Source: Euglena gracilis (taxonomy: Eukaryota). Taken from it: a stretch of 64,000 nucleotides of DNA. The translations under genes were made by a program, and so were the position numbers. Every line of letters starts with the position of its first letter. The stretch's first letter is position 1. The notes under the pieces are model-generated. The model worked only from the letters and a program-made list of their open reading frames with translations, was not told where the DNA came from and ran no database searches. The DNA is taken from contig CP154954.1 in NCBI GenBank assembly GCA_039621445.1, forward strand, positions 18,072,589 through 18,136,588, read 5' to 3'. Positions 1-64,000 of the stretch are shown here, one piece after another.

Positions 1-1750
1 ACACTACCCCCCCCACATACCCCCCCCACACCCCCCCCCCACACTACCCCCCCCACACATACCCCCCCACACACCCCCCCCACACACCCCCCCCACAGTA
101 CCCCACATTTAAGTGTGGGGGCTCCACTTTATGCCATATGTGCAACGATGTTTGACGAAACCAAACGTACACAGGTGGTGGCAAAAATTGCCGTCCGAAC
201 ACGTGGTGTTTATCGGACAAGCGTGTTCGTTGGACACAGAGGAGGGGGGAATATTTTAACCGGAACGAGCAAATCAATTCAATGATAATTCAATGTTCAT
301 TGGTTCTGTTGATGAAATGATGGTGCTGATTTTCCCAATTGATGGGGGAAGCCGAAGATGTGAGAGCAACCACAGATCAGCCCCCTTGAAGCTTCGATTG
401 CGACCTGAAAATGTCGACCCGTGGCCCAAGGTGCGAACCATTTGTGGAGAAGTGGGGGGTTCACGAGGAGCACGACACTGGGTCAGCTCGGTAAGTGCGG
501 TAGAGGGGAGGGCACACCTTGCACGGGAAATTGCCAGAAAAAAACTGCACCCAGATTGTCCAGATATCACACCTCGAAACAGAACCACCTCTAAACTCTG
601 GAAAGGAGATGTCCTGTTCGTGCCTTCTTCATGAGCTCTTTTCTCTGTCATCTTTTGGGAGAAACAAAATAGACAAAAACAGAATCATCTACTCTCTTCC
701 AGCATTTCTTAATTACTGTGAGTGTGACTGCTGGGGACAAGTACGTTGCTGTCCCGACGAAGCGCCCCGAAACAAGACAGTTGGTTGAAATCCTTGGGAG
801 GTTACTTTGGTAAAGATGTTCGGGGGAAGGTTGGGGGGTGTTTTGTATGCCGGACAATACAATCACTTAGTCACTGGCCAACCCCCCCCCAGGGGTTGGG
901 TGACAGATTTTTTTCAGAGTGACTGACTGGTTTTTGGCCTCCACCCCCTCCGCCCCCTGGGGGTCAGCAAAAAAAACAACACTGAAGTGGCCAGGCGCAA
1001 AAGGCGCCGGAAAAATCCTCTGGCCTCATTCTCACGTTTGTGGTCAGTCAAATTTCCCTTGGATTCCAGAGTCGCTGACCACCCGGGGGGGGGGGGGGTA
1101 TTGACTGACTGGTTTTCTGAGGAGAGAAAAAAAATATGAGTAAGTGGTTTTTGGAGGAATGGAAATGACCACTCGGGGGTCGTTGGAAAAATTGGATGTG
1201 GAACCCGCTCTGGAACCCGCTCTTCCTGGGACTTGGGTTAAATTTCTGTCGCGTGAATCATGGAACGTTGACCTGTTTTTCCTGTCCATACCATTGCTTA
1301 CCCACCCCACCCACGGGGGGGGGGTCACTTTCCACTTCCAAAGCCAGTCACCCACTTCACACCCCGGGGGGTTGGACATGCCTGAAGCAATGGCATGGCC
1401 CCGTCCCCAGACTGTACTCTGTTTCTTCAAATCAAGTCTGACGTTTGAAATGATTGGAAAGTAGCATTTCCAAAGCCCCTGACATGGAAAAGACCACTTC
1501 GAAAATGCACCACAAATGCAAAAAAAAAACCCAACAAGCACGATAGAGGTCTATTCCCGGCCAAATCCTTGAGGCCAGAGAGGCACCAGTTGTGGACGCG
1601 ACCATGAATGTGTCTGTGCCGAACCAGCAAATGACAAAAAACATGCGAGGGGAATGGAATTTGGAATTGATTTGAGCCCCATTTCCCCCCGGAGGCTATC
1701 TTTGATCTTCCTATTCAAAACATTTCAAAAATTTCCGCACACCCTTTTGG

Positions 1751-2130
1751 GTAAACCCTCCTCCCAAATAGTACCCTTCTGGGTATTATTTTTTCGCCCG
1801 AAGTCCCGGCCCGAGGGGGGGGTATCATTTGGGTGGAGTGTAATAGCATCCCAAAATTTTCGAAATTTTTCGAAGTCCCGTAGGACCCAAAATAGCACCC
1901 AAAACCCCCCTTTGGGGTCATTTTTTGTACTTTCTCATGAAATTTTACAATTTTGGAGGCCAGATGATCCACAAAATTGATTTTTTCCCCTAATTTGTTG
2001 TCAGAGATTGAGATTTTTGCCTTCAGGTTAAAATCCGGGTCGTTGGCCCCAGATTGGGGGGGTATTAATTCGGTCTGGGGGTGTTATTTGGGGGATTATT
2101 TGGGGGGGGGATTATTTGGGGGGTTTATCT
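1751..2130. repeat. Dispersed MITE-like repeat, second copy at ~28122-28551
   Basis: Shared AAAATTTTCGAAATTTTTCGAAGTCCC core; TAAAC..CCCAAATA / TATTTGGGG..GTTTA inverted ends. Confidence 0.7.
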
Positions 2131-2883
2131 TATGCCAGAAATGACAACTTTCCCTGTCCCAAACCAACCAACAACACAGAGGGAATGAATGTGATACCAA
2201 AAATCACACATGCATGTGGAGTCCTCTGTTTGATAAGAATTGTGAGGTTGCTAGTATGAAATGCACCCCACTGGGCACCAGTTGGTTGGCAGGGAAGGAG
2301 GCAATATGGTGCAGGTGCTAGACCATGAAACCAAAGTGAACACAATGCTCGGAGACAGCAATTAGAACACCCACAGTGGCCGAGGGAGGACACCGAGGCA
2401 AACTTAGGCGGCGTGAATTGCCGAACCGATTTTTGTGTTTTTTGACGTTTTTTGGCTGGTTTGAAATCCCCCTAAAAGGGCACAAAAGTTTAGGTTCAGG
2501 GCTGCGTCGTAGCTTTGGGCCAAAAATTTCCATGTGTGGTTTTGTCCGGTTATCCACCTAAACATTTTCCGATTGTGTGTGATTTGTGTGTTTTGGGGGC
2601 AGTTTAGAACAGCTTGAAAAGGTTAAAATAAAGGAGTTTTGAATGAATGTGACATGGAGCTGTGCCTCCATGGTTTTTATGTTGTTGACTATTTGAGAAA
2701 CGAATGAATGTTGCAAGCGTACGCTGATAACCTCCAAAAATGAAACAAGAGGTGTCAGAGTTTAGGCAGATATCTATGTTGAATAAACGATTACCGTCTA
2801 AAGGTGTAAACAAAGAATGGTTCGCAGATTACCGCCACCATAAAACAAGCAATTGATGATTTGTAGGAGGGAATCCGCCTGCT

Positions 2884-2890
2884 GTGTGTG

Positions 2891-2977
<87 letters not shown>
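2884..2977. repeat. (GT)n/(GCGT)n microsatellite
   Basis: Direct inspection. Confidence 0.95.
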
Positions 2978-2981
<4 letters not shown>

Positions 2982-3299
2982 GGTAAGTGATTGGCGACTT
3001 GGTGTGGGTGGAGGTCCGTATGGGGTGAATAAGAAACATGGTGGTGTCCTGGTGGTATTGCCCTACCCGAGACCGGCATTGGCCAGATGCCGGTACCTGC
3101 TGGGGTCTCTGCAATGGGGCGCAATAACACCATAGCCAATGGTGGCTGAAGAACTCCCTGACGACGTGGGCAGGTGCCACCTGATGATATCCTGCTTTTG
3201 CCAACGCTCTTGGATAGAAATGGCCTGTCTAAAACGGGCCAAAAACAAAAAAGCAAAATTAACTGATTTATGAAGCTCTGCACTCATAGCATCCCGTTA

Positions 3300-3614
3300 C
3301 AGGCTTCTTTTTAAGTCAGCAGACCCCCCCCCCCCCCCCGGGGGGGGGGGGGGGGGGGGGGTTCCTGACCGGCCCCCCCCCGGGGGGGGTGGGGGTCCCG
3401 CGCCGGAGGCGCTGGGTATACCTTTTCGGCGCGAAGCGCCGAAAATTTTTGAAAAATTGCCTTTAACGGGCCCGATTTTGGGGGGGGTCCCCGCCCCCCC
3501 CCCCCCCCCGGGGGGGGGTCCCTTCCCCCCCCGGGGGGCGGGTCCCGCGCCACCCTGGGTGGGTGGGGGGGAACCCCCTTCTCCCCCCCCCCCGGGGGTC
3601 TTAAAAAGAAGCCT
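3300..3614. mobile_element. G/C-run-rich MITE with 15-bp TIR
   Basis: AGGCTTCTTTTTAAG/CTTAAAAAGAAGCCT; terminus resembles the 22004 element; TSD degenerate. Confidence 0.6.
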
Positions 3615-6600
3615 CCTGTATGAGCAAACCCACAAAGCCTTTCCACCGCCAGCAATTTGGTTTTAGGCAGTTAACCGCCTAACCGGACCCACATTAATTT
3701 AAAAAAAACGTTGAGGAGTTTGCATGGGGTTGGGTGGGGACCAAGAGACGACGTGGGCGGTTATCCGCTTGAAAAAAAAATACAGAGTACCACCCAGAGG
3801 CCAACAGCTGACTTGTCACGTTTGAGCACTGAGGCTTGGCCTCCTTTTATGTGTTTGGATGGAGACGGGGTTTGCAGAGACACCTTTAAGGGAGAGAGGG
3901 GCATACCAGCTGTGAGGTCAGAGAGGTCAGGCGGGAAACCGCCTGGACGCGTTTGGGTGGGCTGAAAAAGCAAACGGGATTGTGGACGATTGGGGGAGGG
4001 GAGTGGATGATGGGAACCTCCCTTGAATGCCATCTGCTGGCTTGTTTGCAAAGTTCTGAAACTCTTCCTTCACTACTTGTGACAGCAGTCGCAGTCGAAT
4101 CTTTGCGGAGGACATGGATGACAGATGTTGTTGCCAGGCTGCCAGGCAGTTTGCACGGACTGGTGTCTGGCGTGTTTTGGCGGGTTCGAGGACCAATTGC
4201 ATTGGGTCAAACGTCGACCCAGCGTTGGTTGAGAACGAGGGTCCGGCAGCATCGCAAACAACCGGAGCTACGGAGGCCAGGTGTTCTCCCATTGTTTTGC
4301 GTTGTGTAAACTTCAAGGCGTTCCAGGGGGTGTTTCCCAACCCCCCCCCAAAACAGCCACATATTTTCAAAATCGGCACTTTGCCAAGTGCCCAAATAGA
4401 CCTAAAACGACCCAAATTTTTCCACCCGCATCACCTCCTAAAAGTTTCAACTCTAAACAGGTGGGGTCGGCTAAGCGAAAGCCCTCGCACCTCAAACACA
4501 CAGAAATTGGAAAAAAAATTGGGCAACTCACGTCGCCTGAGGCAAACGGCGTCCACAGCCTCACCGAACAAGAACAGGAACGGTTGGGAGGAAGGTTAAA
4601 ACAACAAATACAGGCTTGCTCTTCACGGCCCTGTTTCATTGGGTTGCCGGGCAAATCCCTCGATGGGCCAAGGCGACAAGGAACGCGGTCCTCAATGCGG
4701 CTGACATGGGAAACCTGCCGTGGTGGATGAGGCACCCCGGTAGGAAGTCTGGGCGACATTGGCTGGGAGTCCTGCCACAGCAGGCCTTCTGCCCCTCCCC
4801 TCCAGCATGGCATTACCTACCCCCCCCCCACCCCCACCCCTGGGAAACTGTCACCCGATGGGTCAGTCGGTACCAAGGACCCTGACAGTTTTCCCAGGCG
4901 GGACCCTGGCAGTTTCCCAGAAAGGGCATTTCAAGTGGAAAATCGATTGAAAATGGCCCGTGACAGGTTGGTCAGTACCGGGGATGCTGACAACTTCTTA
5001 TTTGACAAGTGGGCTGGTGACGGTGACCCTGACCAGGCTTTTGCTTAAGGACTGGGGAGGGGGGGTCCATTGGTTAGCCATTTTGCTAGTCACTTGAAAG
5101 GCCACTAGCTAGACCCCCCTTCCCCAGGAGGGGTCTGGGGGAGCCCCCTGGTGGGAAAAAATTTCCTCTGGCGCTGAGCGCCGAGAAAATAAGTTTCCAA
5201 AAATTTTTCAAGAATAGCTGAAAATGGGCATTTTGGGCAAGTTTTGGGTTCCAGAAAAAAATTTAGCGCTTCTGGGAGTTAATCCCCTCCAATACGGGGG
5301 TGTAACAGGTCTTAAATCGTGTTCCGGGTGTCAGGGTACAGGGTCCCAGGGGTTACAAAAAAATGGTACATTTGCGCAAATGCGCGCATCAAAAGGAAAA
5401 AAGCTTAAGTGCGAAATCGGCCGCCCACTAGGATTTCAACTACCTCCTCCCCCCCTGTCTAAGCACCGGAAAAGATGGGTAAGAACCTGGGGGGTGGTGC
5501 TTATTTTTCCAAAATATGGGTAAGAACCAGGGGGGTGGTGCTTAGACAGGGGGGAACAATTTGACTGCAAAAAATATCCGGCGCTTCGCGCCGAAAAGGA
5601 AAAATTCCCCCTATCTTGGAGGTCCACTGTTGAACTTACACACATTTGGACGCAGAAATCAACAATACCTCACCAAATCAGGCCTCAGAAGTTGCAGAAA
5701 TTTCGAATTTTTTGAGAAATTTCCCTGAAAAATGCACACAAAATAAACTCCCCATGACGATGACCTTTAAAAAGATGGGTAAGAAAGAACCGGGGGGGGT
5801 GCTTAGACAAGGGTGGTGCTTAGACAAGGGGGGGGAGGTAGCCAAATTTGGACTGGCTGCAGTCGAACCCTCCCCCCCCCCAAAGCGCACTTCGAGCCCT
5901 TAATTAAAAGCCTGACCATGACAGGTTCTCGGGTATCAAAATTTCCGGGGGGGGGTAGGCAATTCAAACAGACCAAACAAGGAAGCAAAGTTACTTTGGG
6001 CCCTTTGTTTACAGCTGGAGCGGCAGCCTGGAGGCGAAGACAGCAAAGAGGAGGGCCAATTTTCGGCCAAAGCGACCGAAGAGGAAAGCAGCCTTCCCCA
6101 TGCGTGTCAACCCCAGAAGGTGTTTGCGGGCCAACAGAAGTTGTCCATCAGAGACACCCAGAGAGGGGCAGATGAAGAAATGAAGGTGATGCACTAAGTA
6201 GCCCCAAAAAGAGAAATTGAAACATAAATTTTATTCCTGCGCATGAAGCCAGGTCCTGGATATTAACATTTAGGGTTAGGGTTTGGGCTGGAGATTAATA
6301 TTTAAGGGGTTAGTATTGGGGGAGGGGCAACGCCATTTCTCTACTCCCTTGTCTAAGCCCCAAAATTAAGCAAAACCACAGAACCACTTGAAACACTTAG
6401 CTTTGGAAAGTCTGGCCCCAACACCAACAACATCTGGGCTAACCCCACGTCTGGGCTAACCCCACGAGAAAAAGTGGCAACTTTTAAATGAGCGAAATCA
6501 GGAGACAAAAAATATGACACGGCCTGGCGGAAAAAGATACCTCTCCACCGAAATAGAGCAAGGTTTCAAAGAGTCAACAACCTGGAAAGGACAATTTCTT

Positions 6601-7370
6601 CGATGAGGTAATGCGGAAAGGAGCTTTGCACATTTGCAGGTGCAACAGCTGAACGTACAAAAAAATCTGCACCAAAGTCAGCAGGGAGATTAAAGGGAGA
6701 ACAAAGAGGGAGTGAAATGGAAAAAAACGCAGAGCTCCAGGTGCCCAATATATGAGTGGCTGGAATTCTTAGATCCATGATAAGAAACCACATGCACAAA
6801 ATGAAATCGCTGACTCCCTTCACGTATTCCGCCGAACCGCCGATACAGAAAAACACACCAAACCCCCACAACACATCACACCCATCCACAGCACCATACA
6901 GCACCGGATACGGTGACATTGCCTCCCCCCAATAATTTCGCCCTCTACAAATTTTGTAGACCGATGTTTTTGGGCCATTTATTTTTTATTTGGGCAATAC
7001 TCAAAACCATTGTTAGACCAATTGATTTTTCCTAAAGGCTGCTTTTTTATTATTAAAAAAATCATTTTCCTGAATGGCTATTTTCATTGATAATGCTGAT
7101 GTGATTTAATGCATACAACAGAACATTATAGCACTTTGGATGATTTTTGCGCTTACAACCTCCTGATTGTCCAAAAAGATGCATCAGTCTGTCAAGCTTT
7201 TTGTTGTGAAGGGCAAAGAGCAAAATTATTTGGGCAGACCTTTTTCCGTCCTCCCCGTGCCAAAGTTATCTGGGCACGCAGAGCTTCAGCACAGTGCAAA
7301 GTTATTGGGGGAAGGGGGTTAACTGCACCCACGCCGAGCGACGGCGGGGCCGCTGCGCTTTTCGGTCCAC

Positions 7371-7440
7371 TCACTTCTCCCGGAAGTGGAACACGCCGTC
7401 CCACGGCCGGTCGGCCTGCGCGTGCTCCAGCTGGGCGGCC
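7371..7440 (-). CDS. Cyclase gene last exon (AAQLEHAQADRPWDGVFHFREK*)
   Basis: In-frame join to exon 7543-7616; TGA at 7373-7371; intron ends pair (CCGGATGTCGCTT / AAGCGACGCCCTG). Confidence 0.85.
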
Positions 7441-10175
7441 AGGGTCAGGGCGTCGCTTCACAAACCGCCTGGGGTTTGGGTTGGCTGCCGTCTGGCTGGT
7501 GGGTCGGGGGTGGGGCCTTCCAACGGAAGCGACATCCGGGCCAGGGCGGCCCACGCCTTGTCTGGCGGGTCGAGCAGCGGGTTGGCCGCCAGCAGCTGCC
7601 GCGCCTGCTGCGGGTCCACAGCAGCCCGCCGCGCCGGTGTTTGGGGTCCCAGAAAACGGGCTGCCTCCCAGAAAACGGGGCGGTTCCCCTGAATGGCACG
7701 CTGCTGCTACCCCCCCCCCCTGTCCCTTGGCCTGGTCCTTTTTACAACCCACGGGTGGAGGGTGGTGGGCGGACCACCACCCACTCACTTCTGAGGTAAT
7801 TTGGGGTCTTCTGTTTTGCTTTTTTGGCACTTTGCAACAAAAATCCAGGATTTATCCTTAAAATCGAGTTTAAATGTGTGCTTCACACCAGTACCTTAGT
7901 CCATAAAATGCACTATCCTGACAGAATTTATTGACCTTCTCAGATGTCTGCACAACACCTCCGCTTTGTGGATGTCTTCCACTCTGCTCTTGTCCCAAAA
8001 ATCCCTGTTGTTAAGGCTTCAAAATTTAAATGAGCTTTGGTCCACTTATGCAGTTGAAAACACAAAGCATTAGAATGATTGATGTGTGCAATTGCGCACA
8101 CCAACCACCCAAAAACACTGGGACTGTTTGTGGGGACAGAGTCCAGCACCACAGCGCCAATGAGCGATAACAGCAGCGCATCTCTATGGCATGCAGCACC
8201 TGGTGTGATGACATAACCCCTATCTGGCTATGTCACGCAGAAATGGAAATGGGGGGAGTGGGGGTTTCATTTTTTTCTTTGGTAAATTCGGTTCGGGGAG
8301 GTCAGTCCCAGCGCCTCACGACTCGGCGATGTGTTTCGGTGGGTCAAAAACACCAAATTTGCACCATTGCCCCCCAGGTGTCACCACTGGAAATTTGCGA
8401 AAGCCTGAGGGCCGGCGTGTCACAAGCAAGTCAAAAACCTGGACCCCAATTCAAATAAAAAATTCAAACAGTTTGAGTCCGTGTGTGTATTAGCGCACAC
8501 TGACACAAAAATGATTACCCGCCCCCCCCCCCTTGTCCAACGACCGGGTTCCTGCAACCCCCGACCGGGGGGAGGGGTGGGGGGGGGGGAGGGGGTCGTA
8601 CCACCCCCCAACCTGCAAACCCCCGAACGAGGCGGTGGTCGGAAGGGGCTCGTACTAGGGGCCAAAACAAAAACCAAAAGCCAAAAAAGGTGCAATTTCA
8701 TAACGGTGGAGGTTGCCACCGGCGCCTCTCAGCATGGAGGTCAGAACGGGCGGTATCCCGTGGTACAAAACACATTACGGGACAATGACACAAACACGGG
8801 AAAAAGCTGGTCGACAAGCACATGAGAGGTAAAAAATTTTTGTGGTCACCTGCAACCCCCGACCGGGGGGGGTGGTACCCCCCCAACCTGCAACCCCCGG
8901 CCAGGGGGTGGTCGGTATATGGGGGTGGTCGGTGGACAAGGGGGGGGGGGGCGGGTAAGAACGAGATCCGCTGCCAAAATACAACTTAGAATTGATTGCA
9001 TGGCTTCATTCAACGTTGATCCAATGGAGGTAAAATATGGACGATTTAACCAGGATTGCAAATGGTGACAGGATACTTCTGAATTGGAAGTCTGCGACGT
9101 GCTGGTGGCCGGCCACCGTAGCAGTGTACGCCTCCTCGTACCGGGCTGCAGACTGCAGCAGCGCCGTGCGGTCCACCTGTGTCCAGTGGTACGCCACCTG
9201 GCCAGAGGCAGGCCGGGGGCTTTCTGCTCGCACCAACCCACTGGGTTGCCAGCTGATGCAACGTGCAACGTTTGAAATATTGCACCAGAGTTGCGTCGAG
9301 GACTCCAGGATTGAATTTCAGGTCTAAAAACAGGACACTGACGAGGAGATCGTTGATTGAAGCTCAATTTCGGCGCTACCCTCAAATTTGATTCAGGGCA
9401 ATGGGAGACCCAAACTGCCAATTTGGAACCTCAGCCCCACTCACTAAACCCACAATGCATTGCTTCCTCCCTCGTCTATGTGCTGGGCGGTTCTCAGCAT
9501 CTTCTTTTGGAAGGCGAGTTTCAGGAAGCCCCGTTTTTCGCAAATTCTGCCACCTCCCCAGAAATTTTCAGCTGACAGATTGGACAGTCCCAGGGGCAAA
9601 TACCTCTCATGACAGGTTGGCTGGCATCGGGGACCCTGAAAATTTACGGCAGGTGGGGCCCTGACAGGTTCTCGCTAATGCCTGGAACGGACCGTTTGCA
9701 CAACGGTGGAAATGGTTTGGTTGCACTCAACAAATCTTTCTGAAGTCAAAGGTCATGGGTATGCTGAATACGTAAATCTAGGTGCCACTTATTGTATTGA
9801 AGGGGAAAAAAACGGCACCTTTGTGCAATTGCGCAAAAGAACAAGCCAACTACGTGTCAAGATGATGGGCTACCCAACCTGGGAGGGGTAAGATATTGCT
9901 CAAATACTTAGAGGTTGCAGAAACTCCTGAAGCGTGATCTGGGGGAACCGTGGTTTTGCCAGTCAGAAACAGGTCTGTCCCCGGCCGTGTGTGGGGCTGC
10001 ACAACTCCAGGCTTGTGCCCACAGTTTTGGCCAGGAACCACTGTTGCACCTTGAGACATGTTGGCCAACGGAAATGTCCGCCGTCGAACACCCACCCACT
10101 GAAACCATGCCCAAGAGCACAACCCTGTGGGAGAGAAGGTCGGCATTTGGGTGAATGGGGACTGGTGACAAATTG

Positions 10176-10225
<50 letters not shown>

Positions 10226-10265
10226 GCACACACACACGCACACGCACACGCACACGCACACGCAC

Positions 10266-10297
<32 letters not shown>

Positions 10298-13200
10298 GCA
10301 CACCCACCACCCACACCCACCCACCCACCCACCCACCCACACACACACGCACGCACGCACGCACACACACACACACACAAATGCCCAACGAATGGCCTTT
10401 TGAATTCCAGTATGACACTTCAAGGAAATTAAATTTTAAATGAAAATTTATATATATCTCTCTCTGAAAAGAATCTGATGGAAAGGTATGGTTAAGAGGT
10501 GTCTGCAGAAACAGTAGCTGCTGAGACAAACTCCAAATGAACATCCGATTGGGGGGAAAATACACTGTCCATTCCTCGGTTGGTGGTAGGGGGCAGTTAA
10601 ACTGCCCTCCCATACCCCGCAACCTTCAAACTAACCACTGCCTAGTCCCCTTCTGGGCGACCAACTAAAGACAAGACCTCCAAGCGAAGGAGAGAAAATG
10701 AGGACATCTAGGAACAAGGACCTCAACGTTAAACAAAATCTAAGGGAGCAAATGGCCGATAAAATCGGACGACATCAAGAAGGAATTGGTGTGATCTGGC
10801 ACCACTGGACCTTCAACCGTCTTCACAAAATGGCAAAGGCAATTTTTTCAACTTTTCAATTTTAATTTGGATTCTTTCCCTCCTGGACAGGACGTCGGCG
10901 GCTCTAGGCCGAAGGTCGGTCCTTCAAGGGTTAGTGTTAACAAAAAACACGTCCCACAAAGAACGTTCTGGCTGTTCTGGCTGGAGGAGCAGGTTCAACG
11001 TCACCTGAGAAAAATGATCCTTCAGGTGGCACGGACAAACAGACATAAAGTTTGTGGACAAAATTACAGCCACGCCAAATTTTTCGGTTTATGATAAACC
11101 GTAAACTTTGCGTGGCCATCACTCTGGCCCCTTCAAAATTGAATTGGGGTCTTTTCTAGGTTTTGGCCACTATATTGGAAGAAGTCGCTGGCGTGATGGT
11201 TTTGGGGTTTCAAGGTGAGGAAAATGAATGCATTCACATTGTTGCAAGTGCCAGGGAATTCCTTACAGACCCAGGGGGGAGGGTCCAGCTGGACAGCTGG
11301 AAGAAGGTGGCTGGATCCCCCTGGGGAGTGGGGGGCCCAAGAGGGGTCCTGGCGGCTGCCCGGCTGGAACCAGAAGACTGGCAAAAAAAAAGCACAAATC
11401 CAGCTGGGATGCATTTGTCACCCCAACATTTGGGGTGAACCCCCCTCCAAAAGACGCTCAAAAATGGCCATTTTGCCGTGATTTAAAAAGCTTTTGCGCT
11501 TCGCTTCGCCTTTTTTCTTCTTTTTCCCCCTTTATCGGTCCAGCCGGCTTTTTTGGGATTCGAAAACTTCATAACCCCCCCCCCCCCCCCCCCCCCCGGG
11601 TCCTCAGCCCATATGGGAGCTGCTTGCTGGAAAAAAATGGTGCACGTTGGCTGGACCTGCAGCACAGCTTAAGAAATTCCGTGATCTAGGCTCGTCAGCA
11701 GTCGATTACAATTCTTGGGTCAAACGCCCCCGTTGCAACGTTTGGATGACAAACCGAGCATCGCAATCCCCGATTGGCAGCTTGGCAGGTTTGTACATGA
11801 CTTTCGGGTGCTCCACATCCTCCATGTCCAGGCTGGCAGCCCCCGGAAGCTGCACTGCCTCCAGGCTGTGTTTCTCCATCATGGCTTCACTTTTAACACA
11901 CTGGACGTGGGTATTTGTCCCCACGACCAAACCCACCCACTCATTTTCTTGAAAACGCACACACCCACAACCCCCCAGTTGAAGCCCCGCATCACACAGA
12001 GTTTAAGTGAAGGTAGGGTCTCTGTGTGTTCCGCCTTGCACAGCACCTCGAACACCAGAAGAACCTCAATGACAGGGCCGAGTAACGTGAAAAATTTTGC
12101 CTGACATTGTTTCAACTGGGCTGAATTCAACCCAGGGCCCCTGTCAAACAATTTCTTACCGACCCTCCAGGGGAGGGGGAGCTTCTTCACTCATCCAAAA
12201 CCAGTCAGTAACTTTTTGTTGGAAAAGCAATCAGTCACTACCCCTTCCAAGGTTCTTTGAGAAATTCCCTGTAGCAGTCACCAGCCATGCAATTACTTAG
12301 TCATTTGGTGGGTGACTGGTTTTTTCTTCAGAATGACTGACTAGTTTTTTTGCACCAAACCCCCTGCCCTGGGGGGGGGCAAAGCCACTGAAGTGACCTG
12401 CTGCCGAATGTGCTGGGAAATTTTTTGTGGCTTTTTCAGTTTTTGGTCCATTTCCTTTTCATCCCAGAGTGGCTGATCCCCGGGGGATGCCCTTCGGCGC
12501 AGGTCCTCTGATGGCGGGCGGCGGTGCCCCCCCATCCATTCCATCGCCGGGCCCTGGGCTGCCTTGCCGGGCACTGTCACCCGCCCCAGCCGGCGGAAGT
12601 GGAAGTCCTCCGCACAGGCCTGGTACGTGGAACCGGAGACGCAGATGTACGTCCCCAGCAGGCTGCCTGTCTTGGAGCCCCCGCCTCGCCCTTGGGACAA
12701 AAACTTCTGAGGAAGCCAGAAAGCCAAATTTGGTTTCATCATTTTGATTTGGGTACTGACATTTTGTCCTGGGTCTATTGCCTTTGGTTGGTTCTGTTGG
12801 ATTAGACATGGGGGGGGCTTGGAATCCCTCCCCATTCATTGGGGAACTGAACCCCTGACAGCCTGAGGGGAACCCCCAACTGCATGACCATCATTGTTGT
12901 GCCTACGGGGAAAAATTGATGTTTCAAACACTTCAAACGATTCAAAAACACAAATAAAACAAAATAAAATGACATTGATATATTGAAGATTTCATGAAAT
13001 TTGGGAATGTGCGGCTGGTCCCCAGATAATTCTCAACCAGCCCCAAACGAATCGAAAGCTGGTGTCACAGTCAGTGCAACCCTCAAAAACCAATGACACA
13101 CTTCCTGACCCCCACAGCAATGTTTGTACTGCTTTTGGACATGAAGAAAGCCTGGGCCCAAACTTCTTGTTGAGCCCCTCCAGCCGGGAGGACAGATTGG

Positions 13201-15350
13201 AACGCAGCGCTTTCCTGAGAAATAACCACCGGATTCAAAAATATGCAAGAGGATTGGACATCTGCTAAGCATACAACACAAATAACTGTCTAGGGGAAAT
13301 CACTGCCTAACTGGCACACACCGTTGTTGGATTTTGTTTTCAGATCGGCCCAAAAGGTTGCCTAATTTTGGTTTCACTTCTGGAAAAGACGGGGGGGGGG
13401 GGGTAAATACGGTGAACAAAAAAGTCCGTTCGTTCGATTTGGAAAATGCAATCCCACATAGCACATGGCACATCCCCCCCCTGCAAAAAAAGAAACAAAA
13501 AACAAATCCAACCACTTTTGCAAGGAAACACAAATTAATTGCTTATGGCTGCTTTGATTTGACGCTTGTCCTTTGCCTCTTCTTGTGCGTTACTTGTATT
13601 TTTCTTCCAGGGCTTGCTTAAATTTGAATTCCACCTGTCCACAGGATCCACAGGATCCACAAAAGTTTAGGGGTTGAATGTGTCGCTGATGAAGAAACTC
13701 TCAAGCTTGGATGCAGGCACACCACATTCGTGGCAGAATTAAGCTTTTGTTTTGCACTTCTTTAACTGTGGATCTATCCCCACCTCCGACCTCCGAAATC
13801 GGCCAGGGAATTTGTTTCCAGGCCCATACCACTTGCCCCCCTCAAGCTCGCCAACATGGCTGAACTTCCTGGGGGGTCGATAATGACTCGGGGGCATTTC
13901 CACTTCAAAAAAAAAGTCAGATTTTTTTGGGAAAACCAATCACCCGCAGAGGTGTGCACTTGTTCTAGCATTGCAAACTCCTACCCTAAGGACTCCTGAG
14001 GACTCAAAGGATATGGTCGACGATGGTTGAGGACTCTGGGTAAGTATAAAGCGACACAGGAAACGAAAGTTCGATGAGTTTGTTTTTTGATCGCAAAGGG
14101 TATGAAAATTTGTGACACCTGAGTGTGCATTCCAAACCTAACAGAAAGTCACCAGTTCATCAAATTCCTCTTTGGAGGTGCATCACATATCAGGCTGTGT
14201 TTTTGTTGGGTGGGGATTCTTGGGAAATCCAACGTGACGGATCCCCCCCCCAAAAAAACCAGGCTTTGGGTCGCAATTTGTTAGGTGAGGTAATTCTGGG
14301 TTGGGAAGGAGCTGGCCAACCCCATCGCCGAGACAGGTGTAGCTGACGCGGTAGCTGCAGCCGGGCTCAGGACCGAGCCACCAGGTGTAAAAAGGGCTGG
14401 CAGACAACAAAATAGCTGGCACAGAACATGCGTTGCAAATTTCAAAAAAGGATTTCATCGAAGGGACATGCACCAACACAGGCAGAATGGAAGCCAAAAT
14501 CAAAATATCCATAAAATATCGACTGCATGCTCTGCAACACATGGGGCGTACAGAGGGTGGAGGACAGATGCCCCAGAGGCTACGTACTACGGAGGTGATT
14601 GGTCGAACGCGCAAACGTGCAAAGCAATACCTGTCCCTGCGCGACCCTGCCCGAAGTTGCCGACGAGGCACTCGCCGGTGTGGATGCCCGCGCGGAACTT
14701 CAGCACCGGCAGCCCGCGGGCCCGCCACGACTCGTGCAGCCCCATGACGCAGGCGTCAGGGGCCGGCAGACGGCCCACGGGGTAGGGCGGGGGTGCCAAC
14801 GAATGCCCACACACAGGGTCGTGTGTCGGTTCGCCTCGATCAGGGTCGGTTTTTAATGGAAATAACCACAAGGAAATACGGCTGAAAAAATCGCTTTTTT
14901 GGCAAAAACAAGTCCTCATCGGGGGAAAAAGTGTAAAGCGAAAAAATGTAAAAAAAATGTGTTTTTTAACTTAGTTTAATTCAACCCTCGTCGGCCGTTG
15001 TCGTCGGCCGTTGGGTGATCCTTTAAGGGTGGTCCTTAGTAATAAAAAAAAACATGTCCCATAGGGACCGCCGTGGTGTCGAAGAGAGGAGGTGAAATTT
15101 CTCTTTTTGTACTATCTCCCGAACATGTAAACCATTCTGGTTTCTGGATGGTTAAGCATGTGTTGGGATGACAACACAAAAATTGAGGGAGGAAAAAATT
15201 CAACATAAAAACGACATTAATGAGTAAAATGGGTCGGGCACAGGTGGGTGGGGCCGAATTCATCTCAAAATTCAACCTGGTACGCACGCACGCGCGCGCA
15301 CACACACCCACCCACCCACCCACCCACCCACCCACCCACCCACCCACCCT

Positions 15351-15383
<33 letters not shown>

Positions 15384-15410
15384 ACACACACACACACAAC
15401 ACGCATGCAT

Positions 15411-15448
<38 letters not shown>

Positions 15449-18400
15449 CACACACACACACACACTCACTCACTCACTCACACACACAGGGACGTGCCCT
15501 GCACATCTTGCATCGCCAGCGATGCAGCCACAGCGTCCTTCTCATGGTTGGGCAGTGCCTCCGGCGCATTCCACAGCGCCATGGCACAGCCCTGCAGTGG
15601 GACGCTCACATGCTCACATGTGGCCTTTGCAGCAATGGGGTTGTGTCGGGTTTCCCACAAAGTCACCCGCCGCAAAGTGCCAGGAAGAAATTTTCCTGGG
15701 CCTTTTCTCCCTTGAATTTCAGCCATTCCCAAAAGCAACATTAACTCCCCAACAGGATGGGAAAGACAATGTATTCATCAATCAGTACACATTGTGTGCG
15801 TACACATTGTGGATGTGTCCACATTGTGTGTGCATCGATGTGCATGAACAAATTAGGGGAGGGGGGTTGCAGAAAATGCTCTTCTCACAAGAGTGGCCTC
15901 CCACAACAAATGAACAAAAGCTTCCCGTTCCAATTCGTTTTCGTTCCACAGGACGTTTCGCAGACCACAGGCCACAGAAACGTCTGATGGCATAATAAAA
16001 TAATATATAATAATTTTTCTTCAATTAATTTCTTGTGGCTGAACAGAAGCATTAAAAAGGGGAAAAAAACATCGTTAAAGGGAAAAAAAAGCAAACAAGC
16101 AAGAAACAAAGATGCCCTACGCACAAATCTTTCCCTGCAAAAGCTGTTGAGCAGTCACCGATGCGTTTGTCGATTGTGCCGTGTGGACGGGGGCTTGTTT
16201 TGGCTGGGCTTCTCTTTGGAGGCAGTTGTGCCCAGACAGCAGTTCCGTTTGACTGGGGCCAGCTGGGGGGACTGGCAAAAGTTTGGCTGGACCCCTCCCA
16301 GGAAAAAAACAAAAAAAAACCGAAACCTTGAGGCCAGCACCCAAAAACAGCTGGGTGGGGACCCAACCAACAAAAAAAAAAATTGAACGACAGAGGCGAG
16401 CAAAAAAATCCAGCAAATGCGCAGCACCCATATCCAGCTGGGGGGACATTGACCCAACAGCTGCGGCCAAAATGTGAACGAAAACATGAAGACACCGTTC
16501 TCAAAATCAGGCTCTTGAAGCGCTTTGGCCATTTCCCCCAATTGTTCCCAGAGCTTCGCACCTTGGCACTGAGGTGTGACACAGCACCACCCAGCCCAAA
16601 CACTATCCCTCCCCAGAGATACACTTCCTGAAGAAAAATAAACCACACCGGAAACTCTCGGGGCGCATAACCCCCCATGACTACACTAACTGAATCTCCC
16701 CTGGCTGGTCCAACCGGTTGAAAGACACCCGACCAAGGTTTGGGTGGCCAAAACGCTGATGGGGACTGAGCGGCCCAGGGGGCTGCACATCGCCTCGAAG
16801 TACTCCGTGCACACCGCCACCAGCACGGCCGGGAATTCGGCCTCGCAGATGGCGGAGAAGCCCTCGATGTCCGCAAACATGACGGTCAGGGTCCTGGGGG
16901 CAGGCGTCGTCATATTGGTTCAATGAAACACTCATTGCTCATTGAAGCATTACTAGAGCATGACCAGAAACACCCAGACTCCCATAATGCCAATGCAACC
17001 TTCAGCGCCGGTCTTGCACTTGAGAGGTGGCTGGCGTGGGTTAGTTGCAGAATTGCGAATGGTGTGTTCAATAAGGGACTTCCTAAACGACCAGCCCCCT
17101 TGTATAACCACTGCCCCCCCTCCCCCGGGGAGGCCAGTAGATAGCTGCAGCCATTAAAACACTTTCAACACCATAACACCATGGACCGTTGTCAACGCCT
17201 GTTTGGGATACATTTCGTCGTTCGCCATTTTGCCAGCAATCAAAGCCAGCCTCCAAGCCTCTTGGATGATGAGTCACTGTTCAAACAGGACGGTGCAGAA
17301 CAACCCAATGACAACGTCCAGCCGAGAGGGTGGAAAGTTTGGGTTGGCTGGAAAAAAAGCCAATGGCTGAACCGCTGTGGGAAGGGGTTCAGCCATAAAT
17401 TATATTCCAGCCAACCCTAAAATTCTCCGGCCGTTGCATACTCCCCCCTGCTGCATTACAGCACCTTTTAGGAAATAGGAAGTGATTGTTTTTCAATGAA
17501 TTGCGCTTTGCCAGTTAGCTGGAAAATGTTTTTCATATGTGAGTGACACTGCGATTTATGGCTTTCAAGATTTTATTAAAACCTTTTGGGACATGTCGCT
17601 CACTTAAGTTGGAGGGGATTCCACCCTCGAGGTTCCAGCCAACCAGCAGTTTTTTCCCCCAGCCCCGGACCGTCCCTCCCCCCCATGCATGAGGCTAAAT
17701 TTTGTTCAACAGCCCTATGGGCCACTGCAAGGCTATGTAGTTTTTTTTTAAAAAAAATCTTTTTCCATTATGGGTGCCAAAAAAGGCCGAAAATTGTGCG
17801 AATTGCCCAGCTCATTTTTGGTTGAAAAACCAATTTGCATATCTGTTTTGATTTTTGGGCCTTTTTGCAGTTGCATGTCGTTGAATTAGCTGCCAAAAAA
17901 CACAGCTATGTTGCATTTTGGCCGCGCATGCCAAAATTCTGCGGAACCTACTGAAAAAAGAATGTGTATATGAATTATTTTGGCAGGAGAACTCGATGGG
18001 TAGAATTTTCCACTTGACTAGAGTGGCTCCCAGAAGAGCGATAGCCTCGCGAGGGTGAGAACGCTTTCTGTGGGTGGTGGGGGGGCTCCCCAATGCAGCA
18101 ATCCTGTGATTCAGCTCCGGGCTGCCCAGTACCTTCACCACCGCCTGGGGAACGAACTTCCCGAACGCCCGCAGCCCGCGCTCCATCTGGACGAAGGAGG
18201 CCTGGAAGCGGTGCAGCTCCTGGAACAGGGTGGGCTTCGTGGCGGTGGTCGCGAACTGCAACTGCGCGATGCGGTCCATTGGCGGCAGAGCCCCCGCCCA
18301 ATCCAACTGAATGAAACTGACTTTGAGGAACCCCCTTTTGGGGGCCCCATACGGGCCCGAAAACGGTCCGGAGGGGCCGGGGGTATGTGGGGTGTATACA

Positions 18401-21400
18401 GTGTACACAGGGGGTCCCCCATGGTTGGTTTGGGTCCCCGGGTGGGTCCGTGCAGTTCCCCATCGGTTTCGGGCATTTTTGGAAAAATCGATTTTTTGAC
18501 CCCTGTAAGGCGGTCACAGGCTGCACGGCGCTGAAAACGCAGTCCTCAAATTTGGGGTCCAACCCCCAGTTACACCCACCTACGTGTGCAGTCGCGACCC
18601 GGGACCCATGCCATCCAACGGAGGGACCCCCCTGTGGAGAGTTTCACTTCAGATCAGGTCGACCGACTGTCATATCCCGGGAAAAAATCTTTATTATTAT
18701 TTGTACCTTTAGTAGTGATACTACCACTGCTGCTGCTGCTGCTGCTGCTACTAATTTACTAAATTAGAAAAACACAAAAAAAAACGGTCATGTTGTTTCC
18801 TCCCCTTGCGCAGGGTATGGATGAGACCCTGCGCCCCCTTGCCAGGGTGTACAGCCGTGCCGCCAGCCAGAGGCCCACGCTGAGGGGCAGCACCACTGCG
18901 AGGGCGCTCACCACCCCCAGGATGGCGAACCCCGGCGGAGGGCTGCCGATGGTGACCAATTCAGAATAAACACCCTGCATCCCAGTCGATGGCATTTCCC
19001 CCCCCCCCGTTTTTTTAAGGTGGTGGTGGGGGGTGCCTGCCTGGGCAGGCACTCCAAGGCACTCCTGATCCGACTCCCCCCTTGGGGGGGGGGGGCACAC
19101 GGCCAAAAGTGCCCTAGCACAGACCCCGGCGCCTTCGCAAAAGAGGTGTTTGGACCTGGCAAACCTGTCTGGGGACGTGGTGGCCACCCCGGAGACATGA
19201 CCCGGGAAGGGGGGGGGGTCACTGAGCGGGACTTCATAAGCACAACTGGAATAAATATACTGGAAAAAATGTGCAAAAATCCTTTTCGGAAAATGACTGC
19301 GTTGACCACAAAAAGAAAAAAAAACACTCAAAAACACCCTTTTTGACAATTATTGGCCATCTTTTTTCAAAAAAAATGGTCACATATGCAGTGCTCTGCA
19401 CCAAAAACAATTCCATGTATCCCCACCAAAAATGGATTGGAAGCAAAACCCTGTGGGAGTGCTGCTGTGGATGAGCTGGGCCAAAATTGGGGCTGGCTGC
19501 ACCAGCCCCCCCCCCCCCGACAGGCTGAACGAGGAGGCCTGGTGCGGGGGCGGATTTCCCCACCTGGGAGGTGGGGTTCTGACTCCCCCCGCCCACCACA
19601 CCACAGACAGTGCAAGGAGGAATCCTTCGACACTGAAGGCATCCGAGGAAAATTTTGACCTCTGCGCCACAGAAACATGGGGAAGGGGGGGTTGGTGGGA
19701 CCCTGCCCCGCCATCCATAGGGTTTTGGGGGGTTCCTGGCGAACCCTGCCCACCGGGGCCGCAAAACAAAGGATGCACAGCCAGCATCAAAACAAGCAAA
19801 ACCCCACCAGTGCCTCGAAAATTCAAACAACCGACCATGGAGACTGAGAAAATCTGCCGGACACCGACACCGACGCATCACTGTCAACCCCCCGGCTGTG
19901 ACCCCCTTCTTGTCCGACATGGACTGGTCCACGTGCCCGTTGCTGGCGTCGATGCTGCCCATCACCGACGCCCGGTTCTTCAGCATAAGGACTGTGCACT
20001 GCAGGCTGTGGCCGGGCTGGGGATGAGTGGCTCCCAGCCAGGGTTCAAAGTAAGAACAAGGTGGGGGTCGACCCTTGCCCCTGCCTCGACATCTTCCGCT
20101 CCAAAGCGAAATAAAAACTTTTTTCCTTTCCTGGAGGTAAAAAGAAAATTAAAAATGGATTAATAATTAAAAAGTAAAAAATAAAAACTTTTTGGAGGAA
20201 AAATTTCAACTCACACAGGTGTCATTTTCTCCTTATCCCACCTCTCGCCTTAATCCCTTTCCGACCCCATCGCCTGCCCGAACACCAGTACTGTAGCCCG
20301 TTGCCACCCAATACTGCTGGCCAGAAAGCACCGCTTCATTTGTCGACTCAGGGATGGCTGTCCAGGACTGAGGGCACAGGAAGGCGCAACAATAATTCAA
20401 AACGAGAAACCAGTAGCCGAAAAAAATATTTTTGTGCACCAGAGATTTGGCTGCTATGCCAGCAGGTGTCAAATTGTTGCTGGCAAATGTATGCAGTTGC
20501 ATTTTTTTTTATTGCATGGCAGCTGATAGAACTCTGAAAGGTATTTTGAAAAATGGAAGCTTCTTCCTCTGGCCGGTATTTGCTGTACAACTGCTGGCAA
20601 GCCTCGGCAATCAGGGCATCATCGCTCTGCAGGCATGTCCACAGGCTGTACGCGCTGACGTTGATGGGGTTCAGCAGGGGGTTGATATACCGAGGGTCCA
20701 CGTCGCTGTGGCTGAAATACTTCCCGTGAGAGGACACGGCAACGGTGGCTCTCCAAAATATTTCAAGAGTTTCCCAGCTTGCTGCCAGTTTGCTCAGATG
20801 CTGCAAGCTCCATTTGATTTTCAACTGATGTGCTTCTCCACAGCGTTCGATCCACCAAAAGAATAATTTCATTCATTTTTGTGGCAAACAATTCACTCGA
20901 AGTGGCCACGCTCCCAGCAGAGCCCATATTTTCGCTTTATCCATTAGCAAAGATGATTTCATTCCAAGCATAAACTGCAAGAACCATCAACAGACATCTG
21001 ACAGGCTGAATACGCGTGGCGCTTCTGACACCACAAAAAAAATGAAAACCTGCAATCAGGATCACAAAGAAAGGCACAAACCAAAGACTTCCAAACCACC
21101 CCTGGGTGCTATCATGAAGCCATGGGGTTGGCGGAAAAAGAGAACCAGCCGGTCCAATGCAAGACCGCCCCGAAATCTGCCTGTGATACAACAACTCTTG
21201 AAAAGGCGTAGAAAAAGAAGCAAAGCTAGATAGATATAGGGAACAATGCACGGGGAAATGAAAAAAATATGAAATTGGGAGTTGCCTTCTGCTTTGGGTT
21301 CCACTCAGGTGTTAAAAACAAAAATATTGACAACTCGAGGTAAATGTATATATTATACCTGCATATATATTGTATTATATCATATTATCCTATCCTATCA

Positions 21401-24400
21401 TATCATAAATAGAGATGCACATTGTCTCTCTCTGTATATAAAAAAGAATTAAACAACCCATGGTGCTCCCAATGATGCCCTCCTTGTCCCAGCAAATGGG
21501 TTACAATATGTATTGCAAAAGCTTTTTTATGATTTTTTATCGAGTGGAAAAATTTTGGGCTGAAATTGGTCCTCCAAAAAAGTGTATTTTGAAATAACTC
21601 CCCCTTCCTCGAGGCAAGCGTTGACAGTTGCTGTGCCTGCCAACGGTGTCAAAAAAAAGAGAGAGAAACCCCCGAAGGGGGTTTTCCCTGCCGACCAAGC
21701 CAATTTTCATTGAAAATGGTCATTTTCAGGGGGGGGTGCCATAGCACTCCCCACCCCAGAACACCCCCCACCCTGGGGGGGGTCAAAAATGCCTGACCCT
21801 TGCTTGAAACTGGTGGAATTTGAGCAAAATGAGTGCAAAGTTGTATTGGGGAAAGGTTGGACTTTTGATCTGGGAGTTTGATTAAAAAATTTTCCCACCC
21901 AAGTATAAACCCCAAACATTAAACCTTCCTGAGGGGGCCTCCTCCCAAATATGAAAGGCGGGGGGATTTGCTGGATCCTAAATCCACAACAGATTTTTCT
22001 TACCAGGCTTCTGTCCACCAACCCAGGGGGAGGGTGCCTGTTCATGGGATGCCTGTACATAGCAGACACCCCCCCAGGGGGGCAGGGTCAGTGTTGGACC
22101 CCAATGCATACCAACCAAGCCAAGTTTCCAATGAAAATGGCCATTTTTAGGTCCCGGGGCCTTCAGTGACCGGGGTGTGCTACAGCAAAACCCACCCCAA
22201 AACCCGACCTGAAATGGCTTTAACCCCCTGCCTGCCCACAGCACCTCCGGGGGGGGGGGGTGCAACTTTCCTTAACAAGAAGCCCGTTTCTCACCCATTA
22301 TTGGCAGTTTTTTTTTTGGCCAATTTCGGACCAAATAAAAATAGAAATTTAGAAGATCTCAAAAAAAGAAGAGACAATTTCAATCAAAGACAATTTCCGG
22401 AAATCTGCACTCTTGTTGAGAAGTATTCTCGTTTGCCGTGTTTCCCATGTATTTTTCAAGGTTTGATGAAATTATTCTCTCAAAAAGTGTTGCAGACTCC
22501 TGACTCTGCCGTTTTCAGTCATATTTGGCATATTTGGGTCAAAGAATCATTTTTTCGAATTTCTGAAAAAAAGAGGGGAATGAGAGTAAACGTTGGCGCT
22601 GTGAAGAACAGTTTCTGGGACCCAAGACACCGCTCAGGTCGTTGTACAACCAACACTCTTTCTGCATTCTGCATTGGCGTTGCATATTTTCCATAAATTT
22701 CTCTTTTCATCATCGTTTCTGTTGATCAAAGAAAGGCAAAAAGAAATACATGTCAATCCAAGATCTTACTTTTATGGTCATGGGCATGAGATTTTAAATT
22801 TACATGCAGACATTATTTGCCTTCTTTTCGAACGAACAGATGATGAGAGAGAAACTCATGGGAAATGTGCGGCAGGATGCAGAAAGAGAGTATGATGAAC
22901 TGTTAAAATGGTGCACAGACGGCATGCACACCCACCACAACCAAGATTTCTCCGAGATGTCACTCATGGTCCCTCCGCCTTGCAGGTCACCAGCATTAGT
23001 TGCATGTCTATCCCCAGGTGTGCTAATATTTATTTGATTTATTTGTTTATTAAATTTGTTCAGTTTCAATTATAAAAAGTTTCTCCTATTTTGGATTTTT
23101 AATGTTGACATCTTTTATATATATTTTATGCAATTTTTATTTCCTTTTGTTTATCAACATTTTTTCTTCATTTTTTTCATTTTCATTTATTTTGATTTTG
23201 ATTTTCCTTTTTCAAAAAATCTTTCATTCCGTTCAATGTATTCAAGGGTGACAACTTCCCAGGGTGAGGAGGTTTTGTGCATGTATACCACACAGGGGCG
23301 AATACATGTTCAAATCCGGTTAGGGAGAATAAAAGCACCAGAAAAGAGAAAACAATAAACAAACAATAGCCCATCAAAAAAATGCTAAAAATCAAAATAG
23401 TTTTAAGAATCCTAAAATTCTAAAAATAGAGAGAACAGAGTGAATGAAAAGAACAAATGTTTGTCCTTGCGAGAAAGCGACCTCCCTCGAGGCTTTCAGG
23501 ACGTGCTTGACCCTGCGGAAACCCGTCCAACTGGCTCCGCAATTCATCGCTGAGGGTTGCTGCCGCTATATTGATTGTTAACAGTATCCACGTCCCGTTC
23601 TGGGCGGGAAACCCGCCTCACGAGGTCGCCTGCAGCAGCCGATGAGGCCACATTGTAACCAAGGGTCGAAAAATACGCACTACACATTCTACTGTGGGGC
23701 ACAACCTCAACAAAAACAACAACCAAAATGTATGCTGATCCGTGTAGCTGCACCGAAAATAATCAATCAACCAGACATTGCAGGAGATCCCCTGGTCTCT
23801 GCCGACGGACTAACGCCACCTGCCCAGTGAAACGGTTGAATGCCATCGTCGTGAGCCACCCATTTACCCATTTTGGCACTTTGGAGGCCGGCCCCACGCT
23901 GTCATCGGACCAATAACACTCACAGTGACCATTGAAACTGCTCAACCCCCCAAATGAGACCACAGAATACCCCCCCCCCCAAACATAAGACCCCCAAAAT
24001 AAGACCCCCCCAAAAAAGATTCCCCTCCCAACTTTCAGCAGAAATCCTACAAATAAACACCAAAAAGGCAGCACCTTTAATTCACTCCGTCTCAATTATG
24101 ATGCCCGCTTGTCTGTCCGGTGCTCAAGCAGATGGGGGGGGACTTCAGCAGCCAACCTTGCACCTAAGCAAGATTCTGGTCCAATTGCAAAAATTCACAA
24201 TATTCTATTCTGTTGATATTCCAGGATCCCGGTTGTTGCCGCTCATTGCTGGTTACACACCAGCCCAGCCCTCCAGCCCTCCAGTTATGCGCAACCAGAG
24301 AAAGGTCAATTTTAGTGTTTTTTGGCCCTCCACAACCTGGGTTTAACCCCCAAAATGAGAAATGACCCGAAAATACAAAAAACATCAGATCCTTCCACCC

Positions 24401-25697
24401 TGCATTTCCTGCGTGGGCAACTGGAACCACCAGGTGATGTCGGTGCAATTTGAAGTCAGTCAAGAAAAGAATGCCCTCTTGTTGGGGATTTATTTGACAA
24501 AGAATTTCAAATTTCCCTCCCCCCCTCCAATAGTGTTACCCCCAGATATCTTTCGAAGTCTCATAGGACCCAAAATACACCCAAAACCCCACTTTGGGGT
24601 CATTTATTGTACTTTCTCATGAAACTTGGCATTTTTGGAGGCCAGATGATCCAGAAAAAGGTGTACATGGCCCCCCAAAAATTGGTGCATTGAACCTCCC
24701 CCCCCCAATGACACCCTGAGCCTTTTTTTGTCTTTCTGGGGGGACATTCTTTTGGACTTTGCTGAAAATTTTGGCAGCCTTCCCTCGGGAGGGTCCAAAA
24801 TAGGTCCAAAAGAAATCTTTCACGATGAACAAAATTGTTCCAAAAAATGCCAGCACTGGATGAGGAGGTATGCTGACTTTCACAGAAGAAATTTACTTTT
24901 TAGGAAGTGAATCAAAATCAAAAAAAATCTGCCTCGAATGGTGAGTTCAGAGTGTGGGCATCTGGATGGGGCGTTCCTGTCTGCATTGGGCTGCATAACA
25001 CGCCAGGAACTGACGGTGAATTTTGCAGTGGACCATTTCAGATCAGCTTATCAAAAGTGAATTCCAAGTCTTTTCCCTCTTGAAAGATTTCCGGCAAGGG
25101 CCTTCAGGGCACGGCCGGTCGAAATAGGCAGCAGGTGCAGTTTGGTTTGAAAGCAGACGCACGGGCTTGCCTGTGATCTGGTCAACCTGCGAGATGTTGG
25201 CTTGGGGGCCCTCTTCTGTCGCAGTCCATGCCCCACAATTAAAGTTTGTTCAAGCTGGGAAAATGGTGGTGAATTGGGAATCACAGGCCAGAAGTGAAGA
25301 CAACGAGGATGAGCAGGCGCATCACACATTTCAAATAAAAAAAACAGTGTGTTGTTATCATCAGAGGATGTGAAACCTTAAATGCAATGCATCCATCCAT
25401 CCAGCAAAAAAAGAAAGCAGAAATATTAGAGAGTCCCCAGCTCAGGGTGGACACCTTCTCGTTGCGGGCCATCATCAATGGGGTGCTGTACAGTGTGTGG
25501 GTCCCATAGGTGTTGTTGAGGTCATAGAAGAGTGCAACCCACGTTACCCAGAAGGTGGGGATGAAGAAACTGGGAGGGCAGGGGCGGCATATGAACATGT
25601 CGAAAAGACTGAAAAGGCCCTCACTCACTCGACGAATGAAATGCAAGTTGCGAGTCGAGCAGCCTAAAGGCCATTGCTACGTAACCCCCCCCAAAAA

Positions 25698-25745
<48 letters not shown>

Positions 25746-28700
25746 AAAGCCCCCCCCAGCTCGACATTTGGGTGGGATTTCAAAACTCTCAAGAAAGCTT
25801 TATAATTGAACGGGGGCCTCTGCGAACTCTCACTTCCTTCAACTCCACTCAAATACCAATATTACACCAAAGTTCCTCCCAGTTTGCACCTCCCAGTTTT
25901 CCCCGAGATCCGCAATCCTTGCCAAAATCCTTTCATCTTGCAAAAAATGGACACACATGGGGTTTCCAGATTCATTGTGGTTCCCTCAGCAATTGTATTT
26001 AACGGATGGATGGATGTGTGGTTGGATAATTTTGTTGGTGGATTTGTGCTTTGGGGTGAAGGGAGCACAGGACATGCGCTGTGTCTTCCTCCTCAAACGA
26101 GTCTAAGCCAGGTGGCGACCTGATGTCTTTAAAAGACACTGGATTTTTGCTTTGGCCAAACGGCGGCCAAAAGGCTGGGCTCGAGCAGGGAATGAAAACG
26201 GAAAAAAAACACATCTTTTTTGTTGTGTGGGGATGGGCGATTTTTCAAGGATTCCAGAAATCTTTCTTCCTTGATGTCAACCTGTTTTAACCAAGAAATT
26301 CTCGAGCTTTCTGTCCATTTTACTGGTTGAATTTGCCAGTGTTTTTTACCTTCAGGACCTGTCCTTGGTGGCATAGGTTCCAAGGGAAATTATTTCATGC
26401 CATTTTATCATTTTTCCCACATAATTTGCCAAAATGTGAGATGAACCTGATATCTTTCTGAATACCCCCCCCCCATGGAAAGCCCCCAGAGGGTTTGATT
26501 TTGCCACCAAATATAAAATCCCTCCCTCAACACAAAACCACCTTGAGGGTGCCATTCAGGGCAAAACATAATTTTTTTGGGTCGAGAGAAGCCAAATGGT
26601 TGTTTCTTTTCTGAAAACCAGAAGACTCTGCCAAGCCGCAAAGATGGAGGGCGTTTTGGCACCCCTGGTCCTCGGTGGGATCCAGGAAACACCCGATCAG
26701 GGCCACCTGGGAGAAGACGGGGTGGCCCTTCATCATGGTGAAGGTCTGGCCAGTGAAGGGGGCCGCTGGCACCCCTGCCCTTGCCACCACCAAAAATCTT
26801 GGAAACGATACTTTTGTCACGTTGGCGGAAACCTGTCCATCAATACTTGGCCGCTCCGAATCTATCCACCATATCCGGAGGGTTCTTTCCCTGCATTTTC
26901 CCCACCCCGATCCTTTTTTTTTACGCCCAATGTCGACTCCGTGATAAGGAACAAAGAACAGGGCATGCGTGAATGGATAGGAACTCCACACCGACCCAAA
27001 GGGACTGATTTCGAACTAAAGATGCGTTTGAAGATAAAATGCAAATTGCATACGTTGTGTAAACTTTGCTATTTTTAAAAAAAAATCACAATACATGGAA
27101 TAAACATCACAATTTCTGGACACAAAATTCAAAACATACTTAGATGTCATCGGCTGCCCCAGTACCATGGGACGAAAGCAAGGTCTTTCTTAATTGGGAA
27201 ATTTGGGTACAAATGCCTCCGAAACACCCCAGGTGCAGCATGTCTTTTTGCAGAATGCCCAACATCTGCTTCATCAAAGGAGTACGTCGAGGGACGTTTT
27301 TGGTCGAGTGAAACCAAATTCCACACCATAACATACACACACATGCATGTACATATGGTTCCCAATTTGATTTTGAAAAATCGTTGGTGCTCTTGCCCAA
27401 TTGCAAAAACAGTTTGAAAAGCTGTCAATTTAAACATTTGTGTGCTCAGGCATCCAAATTAAAATCGTTGAAGCGTTTGGACAATCGTGCAAATGTTTCA
27501 TTGAAATGTTGCACTTGTGCAATTGTCCAAATGCATCATTGGAATGAAGCACTTGCACAATTGTGCAAATGCTCCATTCAAACTTGTGCAACGGTGCAAA
27601 TGTCTAAACAGATTAAAACCTTTTATTGAAAAAAAGCAAATTGACCTGCCTTTTGGGCCCAAACTTGGGCATTTGAGCCTGTGAGAAACCATTTCTGACA
27701 CCAATGGGCTCAAAAAAACGCCCGTGAAAGGCCTAAACCCCAGAAAAAATGAGTTGAAAAATGCTCTTCATCCTGGTTTTCAGAAATGAAATCAGCATGT
27801 TGGCTGTGAATATGTGTATTTGACAAATTTCAAACCTTGGCGTACGTGGAGGGGGTTGGAGAAACACCCTGACATGCTGCCTTCCACCATCGAGTTGTAT
27901 ATATATGCATGTTCCACAACATATTGGACGTCGTGGACGCTGCGTCTCCACTCTGCTCTTTTTTCCAAAATCGATAAAGGCTTCAGAAAATAAAGCATTT
28001 GCACAATGCAAGAAAAGAGGTATGTCGCTAAACTCCCACAGAACTGAACTGGTGGCAGTCCTACTGCATTGTTTTCCCCTGCCATTTGTGGGTTGATGCC
28101 AGACTTCTGCTTCGGGGTTTTCAGTAAACTCCCCCAAATAACCCCCCCGGGTATTATTTGGTATTATTCTTTCGCCCGAAGTCATGGCCCGAGGGGGGGG
28201 GTATTATTTGGGGGGGGGGCATTTTTTTCCCAAAATTTTCGAAATTTTTCGAAGTCCCATAAAACCCAAAATAGCACCCAAAACCCTCCTTTGGTGTCAT
28301 TTTTTGCACTTTCTTGTGAAATTTACCATTTTTTGGAGGTCAGATGAGCCAGAAAAATTGATTTTTTTTCGTAATTTGTTGTCAGAATATTGTGATTTTT
28401 ACCTACATTTTCAAGTAAAAATCCGGGCCTTTGGCCCGAAACCGGGGGGGGGGGGTATTATTTCGGCGGCCGAAGTCGGACCCCAAGGGGGGGGGGGGTT
28501 TATTTGGGAGGAATTATTGGGGGGTGGTATTATTTGGGGGGGTTTACCCTGGGGGGCTCGACTACGCCAATCCATTTGGGGGGTCTGCTAGCAGGGATAA
28601 TTATTGAATATTGTTCCCCAATGACCGGTGTGAAGCGGCAAAAATTTTTGAAACCCCCAAAACCTGCCAGAAACCTGCCCATTTTGGCTTTTTGGGTTTT

Positions 28701-31700
28701 TTTTTGGAACAAAATCAGACAAAGGAGATCAGGCAGTAGACTTTGGTCATTTTGACCCCCCCTCCCCCCCCCTATGGTGAAGTTCACCGTTTGAAAGTTC
28801 ACCGGGGGGTTCCGGACCCCCTCCCCCCCCCCTCTGCCTAACCCATCGGTGAACTTCACTGGTGAAGTTCACCAAGAGAGTACTTTTTTGGCCAAAAATG
28901 GCCAAAAATGGCATTTTGGGCAAGTTTTTGGAAATTTCGCTAAAATTCCATGAAGCATCAACCTCAAAATGACCATTTTGAGAGGAAAGGACAAAATTGT
29001 ACATGTGAAAATTTCACCCCCAACCATCAAAACGGTGAAGTTCACCGGTGAGCTTCAGCGGTGAACTTCACCGCCGAAAGTACCCCCCCCCCCCCGGTGA
29101 ATGTTCACCGGTGAACTCTCACCGGGGGGTCCACAGCCCCCCCCCCACCCCTGCCTAACCTCCAAAGGTGCTGAACACCTCCCCCATCTGACCAATGCAG
29201 GGTGGGGGGATGTTGACCATTGAAAATTCCCAAATAAGATAATTTATCACTAAATTAATTATTATTATGGAATAAAACTATGTTAGAAAATGCTCTTTTC
29301 CAAATCGAATCTGGAATCAAGGGAAATGCATTCAGAGAATAGTGGTCTCTTTAGGAAGGAAAAATATTATTGGAGATTTTTTTTGCAACAATTTCTCCAC
29401 CCAGGGAGAGAGTCCTCCAACTGGTGGATGTTGAACAAACTCCTCTGAAAAAAAAGTTGGAGAAATTAACCAAAAAATTGAGGGTTCGTTAGAAACCCAA
29501 CATTGGCCTGCCATATGCCGGCATTCTCTTTTAGCCGTGGCCAGAACGTGCCCTGAAGACCTCAACCATGTTGCTGATGAAACCAGCACTTCATTTTGGT
29601 TACATTCTCATTAATTCACAATTATTTGGAAGAGTTGTGTTGTGCTGTGTGCGGGGCAGGCAAGAGTGGGCAGACCCAACCGTGGGATATCGAATCGTGA
29701 GGGATGAAGGTCGATGCCAAGCAGCTCTTGAGCAACGGTATCTTTTGGGCAACAAAACCATCCAATGACTCAAAGGAAGAACTTTGACAAAAACCTTCCA
29801 GACATTATCCCTTTTCCCAAAGACCCTCCAAAGCTCTTCGGGTATCCCCAAAATCCAGCATTCAAACAAAGCATCGTGCTGCGTTTCCCCACTCCATCAA
29901 AATCAGCTAATCACCGTTCCCCCGGAATGAATTGGTTCTGCCCAGGTTGGGTGACGTCAGGCACACTTGGGCGTAGGCAAGCACCCCACTCCCTTGCACC
30001 ATCAAAGACACCTCCGTCATCTCCATCTCCCCCTCCGACAATCGTGCATCGAACTGTTCTATCGCTTCACTCAAACACAGGGTGGAGAATTGGGAGTTCA
30101 AGCGCATGTGCAGAATCCATTTAACATCCAAGAGATTGATTTGATGAAGAAACTGTATGAAGATTATGTCACAAAAAACTAAATTGGTGTGTGACATATT
30201 CACTTTCTTCATGTCATTAAAAACGTGTTCAGCCCGCCAAATGCCTGCCCTGAAATTCGTGGTCATGAACACGTTTTCCATGAGGGCATTTGTGGCAATG
30301 ACACGTTTTCCATTATGGCATCTGTGGCATTGACACGTTTTCCATTAGGGCATCTGTGGCAATGACACATTTTCCATTACGGCATCTGTGGCATTGCATT
30401 AGGGCATCTGTGGCAATGACACGTTTTCCATTACGGCATCTGTGGCAATCAAGTGTAAGATGGAAAAAACGCTAGCATGAAAATTCGGCGACAAGTTGAG
30501 AGGCCAGGGTGGTCCTCAACGGGCGAGGCGGGTCGGGGGCACTCTACAACACAAGAAACGACCAGAAGTTGCCTTGGAGCACAACGACAAGCAGTGGGAG
30601 ACGTCACGGAAGACGACACGCTTTACACACAAAAAAGAGCCATACTTTGGTGGCCGCCGCAAATCTTAGCAATGAAAATGATATGCCAAACCGCAGGCGT
30701 CACACACAACTTTGTTCAGCTCGACATAATTTGGATTTTTGGGAATGGCAACACCACAAAAACCACATTTGTCCTGTTGTATAGGCAGTCCCGACTGCTG
30801 CTCACGTTGAGCCACACATTGTTCAATGACGCTCGCCTCATCGAACAACAGGCTGGGTTCCAGCTCCCATCCCGTCCAGGCAACAAAGAAATCATCCAGC
30901 TCAGGATAAGATGCTTGCCGATGTTGACACAGTTTGGCGAACTCCAAACAGTTGGCAACAGCAGCAAGCTCTGCACCTACGGTGCCAGACTTTTTCTTCG
31001 TGTTGCCCTGTGCCAGCAAGGGGCCATGAAGGGGGTCAACCTTCGGCTTCTTGGCATCTTGCTGGTATACCGCAAGAGCAGCCAGGAACAGTTCTGTCCT
31101 AGGGGGAGGTGGCAAAAGGCCATTCACAAAGTTTGCCGTGCGTTTAGCCATAGTGGGAGGGCTGCGAAAAAAAGGGGGGGTAACACGTTTTCCATCACGG
31201 CATCTGTGGCAATGACACGTTTTCCATTACGGCATCTGTGGTAAGGCACGTTTTCCATTAAGGCTCCTTTTTTTCGGTCCAAATTTCACATTTTCGCGAT
31301 TTTTTTTCCCTTGGCGTGAATCATGACCACGAATTTCAGGGCAGGCATTTGGCGGGCTCTGAACACGTTTTTAAACAAATTGTGGCTGAGCCCAGATTTC
31401 AGCCTGAAAACGTGTTCAGGGGGCCCCCTTCGGGGGCCCCCCTGCTGAACATGTTTTTAGGCTGAATTTGTTTTTAGGCCACAATTTGTGTGTAGAAAAA
31501 TGTGTGGAAAATGGGTAAAATAACTCGTTCACTGGGCTCCATGCAGAGCAGAGGGTGACAATCGGAAAGAATGTGGCGGCAACACACCCATGGAAAGATT
31601 CACTTCAACCTGTACATCAACAATTGCACAATGTTCTGTACTACGACGTCCATGGAGTCCCGTGTCGTGCTCTTCAGCAGGTCCACAGAGGACGTCATGA

Positions 31701-31760
31701 GGTCCATGAACACCACCCAGATGATGATGGCGGGCACCAGCGACAGGGCAAGGGTCGATG
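7371..31760 (-). CDS. Multi-exon receptor-type class III adenylate cyclase gene; N-terminus and some extracellular/linker exons unresolved
   Basis: Exons spliced by hand give continuous frames such as ...DKKGVTFAILGVVSALAVVLPLSVGLWLAARLYTLARGMDRIAQLQF...FGKFVPQAVVKVLIAGKMANDEMYPRTLTVMFADIEGFS...GTIDKRIGDC..MALWNAP...GIHTGECLVGNFGCSYRVSYTCLGDGVNLSSRLEGLNKKFGTYICVS...VTVPGKAEVLLVFEVL...WDGVFHFREK*. Class III catalytic residues are present: two Asp, substrate Lys/Thr, and Asn/Arg. Confidence 0.9.
7543..7616 (-). CDS. Cyclase gene exon (DPQQARQLLAANPLLDPPDKAWAAL)
   Basis: Frame-consistent; upstream intron 7617-9107 ends pair (CAGCACGTCGC / GCGGCGGGCTG). Confidence 0.8.
9108..9203 (-). CDS. Cyclase gene exon (GQVAYHWTQVDRTALLQSAARYEEAYTATVAG)
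   Basis: 96 bp of GC3-rich codons, CTG at -8 upstream and CAG at +4 downstream. Confidence 0.75.
10178..10378. repeat. Compound microsatellite (CA)n(CG)n(CACACG)n(CACC)n
   Basis: Direct inspection. Confidence 0.95.
12028..12067 (-). CDS. Cyclase gene exon (EVLLVFEVLCKAE)
   Basis: Completes the VPGKAEVLxVFEVL motif; intron 12068-12559 ends pair CAGGGCC/GGCCCTG; 3' boundary less certain. Confidence 0.8.
12560..12653 (-). CDS. Cyclase gene exon (GTYICVSGSTYQACAEDFHFRRLGRVTVPGKA)
   Basis: Cyclase C-terminal motif; in frame with both neighbours. Confidence 0.9.
13158..13198 (-). CDS. Cyclase gene exon (NLSSRLEGLNKKFG)
   Basis: Catalytic Asn/Arg helix; 41 bp; intron 12654-13157 ends pair CAGGCT/AGCCTG. 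Confidence 0.9.
14318..14362 (-). CDS. Cyclase gene exon (GCSYRVSYTCLGDGV)
   Basis: Class III R-x-x-YT-x-x-GD motif; intron 14363-14652 ends pair CAGGGTCG/CGGTCCTG. Confidence 0.9.
14653..14751 (-). CDS. Cyclase gene exon (CVMGLHESWRARGLPVLKFRAGIHTGECLVGNF)
   Basis: RxGIHTG...GNFG cyclase motif. Confidence 0.9.
15283..15488. repeat. Compound microsatellite (CACC)n(CA)n(CG)n(CACG)n
   Basis: Direct inspection. Confidence 0.95.
15505..15582 (-). CDS. Cyclase gene exon (MALWNAPEALPNHEKDAVAASLAMQD)
   Basis: MAxWNAP motif; 5' boundary uncertain by 1-2 nt. Confidence 0.85.
16149..16185 (-). CDS. Cyclase gene exon (HGTIDKRIGDC), boundaries uncertain
   Basis: GTIDKxIGDC motif; downstream intron ends pair (CAGCTTTTGCAG / CTGCAGGGCTG), but the junction phase is not clean. 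Confidence 0.65.
16770..16895 (-). CDS. Cyclase gene exon (RTLTVMFADIEGFSAICEAEFPAVLVAVCTEYFEAMC), 3' end uncertain
   Basis: FADIEGFS first metal-binding Asp motif; intron 16896-17204 ends pair CAGGCGTTG/CGACGCCTG. Confidence 0.9.
17205..17241 (-). CDS. Cyclase gene 37-bp exon (IAGKMANDEMYP)
   Basis: Bridges VVKVL and RTLTV in the correct phase, with CTG at -8 and CAG at +4. Confidence 0.85.
18128..18280 (-). CDS. Cyclase gene exon, HAMP-like linker (MDRIAQLQF...FGKFVPQAVVKVL)
   Basis: In frame with both neighbours; intron 18281-18834 ends pair over 10 bp. Confidence 0.9.
18835..18930 (-). CDS. Cyclase gene exon, second transmembrane helix (FAILGVVSALAVVLPLSVGLWLAARLYTLARG)
   Basis: Hydrophobic helix; intron 18931-19897 ends pair CGGGGGGTTG/CAGCCCTCCG. 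Confidence 0.88.
19898..20007 (-). CDS. Cyclase gene exon (SLQCTVLMLKNRASVMGSIDASNGHVDQSMSDKKGVT)
   Basis: In frame on both sides; paired intron ends. Confidence 0.8.
20284..20369 (-). CDS. Cyclase gene exon (QSWTAIPESTNEAVLSGQQYWVATGYSTG)
   Basis: In frame; intron 20370-20574 ends pair CAGAGGAAG/CTTCCTGTG. Confidence 0.8.
20575..20735 (-). CDS. Cyclase gene exon (SSHGKYFSHSDVDPRYINPLL...ACQQLYSKY)
   Basis: In frame with 21108-21154; intron 20736-21107 ends pair CAGGGGTGGTT/AGCCACCGTTG. Confidence 0.8.
21108..21154 (-). CDS. Cyclase gene exon (DRLVLFFRQPHGFMIA)
   Basis: Joins in frame to SSHGKYF; TTG at -8 upstream. Confidence 0.7.
22004..22286. mobile_element. hAT-type MITE inside the cyclase locus
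   Basis: Ends CAGGCTTCT...AGAAGCCCG; 8-bp TSD TTTCTTAC/TTTCTCAC. Confidence 0.7.
23805..23860 (-). CDS. Candidate cyclase extracellular-domain exon (GWLTTMAFNRFTGQVALVR)
   Basis: Coding-like island followed by NNNCAG; junction partners not resolved. Confidence 0.4.
25445..25545 (-). CDS. Candidate cyclase extracellular-domain exon (TWVALFYDLNNTYGTHTLYSTPLMMARNEKVSTL)
   Basis: GC3-rich coding island on the same strand, preceded by CTG; boundaries approximate. Confidence 0.55.
26671..26764 (-). CDS. Cyclase gene exon (APFTGQTFTMMKGHPVFSQVALIGCFLDPTE)
   Basis: GC3-rich; upstream intron 26765-27260 ends pair CATTCTGC/GCAGGGGTG; followed by GACCAG. Confidence 0.65.
28760..29160. repeat. Dispersed repeat with GGTGAA(G/C)TTCACC palindromes; inverted copy at ~63690-63965
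   Basis: Direct reverse-complement similarity between the two copies. Confidence 0.75.
29973..30072 (-). CDS. Cyclase gene exon (SEAIEQFDARLSEGEMEMTEVSLMVQGSGVLAY)
   Basis: Joins exon 31616-31760 as AT|G; intron 30073-31615 has CAG at +4 and CTG at -8. Confidence 0.75.
30218..31373 (-). mobile_element. Intronic inverted-repeat element carrying a degenerate PHD-finger ORF (31151-~30610)
   Basis: ~50-bp inverted repeats (AAAACGTGTTCAG...GTGGTCATGA), 32-bp tandem repeats on both sides, CGFC...CDAC...YHFHC*...LC pattern. Confidence 0.55.
31616..31760 (-). CDS. Cyclase gene exon with first transmembrane helix (TLALSLVPAIIIWVVFMDLMTSSVDLLKSTTRDSMDVVVQNIVQLLM)
   Basis: Open GC3-rich frame with a hydrophobic helix, absent from the ORF track; upstream exons not found. 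Confidence 0.75.
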
Positions 31761-33849
31761 TGTGGCAGAGATGAGTGACACTTCCAGTATTAATCGGTTG
31801 AGCAACATCTTATAACAAATATTGAACTGCACAATAAACTTAACAAAACTCAAAAAAAAAATTTTGTCTGGAGTGCGTCAGCCATTGCGTTCCTCGAAAG
31901 ATAAAAGTAAACGTGTCCCATGCCAGGTTTGGAGTAGACGTTTTGGGGGGGGTTAGGGACCCACATTTGGGGGGGGGGTCAATTTTTGGTGAAATATTTT
32001 GGGTGCTTCGTGCCGAAAATAGAGACCTCTCCCCTTCAGAGGGTGCCCACTTGGCCCGACCTACTGGGTGGGAATACCCACCCAGTAACCCCACGTGGGT
32101 GATCAAAATTTTTTATTTCTATTCTCTTTGGCTGAACGACCCATTGCATTTTAAAGCCACTAGTATGGGTCAAGGGATGAAGCCACTGCCAACGAACAAT
32201 AGAGAAATTGCGGATTGCAGTATGCATTTCCCCCCCTTGCATTCTCAGGGCCCTGCCAAGGTACAAGGGTCAGAACAAAGGTAAATGAGATTCGGAACTC
32301 CATTGAAAGAGACTGATGGGAGGAAATAAAAGATGGTGGGAAATTCAAAAATACTTGGACACATAACAATTTGAGTATAAACCGATCAAAATAAGAATGT
32401 TACTAGCTCGAGTGAGCACTTTGAGGGGGCCCAGGTCCCATATTTGGGGTCATCTATGCGTGTGTCTGCGTGCGTTTGCATGACAGGAATGGCCCATCCC
32501 ACATTAATGTCCGCCCTCCTACAGGGTATCACTGCGGACTACCTCAGAAGGCACAGTCACATGGTGAGGTCGTGGCCCAGCACGATGCTTGGTGGAAGAC
32601 CGGCACATGGTGTTTGGCATTATTATTCAACCGAATGATGAAACTTTGGGGGTGGTGCGGGTCACGGGGGGGTCACGGGGGGGGGGGGGCACGGGGGAAA
32701 TATGCCACTTTGGAGGTAGTCGGGGGTAGCATCCATCATGTTGCATCCCATCACGAGAAGGGCGGCACGCATCCAAAAAATCGGTGATTCTCAGGCCCAA
32801 AAAGTGGTCATTTTGAATCAGTTTTGGGCAATTTTTGAACACAAAAAAAAAACGCTTTTTTGGACCGAAAATGGTCATTTTGGGGTAATTTTTTATGTCT
32901 GAAATTGGTCATTTTTTTCATTTTTGAAAGGGAATTTTGTTAGGATTTTCTTGACCATCACATTTTTTGGGATTCATTTTGGGCCATTTTTTGACAAATT
33001 CTGTTTTGGGTATGGAAAAGCACCAATTTTTGGCACTTTTTTTAGGGGACAAGATTTTTGGCCATTTTTGGTGTGAAGGTGCGTTGGGCGTTGGGTGCCA
33101 AAAAGGGGTTTGGTTGTCCAAATGGAAGGTGGGGTGAGGACAATTCTTTTCTGTTTTTTGGGGGGTGATCTTCCACACAAATCTCATGTCCCCTCCCCCC
33201 TTCTTGCCATGAAATTCTTTCCTACTTGCACAATATCCTCTTTTGCCAATGGACATATTTTGGGCCAAATTGACACAAATAAAAAAAATTAAATTCCTAC
33301 ACCAAAAAAGCGCCCTTGTTTGGGTCGAAAATTTTTTCACCTCAAATCTTGGCATTTCCTTCCATTTTTTGACCATGTGAAAGCAAATTTTCGCTGGTTT
33401 CTGATACGAAAATTGTGTCCAGAACGCCGGTTCGGGCGTGAAGCCGTGTTCCAGAACGAACGGGCGGCAGCCCGAACCGGCGTTCTGGAACACGGCTTCA
33501 CGCCCGAACCGGCGTTCTGGACACAGTTGTTGAAACCGTGTATTAGGGGCTCTGGCTTCCCGCCCGTTCATGGACGCATGGTCATTTGTGACTCCTCTAT
33601 GCAGATTTCTTCTAAATGAACGCCGGTCAGGTTGCTACCGTTTGCACCAGTGCACTGCCCCAACCCCCCACACCAGCTGAATTCTTTGCTGGCCTTGAGG
33701 CTGCCGACGCACCTCGGAAAACAGCAGAAGGCCATAAAAAATTTTTTTGGGGATACGTTTGTCGACAGTTGCCCCACTGGTGGATTGGCAAAAAACAAAA
33801 TAGTGGCTCTTGCAGTTGCGCGGGATTTCCAAAAGGTTTGCGAACTACG

Positions 33850-34800
33850 TGGGGCAACGTTTGACTTTCTGGATGACTGGCTGGTGGCATTTGCCTTCTG
33901 GACGGTAAAAGTCACGTGCCTTTTTGATCACGGTGACGAGAAGCAACAGGCAGCCGCCGTCCAGCGAAACAAAAACCAAAACAAAAAGCGTAACAGTGCA
34001 ATCAACAGAATGCCAAGCAACCGCTCCGGGAGCAGCTTATGCTGCCCCGTGACAACCCCAAAATTTGTGGGGTGGAGACATGGCAGCGGCAACTGGCACT
34101 GCTGCCAGATGCCGCTAATCCCTCCTTACCATTCTGGTGCTCCTGCAAAATTATCTGCAAAATTCCGGTCCCGTCAAGGCATAGTGGGCCGGCCTGTTTT
34201 TTTTGACGTTGTTTTTTTGTTGTTTTTTAAATTCTAACAATGCTTTTTTTAAAAAAAAGAAAAAAAACGCCCACTAGGTTTTGCATGGAAAATTTTTTGA
34301 ATGAACATTTTCAATCATTTTTGGCAATTTCTGGGTAATTTCTGCCAAAAACTTCCTTCCACAAAAATGAAAAAAAAGTCATAAAATTCCATTTTTGTTG
34401 CATTTTGGATGTTTTTGACCATTTTTGGCAGTTTTTGAACTGAGTAGGATTCAAAATATGGTTTGGGTGTTTCATAACGAGTTTTTTCAATGAAATTTTC
34501 CTTTTGTTTTTTTTGATGTTTTTTTTACTGTTTTTTTAAAAAAACAAAAAAAATGCCCACTATGCGTCAAGGCAACTTATGCAACGTTTCCTGGGGCAGC
34601 CAATTGGGCGCGGGACGTGCTTGACCGGCCAAATTGTCTTCAAGGATCTGGCCCGCCGTCCGGTGGTGTCTGCTTTGGTGGACGAGTTGGGGTCGCATCG
34701 GGCGGCAAAGGCTGTGGGCATGTGCCCACGCAATACGGAAAAGTATTATCGTGCTCCCCAAGACGACATTTGTCGTCAGGCAGCGCAAGCTCTCCAAAAC
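33850..34800 (+). pseudogene. Degenerate tyrosine-recombinase-like (Crypton-type) coding remnant, split by a hAT MITE
   Basis: After removing 34180-34572: ...RNKNQNKK (frameshift) LMLPRDNPKICGVETWQRQLALLPDAANPSLPFW...VFKDLARRPVVSALVDELGSHRAAKAVGMCPRNTEKYY. Confidence 0.45.
34180..34564. mobile_element. hAT-type MITE
   Basis: TIR CATAGTGGGC/GCCCACTATG; perfect 8-bp TSD CGTCAAGG. Confidence 0.88.
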
Positions 34801-35332
34801 GTGTACATTTTTACATTTTAATTTCACCTCGCATACACGTATTCCTTTAGCAGAGGCGGCTGCCCACGGACATTCCCAGTTCTACCCGAACCTTATTGAC
34901 GCCGAAGAAAGAAGAGCCACGGGTTGTGGAACTGTTGGACAGTTCGGATGACGAGGTTTTGCAGATTCACCAGCTTGAAAATTCATTTTCCACTCACTCG
35001 AGGTCATTGTGGACGGCGGTGTTGCACCACCTGTCCCACTTCCCAAAGAGGATCCCCTGCCGGCTAAGCATCTCCAATGCTCCAGCGGTGAAGCCAGAGG
35101 AGGTAAAAATCCCGTTTGACGGCAGTTTTACACTACTGTCTTCAGGAGCCGGCTGACCAGAGGCTGACAATCGACGACCTGTCGCATTACAGGCAACAAT
35201 TAGCTAAAAATAAATTCGAATATAACGCCTTCGCGTTCTCTGAGCAGGGTCGTTTATAATTTGTCTCAATTTTCCCCCACCCCGCACCTCCCTGTTAAAA
35301 TAAACTGTCCCTGTTTTCGCCCTTCCAACGCC

Positions 35333-36025
35333 GCCAACACAGAAGGGATTTTGTTATTTGAGGCTCGGATTGGGGTGGAGGGGGGAGTTTTCTGCCTCTC
35401 GTGATACAGAATGCTTGCATTCCTGAAGGATTTTCATGTAATCCCTGTTTCATCAGTGGTTTTTTACCCCTCCGGACCCCCATCAAGGGCCCACCGACCC
35501 CCCCACTGACCAAAGATTTCCATCTTGGGGTGTTTATTTAGGCGTGGGACACTTATTTGGACCCATCCGGACCATTGAATTTTCAATATAAGTCAAAATT
35601 TGCACAAAAAAGGACTTATCAAGCCAAGTCTATTGCCAACATAGAAGGGATTTTGTTATTTGAGGGGGGGTGCGGGTGGTGGGTTGGTTCTTTTTTTTGT
35701 GTTGCTTATCCCCCCCCCCGCCCGGCCCCCCCAGCCCGCCTATGCCAAAGTGAGCCACAAAAACGACTTAGCCCCCGAGTATGTTGCCAACACAGAAGGG
35801 ATTTTGTTATTTGAGGCTCGGATTGGGGTGGAGGGGGGAGTTTTCTGCCTCTCGTGATACAGAATGCTTGCATTCCTGAAGGATTTTCATGTAATCCCTG
35901 TTTCATCAGTGGTTTTTTACCCCTCCGGACCCCCATCAAGGGCCCACCGACCCCCCACTGACCAAAGATTTCCATCTGGGGGTGTTTATTTAGGCGTAAG
36001 ACACCTATTTGGACCCATCCGGACC
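35333..36025. repeat. Local direct duplication of ~240 bp (35333-35573 and ~35786-36025)
   Basis: Near-identical GCCAACACAGAAGGGATTTTG...GGACCCATCCGGACCATT blocks. Confidence 0.85.
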
Positions 36026-36369
36026 ATTTCCGGGTGATTTGGGCCCGCCACAGACCATTTTTATGACCGCCGACTAGCCACCGACTAGTTTGCATTGGAT
36101 TTTGTTCATGGGGGGGCTTAAAAGTCGGCGGTTTTGACCCGTTAGTACATTAGAGTGGGTAGTCGGCCGACTAGTTGGCCGACTACGCACTACCCCCCCC
36201 CCCCATGTCTCGCCGACCAGCTACCGACTAGGCCTAGTCGGCGGCGCAATTGGGAGGTGGCCGACTACCCACTACCCCCCCCCCCAGTCTACCGCCTTGC
36301 GCCCAACGCCGCCAACTGCGGCGTTGCCCGTCGACTTGTCCAACGCTCCGAACCCCTTCCGCCCCCAGC

Positions 36370-36620
36370 CGGGATTTTTGGGCTTCGGCGCTTCGGCGCC
36401 AAAAGAAATGGCCACTTCAAGGGGGGTAAACCAAAGTTGCCAAAAATTATCCACACCGAGGGGGGGACACTTTGAGGGGGGGGGTGAGGGTGCCCACAAC
36501 GTTGCACATAGCCGGAGAGAGATATGCTCGCGATCGTCGGATGAGACAAGAACAGAGTCGAAATTCGTGGTCATTTCTGGCACTGCTTTATTTGAGAAAC
36601 ACATTGAACAATACAATAAA
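36370..36620. repeat. Dispersed repeat, second copy at ~59270-59510
   Basis: Shared GGGCTTCGGCGCTTCGGCGCCAAAAGAAATGGCC...GAGAAACACA sequence. Confidence 0.8.
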
Positions 36621-37390
36621 TATTCTTTTTCTTCTGGCCAGTTTTGGGCCAAAGGTGCTGGCCAGTTTTGGGCCAGATGTGATGGACACTTTTGCAAATG
36701 GAGAATGCCACGGGGGTTGGCCAGCTCTGGGCCACAGGTGGTGGTCAATTTTGTGCCACCTGTGGTGGCCATTTTGGGCCAGAGATGGTGGCCACTTTTG
36801 CACCACAGGTGGTGGCCACTTTTGGGCTAGAGACGGTGGCCAGTTTGGGGCCAGAGATGGTGGCAAGTTTTTGGGCATAGAAAGGGAGGGCAACCATTTA
36901 GGGACAGTGTAGTTTCTATCGAGTCAGCAGACGCTTGCTTGCTTGTTGCCATCGACTGAGAAACGCGGGGTCCATGAATGACGGGGCAGCATTAATGAAT
37001 GCTCTACTGGTCTCCCCGTAACATTTTGGACAAAACCGATGTAAATAATTCCCTGGGTTTCTGACTGACAAGGATAAATGTCTGTTTTTTACGATTGAGA
37101 AATGTCCTCCTTTTTGACGACTGGAATGTTGTAATGCGTAATTATACTGTCGGTAATAAACACAGAATGCAAAATACCATTACTCCCCCTTTAACGACCC
37201 CCCCCCTAAATGACCCTCCGGGGTGGGGGCCCAGACAATGGAAATTTTTTCAAGAAAAAAGTCTTCAAAAACCACCGATCTTTTTGAAATTTTTAGAAAA
37301 GGGAGTTTTCCTTCTGGTAGAAATGGTGCCAGTGAACACAAATTTCACAAAAAAAAGTTCCGAAAAAATGGGGGTAGGGGGGTATCCAAG

Positions 37391-38101
37391 GGGGCGGACG
37401 GACGGACGGACGAACGGCTGGTGAAAAAAGCGAAGGTCCGGACGGACGGCTGACCTTGTGGGCTTGGTCCAGACGGCTGAAGAAAATGCACTTGGTCCAG
37501 CTAGCCGGCTGGCCGGCTGGCCGGCTGGCCGGCTAGCCGGCCGGGTCTTTGGAACCGCAGGCGTAAACCACAATCGCGTAGATCGCCAACCGGAAGTAAC
37601 GGTCCAGATCTGGGTTCCACACAACATGTCAGATCTACAGTACGATGTCCGCTGAGCCGCCCCGTACTGCAAGGTTCGTATCAGAGGTGATGCACGGGCC
37701 TATTTCTGTGGTATTTATCATTCAACCTCAAGATGATTATTTCCAAGTGGCTACAGTGACCTCCTTGCGTACTCAACTCATCCTCCGAGAATGATATCAC
37801 CCCCCGTGGTATAGCGGTCGTGTGGTTAGCGTGTGACCGGTAGATCGCGGGTTCGAATCCCGCCGGGGGGCAGCTTCGTGGTTTTCCTGATTTGACGCGA
37901 CGAGTAGAGGGAAGCTGTGACTGCTTTTCGGAAAGGAAGGAAATTTTTTTTTGGTCCGGCCGGCTGGCAAGACAGACATTGGTCCGGCTTGACGGACGGC
38001 TGGCGAAAAAATGCTTCGTCCGGACGGACGGCTGGGCGTCCAGCATTGGTCCAGCTGAAGAGGTCCGGACGGCTCGGACGGCTAGCCGGCCAGCCGCCCC
38101 C
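37391..38101 (+). mobile_element. GGAC-repeat non-autonomous DNA element, type B copy 1, with tRNA-like cargo
   Basis: Ends GGGGCGG...CCGCCCCC, TSD AAG, subterminal (GGAC)n; near-identical to 46794-47473. Confidence 0.85.
37800..37871 (+). tRNA. tRNA-like sequence with degenerate anticodon arm
   Basis: CCCCCCG/CGGGGGG acceptor, A box TGGTATAGCGG, T-arm GCGGG TTCGAAT CCCGC. Confidence 0.55.
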
Positions 38102-40054
38102 AAGCCCCTTTTTTCGACCCCCCCCTTAGTGACCCCCCCCCTAAGTGACCCTTCGGGGGGGTCCTGGCCGAGACAAGATGGGGGTCATTTGGGGGGGGTA
38201 ATTGTAATTCCCGTTCCTTTCCGAGTGTCCATTGTTTGACATATCGCATGATGGCTGAGAAGTGAAAACTTTGGACGGGTTCAAGTTACAAGAGCTGTTA
38301 TCTATATCGAGAATTGTGTCCCAAACGCCAGTTCGGATGTGAAACCTGTGCCTGGGACGTCGGTTCCGGGGTTACCGCCCGGTAGCCCGGTAGCCCGAAC
38401 CGGCGTCCCAGGCACATGTTTCACGCCCGAACCGGCGTCTGGGACACAGTTTTTGAAACCGTGGCTAGTGGGCTCCGGTTTCACGCCCGAACCGGCGGCT
38501 GAGGAATCACGGCCAATTTCGCCCAAAATACCCATGTTTGGGGCAGTTTTGGGCTACTTTGGCCCAAATGGGCCGCCGGTCAAAAATGGCAGATTACACA
38601 CTTATGAAGCCATGTTACCCATTAATCGAAAGCTCTTCTCAAGGGCTTTCGACAGATGGCCATAGGATTCGGCGGCTCCCGGACCTGGCCTGGGGGGGGG
38701 TAGTGGGCCGACCCTAGGGTCGGCCCAATACGACCCCAGGGTCGCTAGGGTCGCTAAAGTCGTTAAGGTCGACCCCCCCCCCACAGGATGTGGAGTCTAG
38801 GGTCGGCCCACCCCACGACCTCGCCCGCCCCCAAAAAAATGTGGAGAATATTTTTTGCCCATTTGAACAGGAATTGAAGTTGGACTTGATGTCGTTTTGG
38901 GGGGCAAGTCCCTTGTGTTTTCAAATTGTTTTGGGGGGCAAATCCCTTGTGTTGTCCAACCGATCGAGGGCCCCAAAATAATAAAATCCCTTGTGTCTCC
39001 AAGTTGTTTTGGGGGGCAAGTCCCTTGTGTTTTCAAGTTGTTTTGGGGGGCAAATCCCTTGTGTTGTTCAACCGATTGAGGGCCCCAAAATAATAAAATC
39101 CCTTGTGTCTCTCTTGTGTTTCCAAGTTGTTTTGGGGGGCAAATCCCTTGTGTTGTTCAACCGATCGAGGGCCCCAAAATAATAAAATCCCTTGTGTCTC
39201 CAAGTCGTTTTGGGGGGCAAGTCCCTTGTTTTTTCAAATCGTTTTGTGGGCAAAATCCCTTGTGTTTCCAACTGATCGAGGGCCCCAAAATAATAAAATC
39301 CCTTGTGTCTCCAAGTCGTTTTGGGGGGCAAGTCCCTTGTGTTTTCAAATCGTTTTGGGGGGCAAATCCCTTGTGTTGTCCAACTGATCGAGGGCCCCAA
39401 AATAATAAAATCCCTTGTGTCTCCAAGTCGTTTTGGGGGGCAAGTCCCTTGTGTTTCCAAGTTGTTTTGGGGGGCAAATCCCTTGTGTTGTTCAACCGAT
39501 CGAGCTCCCCAAAATAATAAAATCCCTTGTGTCTCCAAGTCGTTTTGGGGGGCAAGTCCCTTGTGTTTTCAAATCGTTTTGTGGGGCAAATCCCTCGTGT
39601 TTCCAACTGATCGAGGGCCCCAAAATAATAAAATCCCTTGTGTCTCCAAGTCGTTTTGGGGGGCAAGTCCCTTGTGTTTTCAAATCGTTTTGGGGGGCAA
39701 ATCCTTGTGTTGTCCAACTGATCGAGGGCCCGAAAATAGTAAAATACCTTGTGTCTCCAAGTCGGTTTGGGGGGCAAGTCCCTGGTGTTTCCAAGTTGTT
39801 TTGGGGGGCAAATCCCTTGTGTTGTTCAACCGATCGAGCTCCCCAAAATAATAAAATCCCTTGTGTCTCCAAGTGCCTTGTGTTTTCAAGTCGTTTTGGG
39901 GGGCAAATCCCTTGTGTTGTCCAACTGATCGAGGGCCCCAAAATAATAAAATCCCTTGTGTCTCCAAGTGGTTTTGGGGGGCAAATCCCTTGTGTTTCCA
40001 AGTTGTTTTGGGGGGCAAATCCCTTGTGTTGTTCAACCGATCGAGGGCCCCAAA

Positions 40055-41854
40055 GGAGGCGGACGGACGGACGGACGGACGGCTGGTGAAAAAAGCGAAG
40101 GTCCGGACGGACGGCTGACCTTGTGGGCTTGGTCCAGACGGCTGAAGAAAATGCACTTGGTCCAGCTAGCCGGCTAGCCGGCTGGCCGGCCCGAGTCCTT
40201 GTAAGCGCAGGCGTCTCAGTGCACGCGACTCTGGAGCTGGGGTGCTGCTAGCCTGGCCACATCTGGCTAGCCGCGGCCAGCCGCGGCTGGCTGGCAAAAA
40301 AAAGGAGGAGGTCTGGCCAGCCAAGATTTGGTGTTCTGTCCCGAAACTTTCTTCCGCTTCATTTTGTTGGACTAGTCCTTTTTTTCTTTTGATATTGAGA
40401 AGTGTATCGTGCACACAGTGTAGTTGGTGCAGCATGCAGTTCGGAACTGTCAGGTCGCGGGTTCAAACCCCGCTGTGTGCAACAAGTTTTCCTCACTTGA
40501 AACCGCCATCTACTGTCATTTTTTTTGAAGAAATTATGAATCACCCTCACGCAAAAAAATGCTTGCATTCCCAATTCTTCTCCTTCAGTGTCACAATGCC
40601 GTTTCGGGTGGAAGCGGTGTGGGATAGTTATGATGAAAGTACAGGGTACTGAAATGAAGTGAAAATACAGGAACTTATTGCTTTATGGAGGCCACATCAC
40701 CACATGCAGGCCACTCAGGCCTTTGCTCTGAACAAATCCACATTCGATCGAGCAGAGGCCTGCCTGCAACACGGTGACAGGCCCTTGGTGGGTCTACTTA
40801 TTTTCTGCTACTTGCTACTTGCATCACAAGTTTCAAGTCTGAAGACAGATTTCACAGACATTTTGTCCTTAGATGCTGGTTTTCTTCTGAAACTTCAATT
40901 TTTATTTCTTGCGTTCTTTATTTGCTGTTCGACAAATGTTGTTGGAAACCAAAAAATTGGGGGAGAAGTTTTTCAATCTGGCAAACGGCCCAAAATTTTG
41001 CATTTCACATTTTTTGCGATGTCATGGTTTTTTTTTTGGGCCGGATGTGGTGGCCAGTTTTGGGCCAGATGTTCTATCCAGTTTTGGGCTAGATGTGGTG
41101 GCCAGTTTTGGGCCACAGGATTCTCTCAGGAAGGAGTTGTTTGGGTGCCATTCTCTTGGAAAGGGGGGGGGGCAGAAAAGCGTTTTGTTTCCGTTTTTTT
41201 TTTTGGCAAAATATGTGTTGTTCAACGAGAAAAATGTCAGTAAAATTTGACTGTGCCAAAAGTTTGTTTACTTTATTGACCTTCGTTTATTTCACCTCCT
41301 CAAAAGTATGAGCTTTTAGGACGGAAAATTTTGAGGTTTTTTGTGAAAAAAGTTTTTTTCCATCAAAAATCACGTGTTTTTGGGTTTTATTTTCCAAAAA
41401 ACTTTTCTGGGCAAAATCCCCGTTTTCCCGAAAACGGTGAAAATGTTGTGGTGGGTGTGGGGGGGGGGTCGACTTACCCCCCCTTCCGGTTCTTCCGGCG
41501 CAGTCTTTTGGTGCTGCCGTCATATGTTGAAGAAATGTTCATCCACCCGAAAAATAAATAGCATTGGACTCCCTGCAGGCGCACTCACGGCAATGCTGGA
41601 GCGTGCACAACAGGAAAAACCGAAGGGCAGGGACAATTTCTTGATTTGACGCGACGAGTGGAGGGAAGACGTGACTGCTTTTCGGAAGGAAGGAAATTTT
41701 TTTTTGGTCCGGCCGGCTGGCAAGAAAAACATTGGTCCGGCTTGACGGACGGCTGGCGAAAAAATGCTTCGTCCGGACGGACGGCTGGGCGTCCACCATT
41801 GGTCCGGCTGAAGAGGTCCGAACGGCTCGGACGGCTAGCCGGCCAACCGCCCCC
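40055..41854 (+). mobile_element. GGAC-repeat DNA element, type B copy 2, with different 1.4-kb cargo
   Basis: Ends GGAGGCGG...CCGCCCCC; TSD AAA confirmed against the interrupted satellite unit GGGCCCCAAAATAATAA. Confidence 0.85.
40411..40481 (+). tRNA. tRNA-Pro(CGG)-like sequence, probably a pseudogene (connector bases missing)
   Basis: GCACACA/TGTGTGC acceptor, GCAG TTCGGAA CTGT anticodon arm, GCGGG TTCAAAC CCCGC T-arm. Confidence 0.6.
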
Positions 41855-42129
41855 AAAATAATAAAATCCCTTGTGTCTCCAAGTCGTTTTGGGGGGCAAG
41901 TCCCTTGTGTTTCCAAGTTGTTTTGGGGGGCAAATCCCTTGTGTTGTTCAACCGATTGAGGGCCCCAAAATAATAAAATCCCTTGTGTCTCCAAGTCGTT
42001 TTGGGGGGCAAGTCCCTGGTGTTTCCAAGTCGTTTTGGGGGGCAAATTGTTGTCCAACTGATCGAGGGCCCAAAAATAATAAAACCCCTTGTGTCTCCAA
42101 GTCGTTTTGGGGGGCAAATCCCTTGTGTT

Positions 42130-42800
42130 CAGGGTTGACGTTTTTTTTGTTTTTTTTTAAAAAAACAAAAAAACATGTTTTTTTAAAAAAAACGCAAAAA
42201 AAACATGTTTTTTTTGAAAAAGCAAAAATTGACCTTTTTCCTTGCGAAATGACCATTTTTTTGAAGAAAATTTTTCGCGGGTAGTTCGGGTCACGGGGGG
42301 GGGTCACGGGGGGGTCACAGGGGGGGGGGGTCACGAGGGGGGGTCACATTTTCGGTGGCCAGATTAGAAATCACCGAAAACGAATTTTTGGGGGAAAATC
42401 CTTTTTAGGCTCCAAAATAGGAATCCCCCAAACGAAAATTAGGAAATCTACCGGAATATTTTGGCATCACCGGCCAAGTTTTTCAGAAAAAATGGCCGAA
42501 CCGGGTCTTAGGTCGGGTTGGGGGAGGGGGGTCAAGGGGGGAACACCCCCTGTGAAGTTTTTTTTTCAAATGTGTGAAAGTATTTCCAAATCTGTGTTTT
42601 CTGGTGCGAATAATCATGCTTTCAACCCAAAAAAATGAATGTTGTAGAGATAAAAAATGCACTTTTTCCCAAAAAAAACATTGCAAAATTTTTTCCCCCA
42701 AACCCTCCATGACGTTTTTTTTTGTTTTATTTAAAAAAACATATTTTTTTTAAAAAAACATGTTTTTTTTGTTTCAAAAAAAAACAAGCCGTCAACCTTG
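42130..42800. mobile_element. hAT-type MITE inserted in the satellite; related copy starts near 61693
   Basis: TIR CAGGGTTGACG/CGTCAACCTTG; perfect 8-bp TSD CTTGTGTT. Confidence 0.88.
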
Positions 42801-44264
42801 CTTGTGTTTCCAAGTTGTTTTGGGGGGCAAATCCCTTGTGTTGTTCAACCGATCCAAGGCCCCAAAATAATAAAATCCCTTGTGTCTCCAAGTCGTTTTG
42901 GGGGGCAAATCCCTTGTGGTTCCAAAACGTTTTGAGGGGTAAATCCGTTGTGTTGTTCAATTGATCGAGGGCCCAAAAATAATAAAATCCCTTGTGTCTC
43001 CAAGTCGTTTTGCGGGGCAAGTCCCTTGTGTTTTCAAATCGTTTTGGGGGGCAAATCCCTTGTGTTGCTCAACTGTTCAAGGGCCAAATCCCTTATGTCA
43101 TGTAGTGATTTTGGGGTGTATTTTGGCATCAGTAATCAATATTAATTTTTCTTAGTTTTGTTTTCTTTGTATTTGAAGGCCTAAAACATCAAAAAAAAGT
43201 CGAATTTTTTTTGATAGGGGCCGAGGTCGTGGGGTGGGCCGACCCTAGGGTCGACCTAGGGTCGGCCCACGACCCTAGGATGGGCGACCCTGGGGTCAGC
43301 CCACTGCGACCCTAGCGACCTTAGCGACTTTAGCGACCTTAGCGACCCTAGGGCCGTATTGGGCCGACCCTGGGGTCGGCCCACTACCCCCCCCCTCCAG
43401 GCCAGATCTACCCCCCGGATTCGGCCATAATGCAGCGCTTATTTTCAGCGATTGTGTATTCCAAAATTTGACATCCTAATTTGTTAAATCCCACAGCTCA
43501 GGTTGTATATTGCATATCAAACGAAAGGTCTCACCAACACCTTTCACTTGGTACCCACAGAACTCAACCAGATTGCAAATTGCAAAGCGCCCTCAAAATC
43601 AGCGATCGCATTTTTCCGCATTTTTCGGACCCCATTTGCATATCTGAAATTACACTTTTCAGCTGCCATGTTGCCCATCGATCGAAAGCTCTTCTCGAGG
43701 GCTTTCAGCAGATGGCCTTAGATTTCTGCCATGCTTTGTGGTATTCTATTTCAGAAAGTCTCCAAAATTGGCCAAAAGGAAATTTTCCTCAAAAACCCCA
43801 AATTTTTGGGCCAAGTCCACCCAAAAACTGCTCAAATGTGATTCCCACGTATCCACGAACCCTTTTGGACACTTTTTGGCACGTTTTATTTTGGGTCCCC
43901 CAGACGCCGGTTTCACGCCCGAACCGGCGTCTGGGACACCGGTTCGGCACAGAAATTTCCCGCCCGAACCGGCGTCCCAGACGCCGGTTCGGGCATGAAA
44001 CCGGAGCCCCCAGACACGGTTTCAAGTGTTTATCAAGTGCATGTTATTATGTTATTGAGATCAAGTTTCAACTTAAACCGTTTTTGAACCCGGCGTTTGA
44101 GACGCCGGGTTCAGGACAGAACCGGCGTCCCCCCCCCATGGGTTTTCCAGATGCTGGTTCTGTCCTAAAACCCGGCGTTATGAACGCCGGTTCTGTCCAA
44201 AACCCGGCGTCCGGTTTGGGACTGTTTTTTGTGCAAAAAAGTGTGCCAATGTGACCCCAGAAAC

Positions 44265-45453
44265 CAGCGGTGTAGAAACAACTTTTTCTCGGGGGGGGGG
44301 GCGAGATCCTGGGCCTGAAGCGAAGTTAGCGCCCGTCATAAACAGAAAAATTCCAAAAATAGCACCTTTTCAAAAATTTTCGGTGCCAAAGACGCCGAAA
44401 AGAATATCCCACTCCCCCTGGGGTGACCCCCCGGGGGGGGGGGGGCTTGGCGGGACCCCAATGTTCCCATTTTTTTGTTTTAAAAAAAGCAAAAAAAACT
44501 TTCATGAATAAAAAAAGGGTTTAAAAACGTTTTTTTGTTTTAAAAAGGGTGCTTTTTTAAAAGTAAACACCACAAATAGGAAAAAAACCTGTTATAAACA
44601 ACTTGTTTAAAAACAGCCCAGTAACCTTGCAGGACTCACCCCCCCCACCCCCCCCCCTGGGGTCCACGACGGAAAAAAACCCTGTTACCAATGTTGTTTG
44701 AATGTGTTGTTTTCTTTTTGCCGCCCGAAGGGCGGCGAGACGGTAGCACTTTTTTGAAAGAAGGCATTGAACGTAACAAAAAAATGTGGCAATTTTTTGA
44801 CATCATGCCAATTTGACATTTTGACACCATCACAATTTGAAAGCTTTCAAGCTGCCAGCGGGCGGAGACGGTGTTGCCTTTTGTGTTTTGGGATTTGAAA
44901 CGAGTGCAAAATGCGAAAAAGAGCCCTCTGTCCATTTTGTATTGAACAAAAAAAACATATTGCCGGCCGAAGGGCGGCTGGACGGCAGTGCAATTTTCCA
45001 AGAACATTCCCCAAAAAGAGCCAAATTTATCAACAGAATGGTTTGCTCTTTTAAAAAATTCAACATTAGAAGCCAAGTCAAGTTACATGTGTTTCCTGTT
45101 GCCACCCAAAGGGCGAGACGGGAGTGGAGATATTCACAAACAACAACTTCAGATTGGAAGAAGGAAAACTTTTTTCCCCTCTCTGACCATGAGTTTTGGG
45201 CTTGTTTGGCCGCCCAAAGGGCGGCAAGACGGTAGCGATGTCCAACAACAAAAACACCCAAAAGTTCAATGAAAAGTTGGGTTCTTAATCTGAAAGAATT
45301 TTTTCACAAAGTGCAAAAAATTTTTGGAGGGTAACTTTTTTCGGGGGGGGCAAAAAAGTTTTGAGTCAACCCACCTCGGGGGGGGGGGGCGAAAAAATCT
45401 CGGGGGGGGGGGGGGGCGGCCGCCCCCCCTGCCCCCCAGTTTCTACACCAATG
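44265..45453. mobile_element. hAT-type non-autonomous element, same family as 57214-57998
   Basis: TIR CAGCGGTGTAGAAAC/GTTTCTACACCAATG; TSD CCAGAAAC/GCAGAAAC. Confidence 0.8.
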
Positions 45454-45795
45454 GCAGAAACGAAAATCTCCTTGGCTGAAGGGGGATAAGAGGCACAATA
45501 TCATGGCTGAGCGCAAAATATCATGGATGTGGCGGCAAGTGTTTTGCAGTTTCTGAGGTGGGGGGAGGACTACTGGGCATACAGGGAGCCACAGCTGCAG
45601 CAATTATGGCCGAGCTCCTTGGCGATGAGGAGGGCACCGAGTTGTGCGGCGACTCCGGTGAACAGTGCCAAAGAGAGGCCCTGTTGTAGTCCATCAAGGA
45701 ACACGCTCCGCGCCCCACCGGAGGCCATGGCCCCAAGGCGACGCCGGAGCTCATCCCATACGCCGTGACTGTCTCGCCGAAGGACCCCCAGACGC

Positions 45796-46247
45796 CACAG
45801 CCGGCACTTCGTTTAAAACGAAGTAAAGAAAAAAACGTTTTCTTTAAAAAGAACATGTTTTTTTTAAAAAAAACAAAAAACGCCATTAAGGGTCCAGGGC
45901 AAAAAAATTTTTGCCTTTAATTTTAGCTTTTTTTGCCTATCCTCGGTCAGAGAAAGACACCAAATTTGGGATGTTTCAACCATAGCTGGCACTAGGACCT
46001 TGTTTGGAATGGTTTCAAGCCAAAATGGCGGAAAAATGCCCTATTTTGACCATTCTTGTTGAAGACAACCAAAAGTATTGGTTTTCAAGTCATTTGAGCT
46101 AAGATTGGTTCACCCTTGCGATCAAAGGCAAAATTTGGACCATCATTTTCCCCTTTGTTTTTTCCGTTTTTTTTGCCCGTTCTTTTTTTAATAAAAAACA
46201 AAAAAAAGTTTTTTTTAAAAAAAAACAAAAAAAAAACGCCAGCTATG
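45796..46247. mobile_element. hAT-type MITE in the minus-strand CRE element
   Basis: TIR CACAGCCGGC/GCCAGCTATG; perfect 8-bp TSD CCAGACGC. Confidence 0.85.
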
Positions 46248-46291
46248 CCAGACGCTGAGGATCAATGGGGAGAAGCCCCGTGCCTGGCAAC

Positions 46292-46602
46292 GAGGGGTAG
46301 ATTTATCCTGGGGGGGGGTAGTGGGGGTCGACCATGGTCGCTTTCGGTCGCCCTCGGTCGCCCTCGGTCGTGGGGGGGGGGTCGATGTCAAAATGTGCGC
46401 TACATGCAAAATTTGCGCAACATACAAGCAAAAGGCGTTACACACACAAGGGATTTTGTTATTTTAGGGCCCTGGAACAGTTGCCTACGCCGCTACATGG
46501 CAAAAAAGGTGGGAAAAAAATCAGTAGGAATCACCCATAGCGACCGAGAGCGACCATGGTCGACCCCCACTACCCCCCCCCCCCAGGCCAGATCCGGGAG
46601 CC
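46292..46602. mobile_element. Short MULE-like MITE of the same family, opposite orientation
   Basis: 9-bp TSD CCTGGCAAC; same terminal motifs. Confidence 0.82.
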
Positions 46603-46793
46603 CCTGGCAACGCGCCCCATACTTGGCCGTCTTTTTCTGGGCCCGGCCGCGCAGGAGCTCCGATGAGGCGGGCAAGCTCCAAGCAGCACTGGGTGGTGAG
46701 GGGTGATTGAAGCCCACGTCGATGGCCCACGAGGCAGCCCCCGACCAATGTGGCAGAAAGGTATCCACATCACGCTTCTGATCTGCAGCCACA

Positions 46794-47473
46794 GGGGGAG
46801 GACGGACGGACGGACGGACGGCTGGTGAAAAAAGCGAAGGTCCGGACGGACGGTTGACCTTGTGGGCTTGGTCCAGACGGCTGAAGAAAATGCACTTGGT
46901 CCAGCTAGCCGGCCGGGTCTTTGGAACCGCAGGCGTAAACCACAATCGCGTAGATCGCCAACCGGAAGTAACGGTCCAGATCTGGGTTGCAGACAACATG
47001 TCAGATCTACAGTACGATGTCCGCTGAGCTGCCCCGTACTGCAAGGTTCGTATCAGAGGTGATGCACGGGCCTATTTTTGTGGTATTTATCATTCAACCT
47101 CAAGATGATTATTTCCAAGTGGCTACAGTGACCTCCTTGCGTACTCAACTCATCCTCCGAGAATGATATCACCCTTCATGGTATAGCGGTCGTGTGGTTA
47201 GCGTGTGACCGGTAGATCGCGGGTTCGAATCCCGCCGGGGGGCAGCTTCGTGTTTTTCCTGATTTGACGCGACGAGTAGAGGGAAGCTGTGACTGCTTTT
47301 CGGAAAGGAAGGAATTTTTTTTTTGGTCCGGCCGGCTGGCAAGACAGACATTGGTCCGGCTTGACGGACGGCTGGCGAAAAAATTCTTCGTCCGGACGGA
47401 CGGCTGGGCGTCCAGCATTGGTCCAGCTGAAGAGGTCCGGACGGCTCGGACGGCTAGCCGGCCAGCCGCCCCC
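46794..47473 (+). mobile_element. GGAC-repeat DNA element, type B copy 3, inserted in the minus-strand CRE endonuclease region
   Basis: TSD ACA at 46791-46793 and 47474-47476; removal restores LEISVAADQKRDVD. Confidence 0.88.
47171..47243 (+). pseudogene. Copy of the 37800-37871 tRNA-like sequence with a mutated acceptor stem
   Basis: Same sequence except CCCTTCA in the 5' acceptor strand. Confidence 0.55.
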
Positions 47474-48401
47474 ACAGAAATCTCGAGAGCATGGCGGATC
47501 CCCCGGGCCTGCAGCTGGGCACCCAGAAAGTGTTGAACCGGTGGTGGCGCTCCCACAACTTGTTCTTGTGGCAGCACAGAGCGTGATCCCCAAAGGGATC
47601 CACCACCTGCCCGCAACCCAAGGGGCAGGGTGAACCTGCCAGGCTCAACGGGATGATGCAACCCCAGATGCCACTTCATCATCAGGCGAAACGATGCACC
47701 GTCCACGGCAAACCCGGCAGCCAGAGGGGCGAGCCCCGATCCAGCTCGAGCACGGGGGTGGGCCGGGTCACGGGGGGGGTCACGGGGGGGGTCACGGGGG
47801 GGATATGGCCTCCTCTTCAATGTTTCCGGCTTCCGAGACATTTGAAAAAAAATACTGAAAGCAGTTGTGATTGAAGCACGTGCGTTTGCGGACCCCAAAA
47901 TCGGGGGGTGTTCAAATCCGGGTCACGGGGGGGTCACGGGGGGGGGGGTCACGGGGGGTCACGGGGACGACACTCCAATGGAAGAACTCTGATGCTCAAA
48001 GCGGACCCGGTCTCGGTCGTTCAAGGTCGTGAGGAATGCCGGACGTGCTGCTTGGCGCAGCTGATCGCTCCACCATGCCTGATCGTGGTGGGTGGTGTCG
48101 TCAGGGGTCAAGGCGCCGTTTCCTGCCCATCTCCGCACTGGCTCGAGGCATCCCCCAAGTGCTTTTGCAGCCCGGAGAGTAGATCGTTTAATCCGTCAAT
48201 GGGGGCGTGAGGACGGACGGACGGACGGACGGACGGACGGACGGATGGCTAGAGAAAATTCCTTTCATCTGGACGGACGGCTGGACAGCATTTTGGTCTG
48301 GACGGACGGACGGCTAGGTTGGTCTCAAAATCGCGAAACATCTCGGCTTTTCCTACCGGGCTTGCAAGGACGAGACGAACAAACATAACAACAAAAAAAA
48401 G

Positions 48402-48473
48402 AGATCTTACCCGGGTTCGAACCGAGATTGTGGGAACCATAATCCCACGTGCTGGCCACTGCACTATAAGACC
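48402..48473 (-). tRNA. tRNA gene with anticodon ATG and Gln-like body, inside a type A element
   Basis: Full cloverleaf GGTCTTA-TA-GTGC AGTGGCCA GCAC-G-TGGGA TTATGGT TCCCA-CAAT-CTCGG TTCGAAC CCGGG-TAAGATC-T, followed by a T-run terminator. Confidence 0.75.
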
Positions 48474-49078
48474 GATGAATGAAACTGAAAATAAGAGCCA
48501 TGTAAAAAGTGCCGAGCCTTTCCTTTTTTTTCATCCATCGCATTCTGAGGCATTTTTTTTTCTTCAGGACACACGATTAGATGTGCAGTGGTGGAGCGAA
48601 CCGAATCCACCCACCAGTGGCACAGCGTTTTGTCCTTTGGCCGCCTTGGAGCTGGGGTACCACCCCCCCCCCCTTTATTGTCCCACCGACCTGCCCCCGG
48701 GAGGCCCGACTGGACAATAAAGGGGGGGGGACAATAAAGGGGTACCAAAGGAATTTCATTGGCCGGGCCAAAAAAACCCCCCGTCGGCCGGGGCCCAGGG
48801 ACAATAAAGGGGGGGGGACAATAAAGGGGGGGGGGGGTGGTATCTGGCTAGCCGCGGCTGGCCGCGGCTGGCTGGCTGGCAAAAAAAAGGAGGAGGTCTG
48901 GCCAGCCATGGCCAGCCACGGCTGGCTGGGGCGATTTAGAGGAGGAGGAGGTCTGGCTGGATATAGTTTTGAGGAACTGAAAGAGGAGGAGGAGGTCTGG
49001 CTGGCCGCGATGAGAAATTGGCTGAAGGGTAAGCCCCGCGATCCGGGCAAGTCCTGATTCAGGGTTTTTTCTGCACAA

Positions 49079-52000
49079 CGCCGCCGAGATGGTGGGCATG
49101 GGCCTGCAACGCTACGTCCAGTCAAGCCACCTCCAAGGGGACAACGACTACGTGGTGTTGCAGGTGGATATGCGCAATGCCTTCAACTCCATCAGTAGGG
49201 ATGCAATGCTCCGGGGATGCTTGGCCAAGGTACCCACGGCGTACAACTGGCTGCGCTTTTGCTACAGTGGACCAAGTCCGCTGTTCTGCCAAGGGCGCTT
49301 CCTGTGTACAAGCCAGATCGGAGTGCATCAAGGCGACGCATGCGGGCCCTTGGGCTTTGCACTGGGCTTGGACTACGCCCTTGACCAGTGCTTTGCCCGG
49401 GACTTGGCATGGGAGTCTTGGTACCTCGACGACGGCCACATCGTGGGGAAACCAGCAGTGGTTTTGGCCCGCCTCCATGACCTCAGCACGGTCCTGGAGC
49501 GAGTAGGCCTCCACCTCAATTTGGCCAAGTGCAAATTTTGGGGACCTGGGATGCAAACGGTCAATCAAGCCGGGCCACATTACCCAGACGGTTTGGCAGA
49601 AGACCACTTGGGACGACAAGTGCCCGTGATTCCCTTTGGAGGACCGAGGGGCATCACGACCCTGGGCGTCCCAATTGATGCCCCGCGGGAGCATCGCACA
49701 GCACAAGAGGACACGCCAAGAGCACCACAATGCCAAGCCGTGTGGGAAGAGACCGTGGACAGGGCGACCTTGCTCCTGGAACGGCTCAGGGGATACCCAG
49801 AGGGGCAAGTGCGGCACGCACTCTTGCGGTACTGTCTTGACGGATGTCGGGTGGTCCACCTCCTCCGATCAACGGAGAGAGAAAACGCACGGGACTCCCC
49901 GCTCATTCTCAGGGCACGGCTGCAGGAAGCCGTACAAGATCTCCTCGGACTGGGAATCACCGAGAGTTCATGGGATCAAGTCTCCCTGCCCATCCGCCAA
50001 GGAGGACTCGGAATCTCGGACCCCGAAGTGTTGCAACCCGCGGCACGGATGGCGGCCTTGCTGAATCTGGGGATGCACGGCAGCCAAGCAGTGGGGGTGC
50101 CAGCCTCGGTGTTGGCAACCCCATCCCCGGACATGCAAGACACGCTACAACGGTTGCAGCAACAGCTTGGCCCCAACATGGATCCCGTGGCCAGCTGGCT
50201 CGCAGGCACCACCCCACTCTCCTCCGCAGCACCAGAACACGCCACCCAACGGTGGTGGGCGGAGAAAGTTGCGGAAATGCAGAGCCAGCGAGTCGACGCG
50301 GTCGGCTCTGCCAGGGACCGGGTGAGACGGGCTTGCCAAAAGGGACCGGTGGCAACGGGATGGCTGCGGACTTTGCCCAGCAAGGCACAGCACACAGCTT
50401 TCTCGGACACCCAATACCGGCTGCTACTACGGTGGTGGCTTGGCCTGCCCATCCTCCCTTCAGGGGTCACGCTGCCGGGGTGCCCACTGTGTCGGGGGTC
50501 CATTGATCCTTTCGGGGATCACTTCGTCTGCTGCGAGCAGAATGGAAACACCCAACGGCACAATGGAGGCGTGAGGACGGACGGACGGACGGACGGACGG
50601 ACGGACGGACGGCTAGAGAAAATTCCTTTCATCTGGACGGACGGCTGGACAGGGTGCATTTTGGTCTGGACGGACGGACGGCTAGGTTGGTCTCAAAATC
50701 GCGAGAGTGCACGTATTCCTAATTACTGTGGCTTTTCTGGTTGTGTTTTTTCGACATGTCACATGGCTGAGACCCCTGGCGGGGTTCTAGTTACAAGCTG
50801 GTATTATCAAGTACAATTTTTTGTCAAGTTTCAAGTTCAAGTGCAACTTATGATTCCAAGGACAAGACGAAGGCGAAGTGGAGTACTGTTTGCAAGCGGA
50901 TATGTACGCTGGTGGACAGGGCTTCTGGCCTCAGTGCTGGGGCTTCTTTGGCGTGATGCTGCTGGTTGCTGTGGAATTGACTTTAAGAAGTCGGTCTGTT
51001 TCAGTTTGTGTGAACTGTGTTTTGTTTCTTGCCTTTTCTTTTTGTTTCTGTTTACAAAATAGCCCCAGAACAAAGGAAACCGAGAAACTTCGGTCAGTTT
51101 TTGCAAAGCTCCCATTCAGATTGTGGCAGTGTGCCAAATGTGAAAGGGATTTTGAAGATTTTGAAGATTTTTGGGCACAGGTGGTGGCCAGTTTTTGGGC
51201 CACATGTGTTGGCAAGTTTTTGGCCAGATGTGGTGGCCAGTTTTGGGCCAGATGTTGCCAGATTTGGGCCAGATGGTGCCAGATTTTGACCAGAAACGTT
51301 TTATCGTGATGCTTTTTTTGAAACTTTTTTTTGTTTCTTGCATTCTTTTTTTGCTGTCCAACAAGTTCTCTTTGCCAAAGAAAGCTAAAAAATTGGGGGG
51401 TGCAGTTTTTGATCCAGCAAATGGCAGTTGGAGGGTTTGTGCTGGCCAGTTGTGGAACCGATGGGTGGCCAGGTTTTGGGCCAGTTTTGTTGCCGATATT
51501 TTCTCAAGCATGCAGACCAATGGGCCGCAGGTTTTTTTCGGCGGGGTCTTTTTGTCCGGAGCTCCTACCGGTGAAAGCCAACGCGGCCTTGTGTCGTTCC
51601 GAAAATTCACCTCGGCGGCTTCTGAACCGGGGAAAACTTCGCTCACCTCCCGCGCAAACAGTTCATTCCTGATCCAGCAATCACTCCGTGCGGCGTACGT
51701 ATTGTTTGGTCTGGATGGCCGGGCGGCTAGCGACAGTGGCTTTCATCTGGACGGACGGCTGGACAGCCGGCATGTTGGTCGGCCAGGTTGGTCTGCCAGC
51801 CGGCTAGGTTGGTCCGGCCAAACGCCCCCAATGCATTCCGAGATGCTTTTGCGGCGATGTGTGCCCGGTACAACATTGCGGTGGAGAAGGAGGCCGAGTG
51901 TTTGGCGAACAAAAGACCAGCCGACATTCTCCTCATCAACTGGTCACGGGGGCAACACGTGGCAGTTGATTTCGTCTGCAGCCACCCCGCGGGGCTGGGA

Positions 52001-52664
52001 GAGCACCCACTGGTGGTGGACAATGCCCGCAGGCATTGCAACCAGGTGGAAACCAGGAAAGTGCAGACGGATGGCCCCCCGTGTCAGGCGAAGGGGTGGG
52101 GCTTCTCACCCTTCGGCCTGAGCACATGGGGAGGCCTGGGGACCTCTGCCAAGGCGGTGCTGTTTGAGGTCACCAAAAGGGCCACCGCAGACATGCGGGG
52201 ATGGCCAAAGACAAGGGCCCTGCAAGAAATGCAGGAAGCACTATCGGTGACACTCATGCGCCACGTGGCGCGGCAGCTTTCCGCCAGGGACCGCGTGGAG
52301 GAGGCCCTCCACCCATGGTAAGTCCCCAACCCCCACCGCAGACCACACCAAAAGCGAGCAAGACCAAGACCAAGACGGCCACAACCCACAAAGCGCGGAG
52401 GTTCCCCACGGAAACACCCCCCCCCCAAAAGGCGGCCCCCCCCCACACAAAAAAAAAAAAAAAACGAAGCCGCCAAAAAAAAAAAAACAGAGCCTACACG
52501 CCAGGCGAAAGGCATCCGCCCAACGAGGCGACAAAGGGGAGTGGAGCCGGCAAAAGCAACACACACGCAAAGGGTAGCCCGCCCGCCCTGGACTCCACAA
52601 GGTGAGAAGAGAGTGCACGCGCGACCCAGCAAGCCGGCTATAGCCCCTAAAAACAAAAAAAAAA
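49079..52664 (+). mobile_element. 5'-truncated CRE-like non-LTR retrotransposon (RT, CCHC zinc finger, restriction-like endonuclease), interrupted by a DNA element at 50565-51829
   Basis: Motifs QVDMRNAFNS, GVHQGDACGPLGF, WYLDDG, CPLCRGSIDPFGDHFVCC, RPADILL..VAVDFVC; stop at 52321; A-rich tail to 52664; TSD TTTCTGCACAA at 49068-49078 and 52665-52675. Removing the insert and one AAT restores the frame (RHNAFRD). Confidence 0.92.
50565..51829 (+). mobile_element. GGAC-repeat DNA element, type A (1.27 kb), inserted in the CRE ORF
   Basis: Ends GGAGGCGT...ACGCCCCC; TSD AAT at 50562-50564 and 51830-51832. Confidence 0.9.
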
Positions 52665-52957
52665 TTTCTGCACAAAATGTCAGGCCTGGTCAGAAGTTCA
52701 TATTTCTCTGCTGCAGATCACGGGCAAGAGACCTCTGAAGTCTATCGTGCAGAAGTGGGTGAGGCGCTTTTGGAGATGATTGCATGGTGCTTAGACCCTG
52801 TACACAGGTGGCTTGAGTTGAAATGAACTTATTGGAAGGAGTTTGTTGGTGACTAATCTGGACAAACTGCTCCATTGTGTTGGAATGCCTATCTTGTGTG
52901 CTTTCTGTTTCCTGTTGCTGTGTCGAAAAAGGCGAAGGTTTTTGTCTGTCCATGTGA

Positions 52958-53238
52958 TGGCCAGTTTTGGGCCAGATGTGTGGCCAGTTTTGGGCCAGAT
53001 GTGTTCGTCAGTTTTGACCAGAGGTCATGGCCAGTTTTGGGCCAGATGTGCTGGCCAGTTTTGGGCCATGTGTGGTGGCCAGTTTTGGGCCACATGTGCT
53101 GGCCAGTTTTGGGCCAGATGTGATGGTCAGGTTTGGGCCAAGTGTGCTGGCCAGTTTTGGGTCAGATGTGACGGCCAGTTTTGGGCCACAGGACGTGGCC
53201 AGTTTTGGGCCACAGGCTGTGCCCAGTTTTGGGCCACA
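52958..53238. repeat. ~23-bp minisatellite GGCCAGTTTTGGGCCA(G/C)ATGTG; also at ~36636-36870, 41035-41117 and 51170-51290
   Basis: About 12 tandem units visible. Confidence 0.85.
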
Positions 53239-56200
53239 ACCTTTTCTCAGGAGTTCTTTGGGTGCGATTCTCGAGGAGGGGGGGAGGGCACAAAAGGGTT
53301 TTTGCGTTTTTTTTGGCAAAATTTGTGTTGGGGGGCTTTTCTGTGCTGCTCGGTTGTTTTTCCGTGCCCCCCTCCGTCTTCTGGCGGAGTCATATAGTGC
53401 TCCCGTTGCTAGGGTGTTGATCGTTCCATGAAACCGAAAGTGCTTCCCAGCTGGAATAACTAAATAAGACGAGACTATTTTTAGTTGCGGTTGCGACTGC
53501 TCGCCGTTGACACATCCGCCGGCATGGATGTTGCGATTAAACCTGGCGAGCACAGCCGTCGAGCGTAATAAAAACCGGCGAGGTTGTGCCGCTGTGGCTT
53601 TGCCCTTCTTTAAACTTTGGCGCTCTCTGGTGGGCACTAAAAAAAGGAGGAGGCGCCCCAGCCGCGGCCAGCCACGGCTAGCCGTGGCTGGCGGCTGGGA
53701 GAAAAGAGGAGGAGGAGGTCTGGCTGGTGGCTGGTGAAAAAAAGAGGAGGAGGAGGTCTGGCCGGTATCTGGCTGGCCGTGGGGACCCCAGCTCCCTTGA
53801 ATTCGAAGTTCGCGGACACCAAATTAGGATCAAATTTAATGCCATTGCATTACCAACGAACTGTTCTTTCCCCATCCAGATCAAAGTTCAACCAACCAGA
53901 CGGTTCATATTGGGCGAATTTGAAGACTTTGGGATTTTGCTGTCTGGACCAGATTTATGATGACAACTTCACAGTTGAAGGTATGATCCCTTTCGCTTGT
54001 TCCGCTGAATTGCTCATTTTTTCCAGTGAAAGTCGGCTGTGTTGACCCTTTCCACTGTTTGTCTGTGAAAATAAATTTAAATGAAAAATTTGTGGCTGTT
54101 GCATCAACTGTTGGCATGCATCTGTGGCATCACATGGTTTTTCAATGCAACCTTCTGTCAAAACCTGTTCATGTTTTCCTGTTTTTTGGGAATTTTTTGC
54201 ACCATCATTCATGGCCAACATCTCACATCACAGTTATCACAATTGACACACATTGACTGTGTGCATTGTTGCAATTGCAATTGTGTGTTTGAATGCATTT
54301 TTCAGGTGAATTGACAGAAACTGAAGAACAGAGAAGCAGCTGGATTCTAATGACGGACAAGGAAGGCAGGTGAAAAAGTTGTTTGTAACTGCTGCACTGT
54401 AATATGGCGCCCGTTTTTTTTTTCTGCTGCATTGTTTGTGTTCTGCAAATGTGTGTCTGTGTTTTCAATTTTTTTTCTGGCCAAAATCCCAACTTTTTTT
54501 CAAGGATCGTTTTGTCATCAACATGTTGCACATTTAATGCCTCACAGTTCAACTTCGCATTTCATCAAACGTTGGGTTTGAAACACCAGGTTGTTCTTTT
54601 TGTGTTTTTATTTGTATTTTTGGGGGAAACTGAAACAAAACCTTTTCCTTTTCAGGCTGGATTTCTTTAGGTTTTTTTTTTGCGGGCCTTGGGCGCAAAA
54701 AAACGTTGGGTGAATGATCAAATCAGGCTTCCGCAAAAAATTGAACACACCACCCTTCGAGTTAGTGTTCTGCCGCTTTTTCCCGGTGGGGAACCCTGCG
54801 GGACTGGGGGGCGGATAGGACACACCACCAACGCCCCGCCGGCCCATGTCCGCTTCCCCACTGCGGCCAAACGGCGGCGCAGAATTGTTCCGTCGTCCGA
54901 GATAAGTACGTGTTTGTCGTCCGGTGAATCGGCCTCCCCATTACGAAAACACTAATTCCTGCTCAAGCCATGAGTTCGTGCGGCGTACACATTGTTTGGT
55001 CTGGATGGCCGGGCGGCTAGCGACAATGGCTTTCATCTGGACGGACGGCTGGACAGCCGGCATGTTGGTCGGCTAGGTTGGTCTGCCAGCCGGCCAGGTT
55101 GGTCTGCCAGCCGGCTGGGTTGGTCCGGCCAAACGCCCCCATTGGTCCGGCTTGACGGACGGCTGGCGAAAAAATGCTTCGTCCGGACGGACGGCTGGGC
55201 GTCCAGCATTGGTCCAGCTGAAGAGGTCCGGACGGCTCGGACGGCTAGCCGGCCAGCCGCCCCCACAGAAATCTCGAGAGCATGGCGGATCCCCCGGGCC
55301 TGCAGCTGGGCACCCAGAAAGTGTTGAACCGGTGGTGGCGCTCCCACAACTTGTTCTTGTGGCAGCACAGAGCGTGATCCCCAAAGGGATCCACCACCTG
55401 CCCGCAACCCAAGGGGCAGGGTGAACCTGCCAGGCTCAACGGGATGATGCAACCCCATCAGGCGAAACGATGCACCGTCCACGGCAAACCCGGCAGCCAG
55501 AGGGGCGAGCCCCGATCCAGCTCGAGCACGGGGGTGGGCCGGGTCACGGGGGGGTCACGGGGGGGGTCACGGGGGGGATATGGCCTCCTCTTCAATGTTT
55601 CCGGCTTCCGCGACATTTGAAAAAAAATACTGAAAGCAGTTGTGATTGAAGCACGTGCGTTTGCGGACCCCAAAATCGGGGGGTGTTCAAATCCGGGTCA
55701 CGGGGGGGTCACGGGGGGGGGGGTCACGGGGGGTCACGGGGACGACACTCCAATGGAAGAACTCTGATGCTCAAAGCGGACCCGGTCTCGGTCGTTCAAG
55801 GTCGTGAGGAATGCCGGACGTGCTGCTTGGCGCAGCTGATCGCTCCACCATGCCTGATCGTGGTGGGTGGTGTCGTCAGGGGTCAAGGCGCCGTTTCCTG
55901 CCCATCTCCGCACTGGCTCGAGGCATCCCCCAAGTGCTTTTGCAGCCCGGAGAGTAGATCGTTTAATCCGTCAATGGGGGCGCGAGAAATGTTACTCAGG
56001 CCCAAGGAGTTGGGTGCATGGTGGATCCATGACAACAGTGCACTCAGACGTGCCGGCAGGACGGAGTCCAGTGCCAGCTTCTTAGGGAGATTTCATTGTC
56101 AAAAAACGGGAGGGACCAATTAATCGTTAATCGTCCGAGACACCCCGATTAATCGCGATTAATCGTTCGCCAGCCCGAAACGATTAATTGGCACAACCCT

Positions 56201-57213
56201 ACCAGCCGGATACCGAAACCACCCAAACGCAGAGGCAGGGCAGCCTGGGCCCATTGTGTGTCGGTGACAGAGCAATCCAAAATCTGCTGGAAAGTAGCCC
56301 GGAGGCATCCGTCCGCACGGGCCAGCAAGTGGGGAAAGGGGAGGCAGTGAGCACTACGCACAAAGAACTGAACTTAGAGGCGTCGAAACAGAAGTGGAGT
56401 AAGGACAGTTGGACTTGGGGGTCTTGCACGGAGCCCAGCAGTGCTGTTGCTTGCTCATGCTTGGAGATACCTCTAATTGCTGGCGAACAAAGGACACATC
56501 CGAAGGGTGATGGATCGGGACGCCCAACACCGAGACCCGGAGTCGAGGGTGAAGGGAACGACAAAGGCCCCACGCAAGACGGAATCATCATGCAGAGAGG
56601 GGATATGCCGAACCCCTGGGCCCCACACGGTAGTCTTGGTTAGATTCAGAGAACACCCCAGGCGGCCCAGGCCGATCTGGAGGTGTGCTAGGGCGCGATC
56701 AGCAGTTGGGACGTCTGACAAGATGGACCCGTCGTCCAAGTACCAGAAGGAATTGCCCCGTCCTGGTGCCGAAAGCAGGGTGTCGTGAATGGCTAGCGAG
56801 AACAGGAGAGGCACGAGGGGTGCTCCCTGCTGCCCACCTTCCGTGCTCTAGATCTCGTTGTCCCCAACGAACAAACGGGATGGCTGCAGGGAAAGGCGGC
56901 ACCAGTGCAGCAAGTGCGGGGCCTGGCGCTTGACGGCATCAATGATGGCAGCCCGCTTTACAGAATTGAAGGCATTCCGTATGTCGACCTGGAGTACACC
57001 CAGTCAGGGTCGTCCCTGCGCTCAGATGTTGCAGCGAGATCCCAATTTGCTCGCAGGCGCTTTTGCCTCCAAAGGCGGACTGTAACGGGCGCAGGTTGGC
57101 GCCCACGTCCTCTGTCTTGGGAAGAGCCATGAGGCATTTTTCCACAAAGGTCTCCCCGACGGCAACCGGGCGTACCCCGTCGTCCTTCTTCCGCAAAGGG
57201 AAGAGGTTGGCCG

Positions 57214-57998
57214 CAGGGGTGTAGAAGTAATTTTTTCTCGGGGGGGGGGGCGAGATCCTCGACAAGACTGAAAATATCCATTTTTCCCTCGCCGCCCGAA
57301 GGGCGGCGAAATGGTGGTGCTTTTTTGAAAGATGGCATTGAATGTTACAAAAAAAATGTGGCAATTTTTGGCATTATGACACTGATCCATCACAACTTGG
57401 AAGCTTTTAAGTCACCCGAAGGGCGGCAAAACGGTAGTGCTTTTTTGAAAGATGGCATTGAATGTTACAAAAAAAGCCGCCATTTTTACATTATGCCACC
57501 AATCCATCACAATTTGGAAGAGCCGCCCAACAAGCGGCAAGAGTGACGCCTTTTTGTGTTTCAGGATTTGTGTCTTAGGATTTGCGTGGAACAAAAAAAA
57601 TCTATTGCCGCCCGAAGGGCGGCTGACGGTAATGCAATTTTCCAAAACCTTCCCCAAAAAGACTTGTCAACTTGCCAAACTTGTCAACAAAAATTGTGTG
57701 CTCTTGAAAAAAAAAGAGCTTTGGAAGCGAAGTCAAGATGCATGTTTTCCTGTTTGCCGAGATTTTCGCCCCCTCCGACCCATGAATTCAGGACGTCTTT
57801 GGCCGCACAAAGGGCGGCGAGACGGTAGCGATGTCTAACAGCAAAAACACCCTAAAGTTCAATGAAAAGTTGAATTCTCGGTGTGAGAAATTGAAAAAAC
57901 CACAAACAATGTGAATCACACACTTTTCAAAAAAAATTTCTTCCCAAAATGTCGGGGGGGGCGGCCGCCCCCCCCGACCCCCCACTTCTACACCTATG
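57214..57998. mobile_element. hAT-type non-autonomous element in the minus-strand CRE RT region
   Basis: TIR CAGGGGTGTAGAA/TTCTACACCTATG; perfect 8-bp TSD GTTGGCCG. Confidence 0.88.
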
Positions 57999-58161
57999 GT
58001 TGGCCGAGCATAGCCATTCCGCTGCCGTGGGGTGCAGAGACCCCTGGGTGCACTGTTGGACAAGGTCGTCCAAGGCCTACAGCAACGGAGTGGGTTCCCA
58101 CTGCCACCGTCCCGTAACAGTTCGGCAAGGTATGCGGGTCGCAGGCCAGACGGCCCCGGTG

Positions 58162-58473
58162 GGCTCCCGGTTCTGGCCTGGGGGGGGGGGGTAGTGGGGG
58201 TCGACCATGGTCGCTCTCGGTCGCTATGGGTGATTCCTACCGGGATTTTTTTTCACCTTTTTTGCCATGTAGCGGCGTAGGCAACTGTTCCAGGGCCCTA
58301 AAATAACAAAATCCCTTGTGTGTGTAACGCCTTTTGCTTGTATGTTGCGGCAATTTGCCCGGTTAAACACTTTCTGACATTCACAGGCCCACGACCGAGA
58401 GCGACCGAGAGCGACCATGGTCGCTCTCGGTCGACCCCCACTTCCCCCCCCCCCCAGGATATAGCAACCCCCC
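58162..58473. mobile_element. Short MULE-like MITE of the same family
   Basis: 9-bp TSD GCCCCGGTG; inverted homologue of 46292-46602. Confidence 0.82.
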
Positions 58474-61400
58474 GCCCCGGTGCACTCCCCGGAGGGAACC
58501 CGAGGGCAACTTTACGAAGTGCTGCCAACCGGTCGTCGGCTGGGGAGTTGACACAGCAATAGTGGCTGGAAGCTAACTGTTGGTCATTTTCGGACCAGGA
58601 GAAGCCCGCCCCGACGGGGTGTAGTCCGCGCAGGGCGGCAAGGACGTCCTCGGACCGGGAGTCATGGACCCCCTTACTCAGAAGGCATTTGGCTGCTTTG
58701 GAAAAGGCACCGAGTTTTCCTCCCTCCCTCACCCTCCACGCCGAACCTCCGGACCAACACAAAAAACCGCTCCTCCCCCTCTCCCACAACCTTGAGCTTT
58801 TCTCAAATGTCTTCTCGCGCATATTGTATACATACCCCTAACCACCACTAAACCTACCACCACTCATTTCACAGCTTCCTTGGGAGCCTTTCCCCAGACA
58901 GTAGAGGAGAAAGCCATGCGACTGACCTGTTTGGATCACGTGGGCAACAGTGGCCCTTGACACTCAAGGTGACATGTCTTCCAGTTGAGTAAGTTTAGTA
59001 AGGCGAACATGCATGCATTCGGCCCACCACCTTGTGAGGAGTGACCGGAGGTGGGATTGGCCAAAGAGGCAAGAGTTGTTATCCATGTTGCCAGTGGTTT
59101 GCTATCAAGTGCACAACCTTGAAAATTTCATGGCCACCGATGGATGTCTGTTGAAAAGAGCTTTCGATCGAGATTGGTACCCTCACCCCCCTCAAAGTGG
59201 CCACCCTCCAGGCACCACAGGACCCCAAAACGGCCACTCGGGGGGGGGGTGCGGGGGGGGGGGGGTCAATTTTTGGGCTTCGGCGCTTCGGCGCCAAAAG
59301 AAATGGCCACTTCAAGGGGGGTAAACCAAAGTTGCCAAAAATTATCCACACTGAGGGGGAGACACTTTGAGGGGGGTGAGGGTGCCCACAACGTTGCACA
59401 CAACCAGTGAGAGATATGCTCGCGATCGTCGGATCAAACAGAAACAGAATCGAAATTTGTGGTCATTTCTGGCACTGCTTTATTTGAGAAACACAATGAA
59501 CAATACAAAAGCGATTTTTTCCCTTCAAACCGACGACCAAAAGGTTCTTTGGGGCCAGACATGAGAAACCATTGAAAAAGTGCCCAAAATTTTTTGCACG
59601 TCCCAAAAATGACAAGGGAAAATCCTAACAATTTTTAAAAAAATTCACCAAACTCTCGCTGGCTTTTTCTGTTTCTTTCAAAAAGCTTTTTTTGTTTTTG
59701 ATTTTTTTAATGCGGCTTAGATTGCCATTACGATGCCCCCATGTTACCGCACGTTCCTGCCCTGTTTCTGCCCTCTCAGCCTACTTCCCCCTCACGACAC
59801 TTAATTCTACCCTCTCTTCGCCCTTCCAGGTTTCCAGGTTTCCTGGGAACCGGATGACACCCTCTGCCTTATCCTCATCCATGGGGTCTCCCAATCGGTG
59901 CATAGCCTCCCCCCCGTACACTTCAAATCCAGTAGGCTGCGCCACTGGTCGGTGGATTCGGTTCGCCCCACCGCCGTTTCGTCCGGTGAAACCCCTGATA
60001 TAATCGCGATAATTTTCGCGAAGTCGTGTCATCATGACCCGCCTGTTGATGAATTGAAATCCTGGAATTTGTGAGAGTTGTTCGAAAAAAATAGGGCACA
60101 TTGGACATGAGAATCAGAGGCGGGTCCCACCACAGCCACCAAATGAAGCCAAAGCAAAGACGTCAATATTGATGTTAAATAATGTGCAAGGTGGGATTGT
60201 GTGCTTTGGGGATTCTGAGGAAATCCTCATAAAGGCTTCTGGGAGTCATTTAAATCTTGTTTTTCAACGATCATGCACTTTACATCCCAGCAGTGCATTT
60301 TCCAATTGACCATGCACTGGGCAAGGGCAGCTGTCCAGAAACCCGGGGAGGGGTCTGGGGAGGATGGTTGGTGGGTCCGCCCCCACCCCTTTTCCGCACA
60401 AATCCCAAAAAAATTTTGGACCCCAAAATGACTTCCCTTGACTTGAGTCCCCCCCCCAGATTCCCCCCCCCCCAGATTGGCTGCTCGTTTTTCGGAAATT
60501 CAGCGTGCCAAATTGGCCGTTATTGGGGGAAATAGGTTAGGGTTCGGAGTTTCATGAAGTTTTAGCCTTATTTTTGGATTTGGCAAAATCTCAAAGACCC
60601 CCCCCCTCAATAACCTGGCGGGGTGTCAGGTTATTGAACCAACTTTTGGCCCGCCCGCCGACCCTTCGGCCAAATTTGCCATCCTGGAGGGGGGGGGTCG
60701 GCACGCCGTGGCGAGGTGTCTGGCTAGGGGGGGGAAGGGGGGGGTTTGGCGTGGCGGGGTCCTGGAGGGGGGTGCGCGGGGGTTTGCCAAGAAAATTTTC
60801 TTTGGCGGGCCTGAATCTTTTTCCCCCTCTTCTGGTCTGCCGCCTTTGGAGCCCAGGTATTGGGGGCCCCCCCTGTTCACTTCTGAACTGAACTGGACAT
60901 GTTGACTTCCCGGAGGGGGGGGAGGGGGGGGGGAGGGCGGTCCGACACCGAAGGTGCCGAAAAAGCCCTTTTCGGTGTTCGCCTGCTGTTCCGGTTTTCG
61001 GTTTTTTCCCAAAGTGAACAGGTGCATCCAGGTACACAGTAGGGTGGCGACTGAAATTTCCGGCCCCTGAAATTTCACAAAATTTCACAATTTTTAACTT
61101 TTCTTTCAGACCACAAGCCAATAGCAGAGTGTTTTCTGAAACTTCCGGCCCATGAAATTTCACGAAATTTCACAATTTTTTACTTTTCTTTCCGACCACT
61201 TTTCACGAATGTCACCACCCTACTACACGGGGGGGGGACCCCCTGTTCACTTCCGAAGTGAACTGAACAAGGGGGGGAGGGGGGTCCCAGGGTCCCGAAG
61301 TGGACTACCTGGCCTCCTTTGGGGTTCCCTTGTGTGTATGTGCAAGGTTTGGCATGCCCAAATCCTGCCCCTGTCTCGTCAAAAGTAAACCCACCAAAAT

Positions 61401-62603
61401 GGAGACAAGGCACAGGGGGGGGAGGGGGGGGTCCGAGGGGGGGGGTTGGAAGCTGTACAGGGGGGGGGGTCCCCAGAAAATCACAACTGTGCTGCCTACC
61501 CCCGAGACAGTTGCGACATTTTTCGTCCAATTGAGGTTGGCAATGATGGATTTTGCGAAATTCAGATGCATTTTGCAAAATATTTGTGTCTTGTAAAAAG
61601 AGTGGTAGCCAGTATTTTCACTTTAAACACTTAGCAGAAAGGCAGGAAGCAGCTTCAATCACTCCCCCTTGGCACACCATGCGGAATTGAGCCAGGGTTG
61701 ACGTTTTTTTGTTTTTCAACAAAGAACAAAAAATATGTTTTTTTTCCAAAAAAACACACACAAAAACATGTTTTCTTTTTTTAAAAAGCAAAATTTGACC
61801 TTTTTCCTTGCGAAATGGCCATTTTTTGAGGAAAAGGTTTTAAGGTCATTTTTTTGGTCATCAAAAGTGACGTATTTTTAGTTTTTCCAGCACCTTTAAC
61901 AGACTACGAAGCTGCAGAGATGAAAAAAGACCTTTTTTCAAAAAAAAAGTTTCAAAAAAAATTCCCCCAAACCCCCATGAGGTTTTTTTTGTTTTTTTAA
62001 AAAAACATATTTTTTCTTAGGGGGTACTACCCCCGTGCCCCCACCCCAGTTACACCCCCGTGACCCCCCCGTGACCCGAGAATCGATCCTTCGCCATTCT
62101 TTTTTTAAAAGCATTTTTTTTAAAAAAAACAATGCACTTTCATGTATCCTTGTCCGCCCAATGCACCTTCACACCCAAAAATGGCCAAAAATCTTTTCCC
62201 CTGAAAGAAGTGCCAAAAACTGGTGCATTTCCCCACCCAAAACGGAATTTTGTCAAAAATGGCCCAAACTTCATCCCAAAAACGTGTTGGTCAAGAAAAT
62301 CCTAGCAAAATTCCCTTTCAAAAAATGACCAATTTTATCACGATGCCACGTCATGGATGTTGCCTCCCGGCTACCTGCAAAGTGTCATACTTCCCCCGTG
62401 ACCCCCCCCCCCGCCCCGTGACCCCCCCCCATGACCCCCCGCGACCCGCACCACCCCCTTAAAAAAGCATGTTTTTTTTGTTTCGAAAAAAACAAGCCGT
62501 TTTTTTAAAAAAATTTCATCTGTCTCGGGGGGGTTGGAAGTGGGGGGGGAGGGGGGGGTCCCGGGAGGGGGGGGTTGGAACTGTACAGGGGGGGGGAGGG
62601 GGG

Positions 62604-63481
62604 GGTACTTGTCTGTTAGTCGATCCACGGCAGTGCATCAAGTCTGTTAGTCGATCCACACCTATTTTTGGCCTGCTTTTGGTCACTGATAGACAGGGAA
62701 AGTACAAAACAGGGTCAGAAGATACGGGTGTTGTGTCGGCACAGGGTTAGGGTTAGGTTTATGGTTAGGGTCAGGGTTAGGTTCAGGGCTAGGTTAGGGC
62801 TACGTGACCCTAACCCTAACCCAAAACCCTAAGCCTATCCCTAACCCTATTTTTGGCCTACTTTGGGTCACTGATAGACAGGGAAAGCACAAAAAAAGGG
62901 TCAGACCCTGTGCCGACACCAGCCGTGTCGGCACAGGGTCTACAGAGTTAGGGTTAGGTTCAGGGTTAGGATTAGGGTTATGGTCAGGGTTAGGTTTAGG
63001 GTTTGGGCCAGGGCTAGGTTAGGGCTACGTGACCCTGACCCTAACCCTAAACCCTAAGCCTATCCCTAACCTTATTTTTGGCCTACTTTGGGTCATTGAT
63101 GGACAGGGAAAGCACAAAAAAGGGTCAGAAGACGGCTGGTGTCAGCACAGTGTCTAGAGAGTGAGGGTTAGGGTCAGGGTTTAGGGTTAGGGTTAGGGAT
63201 AGGGTTTTGGGTTTGGGTTAGGGTTGGGGTTAGGGTTTGGGTTACGTAAACCCGAACCCAACCCTGAACCCAAACCCAGAGTCCTAACCCTGACCCTAAA
63301 CCCTAACCCTAACCTTAACCCTGACTCTCTAGACACTGTGCCGACACCAGCCGTATCTTCTGACCCTGTTTTGTGCTTTCCCTGTCTATCAGTGACCCAA
63401 AGTACATCAGTGACCCAAAGTAGGCCAAAAATAGGTGTGGATCGACCTGTTTTGCCGTGGATCGACTAACAGACAAGTACC
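62604..63481. mobile_element. Foldback/MULE-like element with long TIRs enclosing degenerate TTAGGG/CCCTAA arrays
   Basis: GGTACTTGTCTGTTAGTCGATCCACGGCA matches the inverse at ~63452-63481; inverted similarity extends over 100 bp; candidate TSD GGAGGGGGG. Confidence 0.78.
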
Positions 63482-64000
63482 GGAGGGGGGGGGTCCCAAG
63501 GTTTGACCAACTGTACTGCCTTGTCCCCAATGGCCAGGACAGGACTGCAAAGTGCGTCGCAGGATTATCGAAAGGGGGTCCGTCGCAGGATAACATGTCA
63601 GTGCAAAATTTAACCCCCTCCCCAATTGGTCATTTTGGTCAAAAACAAGGTCCCCAGAGGCCGTCCAAGGGTTGGGCAGTACAGGGGGAGGGGGCTGCGG
63701 ACCCCCCGGTGAACGTTCACTGGTGAACGTTCACCGGGGGGAAGGGCGGGGAACTTTCGGCGATGAAGTTCACGGGTGAAGTTCACTGGTGAACTTCACC
63801 GTTTTGATGGTTGGAGGTGAAATTTTGCTCCTTTTCCTCACAAAATGGTCATTTTGAGGTTGATGGTTCATGGAATTTTGTCGAAATTTCCGAAGGCTTG
63901 CCCAAAATGTCATTTTTGGCCATTTTTGGCCAAAACAGTGCTGGTGAACTTCACCGGGGGGGGGGGATGGGGTCCAAAATCCCAAAAGTTACCGCCTGAT

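Follow-up and report, generated by a model that had tools for sequence, protein, structure and literature searches.

Intron 28 of an adenylate cyclase gene in Euglena gracilis consists of a 94-nt core seated within a perfect 8-bp direct repeat, and splicing directed by the published code for nonconventional (NC) introns leaves exactly one copy of that repeat behind. It lies in the window, the 64-kb stretch of DNA analysed here, and is made up as follows:

7440..7541, minus strand: intron 28, 102 nt; code-compatible junction GCC + CGG..CTG + ACCCTG, followed by G
7539..7546, minus strand: upstream copy of CCCTGGCC, a perfect 8-bp direct repeat; spans 5 nt of exon and 3 nt of intron
7437..7444, minus strand: downstream copy of CCCTGGCC (5 nt of intron and 3 nt of exon)
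7445..7538, minus strand: intron 28 core, 94 nt (CGGATGTCGCTTC..GAAGCGACGCCCTGA); internal 9-bp stem; ends pair CGG/CTG

The best explanation, which we judge about as apt to be right as wrong, is that NC introns derive from TIR elements with 8-bp TSDs and are removed scarlessly by an NC splicing machinery that measures from a helix. The core of the argument is arithmetical: since NC splicing measures off 3 nt ahead of the terminal helix and 5 nt behind it, a ruler that adds up to an 8-bp TSD, an exonic TIR element with CDG..CH'G ends would be erased without a scar. The original prediction had equated 3 nt, core and 5 nt with a TIR element plus one TSD, and this sum agrees with the reported code, by which 3 nt, a helix-bounded core, and 5(-6) nt are removed (PMC12501133).

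Intron 28 and its direct repeat

The repeat is exactly 8 nt long, lies in the predicted register, and is extendable on neither side. Its left copy abuts CGG and its right copy lies 1 nt past CTG, so that taking out 3+94+5=102 nt leaves a single CCCTGGCC. By our own estimate, the chance of such a repeat is ~0.3^8 for each intron and each register, or ~0.005 for 28 introns and 3 registers. At the 6 listed places in the core, 0 RNA reads were found, with 7-12 reads over the flanks (X21, X22). The core was recovered from DNA run X1 in one contig, with 6 differences, and it is about single-copy, not high-copy, there at an identity of at least 95% (depth of 149.8 versus 148-216 among the eight X1 pieces listed). 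Terminal TIRs are absent from the core; the 9-bp stem begins 4 nt inside its end on the 5′ side and 6 nt inside on the 3′ side. A joint, 7407>7539 (131 skipped, the letters between unread, side 24), found in RNA runs as well as in a single DNA contig of X1, was first taken for a DNA copy lacking intron 28. That reading was rejected: the two sides of the joint are the paralog-conserved islands PDKAWAALA and PWDGVFHF, and the joint may stem from a paralog, with or without an intron of its own.

The adenylate cyclase gene and the NC splicing code

7374..32303, minus strand: adenylate cyclase gene with a class III cyclase domain; 29 exons separated by 28 nonconventional introns; nearly identical to EG_transcript_1461

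The gene is 25 kb long. The exon peptide at 16773-16919 on the minus strand matched Euglena gracilis transcripts in 27 of 38 candidates at E<=0.001, and EG_transcript_1461, taken as protein P0001 (813 aa), mapped to the minus strand from 32303 to 7374 in 29 blocks, which define the 28 introns. This transcript-derived protein lacks all 28 of them and was rebuilt with 0 mismatches across 22 of the 28 junction windows; the junctions of introns 17 and 18, with 6 and 2 mismatches, are poorly resolved. For introns 5-10, the exact junctions were seen in RNA reads (6 among the 15 joints listed), and these joints were not seen in DNA run X1.

Among protein-compatible junctions, none of the 28 introns offers a GT/GC-AG option. 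A complementary CDG/CH'G pair with a summed spacer, S, of 8 nt is available in 13 of the 28, as against 0-3 of the 28 at each other S between 0 and 20. The S=8 set comes to 16 introns once variant ends are counted (CAA/TTG in introns 3 and 9, CAC/GTG in intron 4, and bulged CAG/GTG in intron 8) and the poorly resolved intron 17 is omitted; the original prediction had counted about 15 with 3+5 spacing, in good agreement, and the core ends it gave as CAT/GTG are read here as CAC/GTG.

The NC code has been reported as 5'-N3CDG-/-CH'GN5-6 followed by R, with the spacers of 3 and 5(-6) nt defined via mutagenesis and with single substitutions in CAG or CTG abolishing splicing (Nomura et al. 2025, PMC12501133). 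The cyclase introns obey this code of 3 nt, a helix bounded by CDG..CH'G, 5-6 nt, and a purine: 15 of 28 satisfy it, compared with 61.2% reported for E. agilis (PMC12501133), and in the remaining 13 the ends are variant or unclear. They share with the euglenid NC introns of that study the non-GT-AG borders, the end-pairing helix, the CAG/CTG, CGG/CCG, and CGG/CTG ends, and the spacers of 3 and 5-6 nt. Besides intron 28, the code-compatible introns are:

7617..9107, minus strand: intron 27, CAG..CTG, spacers 3+5
10027..11775, minus strand: intron 25, CGG..CTG, spacers 3+5
12068..12559, minus strand: intron 23, CAG..CTG, spacers 3+5
12654..13157, minus strand: intron 22, CAG..CTG, spacers 3+5; L8/R8 match 5/8
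13199..14317, minus strand: intron 21, CAG..CTG, spacers 3+6
14363..14652, minus strand: intron 20, CAG..CTG, spacers 3+5
16199..16781, minus strand: intron 17, CTG..CAG, spacers 3+5; exon 18 of the window differs from the transcript, which leaves the junction uncertain
16896..17204, minus strand: intron 16, CAG..CTG, spacers 3+5
17242..18127, minus strand: intron 15, CAG..CTG, spacers 3+5
18281..18834, minus strand: intron 14, CAG..CTG, spacers 3+5
18931..19897, minus strand: intron 13, CGG..CCG, spacers 3+5
20008..20283, minus strand: intron 12, CGG..CCG, spacers 3+5
23883..25120, minus strand: intron 7, CGG..CCG, spacers 3+6; RNA joint seen
30073..31615, minus strand: intron 2, CAG..CTG, spacers 3+5

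TIR elements in the window

At least seven non-autonomous TIR elements of several families lie within the gene and around it; the seven, listed without strand, are:

5034..5914: 881 bp, family C; TIR 14/16; TSD ACCCTGAC/ACCATGAC, 7/8; ends CAG..CTG
22004..22286: 283 bp, family C, within intron 9; TSD 7/8; weak TIR (9/16); ends CAG..CCG on the plus strand
34180..34564: 385 bp; TSD CGTCAAGG, 8/8; ends CAT..ATG; fails the splicing code
42130..42800: 671 bp, family A; TSD CTTGTGTT, 8/8; ends CAG..TTG; lies within a satellite
44265..45453: 1189 bp, family B; TSD 7/8; ends CAG..ATG
45796..46247: 452 bp; TSD CCAGACGC, 8/8; ends CAC..ATG
57214..57998: 785 bp, family B; TSD GTTGGCCG, 8/8; ends CAG..ATG; within a reverse-transcriptase-like frame

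All but the first had been predicted, as six elements with 8-bp TSDs. All six are real, and the terminal triplets given for them were confirmed, but their TSDs are perfect in only four and match at 7/8 in the other two; with the seventh element included, the tally is 8/8 in four and 7/8 in three. Examples of their TIR sequences are CAGGGTTGACG and CAGNGGTGTAGAA. For the 42130-42800 element, an empty site is provided by 11 spanning alignments to other units of the flanking satellite array, and a truncated relative lies at 61693; the elements at 44265 and 57214 are homologous to each other along their length. The empty site and the homologous copies thus indicate that the TIR elements are truly mobile and multi-copy, and not chance matches. 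A separate element at 62604-63481 begins with GG.

Two of the seven have ends of the kind the splicing code demands. The 5034-5914 element fits the code in both orientations, and by our own estimate ~0.01 chance TIR+TSD pairs of equal quality are expected; when its flank was considered as an exon, no homologue and no coding context were found, the only match being a sub-threshold one to Calcipressin. The 22004-22286 element, read on the transcribed minus strand, has the code-compatible ends CGG..CTG. A scan for CDG..CH'G pairs with flanking repeats of at least 7/8 returned 16 matches versus 0-8 in 20 shuffles; 9 of the 16 belong to the CGGCTGGC/CGGCTAGC satellite, and a long stem together with non-satellite flanks is seen in 5034-5914 alone. 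Two further approaches were discarded: a scan for exact TSDs with TIRs, run per TSD length, was dominated by G-runs and satellites and is unusable as a length spectrum, and restoration of ORFs at the elements' empty sites was uninformative, since long random ORFs are present in all frames.

The perfectly intron-type ends of family C would also suit a reversal of direction, in which excised circular NC introns reintegrate, by reverse splicing or, after reverse transcription, by insertion at a staggered break, and some TIR “MITE” families are mobilised ex-introns. NC introns are reported to be released as full-length circles (PMC11282704), and the intron 28 core looks intron-like rather than MITE-like. 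Against this, families A and B look like typical DNA transposons, with long TIRs, subterminal repeats, and non-intron ends, and spread at the RNA level does not predict a duplication fixed at 8 bp; we consider it very improbable.

Superfamily of the elements

The label hAT, under which the elements had been predicted, was drawn solely from the TSD length and the CA.. ends, and in these two traits the elements do appear hAT-like. The pairing of CAG-type ends with 8-bp TSDs is classically that of hAT, which speaks against any other superfamily; the hAT terminal motif is YARNG, and the hAT target pattern is nTnnnnAn. YARNG fits 4 of the 14 element ends (both ends of 42130 and the left ends of 44265 and 57214), the others reading CATAG, CATTG, CACAG, CAGGC, or CGGGC, and nTnnnnAn fits one of the seven TSD pairs. 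No transposase domain was detected in the 40 window ORFs scanned against Pfam, which returned only RVT_1 (49026-51062) and the sub-threshold Calcipressin match. These counts, and the want of a hAT domain among the ORFs scanned, favour the view that the transposon origin is true and the superfamily is Merlin, P-like, an undescribed euglenozoan family, or several of these, a view we hold to be rather doubtful. E. gracilis has documented Merlin elements whose TSDs are 8 bp long (PMC8101967), so TSDs of that length do not single out hAT. Merlin has TSDs of 8-9 bp and TIRs ending in 5'-GG (PMC8101967); the TSD length fits, but each of the 14 ends of the seven elements begins with C.

Tests of a link between introns and elements

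If NC introns retain a TSD, the two predicted 8-mers at their junctions should agree. The original prediction called for a search for excess identity of this kind, and across the 16 S=8 introns of the window there is none: 39 of 128 positions are equal, versus 39.6 in the permutation null (P=0.58), and shifted registers give 26-41. The contiguous junction repeat, computed with the poorly resolved introns 17 and 18 dropped, averages 1.5 nt versus a null of 1.09 (P=0.036), and this signal comes from intron 28 alone. Homology was likewise sought and not found within the window. By blastn, intron cores show no similarity to the TIR elements and no match to the ends of other introns, and the 64 kb searched holds no multi-copy intron family; intron ends resemble MITE families only within chance (best pair, P=0.41). 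In this window, the checks set out with the original prediction came out mostly against it. An apparent homology between the ends of intron 22 and family C was rejected, its P value going from 0.0175 with 3 nt fixed to 0.13 with 4 nt and 0.35 with 5 nt, and the top-5 mean end similarity (P=0.043) was ascribed to a common CAGG start.

The splicing code is a further constraint. It had been proposed that any exonic hAT insertion would be a ready-made intron. Five of the six elements named in that proposal fail the code in both orientations, the sole pass being 22004 in the minus orientation with CGG..CTG, and substitutions in CAG or CTG reportedly abolish splicing (PMC12501133); thus, not every insertion is a ready-made intron. 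The wider proposal stands in part: the arithmetic, the intron 28 repeat, and two code-fitting elements are in its favour, while the 16 S=8 introns carry no TSD remnant and no intron core shows blastn similarity to the elements.

The same negative results are what a coincidence would leave: 3+5 would be a structural trait of the NC splicing enzyme, the TIR elements ordinary transposons with 8-bp TSDs, and the 8-nt repeats marks of double-strand-break repair. We consider this somewhat unlikely. TSD lengths range roughly from 2 to 11 bp, and a match at 8 is therefore not very improbable a priori; moreover, the code rejects the ends of most of the elements, and the core of intron 28 has no terminal TIR. 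A newly gained intron, number 4 of gapC, occurs in a single E. agilis strain and carries direct repeats of eight nucleotides, for which its authors proposed an origin in break repair (PMC4770533). However, two independent young or repeat-bearing introns, intron 28 and that of gapC, both have repeats of exactly 8 nt, where break repair would give variable lengths. The intron 28 repeat is, in addition, placed in just the register at which splicing by the code leaves no scar, and code-compatible TIR+TSD elements occur outside exons.

Under derivation from 8-bp-TSD elements, a young NC intron would begin with the entry into an exon of a TIR element that by chance has CDG..CH'G ends, an event that generates an 8-bp TSD, after which the helix-measuring NC splicing machinery would remove the element and 8 nt, leaving no scar. 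Only elements with the right terminal triplets would be eligible, and the match between the 3+5 ruler and the 8-bp TSD would be the work of selection rather than accident. Older introns would have lost the repeat, since half of its 16 positions, 8 in all, lie in intron sequence under no constraint. A bolder version, which we advance tentatively and with less conviction, is that NC splicing acts as a “precise excision” at the level of RNA, adapted to a single class of DNA transposon, with its 3+5 ruler being the 8-bp TSD, with intron 28 and the gapC intron caught in the act and family C (5034 and 22004) a source that is still mobile.

Relation to known systems

The MITE origin of NC introns, the TSD-like repeats, and the idea of tolerance are already published; the link between 3+5 and 8 is not. 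The MITE-origin hypothesis (Milanowski et al. 2014, PMC3935182; 2016, PMC4770533; reviewed in PMC11282704) likewise treats the inverted repeats at intron ends as TIRs and the junction repeats as TSD-like, with gain ongoing, and NC intron gain has been described as frequent (PMC3935182). In 2014, euglenid transposons were unknown (PMC3935182), and neither a superfamily nor a TSD length was specified, nor any families of elements residing alongside the introns. To this hypothesis the window adds real elements with 8-bp TSDs, two of them with intron-type ends, and a second intron with an 8-nt repeat. A machinery that mitigates transposon insertions already figures in the Discussion of PMC12501133; in that paper there is no mention of “hAT,” “TSD,” or “target site dup,” nor of 3+5 as a TSD. 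That study excluded “slidable” introns, which is the class that would carry TSDs, and 84.4% of E. agilis introns are slidable, that is, junction repeats are abundant (PMC12501133).

Two spliceosomal systems offer parallels. Introner elements of Micromonas and Aureococcus were reportedly described by Huff et al. in 2016; in introners, as in the route proposed here, an exonic DNA transposon and one TSD copy are said to be removed from the RNA, restoring the frame, and the TSD helps set the splice boundary. Introners are reportedly spliceosomal and come in high-copy families of similar sequence, whereas the Euglena route would be non-spliceosomal and helix-measured. Introners of dinoflagellates and Amoebophrya carry TIRs and TSDs (PMC11282704). 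Many introns sharing one element sequence, the hallmark of introners, were not found within the 64 kb. In maize, a Ds element is said to have created a new intron (Giroux et al., 1994): Ds is reportedly a non-autonomous member of hAT whose TSD is 8 bp long, and, as in the route proposed here, it lies in an exon and is removed from the transcript, but by way of cryptic spliceosomal sites and usually imprecisely, whereas exactness would be built into the Euglena route.

Implications

The origin of euglenid NC introns and the reason for their asymmetric borders of 3 and 5 nt are long-standing questions. If 3+5 is set equal to an 8-bp TSD, a vague “MITE-like origin” becomes a quantitative prediction: young introns should show repeats of exactly 8 nt in a fixed register, introns should arise only from elements with 8-bp TSDs and CDG..CH'G ends, and duplications of 7 or 9 bp should not be repaired. 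If true, NC splicing would be the equivalent of introners outside the spliceosome and would serve the host by neutralising a single class of transposon in its RNA, and it would account both for ~70% of Euglena introns being nonconventional and for the continued appearance of new ones.

Results

The introns considered here are those of an adenylate cyclase gene on the minus strand. A cyclase motif on that strand supplied a 49-aa exon peptide as query, which matched 27 of 38 candidate proteins at E<=0.001; PF00211 occurs in all 27, and almost every one has an EG_transcript_* name (Euglena gracilis, EukProt). The top match, P0001 (EG_transcript_1461, 813 aa), aligns at ~100% identity as 29 collinear blocks that span 32303 to 7374 of the minus strand, and all junctions able to rebuild its protein were enumerated, intron by intron, with 0 mismatches in 22 of the 28 junction windows. 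For introns 17 and 18 the resolution is poor, because exon 18 of the window (near 16147-16199), which reads ..HGTIDKRIGDC, differs from the transcript, which has NIVQHNGTIDKFIGDC. No RNA reads fall in the bin that holds exon 18 (15972-16638), and 34 and 29 reads of the RNA-seq runs X21 and X22 continue past 16782 as loose ends with transcript sequence. The window may carry a diverged gene copy with little expression, either an allele or a paralog of the expressed gene.

Reads of X21 and X22, probable RNA contigs (X15) and DNA contigs (X1) were mapped on 7301-27300, leaving out as repeats the long (GT/GC)n-type microsatellites at 10170-10388 (intron 25) and 15277-15495 (intron 19). Introns 5, 6, 7, 8, 9 and 10 have joints exactly at the predicted coordinates in X15, X21 and X22, with 12-24 read start places each among the 15 joints listed, 54 others lying outside the listing, and X1 shows none of these six; for introns 11-27, the basis is the protein alignment. 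DNA contig depth is high at 7968-9301, 17973-19306 and 23976-25309, parts of introns 27, 13/14 and 7, where the summed depth of 2.6e4-2.8e5, against 148-216 in eight listed X1 pieces, is 100 to >1000 times greater; these stretches consist of dispersed repeats, present in high copy number, that lie within the introns. One such repeat is common to 24545-24659, 28160-28544 and 1782-2126.

Among the protein-compatible junctions, a GT/GC-AG option exists in 0 of the 28 introns. The summed spacer S, from the junctions to the complementary CDG/CH'G pair, is unaffected by junction sliding; 13 of 28 introns have S=8, and each other sum from 0 to 20 has 0-3. Counting variant ends (CAA/TTG in introns 3 and 9, CAC/GTG in intron 4, a bulged CAG/GTG in intron 8) and leaving out the poorly resolved intron 17, S=8 rises to 16 introns, with three at S=9, two at S=10 and one at S=7. 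The nonconventional (NC) splicing code 5'-N3CDG-/-CH'GN5-6|R comes from the genetic work of Nomura et al. 2025 (PMC12501133): a 5′ spacer of 3 nt is required, 5 nt is the length of the 3′ spacer, with 6 tolerated and 4, 7 or 8 poor or failing, one substitution within CAG or CTG abolishes splicing, and the code is followed by 61.2% of the NC introns of E. agilis. The complete code is satisfied by 15 of the 28 introns here. Thus, the geometric half of the original observation, spacers of 3+5 nt, is correct and, since the code is in print, already established.

The other half equated these spacers with the 8-bp TSD of hAT elements and named six TIR elements, all of which prove to be real, with a TSD of 8/8 in four and 7/8 in two. 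A seventh emerged when the window was scanned for repeat-flanked pairs with CDG..CH'G ends.

TIR elements in the window
5034-5914: seventh element, family C; TIR 14/16, TSD 7/8; ends CAG..CTG
22004-22286: family C, inside intron 9; TSD 7/8; CGG..CTG on the transcribed minus strand
34180-34564: TSD perfect 8 bp; ends CAT..ATG
42130-42800: family A; TSD perfect 8 bp; ends CAG..TTG
44265-45453: family B; TSD 7/8; ends CAG..ATG
45796-46247: TSD perfect 8 bp; ends CAC..ATG
57214-57998: family B; TSD perfect 8 bp; ends CAG..ATG

A truncated relative of the family A element at 42130 lies at 61693, the two family B elements are homologous over their length, and the two of family C have the CAGGCTT TIR start in common; the TIRs start CAGGGTTGACG.. 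(A), CAGNGGTGTAGAA.. (B) and CAGGCTTYT.. (C). Element 42130 is inserted in a satellite at 38700-43100, and its empty site, with a single CTTGTGTT, is found in 11 spanning alignments to other parts of the array; the tandem ~112-bp units (..CCCTTGTGTTTCCAAGTCGTTTTGGGGGGCAAAT..) are a source of long spurious ORFs. At 22004-22286, X1 contigs skip or replace 21709-22189/22222, a stretch that covers the left part of the element, and one contig has 36 other letters in between; this is structural variation at the element, not clean excision.

A Pfam scan of 40 ORFs of the window found no transposase, so the hAT label rests on TSD length and CA.. ends; the assignment is putative, and it is a separate question from that of intron origin. 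E. gracilis does have documented Merlin elements with 8-bp TSDs, but these have GG at the ends of their TIRs (PMC8101967), whereas all 14 ends of the seven elements begin with C. An 878-bp element at 62604-63481, with perfect 11-nt TIRs beginning GGTACTTGTCT and GGAGGGGGG flanking both sides, is Merlin-like by the same criteria in its GG ends and 9-bp flank, its TSD being uncertain because of the G-run; inside it, degenerate telomere-like repeats, (TTAGGG)n/(CCCTAA)n, make up three head-to-head palindromes. The only domain found in the scan is a reverse transcriptase, RVT_1, in a 678-aa open frame at 49026-51062 (+) (E=1.7e-09). A second RT-like frame (..KKDDGVRPVAVGETF..) at ~57000-58300 (-) is seemingly interrupted by element 57214. 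Two palindromic units of ~200 bp, similar to each other and with arms GGTCGACCATGGTCGCT(C/T)TCGGTCG.., lie at 46334-46557 and 58212-58413.

If introns were elements plus one TSD, the 8-mers at the two junctions should agree. In the 16 S=8 introns, 39 of 128 positions do, against a permutation null of 39.6 (P=0.58), with 26-41 in shifted registers; the predicted excess is absent. Nor do the intron cores (intron minus both spacers) show homology to the TIR elements of the window: blastn finds no match, and end-to-end similarity does not exceed chance (best pair P=0.41). An apparent match of intron 22 to family C at both ends vanishes once the start they share, CAGG(C), is kept constant. Moreover, the claim that a hAT insertion is always a ready-made intron is wrong as stated, since by the mutagenesis in PMC12501133 five of the six named elements (CAT..ATG, CAG..TTG, two CAG..ATG and CAC..ATG) would be non-spliceable in either orientation. 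Two elements do conform to the code, including its purine rule: 5034-5914 in both orientations, and 22004-22286 on the transcribed minus strand as CGG..CTG, a pair shown to splice in that same source.

Intron 28 (7440..7541) is where the predicted structure is present. A perfect 8-nt direct repeat, CCCTGGCC, surrounds it (7437-7546) and is inextensible on either side; the left copy adjoins CGG and the right copy follows CTG plus one extra A. Splicing at the code-compatible junction (N3=GCC, CGG..CTG, N6, then G) thus takes out 102 nt, made up of the core (94 nt), 3 nt from the left copy and 5 nt from the right, and leaves one CCCTGGCC. No RNA reads fall in the core at the six places listed, the flanks having 7-12 per run, and the core is present in X1 with six differences in 94 nt. 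It has no terminal inverted repeat beyond CGG/CTG; a 9-bp stem sits 4 nt and 6 nt inside its ends. Since the core is roughly single-copy in X1 at at least 95% identity, intron 28 is not assignable to a transposon family. One joint, 7407>7539, occurs in the RNA runs and one X1 contig; it was not counted as a DNA copy without intron 28, because it links two 24-nt stretches that are conserved across cyclase paralogs, with unread letters between them.

Discussion

Intron 28 has a published counterpart. Milanowski et al. 2016 (PMC4770533) describe an NC intron, the only one confined to one E. agilis strain, whose "eight nucleotide direct repeats" exceed in length those of every other intron analysed there. 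Repeats of exactly 8 nt at both of these introns would be expected from an 8-bp TSD. Those authors ascribed the repeats to break repair, and coincidence combined with such repair would fit the lack of 8-mer excess in the 16 S=8 introns, but break repair does not predict a fixed repeat length; we regard this explanation as possible, if somewhat doubtful. Whether NC introns originate from TIR elements that make 8-bp TSDs, the splicing ruler being matched to them, is to us an even call, and RNA-level or reversed scenarios take up the small share that is left. The support for an element origin is one window intron, one published intron and two code-compatible elements; to that extent the original interpretation is supported, and for the bulk of the introns and for the named elements it is not.

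Parts of this idea are in print: a MITE-like origin of NC introns (PMC3935182), TSD-like junction repeats with CAG/CTG as TIRs (PMC11282704) and, as a Discussion idea, machinery mitigating transposon insertions (PMC12501133). A full-text search, supplements aside, found no literature linking NC introns to hAT, an 8-bp TSD or the 3+5 sum; in the text searched, neither hAT nor TSD occurs in PMC12501133, nor hAT in PMC11282704. The element-plus-TSD interpretation sharpens, in a form open to testing, a hypothesis already known for the origin of NC introns.

Follow-up and report, generated by a model that had tools for sequence, protein, structure and literature searches.

Abundant non-autonomous TIR transposons of Euglena gracilis with tRNA-like units as their probable passengers

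Introduction

tRNA-like Pol III units are a hallmark of SINEs, which move via RNA. In the 64-kb stretch of Euglena gracilis DNA analyzed here (the window), such units lie within elements bounded by terminal inverted repeats (TIRs). How did they come to be there, and do they contribute anything to the elements that carry them?

Results

Three element families with shared architecture

The preliminary description of this locus listed five elements with common TIRs of about 8 bp and asymmetric GGAC-type subterminal arrays, and both features were borne out. All five intervals start with a GGRGGCG-type sequence and finish with CGCCCCC; they belong to families A and B, the homologous ends of which form an 8-nt perfect inverted repeat in consensus (GGRGGCG..). 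A third family, C, absent from that description, has the same architecture, with ends GGAGCTGGGGT.. and direct GGCTAGCC / AGGAGGAGGTCTGGC arrays. The window holds three A elements, two B elements, one C element, and one C-type piece, all element copies being on the same strand within 18 kb:

37391-38101, plus strand: A1, family A non-autonomous TIR element, 711 bp, duplication AAG
40055-41854, plus strand: A2, family A ends with a C-type interior, 1800 bp, duplication AAA, sitting in a 112-bp satellite
40233-40330, plus strand: C-type left TIR and subterminal array within A2, matching right end absent
46794-47473, plus strand: A3, family A element, 680 bp, duplication ACA, interior as in A1
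48201-55140, plus strand: B4, family B element with nested inserts, its own parts being 48201-48647 and 53799-55140
48648-53795, plus strand: C, element of the third TIR family, duplication CTT, empty site in RNA reads and a contig
50565-51829, plus strand: B5, family B element, 1265 bp, within a LINE ORF, delimited by P0002 alignments, duplication AAT

TIR identity was 14 to 17 of 22 positions in A2, A3, B4, B5, and C, and 11 of 22 in A1 if its start is 37391. In the 64-kb window, the right-end 14-mer had six exact matches, every one an element end (0.31 expected), and three further matches with one mismatch, away from the exact six. The motif GGACGGACGG occurred in 40 copies, all on the plus strand and confined to 37396-55194, against 0.12 expected for the window. 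Inside the elements, GGACGG was distributed 65:0 and GGTCYRG 34:1 between the plus and minus strands, at both ends; this strand bias shows that the subterminal arrays are direct, not inverted. The interiors, previously called unrelated, do differ behind the same ends, but not throughout: A1 and A3 have 578 bp in common at 97.9%, a 24-bp minisatellite module is common to A2, B5, and C, and the A2 interior is C-type. A2 is an A/C chimera: its outer ends belong to family A, whereas the left end and interior that they enclose are C-type.

Target-site duplications and empty sites

Of the six elements whose two ends both lie in the window, five are flanked by exact 3-bp duplications; B4 is not. The proposed rule that target sites start with A and follow a C holds for A1, A2, A3, and B5, each duplication being preceded by a C. 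B4 has AAT on its left and ATT on its right; since these flanks differ, B4 has no duplication. The family C element is flanked by CTT. In A1, the third base can be read in two ways, giving AAG if the element end has four Gs and AA if it has five.

Insertion was proven for A2, B5, and C by empty sites, each with a single target copy. Intact satellite units read CCCCAAAATAAT, whereas the A2 insertion reads CCCCAAA, A2, AAAATAAT. For B5, the homologous uninterrupted protein P0002 serves as the empty site: its residue 535 ends the left alignment and starts the right one, and the duplication AAT is one Asn codon of the LINE ORF. For C, six RNA reads and one 255-nt contig overhang pass directly from 48648 to 53799.

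A nest flanked by a segment duplication

The 6.9-kb interval of B4 is a nest, in which B4 contains C, C contains a LINE, and the LINE contains B5. Copies of an approximately 858-bp segment lie on both sides of B4; these copies and the LINE inside C are as follows:

47350-48207, no strand assigned: X1, first copy of the segment, comprising the 3′ part of A3 and a decayed minus-strand LINE
49079-52668, plus strand: 5′-truncated non-LTR retrotransposon in C, recognized by RVT_1 and homologues, duplication TTTCTGCACAA
55141-55982, no strand assigned: X2, second copy of the segment

The left border of the inserted LINE coincides with a loose RNA end at 49078, and non-LTR retrotransposons in the nest number two. 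A contig that joins 48344 to 51689 represents a cargo-less B form and is a deletion derivative of B. X1 aligns with 55140-55986 over 863 bp at 97.8%; the first 124 bp of X2 (55141-55264) are the right end of a family A element, and its last bases are AAT and GGGGGCG. Placed between the two copies, B4 looks like a product of aberrant transposition. As in the alternative (sister-chromatid) transposition of Ac/Ds, directly repeated host DNA lies on both sides of an element, with edges that coincide with the element's termini, and a few terminal bases stand at the far edge, as a donor-site footprint would in that model. Unlike in Ac/Ds, this is a single case with no second element, and the seven end bases of X2 are in frame with the LINE ORF and may be native to it.

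Coding capacity

The absence of a visible transposase, noted earlier, was confirmed for the window: a single Pfam match, RVT_1 of the nested LINE, was obtained among 23 ORFs or pieces. The three interior ORFs gave no Pfam match at E values up to 10, and scans of metagenome, genome, and viral sequences returned nothing related.

tRNA-like units

All Rfam tRNA matches across the 64-kb window (gathering score, 29) lie inside the elements. Four of the five elements first described carry a unit, of three kinds and each followed by T-runs, just as had been reported:

37800-37871, plus strand: kind 1 unit in A1, Rfam tRNA 32.4 bits, ARAGORN Thr-TGT
40409-40481, plus strand: kind 2 unit in A2, Rfam tRNA 34.9 bits
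47172-47243, plus strand: kind 1 copy in A3, found by ARAGORN only
48402-48473, minus strand: kind 3 unit in B4, Rfam tRNA 54.7 bits, ARAGORN His-ATG

Downstream of the kind 1 head are TTTT at +12, a 65-nt body, an A-rich tail GGAAAGGAAGGAAA, and T9, whereas kinds 2 and 3 consist of the tRNA-like part and T-runs only. The kind 1 copy in A3 has three changes in the 5′ acceptor strand and falls under the Rfam threshold. Kind 2 is without two pairs of the anticodon stem and has TTTT at +8 and T8 at +40. Kind 3 forms a full cloverleaf with T8 two bases past its end; its anticodon is ATG, and that of tRNA-His is normally GTG. Although their anticodon arms are poor, all three kinds have a complete acceptor stem, which could reflect constraint, and the B boxes match the consensus GGTTCGANNCC at 11, 10, and 11 of 11 positions. 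Relative to the element, the units are in plus orientation in A and minus in B4. Genuine tRNA genes were considered and rejected, given the scores of 32.4, 34.9, and 54.7 bits, the sub-threshold copy, the stem gaps of kind 2, and the ATG of kind 3.

Secondary SINEs with duplications of their own, which the preliminary description had set against its proposal, were not seen: no direct repeats of at least 8 nt surround any of the four units (60 nt upstream, 300 nt downstream), and 7-nt flanking matches were at chance level (194 to 361 of 500 shuffles). Nor was similarity of the units to LINE tails or other window sequence found. The body recurs without a head in A2 (41637-41703), at the same place as in A1 and A3. 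All three kinds fall within element sequence totaling about 6.2 kb, and the remaining 58 kb, equally repeat-rich, has none; by position alone, such placement amounts to about 1 in 1000 in post hoc arithmetic. The concentration exceeds simple hitch-hiking and hints at biased capture or retention.

Abundance

Depth was taken from two DNA runs of different studies, in which summed contig depth does not equal copy number. Summed word depth in X1 was 271,000 to 322,000 for the A ends, whereas the flank bin had 9,600 and the A1/A3 interior bin 23,700; the pattern was repeated in X2, and across the two DNA runs end bins were 25 to 70 times deeper than the flank bin. Families A, B, and C are very abundant. 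Per-site depth over the A3 unit was 115,000 to 127,000; it was 74,000 to 119,000 in the A-specific 3′ sequence next to the unit and 43,000 farther toward the interior. Hence the unit roughly equals the neighboring part of the element in frequency and is not far commoner, and since this similarity of A-type unit and adjacent element sequence is seen in both DNA runs, units appear to travel with their subfamilies. The B4 unit bin reached 30,300 and the B left-end bin 44,600. Unit-bearing subfamilies are deep in both runs, and so are the unit-less forms (B5, C proper, and the short B form). RNA reads occur on the interiors of B4, B5, and C; 0 of 47 fell on the units, in one poly-A-type run that is uninformative for Pol III products.

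Discussion

Class assignment

A, B, and C are non-autonomous, MITE-like TIR transposons, presumably of the cut-and-paste type, with TIRs, a fixed duplication, empty sites, many copies, and no coding capacity. Their previous reading as DNA transposons with 3-bp duplications, a C|A target bias, and the same ends around different interiors is supported. Their placement in the PIF/Harbinger group agrees with the 3-bp duplication but not with the target: PIF/Harbinger prefers TAA/TTA (TWA), seen in 0 of 6 sites here (AAG, AAA, ACA, AAT, ATT, and CTT). MITEs of that group have short G-rich TIRs, no coding capacity, very high copy numbers, and subterminal protein-binding repeats. Tourist-like MITEs (mPing and mJing) thus resemble A/B/C in their 3-bp duplication, short G-rich TIRs, non-coding nature, high copy number, and subterminal repeats, whereas A/B/C target C|ANN and never TAA/TTA, have subterminal repeats on the same strand at both ends, and contain tRNA-like modules. 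According to a recent report, PIF/Harbinger transposition requires two proteins (10.64898/2026.05.26.728016). The pair consists of a DDE_Tnp_4 transposase and a Myb/MADF DNA-binding protein, and neither occurs within the 64-kb window.

CACTA/En-Spm (CMC) elements make 3-bp duplications without strict consensus and have long subterminal arrays of short repeats between CACTA/CACTG termini. A/B/C share the duplication and the arrays, but their termini are GGRGGCG or GGAGCTGGGG and their arrays direct only. As in Pack-MULE and Pack-CACTA elements, identical ends enclose unrelated interiors, some of them present in RNA. The proposed Pack-type system finds no support in the window: none of the three interior ORFs has a Pfam match, no interior piece could be linked to a host gene, the cargo that recurs is Pol III-type instead of gene fragments, and the variation is largely nesting, deletion, and the A/C chimera.

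Origin and role of the units

We favor, with a probability of about 0.6, the explanation that A, B, and C are related, very abundant non-autonomous DNA transposons with degenerate tRNA-derived passenger modules, each acquired once per subfamily. Mere segmental duplication or misassembly of an immobile (GGAC)n-rich region is very improbable. One real duplication of about 858 bp is present and the copies all lie on one strand within 18 kb, but five exact 3-bp duplications in unrelated contexts and the very high depth of the ends, with differing flanks, in one DNA run from each of two studies argue against it, and the three independent empty sites already contradict it. It is also rather doubtful that the units are ordinary tRNA-derived SINEs or tRNA pseudogenes retroposed secondarily into a few copies, with the link to the families arising from repeat crowding. 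Like such SINEs, the units have tRNA-like sequence, A- and B-box-like motifs, and a T-run; kind 1 adds the body and A-rich tail, two non-LTR retrotransposons lie in the same nest, and the headless body in A2 resembles a 5′-truncated copy. Unlike SINEs, however, the units lie hundreds of bases inside a TIR element, on either of its strands, without a duplication of their own, and spread as DNA with a 3-bp duplication. Depth over the units is no higher than over the element-specific sequence next to them, kind 3 is just a tRNA-like gene followed at once by a terminator, neither LINE has a tail in common with the units, and the other 58 kb has no tRNA-like match. Furthermore, head and body at one place in A1 and A3, and the body there in A2, speak for a single old event passed on through DNA transposition rather than for repeated insertions.

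More unlikely still is that the units are retained as helpful, i.e., that a DNA transposon superfamily repeatedly recruits and keeps putative Pol III/TFIIIC-binding modules that would aid its amplification as boundaries shielding against heterochromatin, as anti-silencing devices, or as a small-RNA source; insulator, anti-silencing, and small-RNA roles are pure speculation. The confinement of tRNA-model matches to elements, with three kinds in three backgrounds (A-type, the C-type interior of A2, and B-type), would fit such retention, as would the depth of unit-bearing subfamilies, the B boxes, T-runs, and complete acceptor stems. On the other hand, unit-less forms are deep too, the A3 copy has decayed below the Rfam threshold, kind 2 has a broken anticodon arm and kind 3 the anticodon ATG, the orientation is not fixed, and RNA reads on the units are lacking in a run uninformative for Pol III. 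The units are most likely passengers.

For the passenger explanation, we propose that a transposase encoded elsewhere, presumably of DDE type, acts in trans on the short TIR and the same-strand GGTCYRG/GGACGG sites, and would excise the element and reinsert it at C|ANN with a 3-bp stagger. DDE cut-and-paste is suggested by the TIRs and fixed duplications only, the window containing neither an autonomous copy nor a transposase. Interior differences would then stem from nested insertions, internal deletions, and inter-family chimeras. Judged by sequence, the modules appear to be degenerate, tRNA-derived, and of Pol III type; each may have been acquired once by a subfamily founder, which either captured flanking or template DNA or received a SINE or tRNA-gene insertion long ago, and then been amplified to high copy as a passenger of the DNA element.

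Significance

Three tRNA-like kinds co-amplified within three related TIR families are unusual, and full-text literature searches found no description of such a case. If the units bind TFIIIC/Pol III, a DNA transposon would have spread thousands of mobile boundary or small-RNA sites through a large genome, and if the recruitment reading is true, a class II element would be using a class III promoter as a working part. Even as passengers, the copies will be miscalled tRNA genes or SINEs in annotation. The clean ends, the C|ANN target, and the same-strand subterminal arrays provide a handle for finding the presumed transposase.

Three related families of terminal inverted repeat elements

The DNA of the window is repeat-rich and of eukaryote type. 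The five intervals delimited in the preliminary description are real elements, three copies of one terminal inverted repeat (TIR) family (A) and two of another (B), and a third TIR family (C), absent from that description, lies within B4.

TIR elements in the window
37391-38101, A1, family A
40055-41854, A2, family A
46794-47473, A3, family A
48201-55140, B4, family B
48648-53795, C, third TIR family, within B4
50565-51829, B5, family B

Homology between A and B extends over ~140 bp at their left ends and ~150-220 bp at their right ends. Six exact matches to the right-end 14-mer GGCCARMCGCCCCC occur in the window, each at an element end; with one mismatch, three more matches fall elsewhere in the window (0.31 expected). 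The inverted repeat is short and perfect over 8 nt (GGGGGCGG in A, GGGGGCGT in B), and 14 to 17 of 22 positions agree in A2, A3, B4, and B5. Across the families, the ends are of the type GGRGGCG or GGAGCTGGGG.

Arrays of GGACGG and TTGGTCYRG lie internal to the inverted repeat. GGACGGACGG occurs 40 times in the window, always on the + strand and always within elements (0.12 expected), and 23 of the 24 occurrences of TTGGTCYRG (3.75 expected) are likewise on the + strand within elements. Both ends bear motifs, and the per-element strand counts (+:-) were 65:0 for GGACGG and 34:1 for GGTCYRG. Thus, the subterminal repeats are direct, not inverted, which bears out the earlier designation of the arrays as asymmetric. 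Such direct repeats make the two ends of an element functionally unlike.

The ends of C read GGAGCTGGGGT.. and ..ACCCCAGCTCC, matching at 16/22 positions. Its arrays are direct, of GGCTAGCC/GGCTGGCC and of AGGAGGAGGTCTGGC (six matches against 0.02 expected), and GGTCYRG stands at 5:0 (+:-). With its TIR, direct arrays, GGTCYRG, and a 3-bp duplication (CTT), C is therefore of the same build as A and B. A C-type left end is also present at 40233, inside A2. All five A and B copies share one orientation (37391-55264; chance, 1 in 16), and the GC skew is positive across 36-58 kb.

Target duplications and empty sites

Of the six elements whose left and right ends both lie in the window, five have identical 3-bp flanks (AAG, AAA, ACA, AAT, and, for C, CTT). 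The 3-bp duplications described preliminarily hold for A1, A2, A3, and B5 and fail for B4, where AAT on the left and ATT on the right form no duplication. The final base of the A1 duplication is ambiguous, being shared between the duplication and the G-run. At all A and B sites, C precedes the duplication and the duplication starts with A; each of the three B junction sites reads CAATG or, in complement, CATTG.

A2 was inserted in a 112-bp satellite whose intact units read CCCCAAAATAAT; the interrupted unit reads CCCCAAA, A2, AAAATAAT, with three A gained. B5 lies within the ORF of a non-LTR retrotransposon. In alignments with P0002, a homologous retrotransposon protein serving as empty-site reference, the left part extends to residue 535 (Asn) and the right part begins from residue 535. 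Therefore, one Asn codon, AAT, was duplicated by B5. The empty site of C, with a single CTT, appears in six raw RNA reads (run X24) passing from 48648 straight to the sequence after C at 53799, and also in one contig of run X15 with a 255-nt overhang.

Order of nested insertions

A3 and B4 were inserted in a decayed non-LTR retrotransposon (LINE); C entered B4, a + strand LINE entered C, and B5 in turn entered this LINE.

LINE copies in the window
~58.7 kb (~58700) to 55281, plus 48159-47490, - strand, decayed LINE, frameshifted
49079-52668, + strand, 5'-truncated LINE inside C, RVT_1 match 1e-9

Owing to the nested inserts, the sequence of B4 itself comprises only 48201-48647 and 53799-55140, ~1.8 kb. 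The + strand LINE has 100 homologues of at most 77% identity in short contigs. Its duplication is TTTCTGCACAA (11 bp), and its empty site is represented by an RNA loose end that breaks off at 49078 and resumes at 52680. Both LINE copies belong to one group with an RT and a C-terminal region, the latter carrying a CCHC-like and a PD..D-like motif.

Other repeats are also present. The - strand LINE is interrupted at 56090-56210 by a short element whose inverted ends read CCAATTAATCG../..CGATTAATTGG. The left end of C contains a ~190-bp element (48656-48845) whose inverted ends are poly-C/poly-G TTTATTGTCC; no bins of the stretch have a higher summed depth than those of this element (1.0-1.55 million in sequencing run X1). 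Two inverted copies (297 bp, 87.5%) of an element of ~290 bp, its inverted ends being of GGGGGGGGGTAGTGGGGGTCGACC type, occupy 46310-46603 and 58161-58452; related ends recur at 38692 and 43395. The interval 38692-43395 is bounded by 80-nt inverted arms, 94% complementary and starting with a G-run plus TAGTGGG, that enclose the 112-bp satellite array and A2. This arrangement points to a further large TIR element, with the satellite as its interior.

The segmental duplication around B4

B4 is bracketed by direct copies of a ~858-bp segment, at 47350-48207 on the left and 55141-55982 on the right (863 bp aligned, 97.8%, one 16-bp indel, 300-nt blocks at 100%). The edges of the duplication coincide with both B4 termini, at CAATG/CATTG sites. 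The right copy directly abuts the final base of B4, at a C|ATT|G site in the 3' part of an A copy; in A3, this site is uninterrupted. At its far edge stands gtcAAT, behind which come GGGGGCG, identical to the initial 7 nt of B, and unrelated LINE sequence.

This layout is that expected of aberrant transposition. Two ends from sister chromatids may have been used, leaving a footprint at the donor site, as in the model from Ac/Ds work; alternatively, non-concerted integration may have produced a "giant" duplication. A footprint is made less likely by the GGGGGCG heptamer, which is in frame (Arg-Ala-Pro) within the - strand LINE ORF, and by the - and + strand LINE proteins, which align over the joint with one gap (E 5e-4, single comparison). 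The heptamer may thus be native to the LINE, in which case the left joint would be a 7-nt microhomology. Among the records listed (22 of 1270 loose ends and 15 of 62 joints, with the (GGAC)n at 48201-48257 excluded), none bridges the B4 junctions.

Composition of the interiors

A1 and A3 have one common interior (578 bp at 97.9%), and B4 and B5 have only their ends in common. The interior of A2 opens with the C-type left end and then follows the C interior in order, over the minisatellite and flank (77.5%) and a further stretch of ~45 nt, without the C right end. Thus, A2 is an A/C chimera with A ends and a C-type interior, to which its tRNA-like unit belongs. The "swappable cargo" proposed earlier is real as a pattern, though it largely reflects nesting, deletion, and chimeras. 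Capture of host genes finds no support in three small interior ORFs, which gave no Pfam match at E up to 10.

The 24-bp minisatellite (GGCCAGTTTTGGGCCA and a further 8 nt) occurs, together with common flanks, at 41034-41115 (A2), 51168-51294 (B5), and 52952-53236 (C), and also outside these elements at 36634-36876; it reaches a very high depth in DNA runs. The B4, C, and B5 interiors are represented among RNA reads and RNA-type contigs. They cover parts of B4 (48588-48621, where the loose ends at 48588 and 48621 resemble exon edges) and of B5 (50675-51030). To 50785-51030, a 247-nt RNA-type contig aligns free of mismatches and with a single gap.

The tRNA-like units

Three kinds of tRNA-like unit lie in the elements, and these are the three Rfam tRNA matches at gathering score in the whole window.

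tRNA-like units
37800-37871, kind 1, in A1, Rfam tRNA 32.4 bits
40409-40481, kind 2, in A2, Rfam tRNA 34.9 bits
47172-47243, kind 1 copy in A3, ARAGORN
48402-48473, - strand, kind 3, in B4, Rfam tRNA 54.7 bits

A permissive tRNA-model search (E up to 1) found no further match in 1-37000, in 56000-64000, or in 37000-56000 outside the elements. With ~6.2 kb of the 64 kb being the elements' own sequence, the location of all three independent kinds inside them has a probability by position of ~1 in 1000, calculated post hoc.

Each kind has a good B-box-like motif by the box consensus sequences, a complete 7-bp acceptor stem, and a T-run downstream (kind 1, TTTT at +12 and T9 at +65; kind 2, TTTT at +8 and T8 at +40; kind 3, T8 at +2). 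None makes a convincing case for a functional tRNA. The score of kind 1 is low, and three transitions alter the 5' acceptor strand of its A3 copy; kind 2 misses two anticodon-stem pairs; kind 3 forms a full cloverleaf with the anticodon ATG, where GTG is normal for histidine tRNAs. Downstream of kind 1 lie a 65-nt body and an A-rich tail, and the headless body is also found in A2. The T arms of kinds 1 and 2 are alike at 17/20 positions and their trailers are similar; as 7/7 acceptor pairs differ, they are treated as separate kinds and not as homologues.

Depth in DNA and RNA runs

Word depth was summed over the contigs of X1 and X2, two DNA runs that belong to different studies; it does not equal copy number and serves only as a profile along the stretch.

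Depth profile
Flank bin, summed: X1 9,594; X2 4,182
A end bins, summed: X1 270,864 to 321,649; X2 201,133 to 231,159
A1/A3 interior bin, summed: X1 23,733; X2 18,492
47078 (interior), per site: X1 43,307
47215-47229 (unit T arm), per site: X1 114,987 to 126,800
47266-47289 (A-specific 3' region), per site: X1 73,957 to 119,303
47337-47385 (subterminal array), per site: X1 489,271 to 712,008

The pattern was alike in both runs. By the per-site depths, the A3 unit is about as frequent as the adjoining element sequence; it is thus not confined to these copies, nor does it vastly outnumber the element. In B4, the unit bin reached 30,274 against 44,637 for the left-end bin, and a contig joining 48344 to 51689 represents a short B form without cargo. 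Of the 47 reads placed from ~5/100 of run X24, none falls in bins 46600-48539 and none on the units, this being a cDNA library and uninformative for small Pol III RNAs. The A1 stretch is represented to a small extent (share 0.14) in one metatranscriptome dataset.

Discussion

The elements are non-autonomous TIR transposons: their ends are inverted, their duplication has a fixed length, empty sites exist, copies are numerous, and coding capacity is lacking. It is highly improbable that they are anything other than mobile DNA. As described earlier, no transposase is visible: the 20 longest ORFs of the window and 3 interior pieces contained no transposase domain, and the one Pfam match among the 23 was RVT_1. 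The affinity to PIF/Harbinger proposed preliminarily stands as regards the 3-bp duplication and fails at the target, since that group inserts at TAA/TTA, found at 0/6 sites here. CACTA elements share the 3-bp duplication and subterminal arrays, but their termini differ. Zator and Academ are also superfamilies with 3-bp duplications. The passages of PMC5751038 considered here contain no end or duplication data for these two.

A metagenome scan with a 19-nt subterminal pattern returned 99 stretches (at least 80 loci) and nothing related; BLAST matched them only over 20-29 nt around the pattern, as expected by chance. The 26-nt A right end had no match in the genome-contig and viral-contig collections. 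A protein-atlas search returned generic RVT_1 clusters only, and a spliced-leader motif had one match, with 3 mismatches, which is at chance level (1.39 expected). Full-text searches of the literature brought up no description of TIR elements with tRNA-like modules; subscription journals and Repbase lie outside this scope, and families A, B, and C may already be catalogued.

We consider it probable, at roughly 60%, that these are cut-and-paste elements mobilized in trans, in which each tRNA-like unit would have been acquired once, in the founder of a subfamily, and then amplified as a passenger. The units could instead be secondary insertions of SINEs or tRNA pseudogenes, which appears unlikely. 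The preliminary description had named SINEs with their own target duplications as one case that would overturn it; no direct repeats of at least 8 nt were found around any of the four units (60 nt upstream, 300 nt downstream), and 7-nt matches are at chance level, being reached in 194-361 of 500 shuffles. Furthermore, the units and their trailers match nothing in the rest of the window, both LINE tails included.

Somewhat less likely still is retention of the units because Pol III/TFIIIC binding benefits the element. The clustering of all tRNA-model matches inside elements and the presence of three kinds in three family backgrounds keep such a benefit in consideration, whereas the decayed A3 copy, the abundant relatives without a unit, and the free orientation of the units speak against it.
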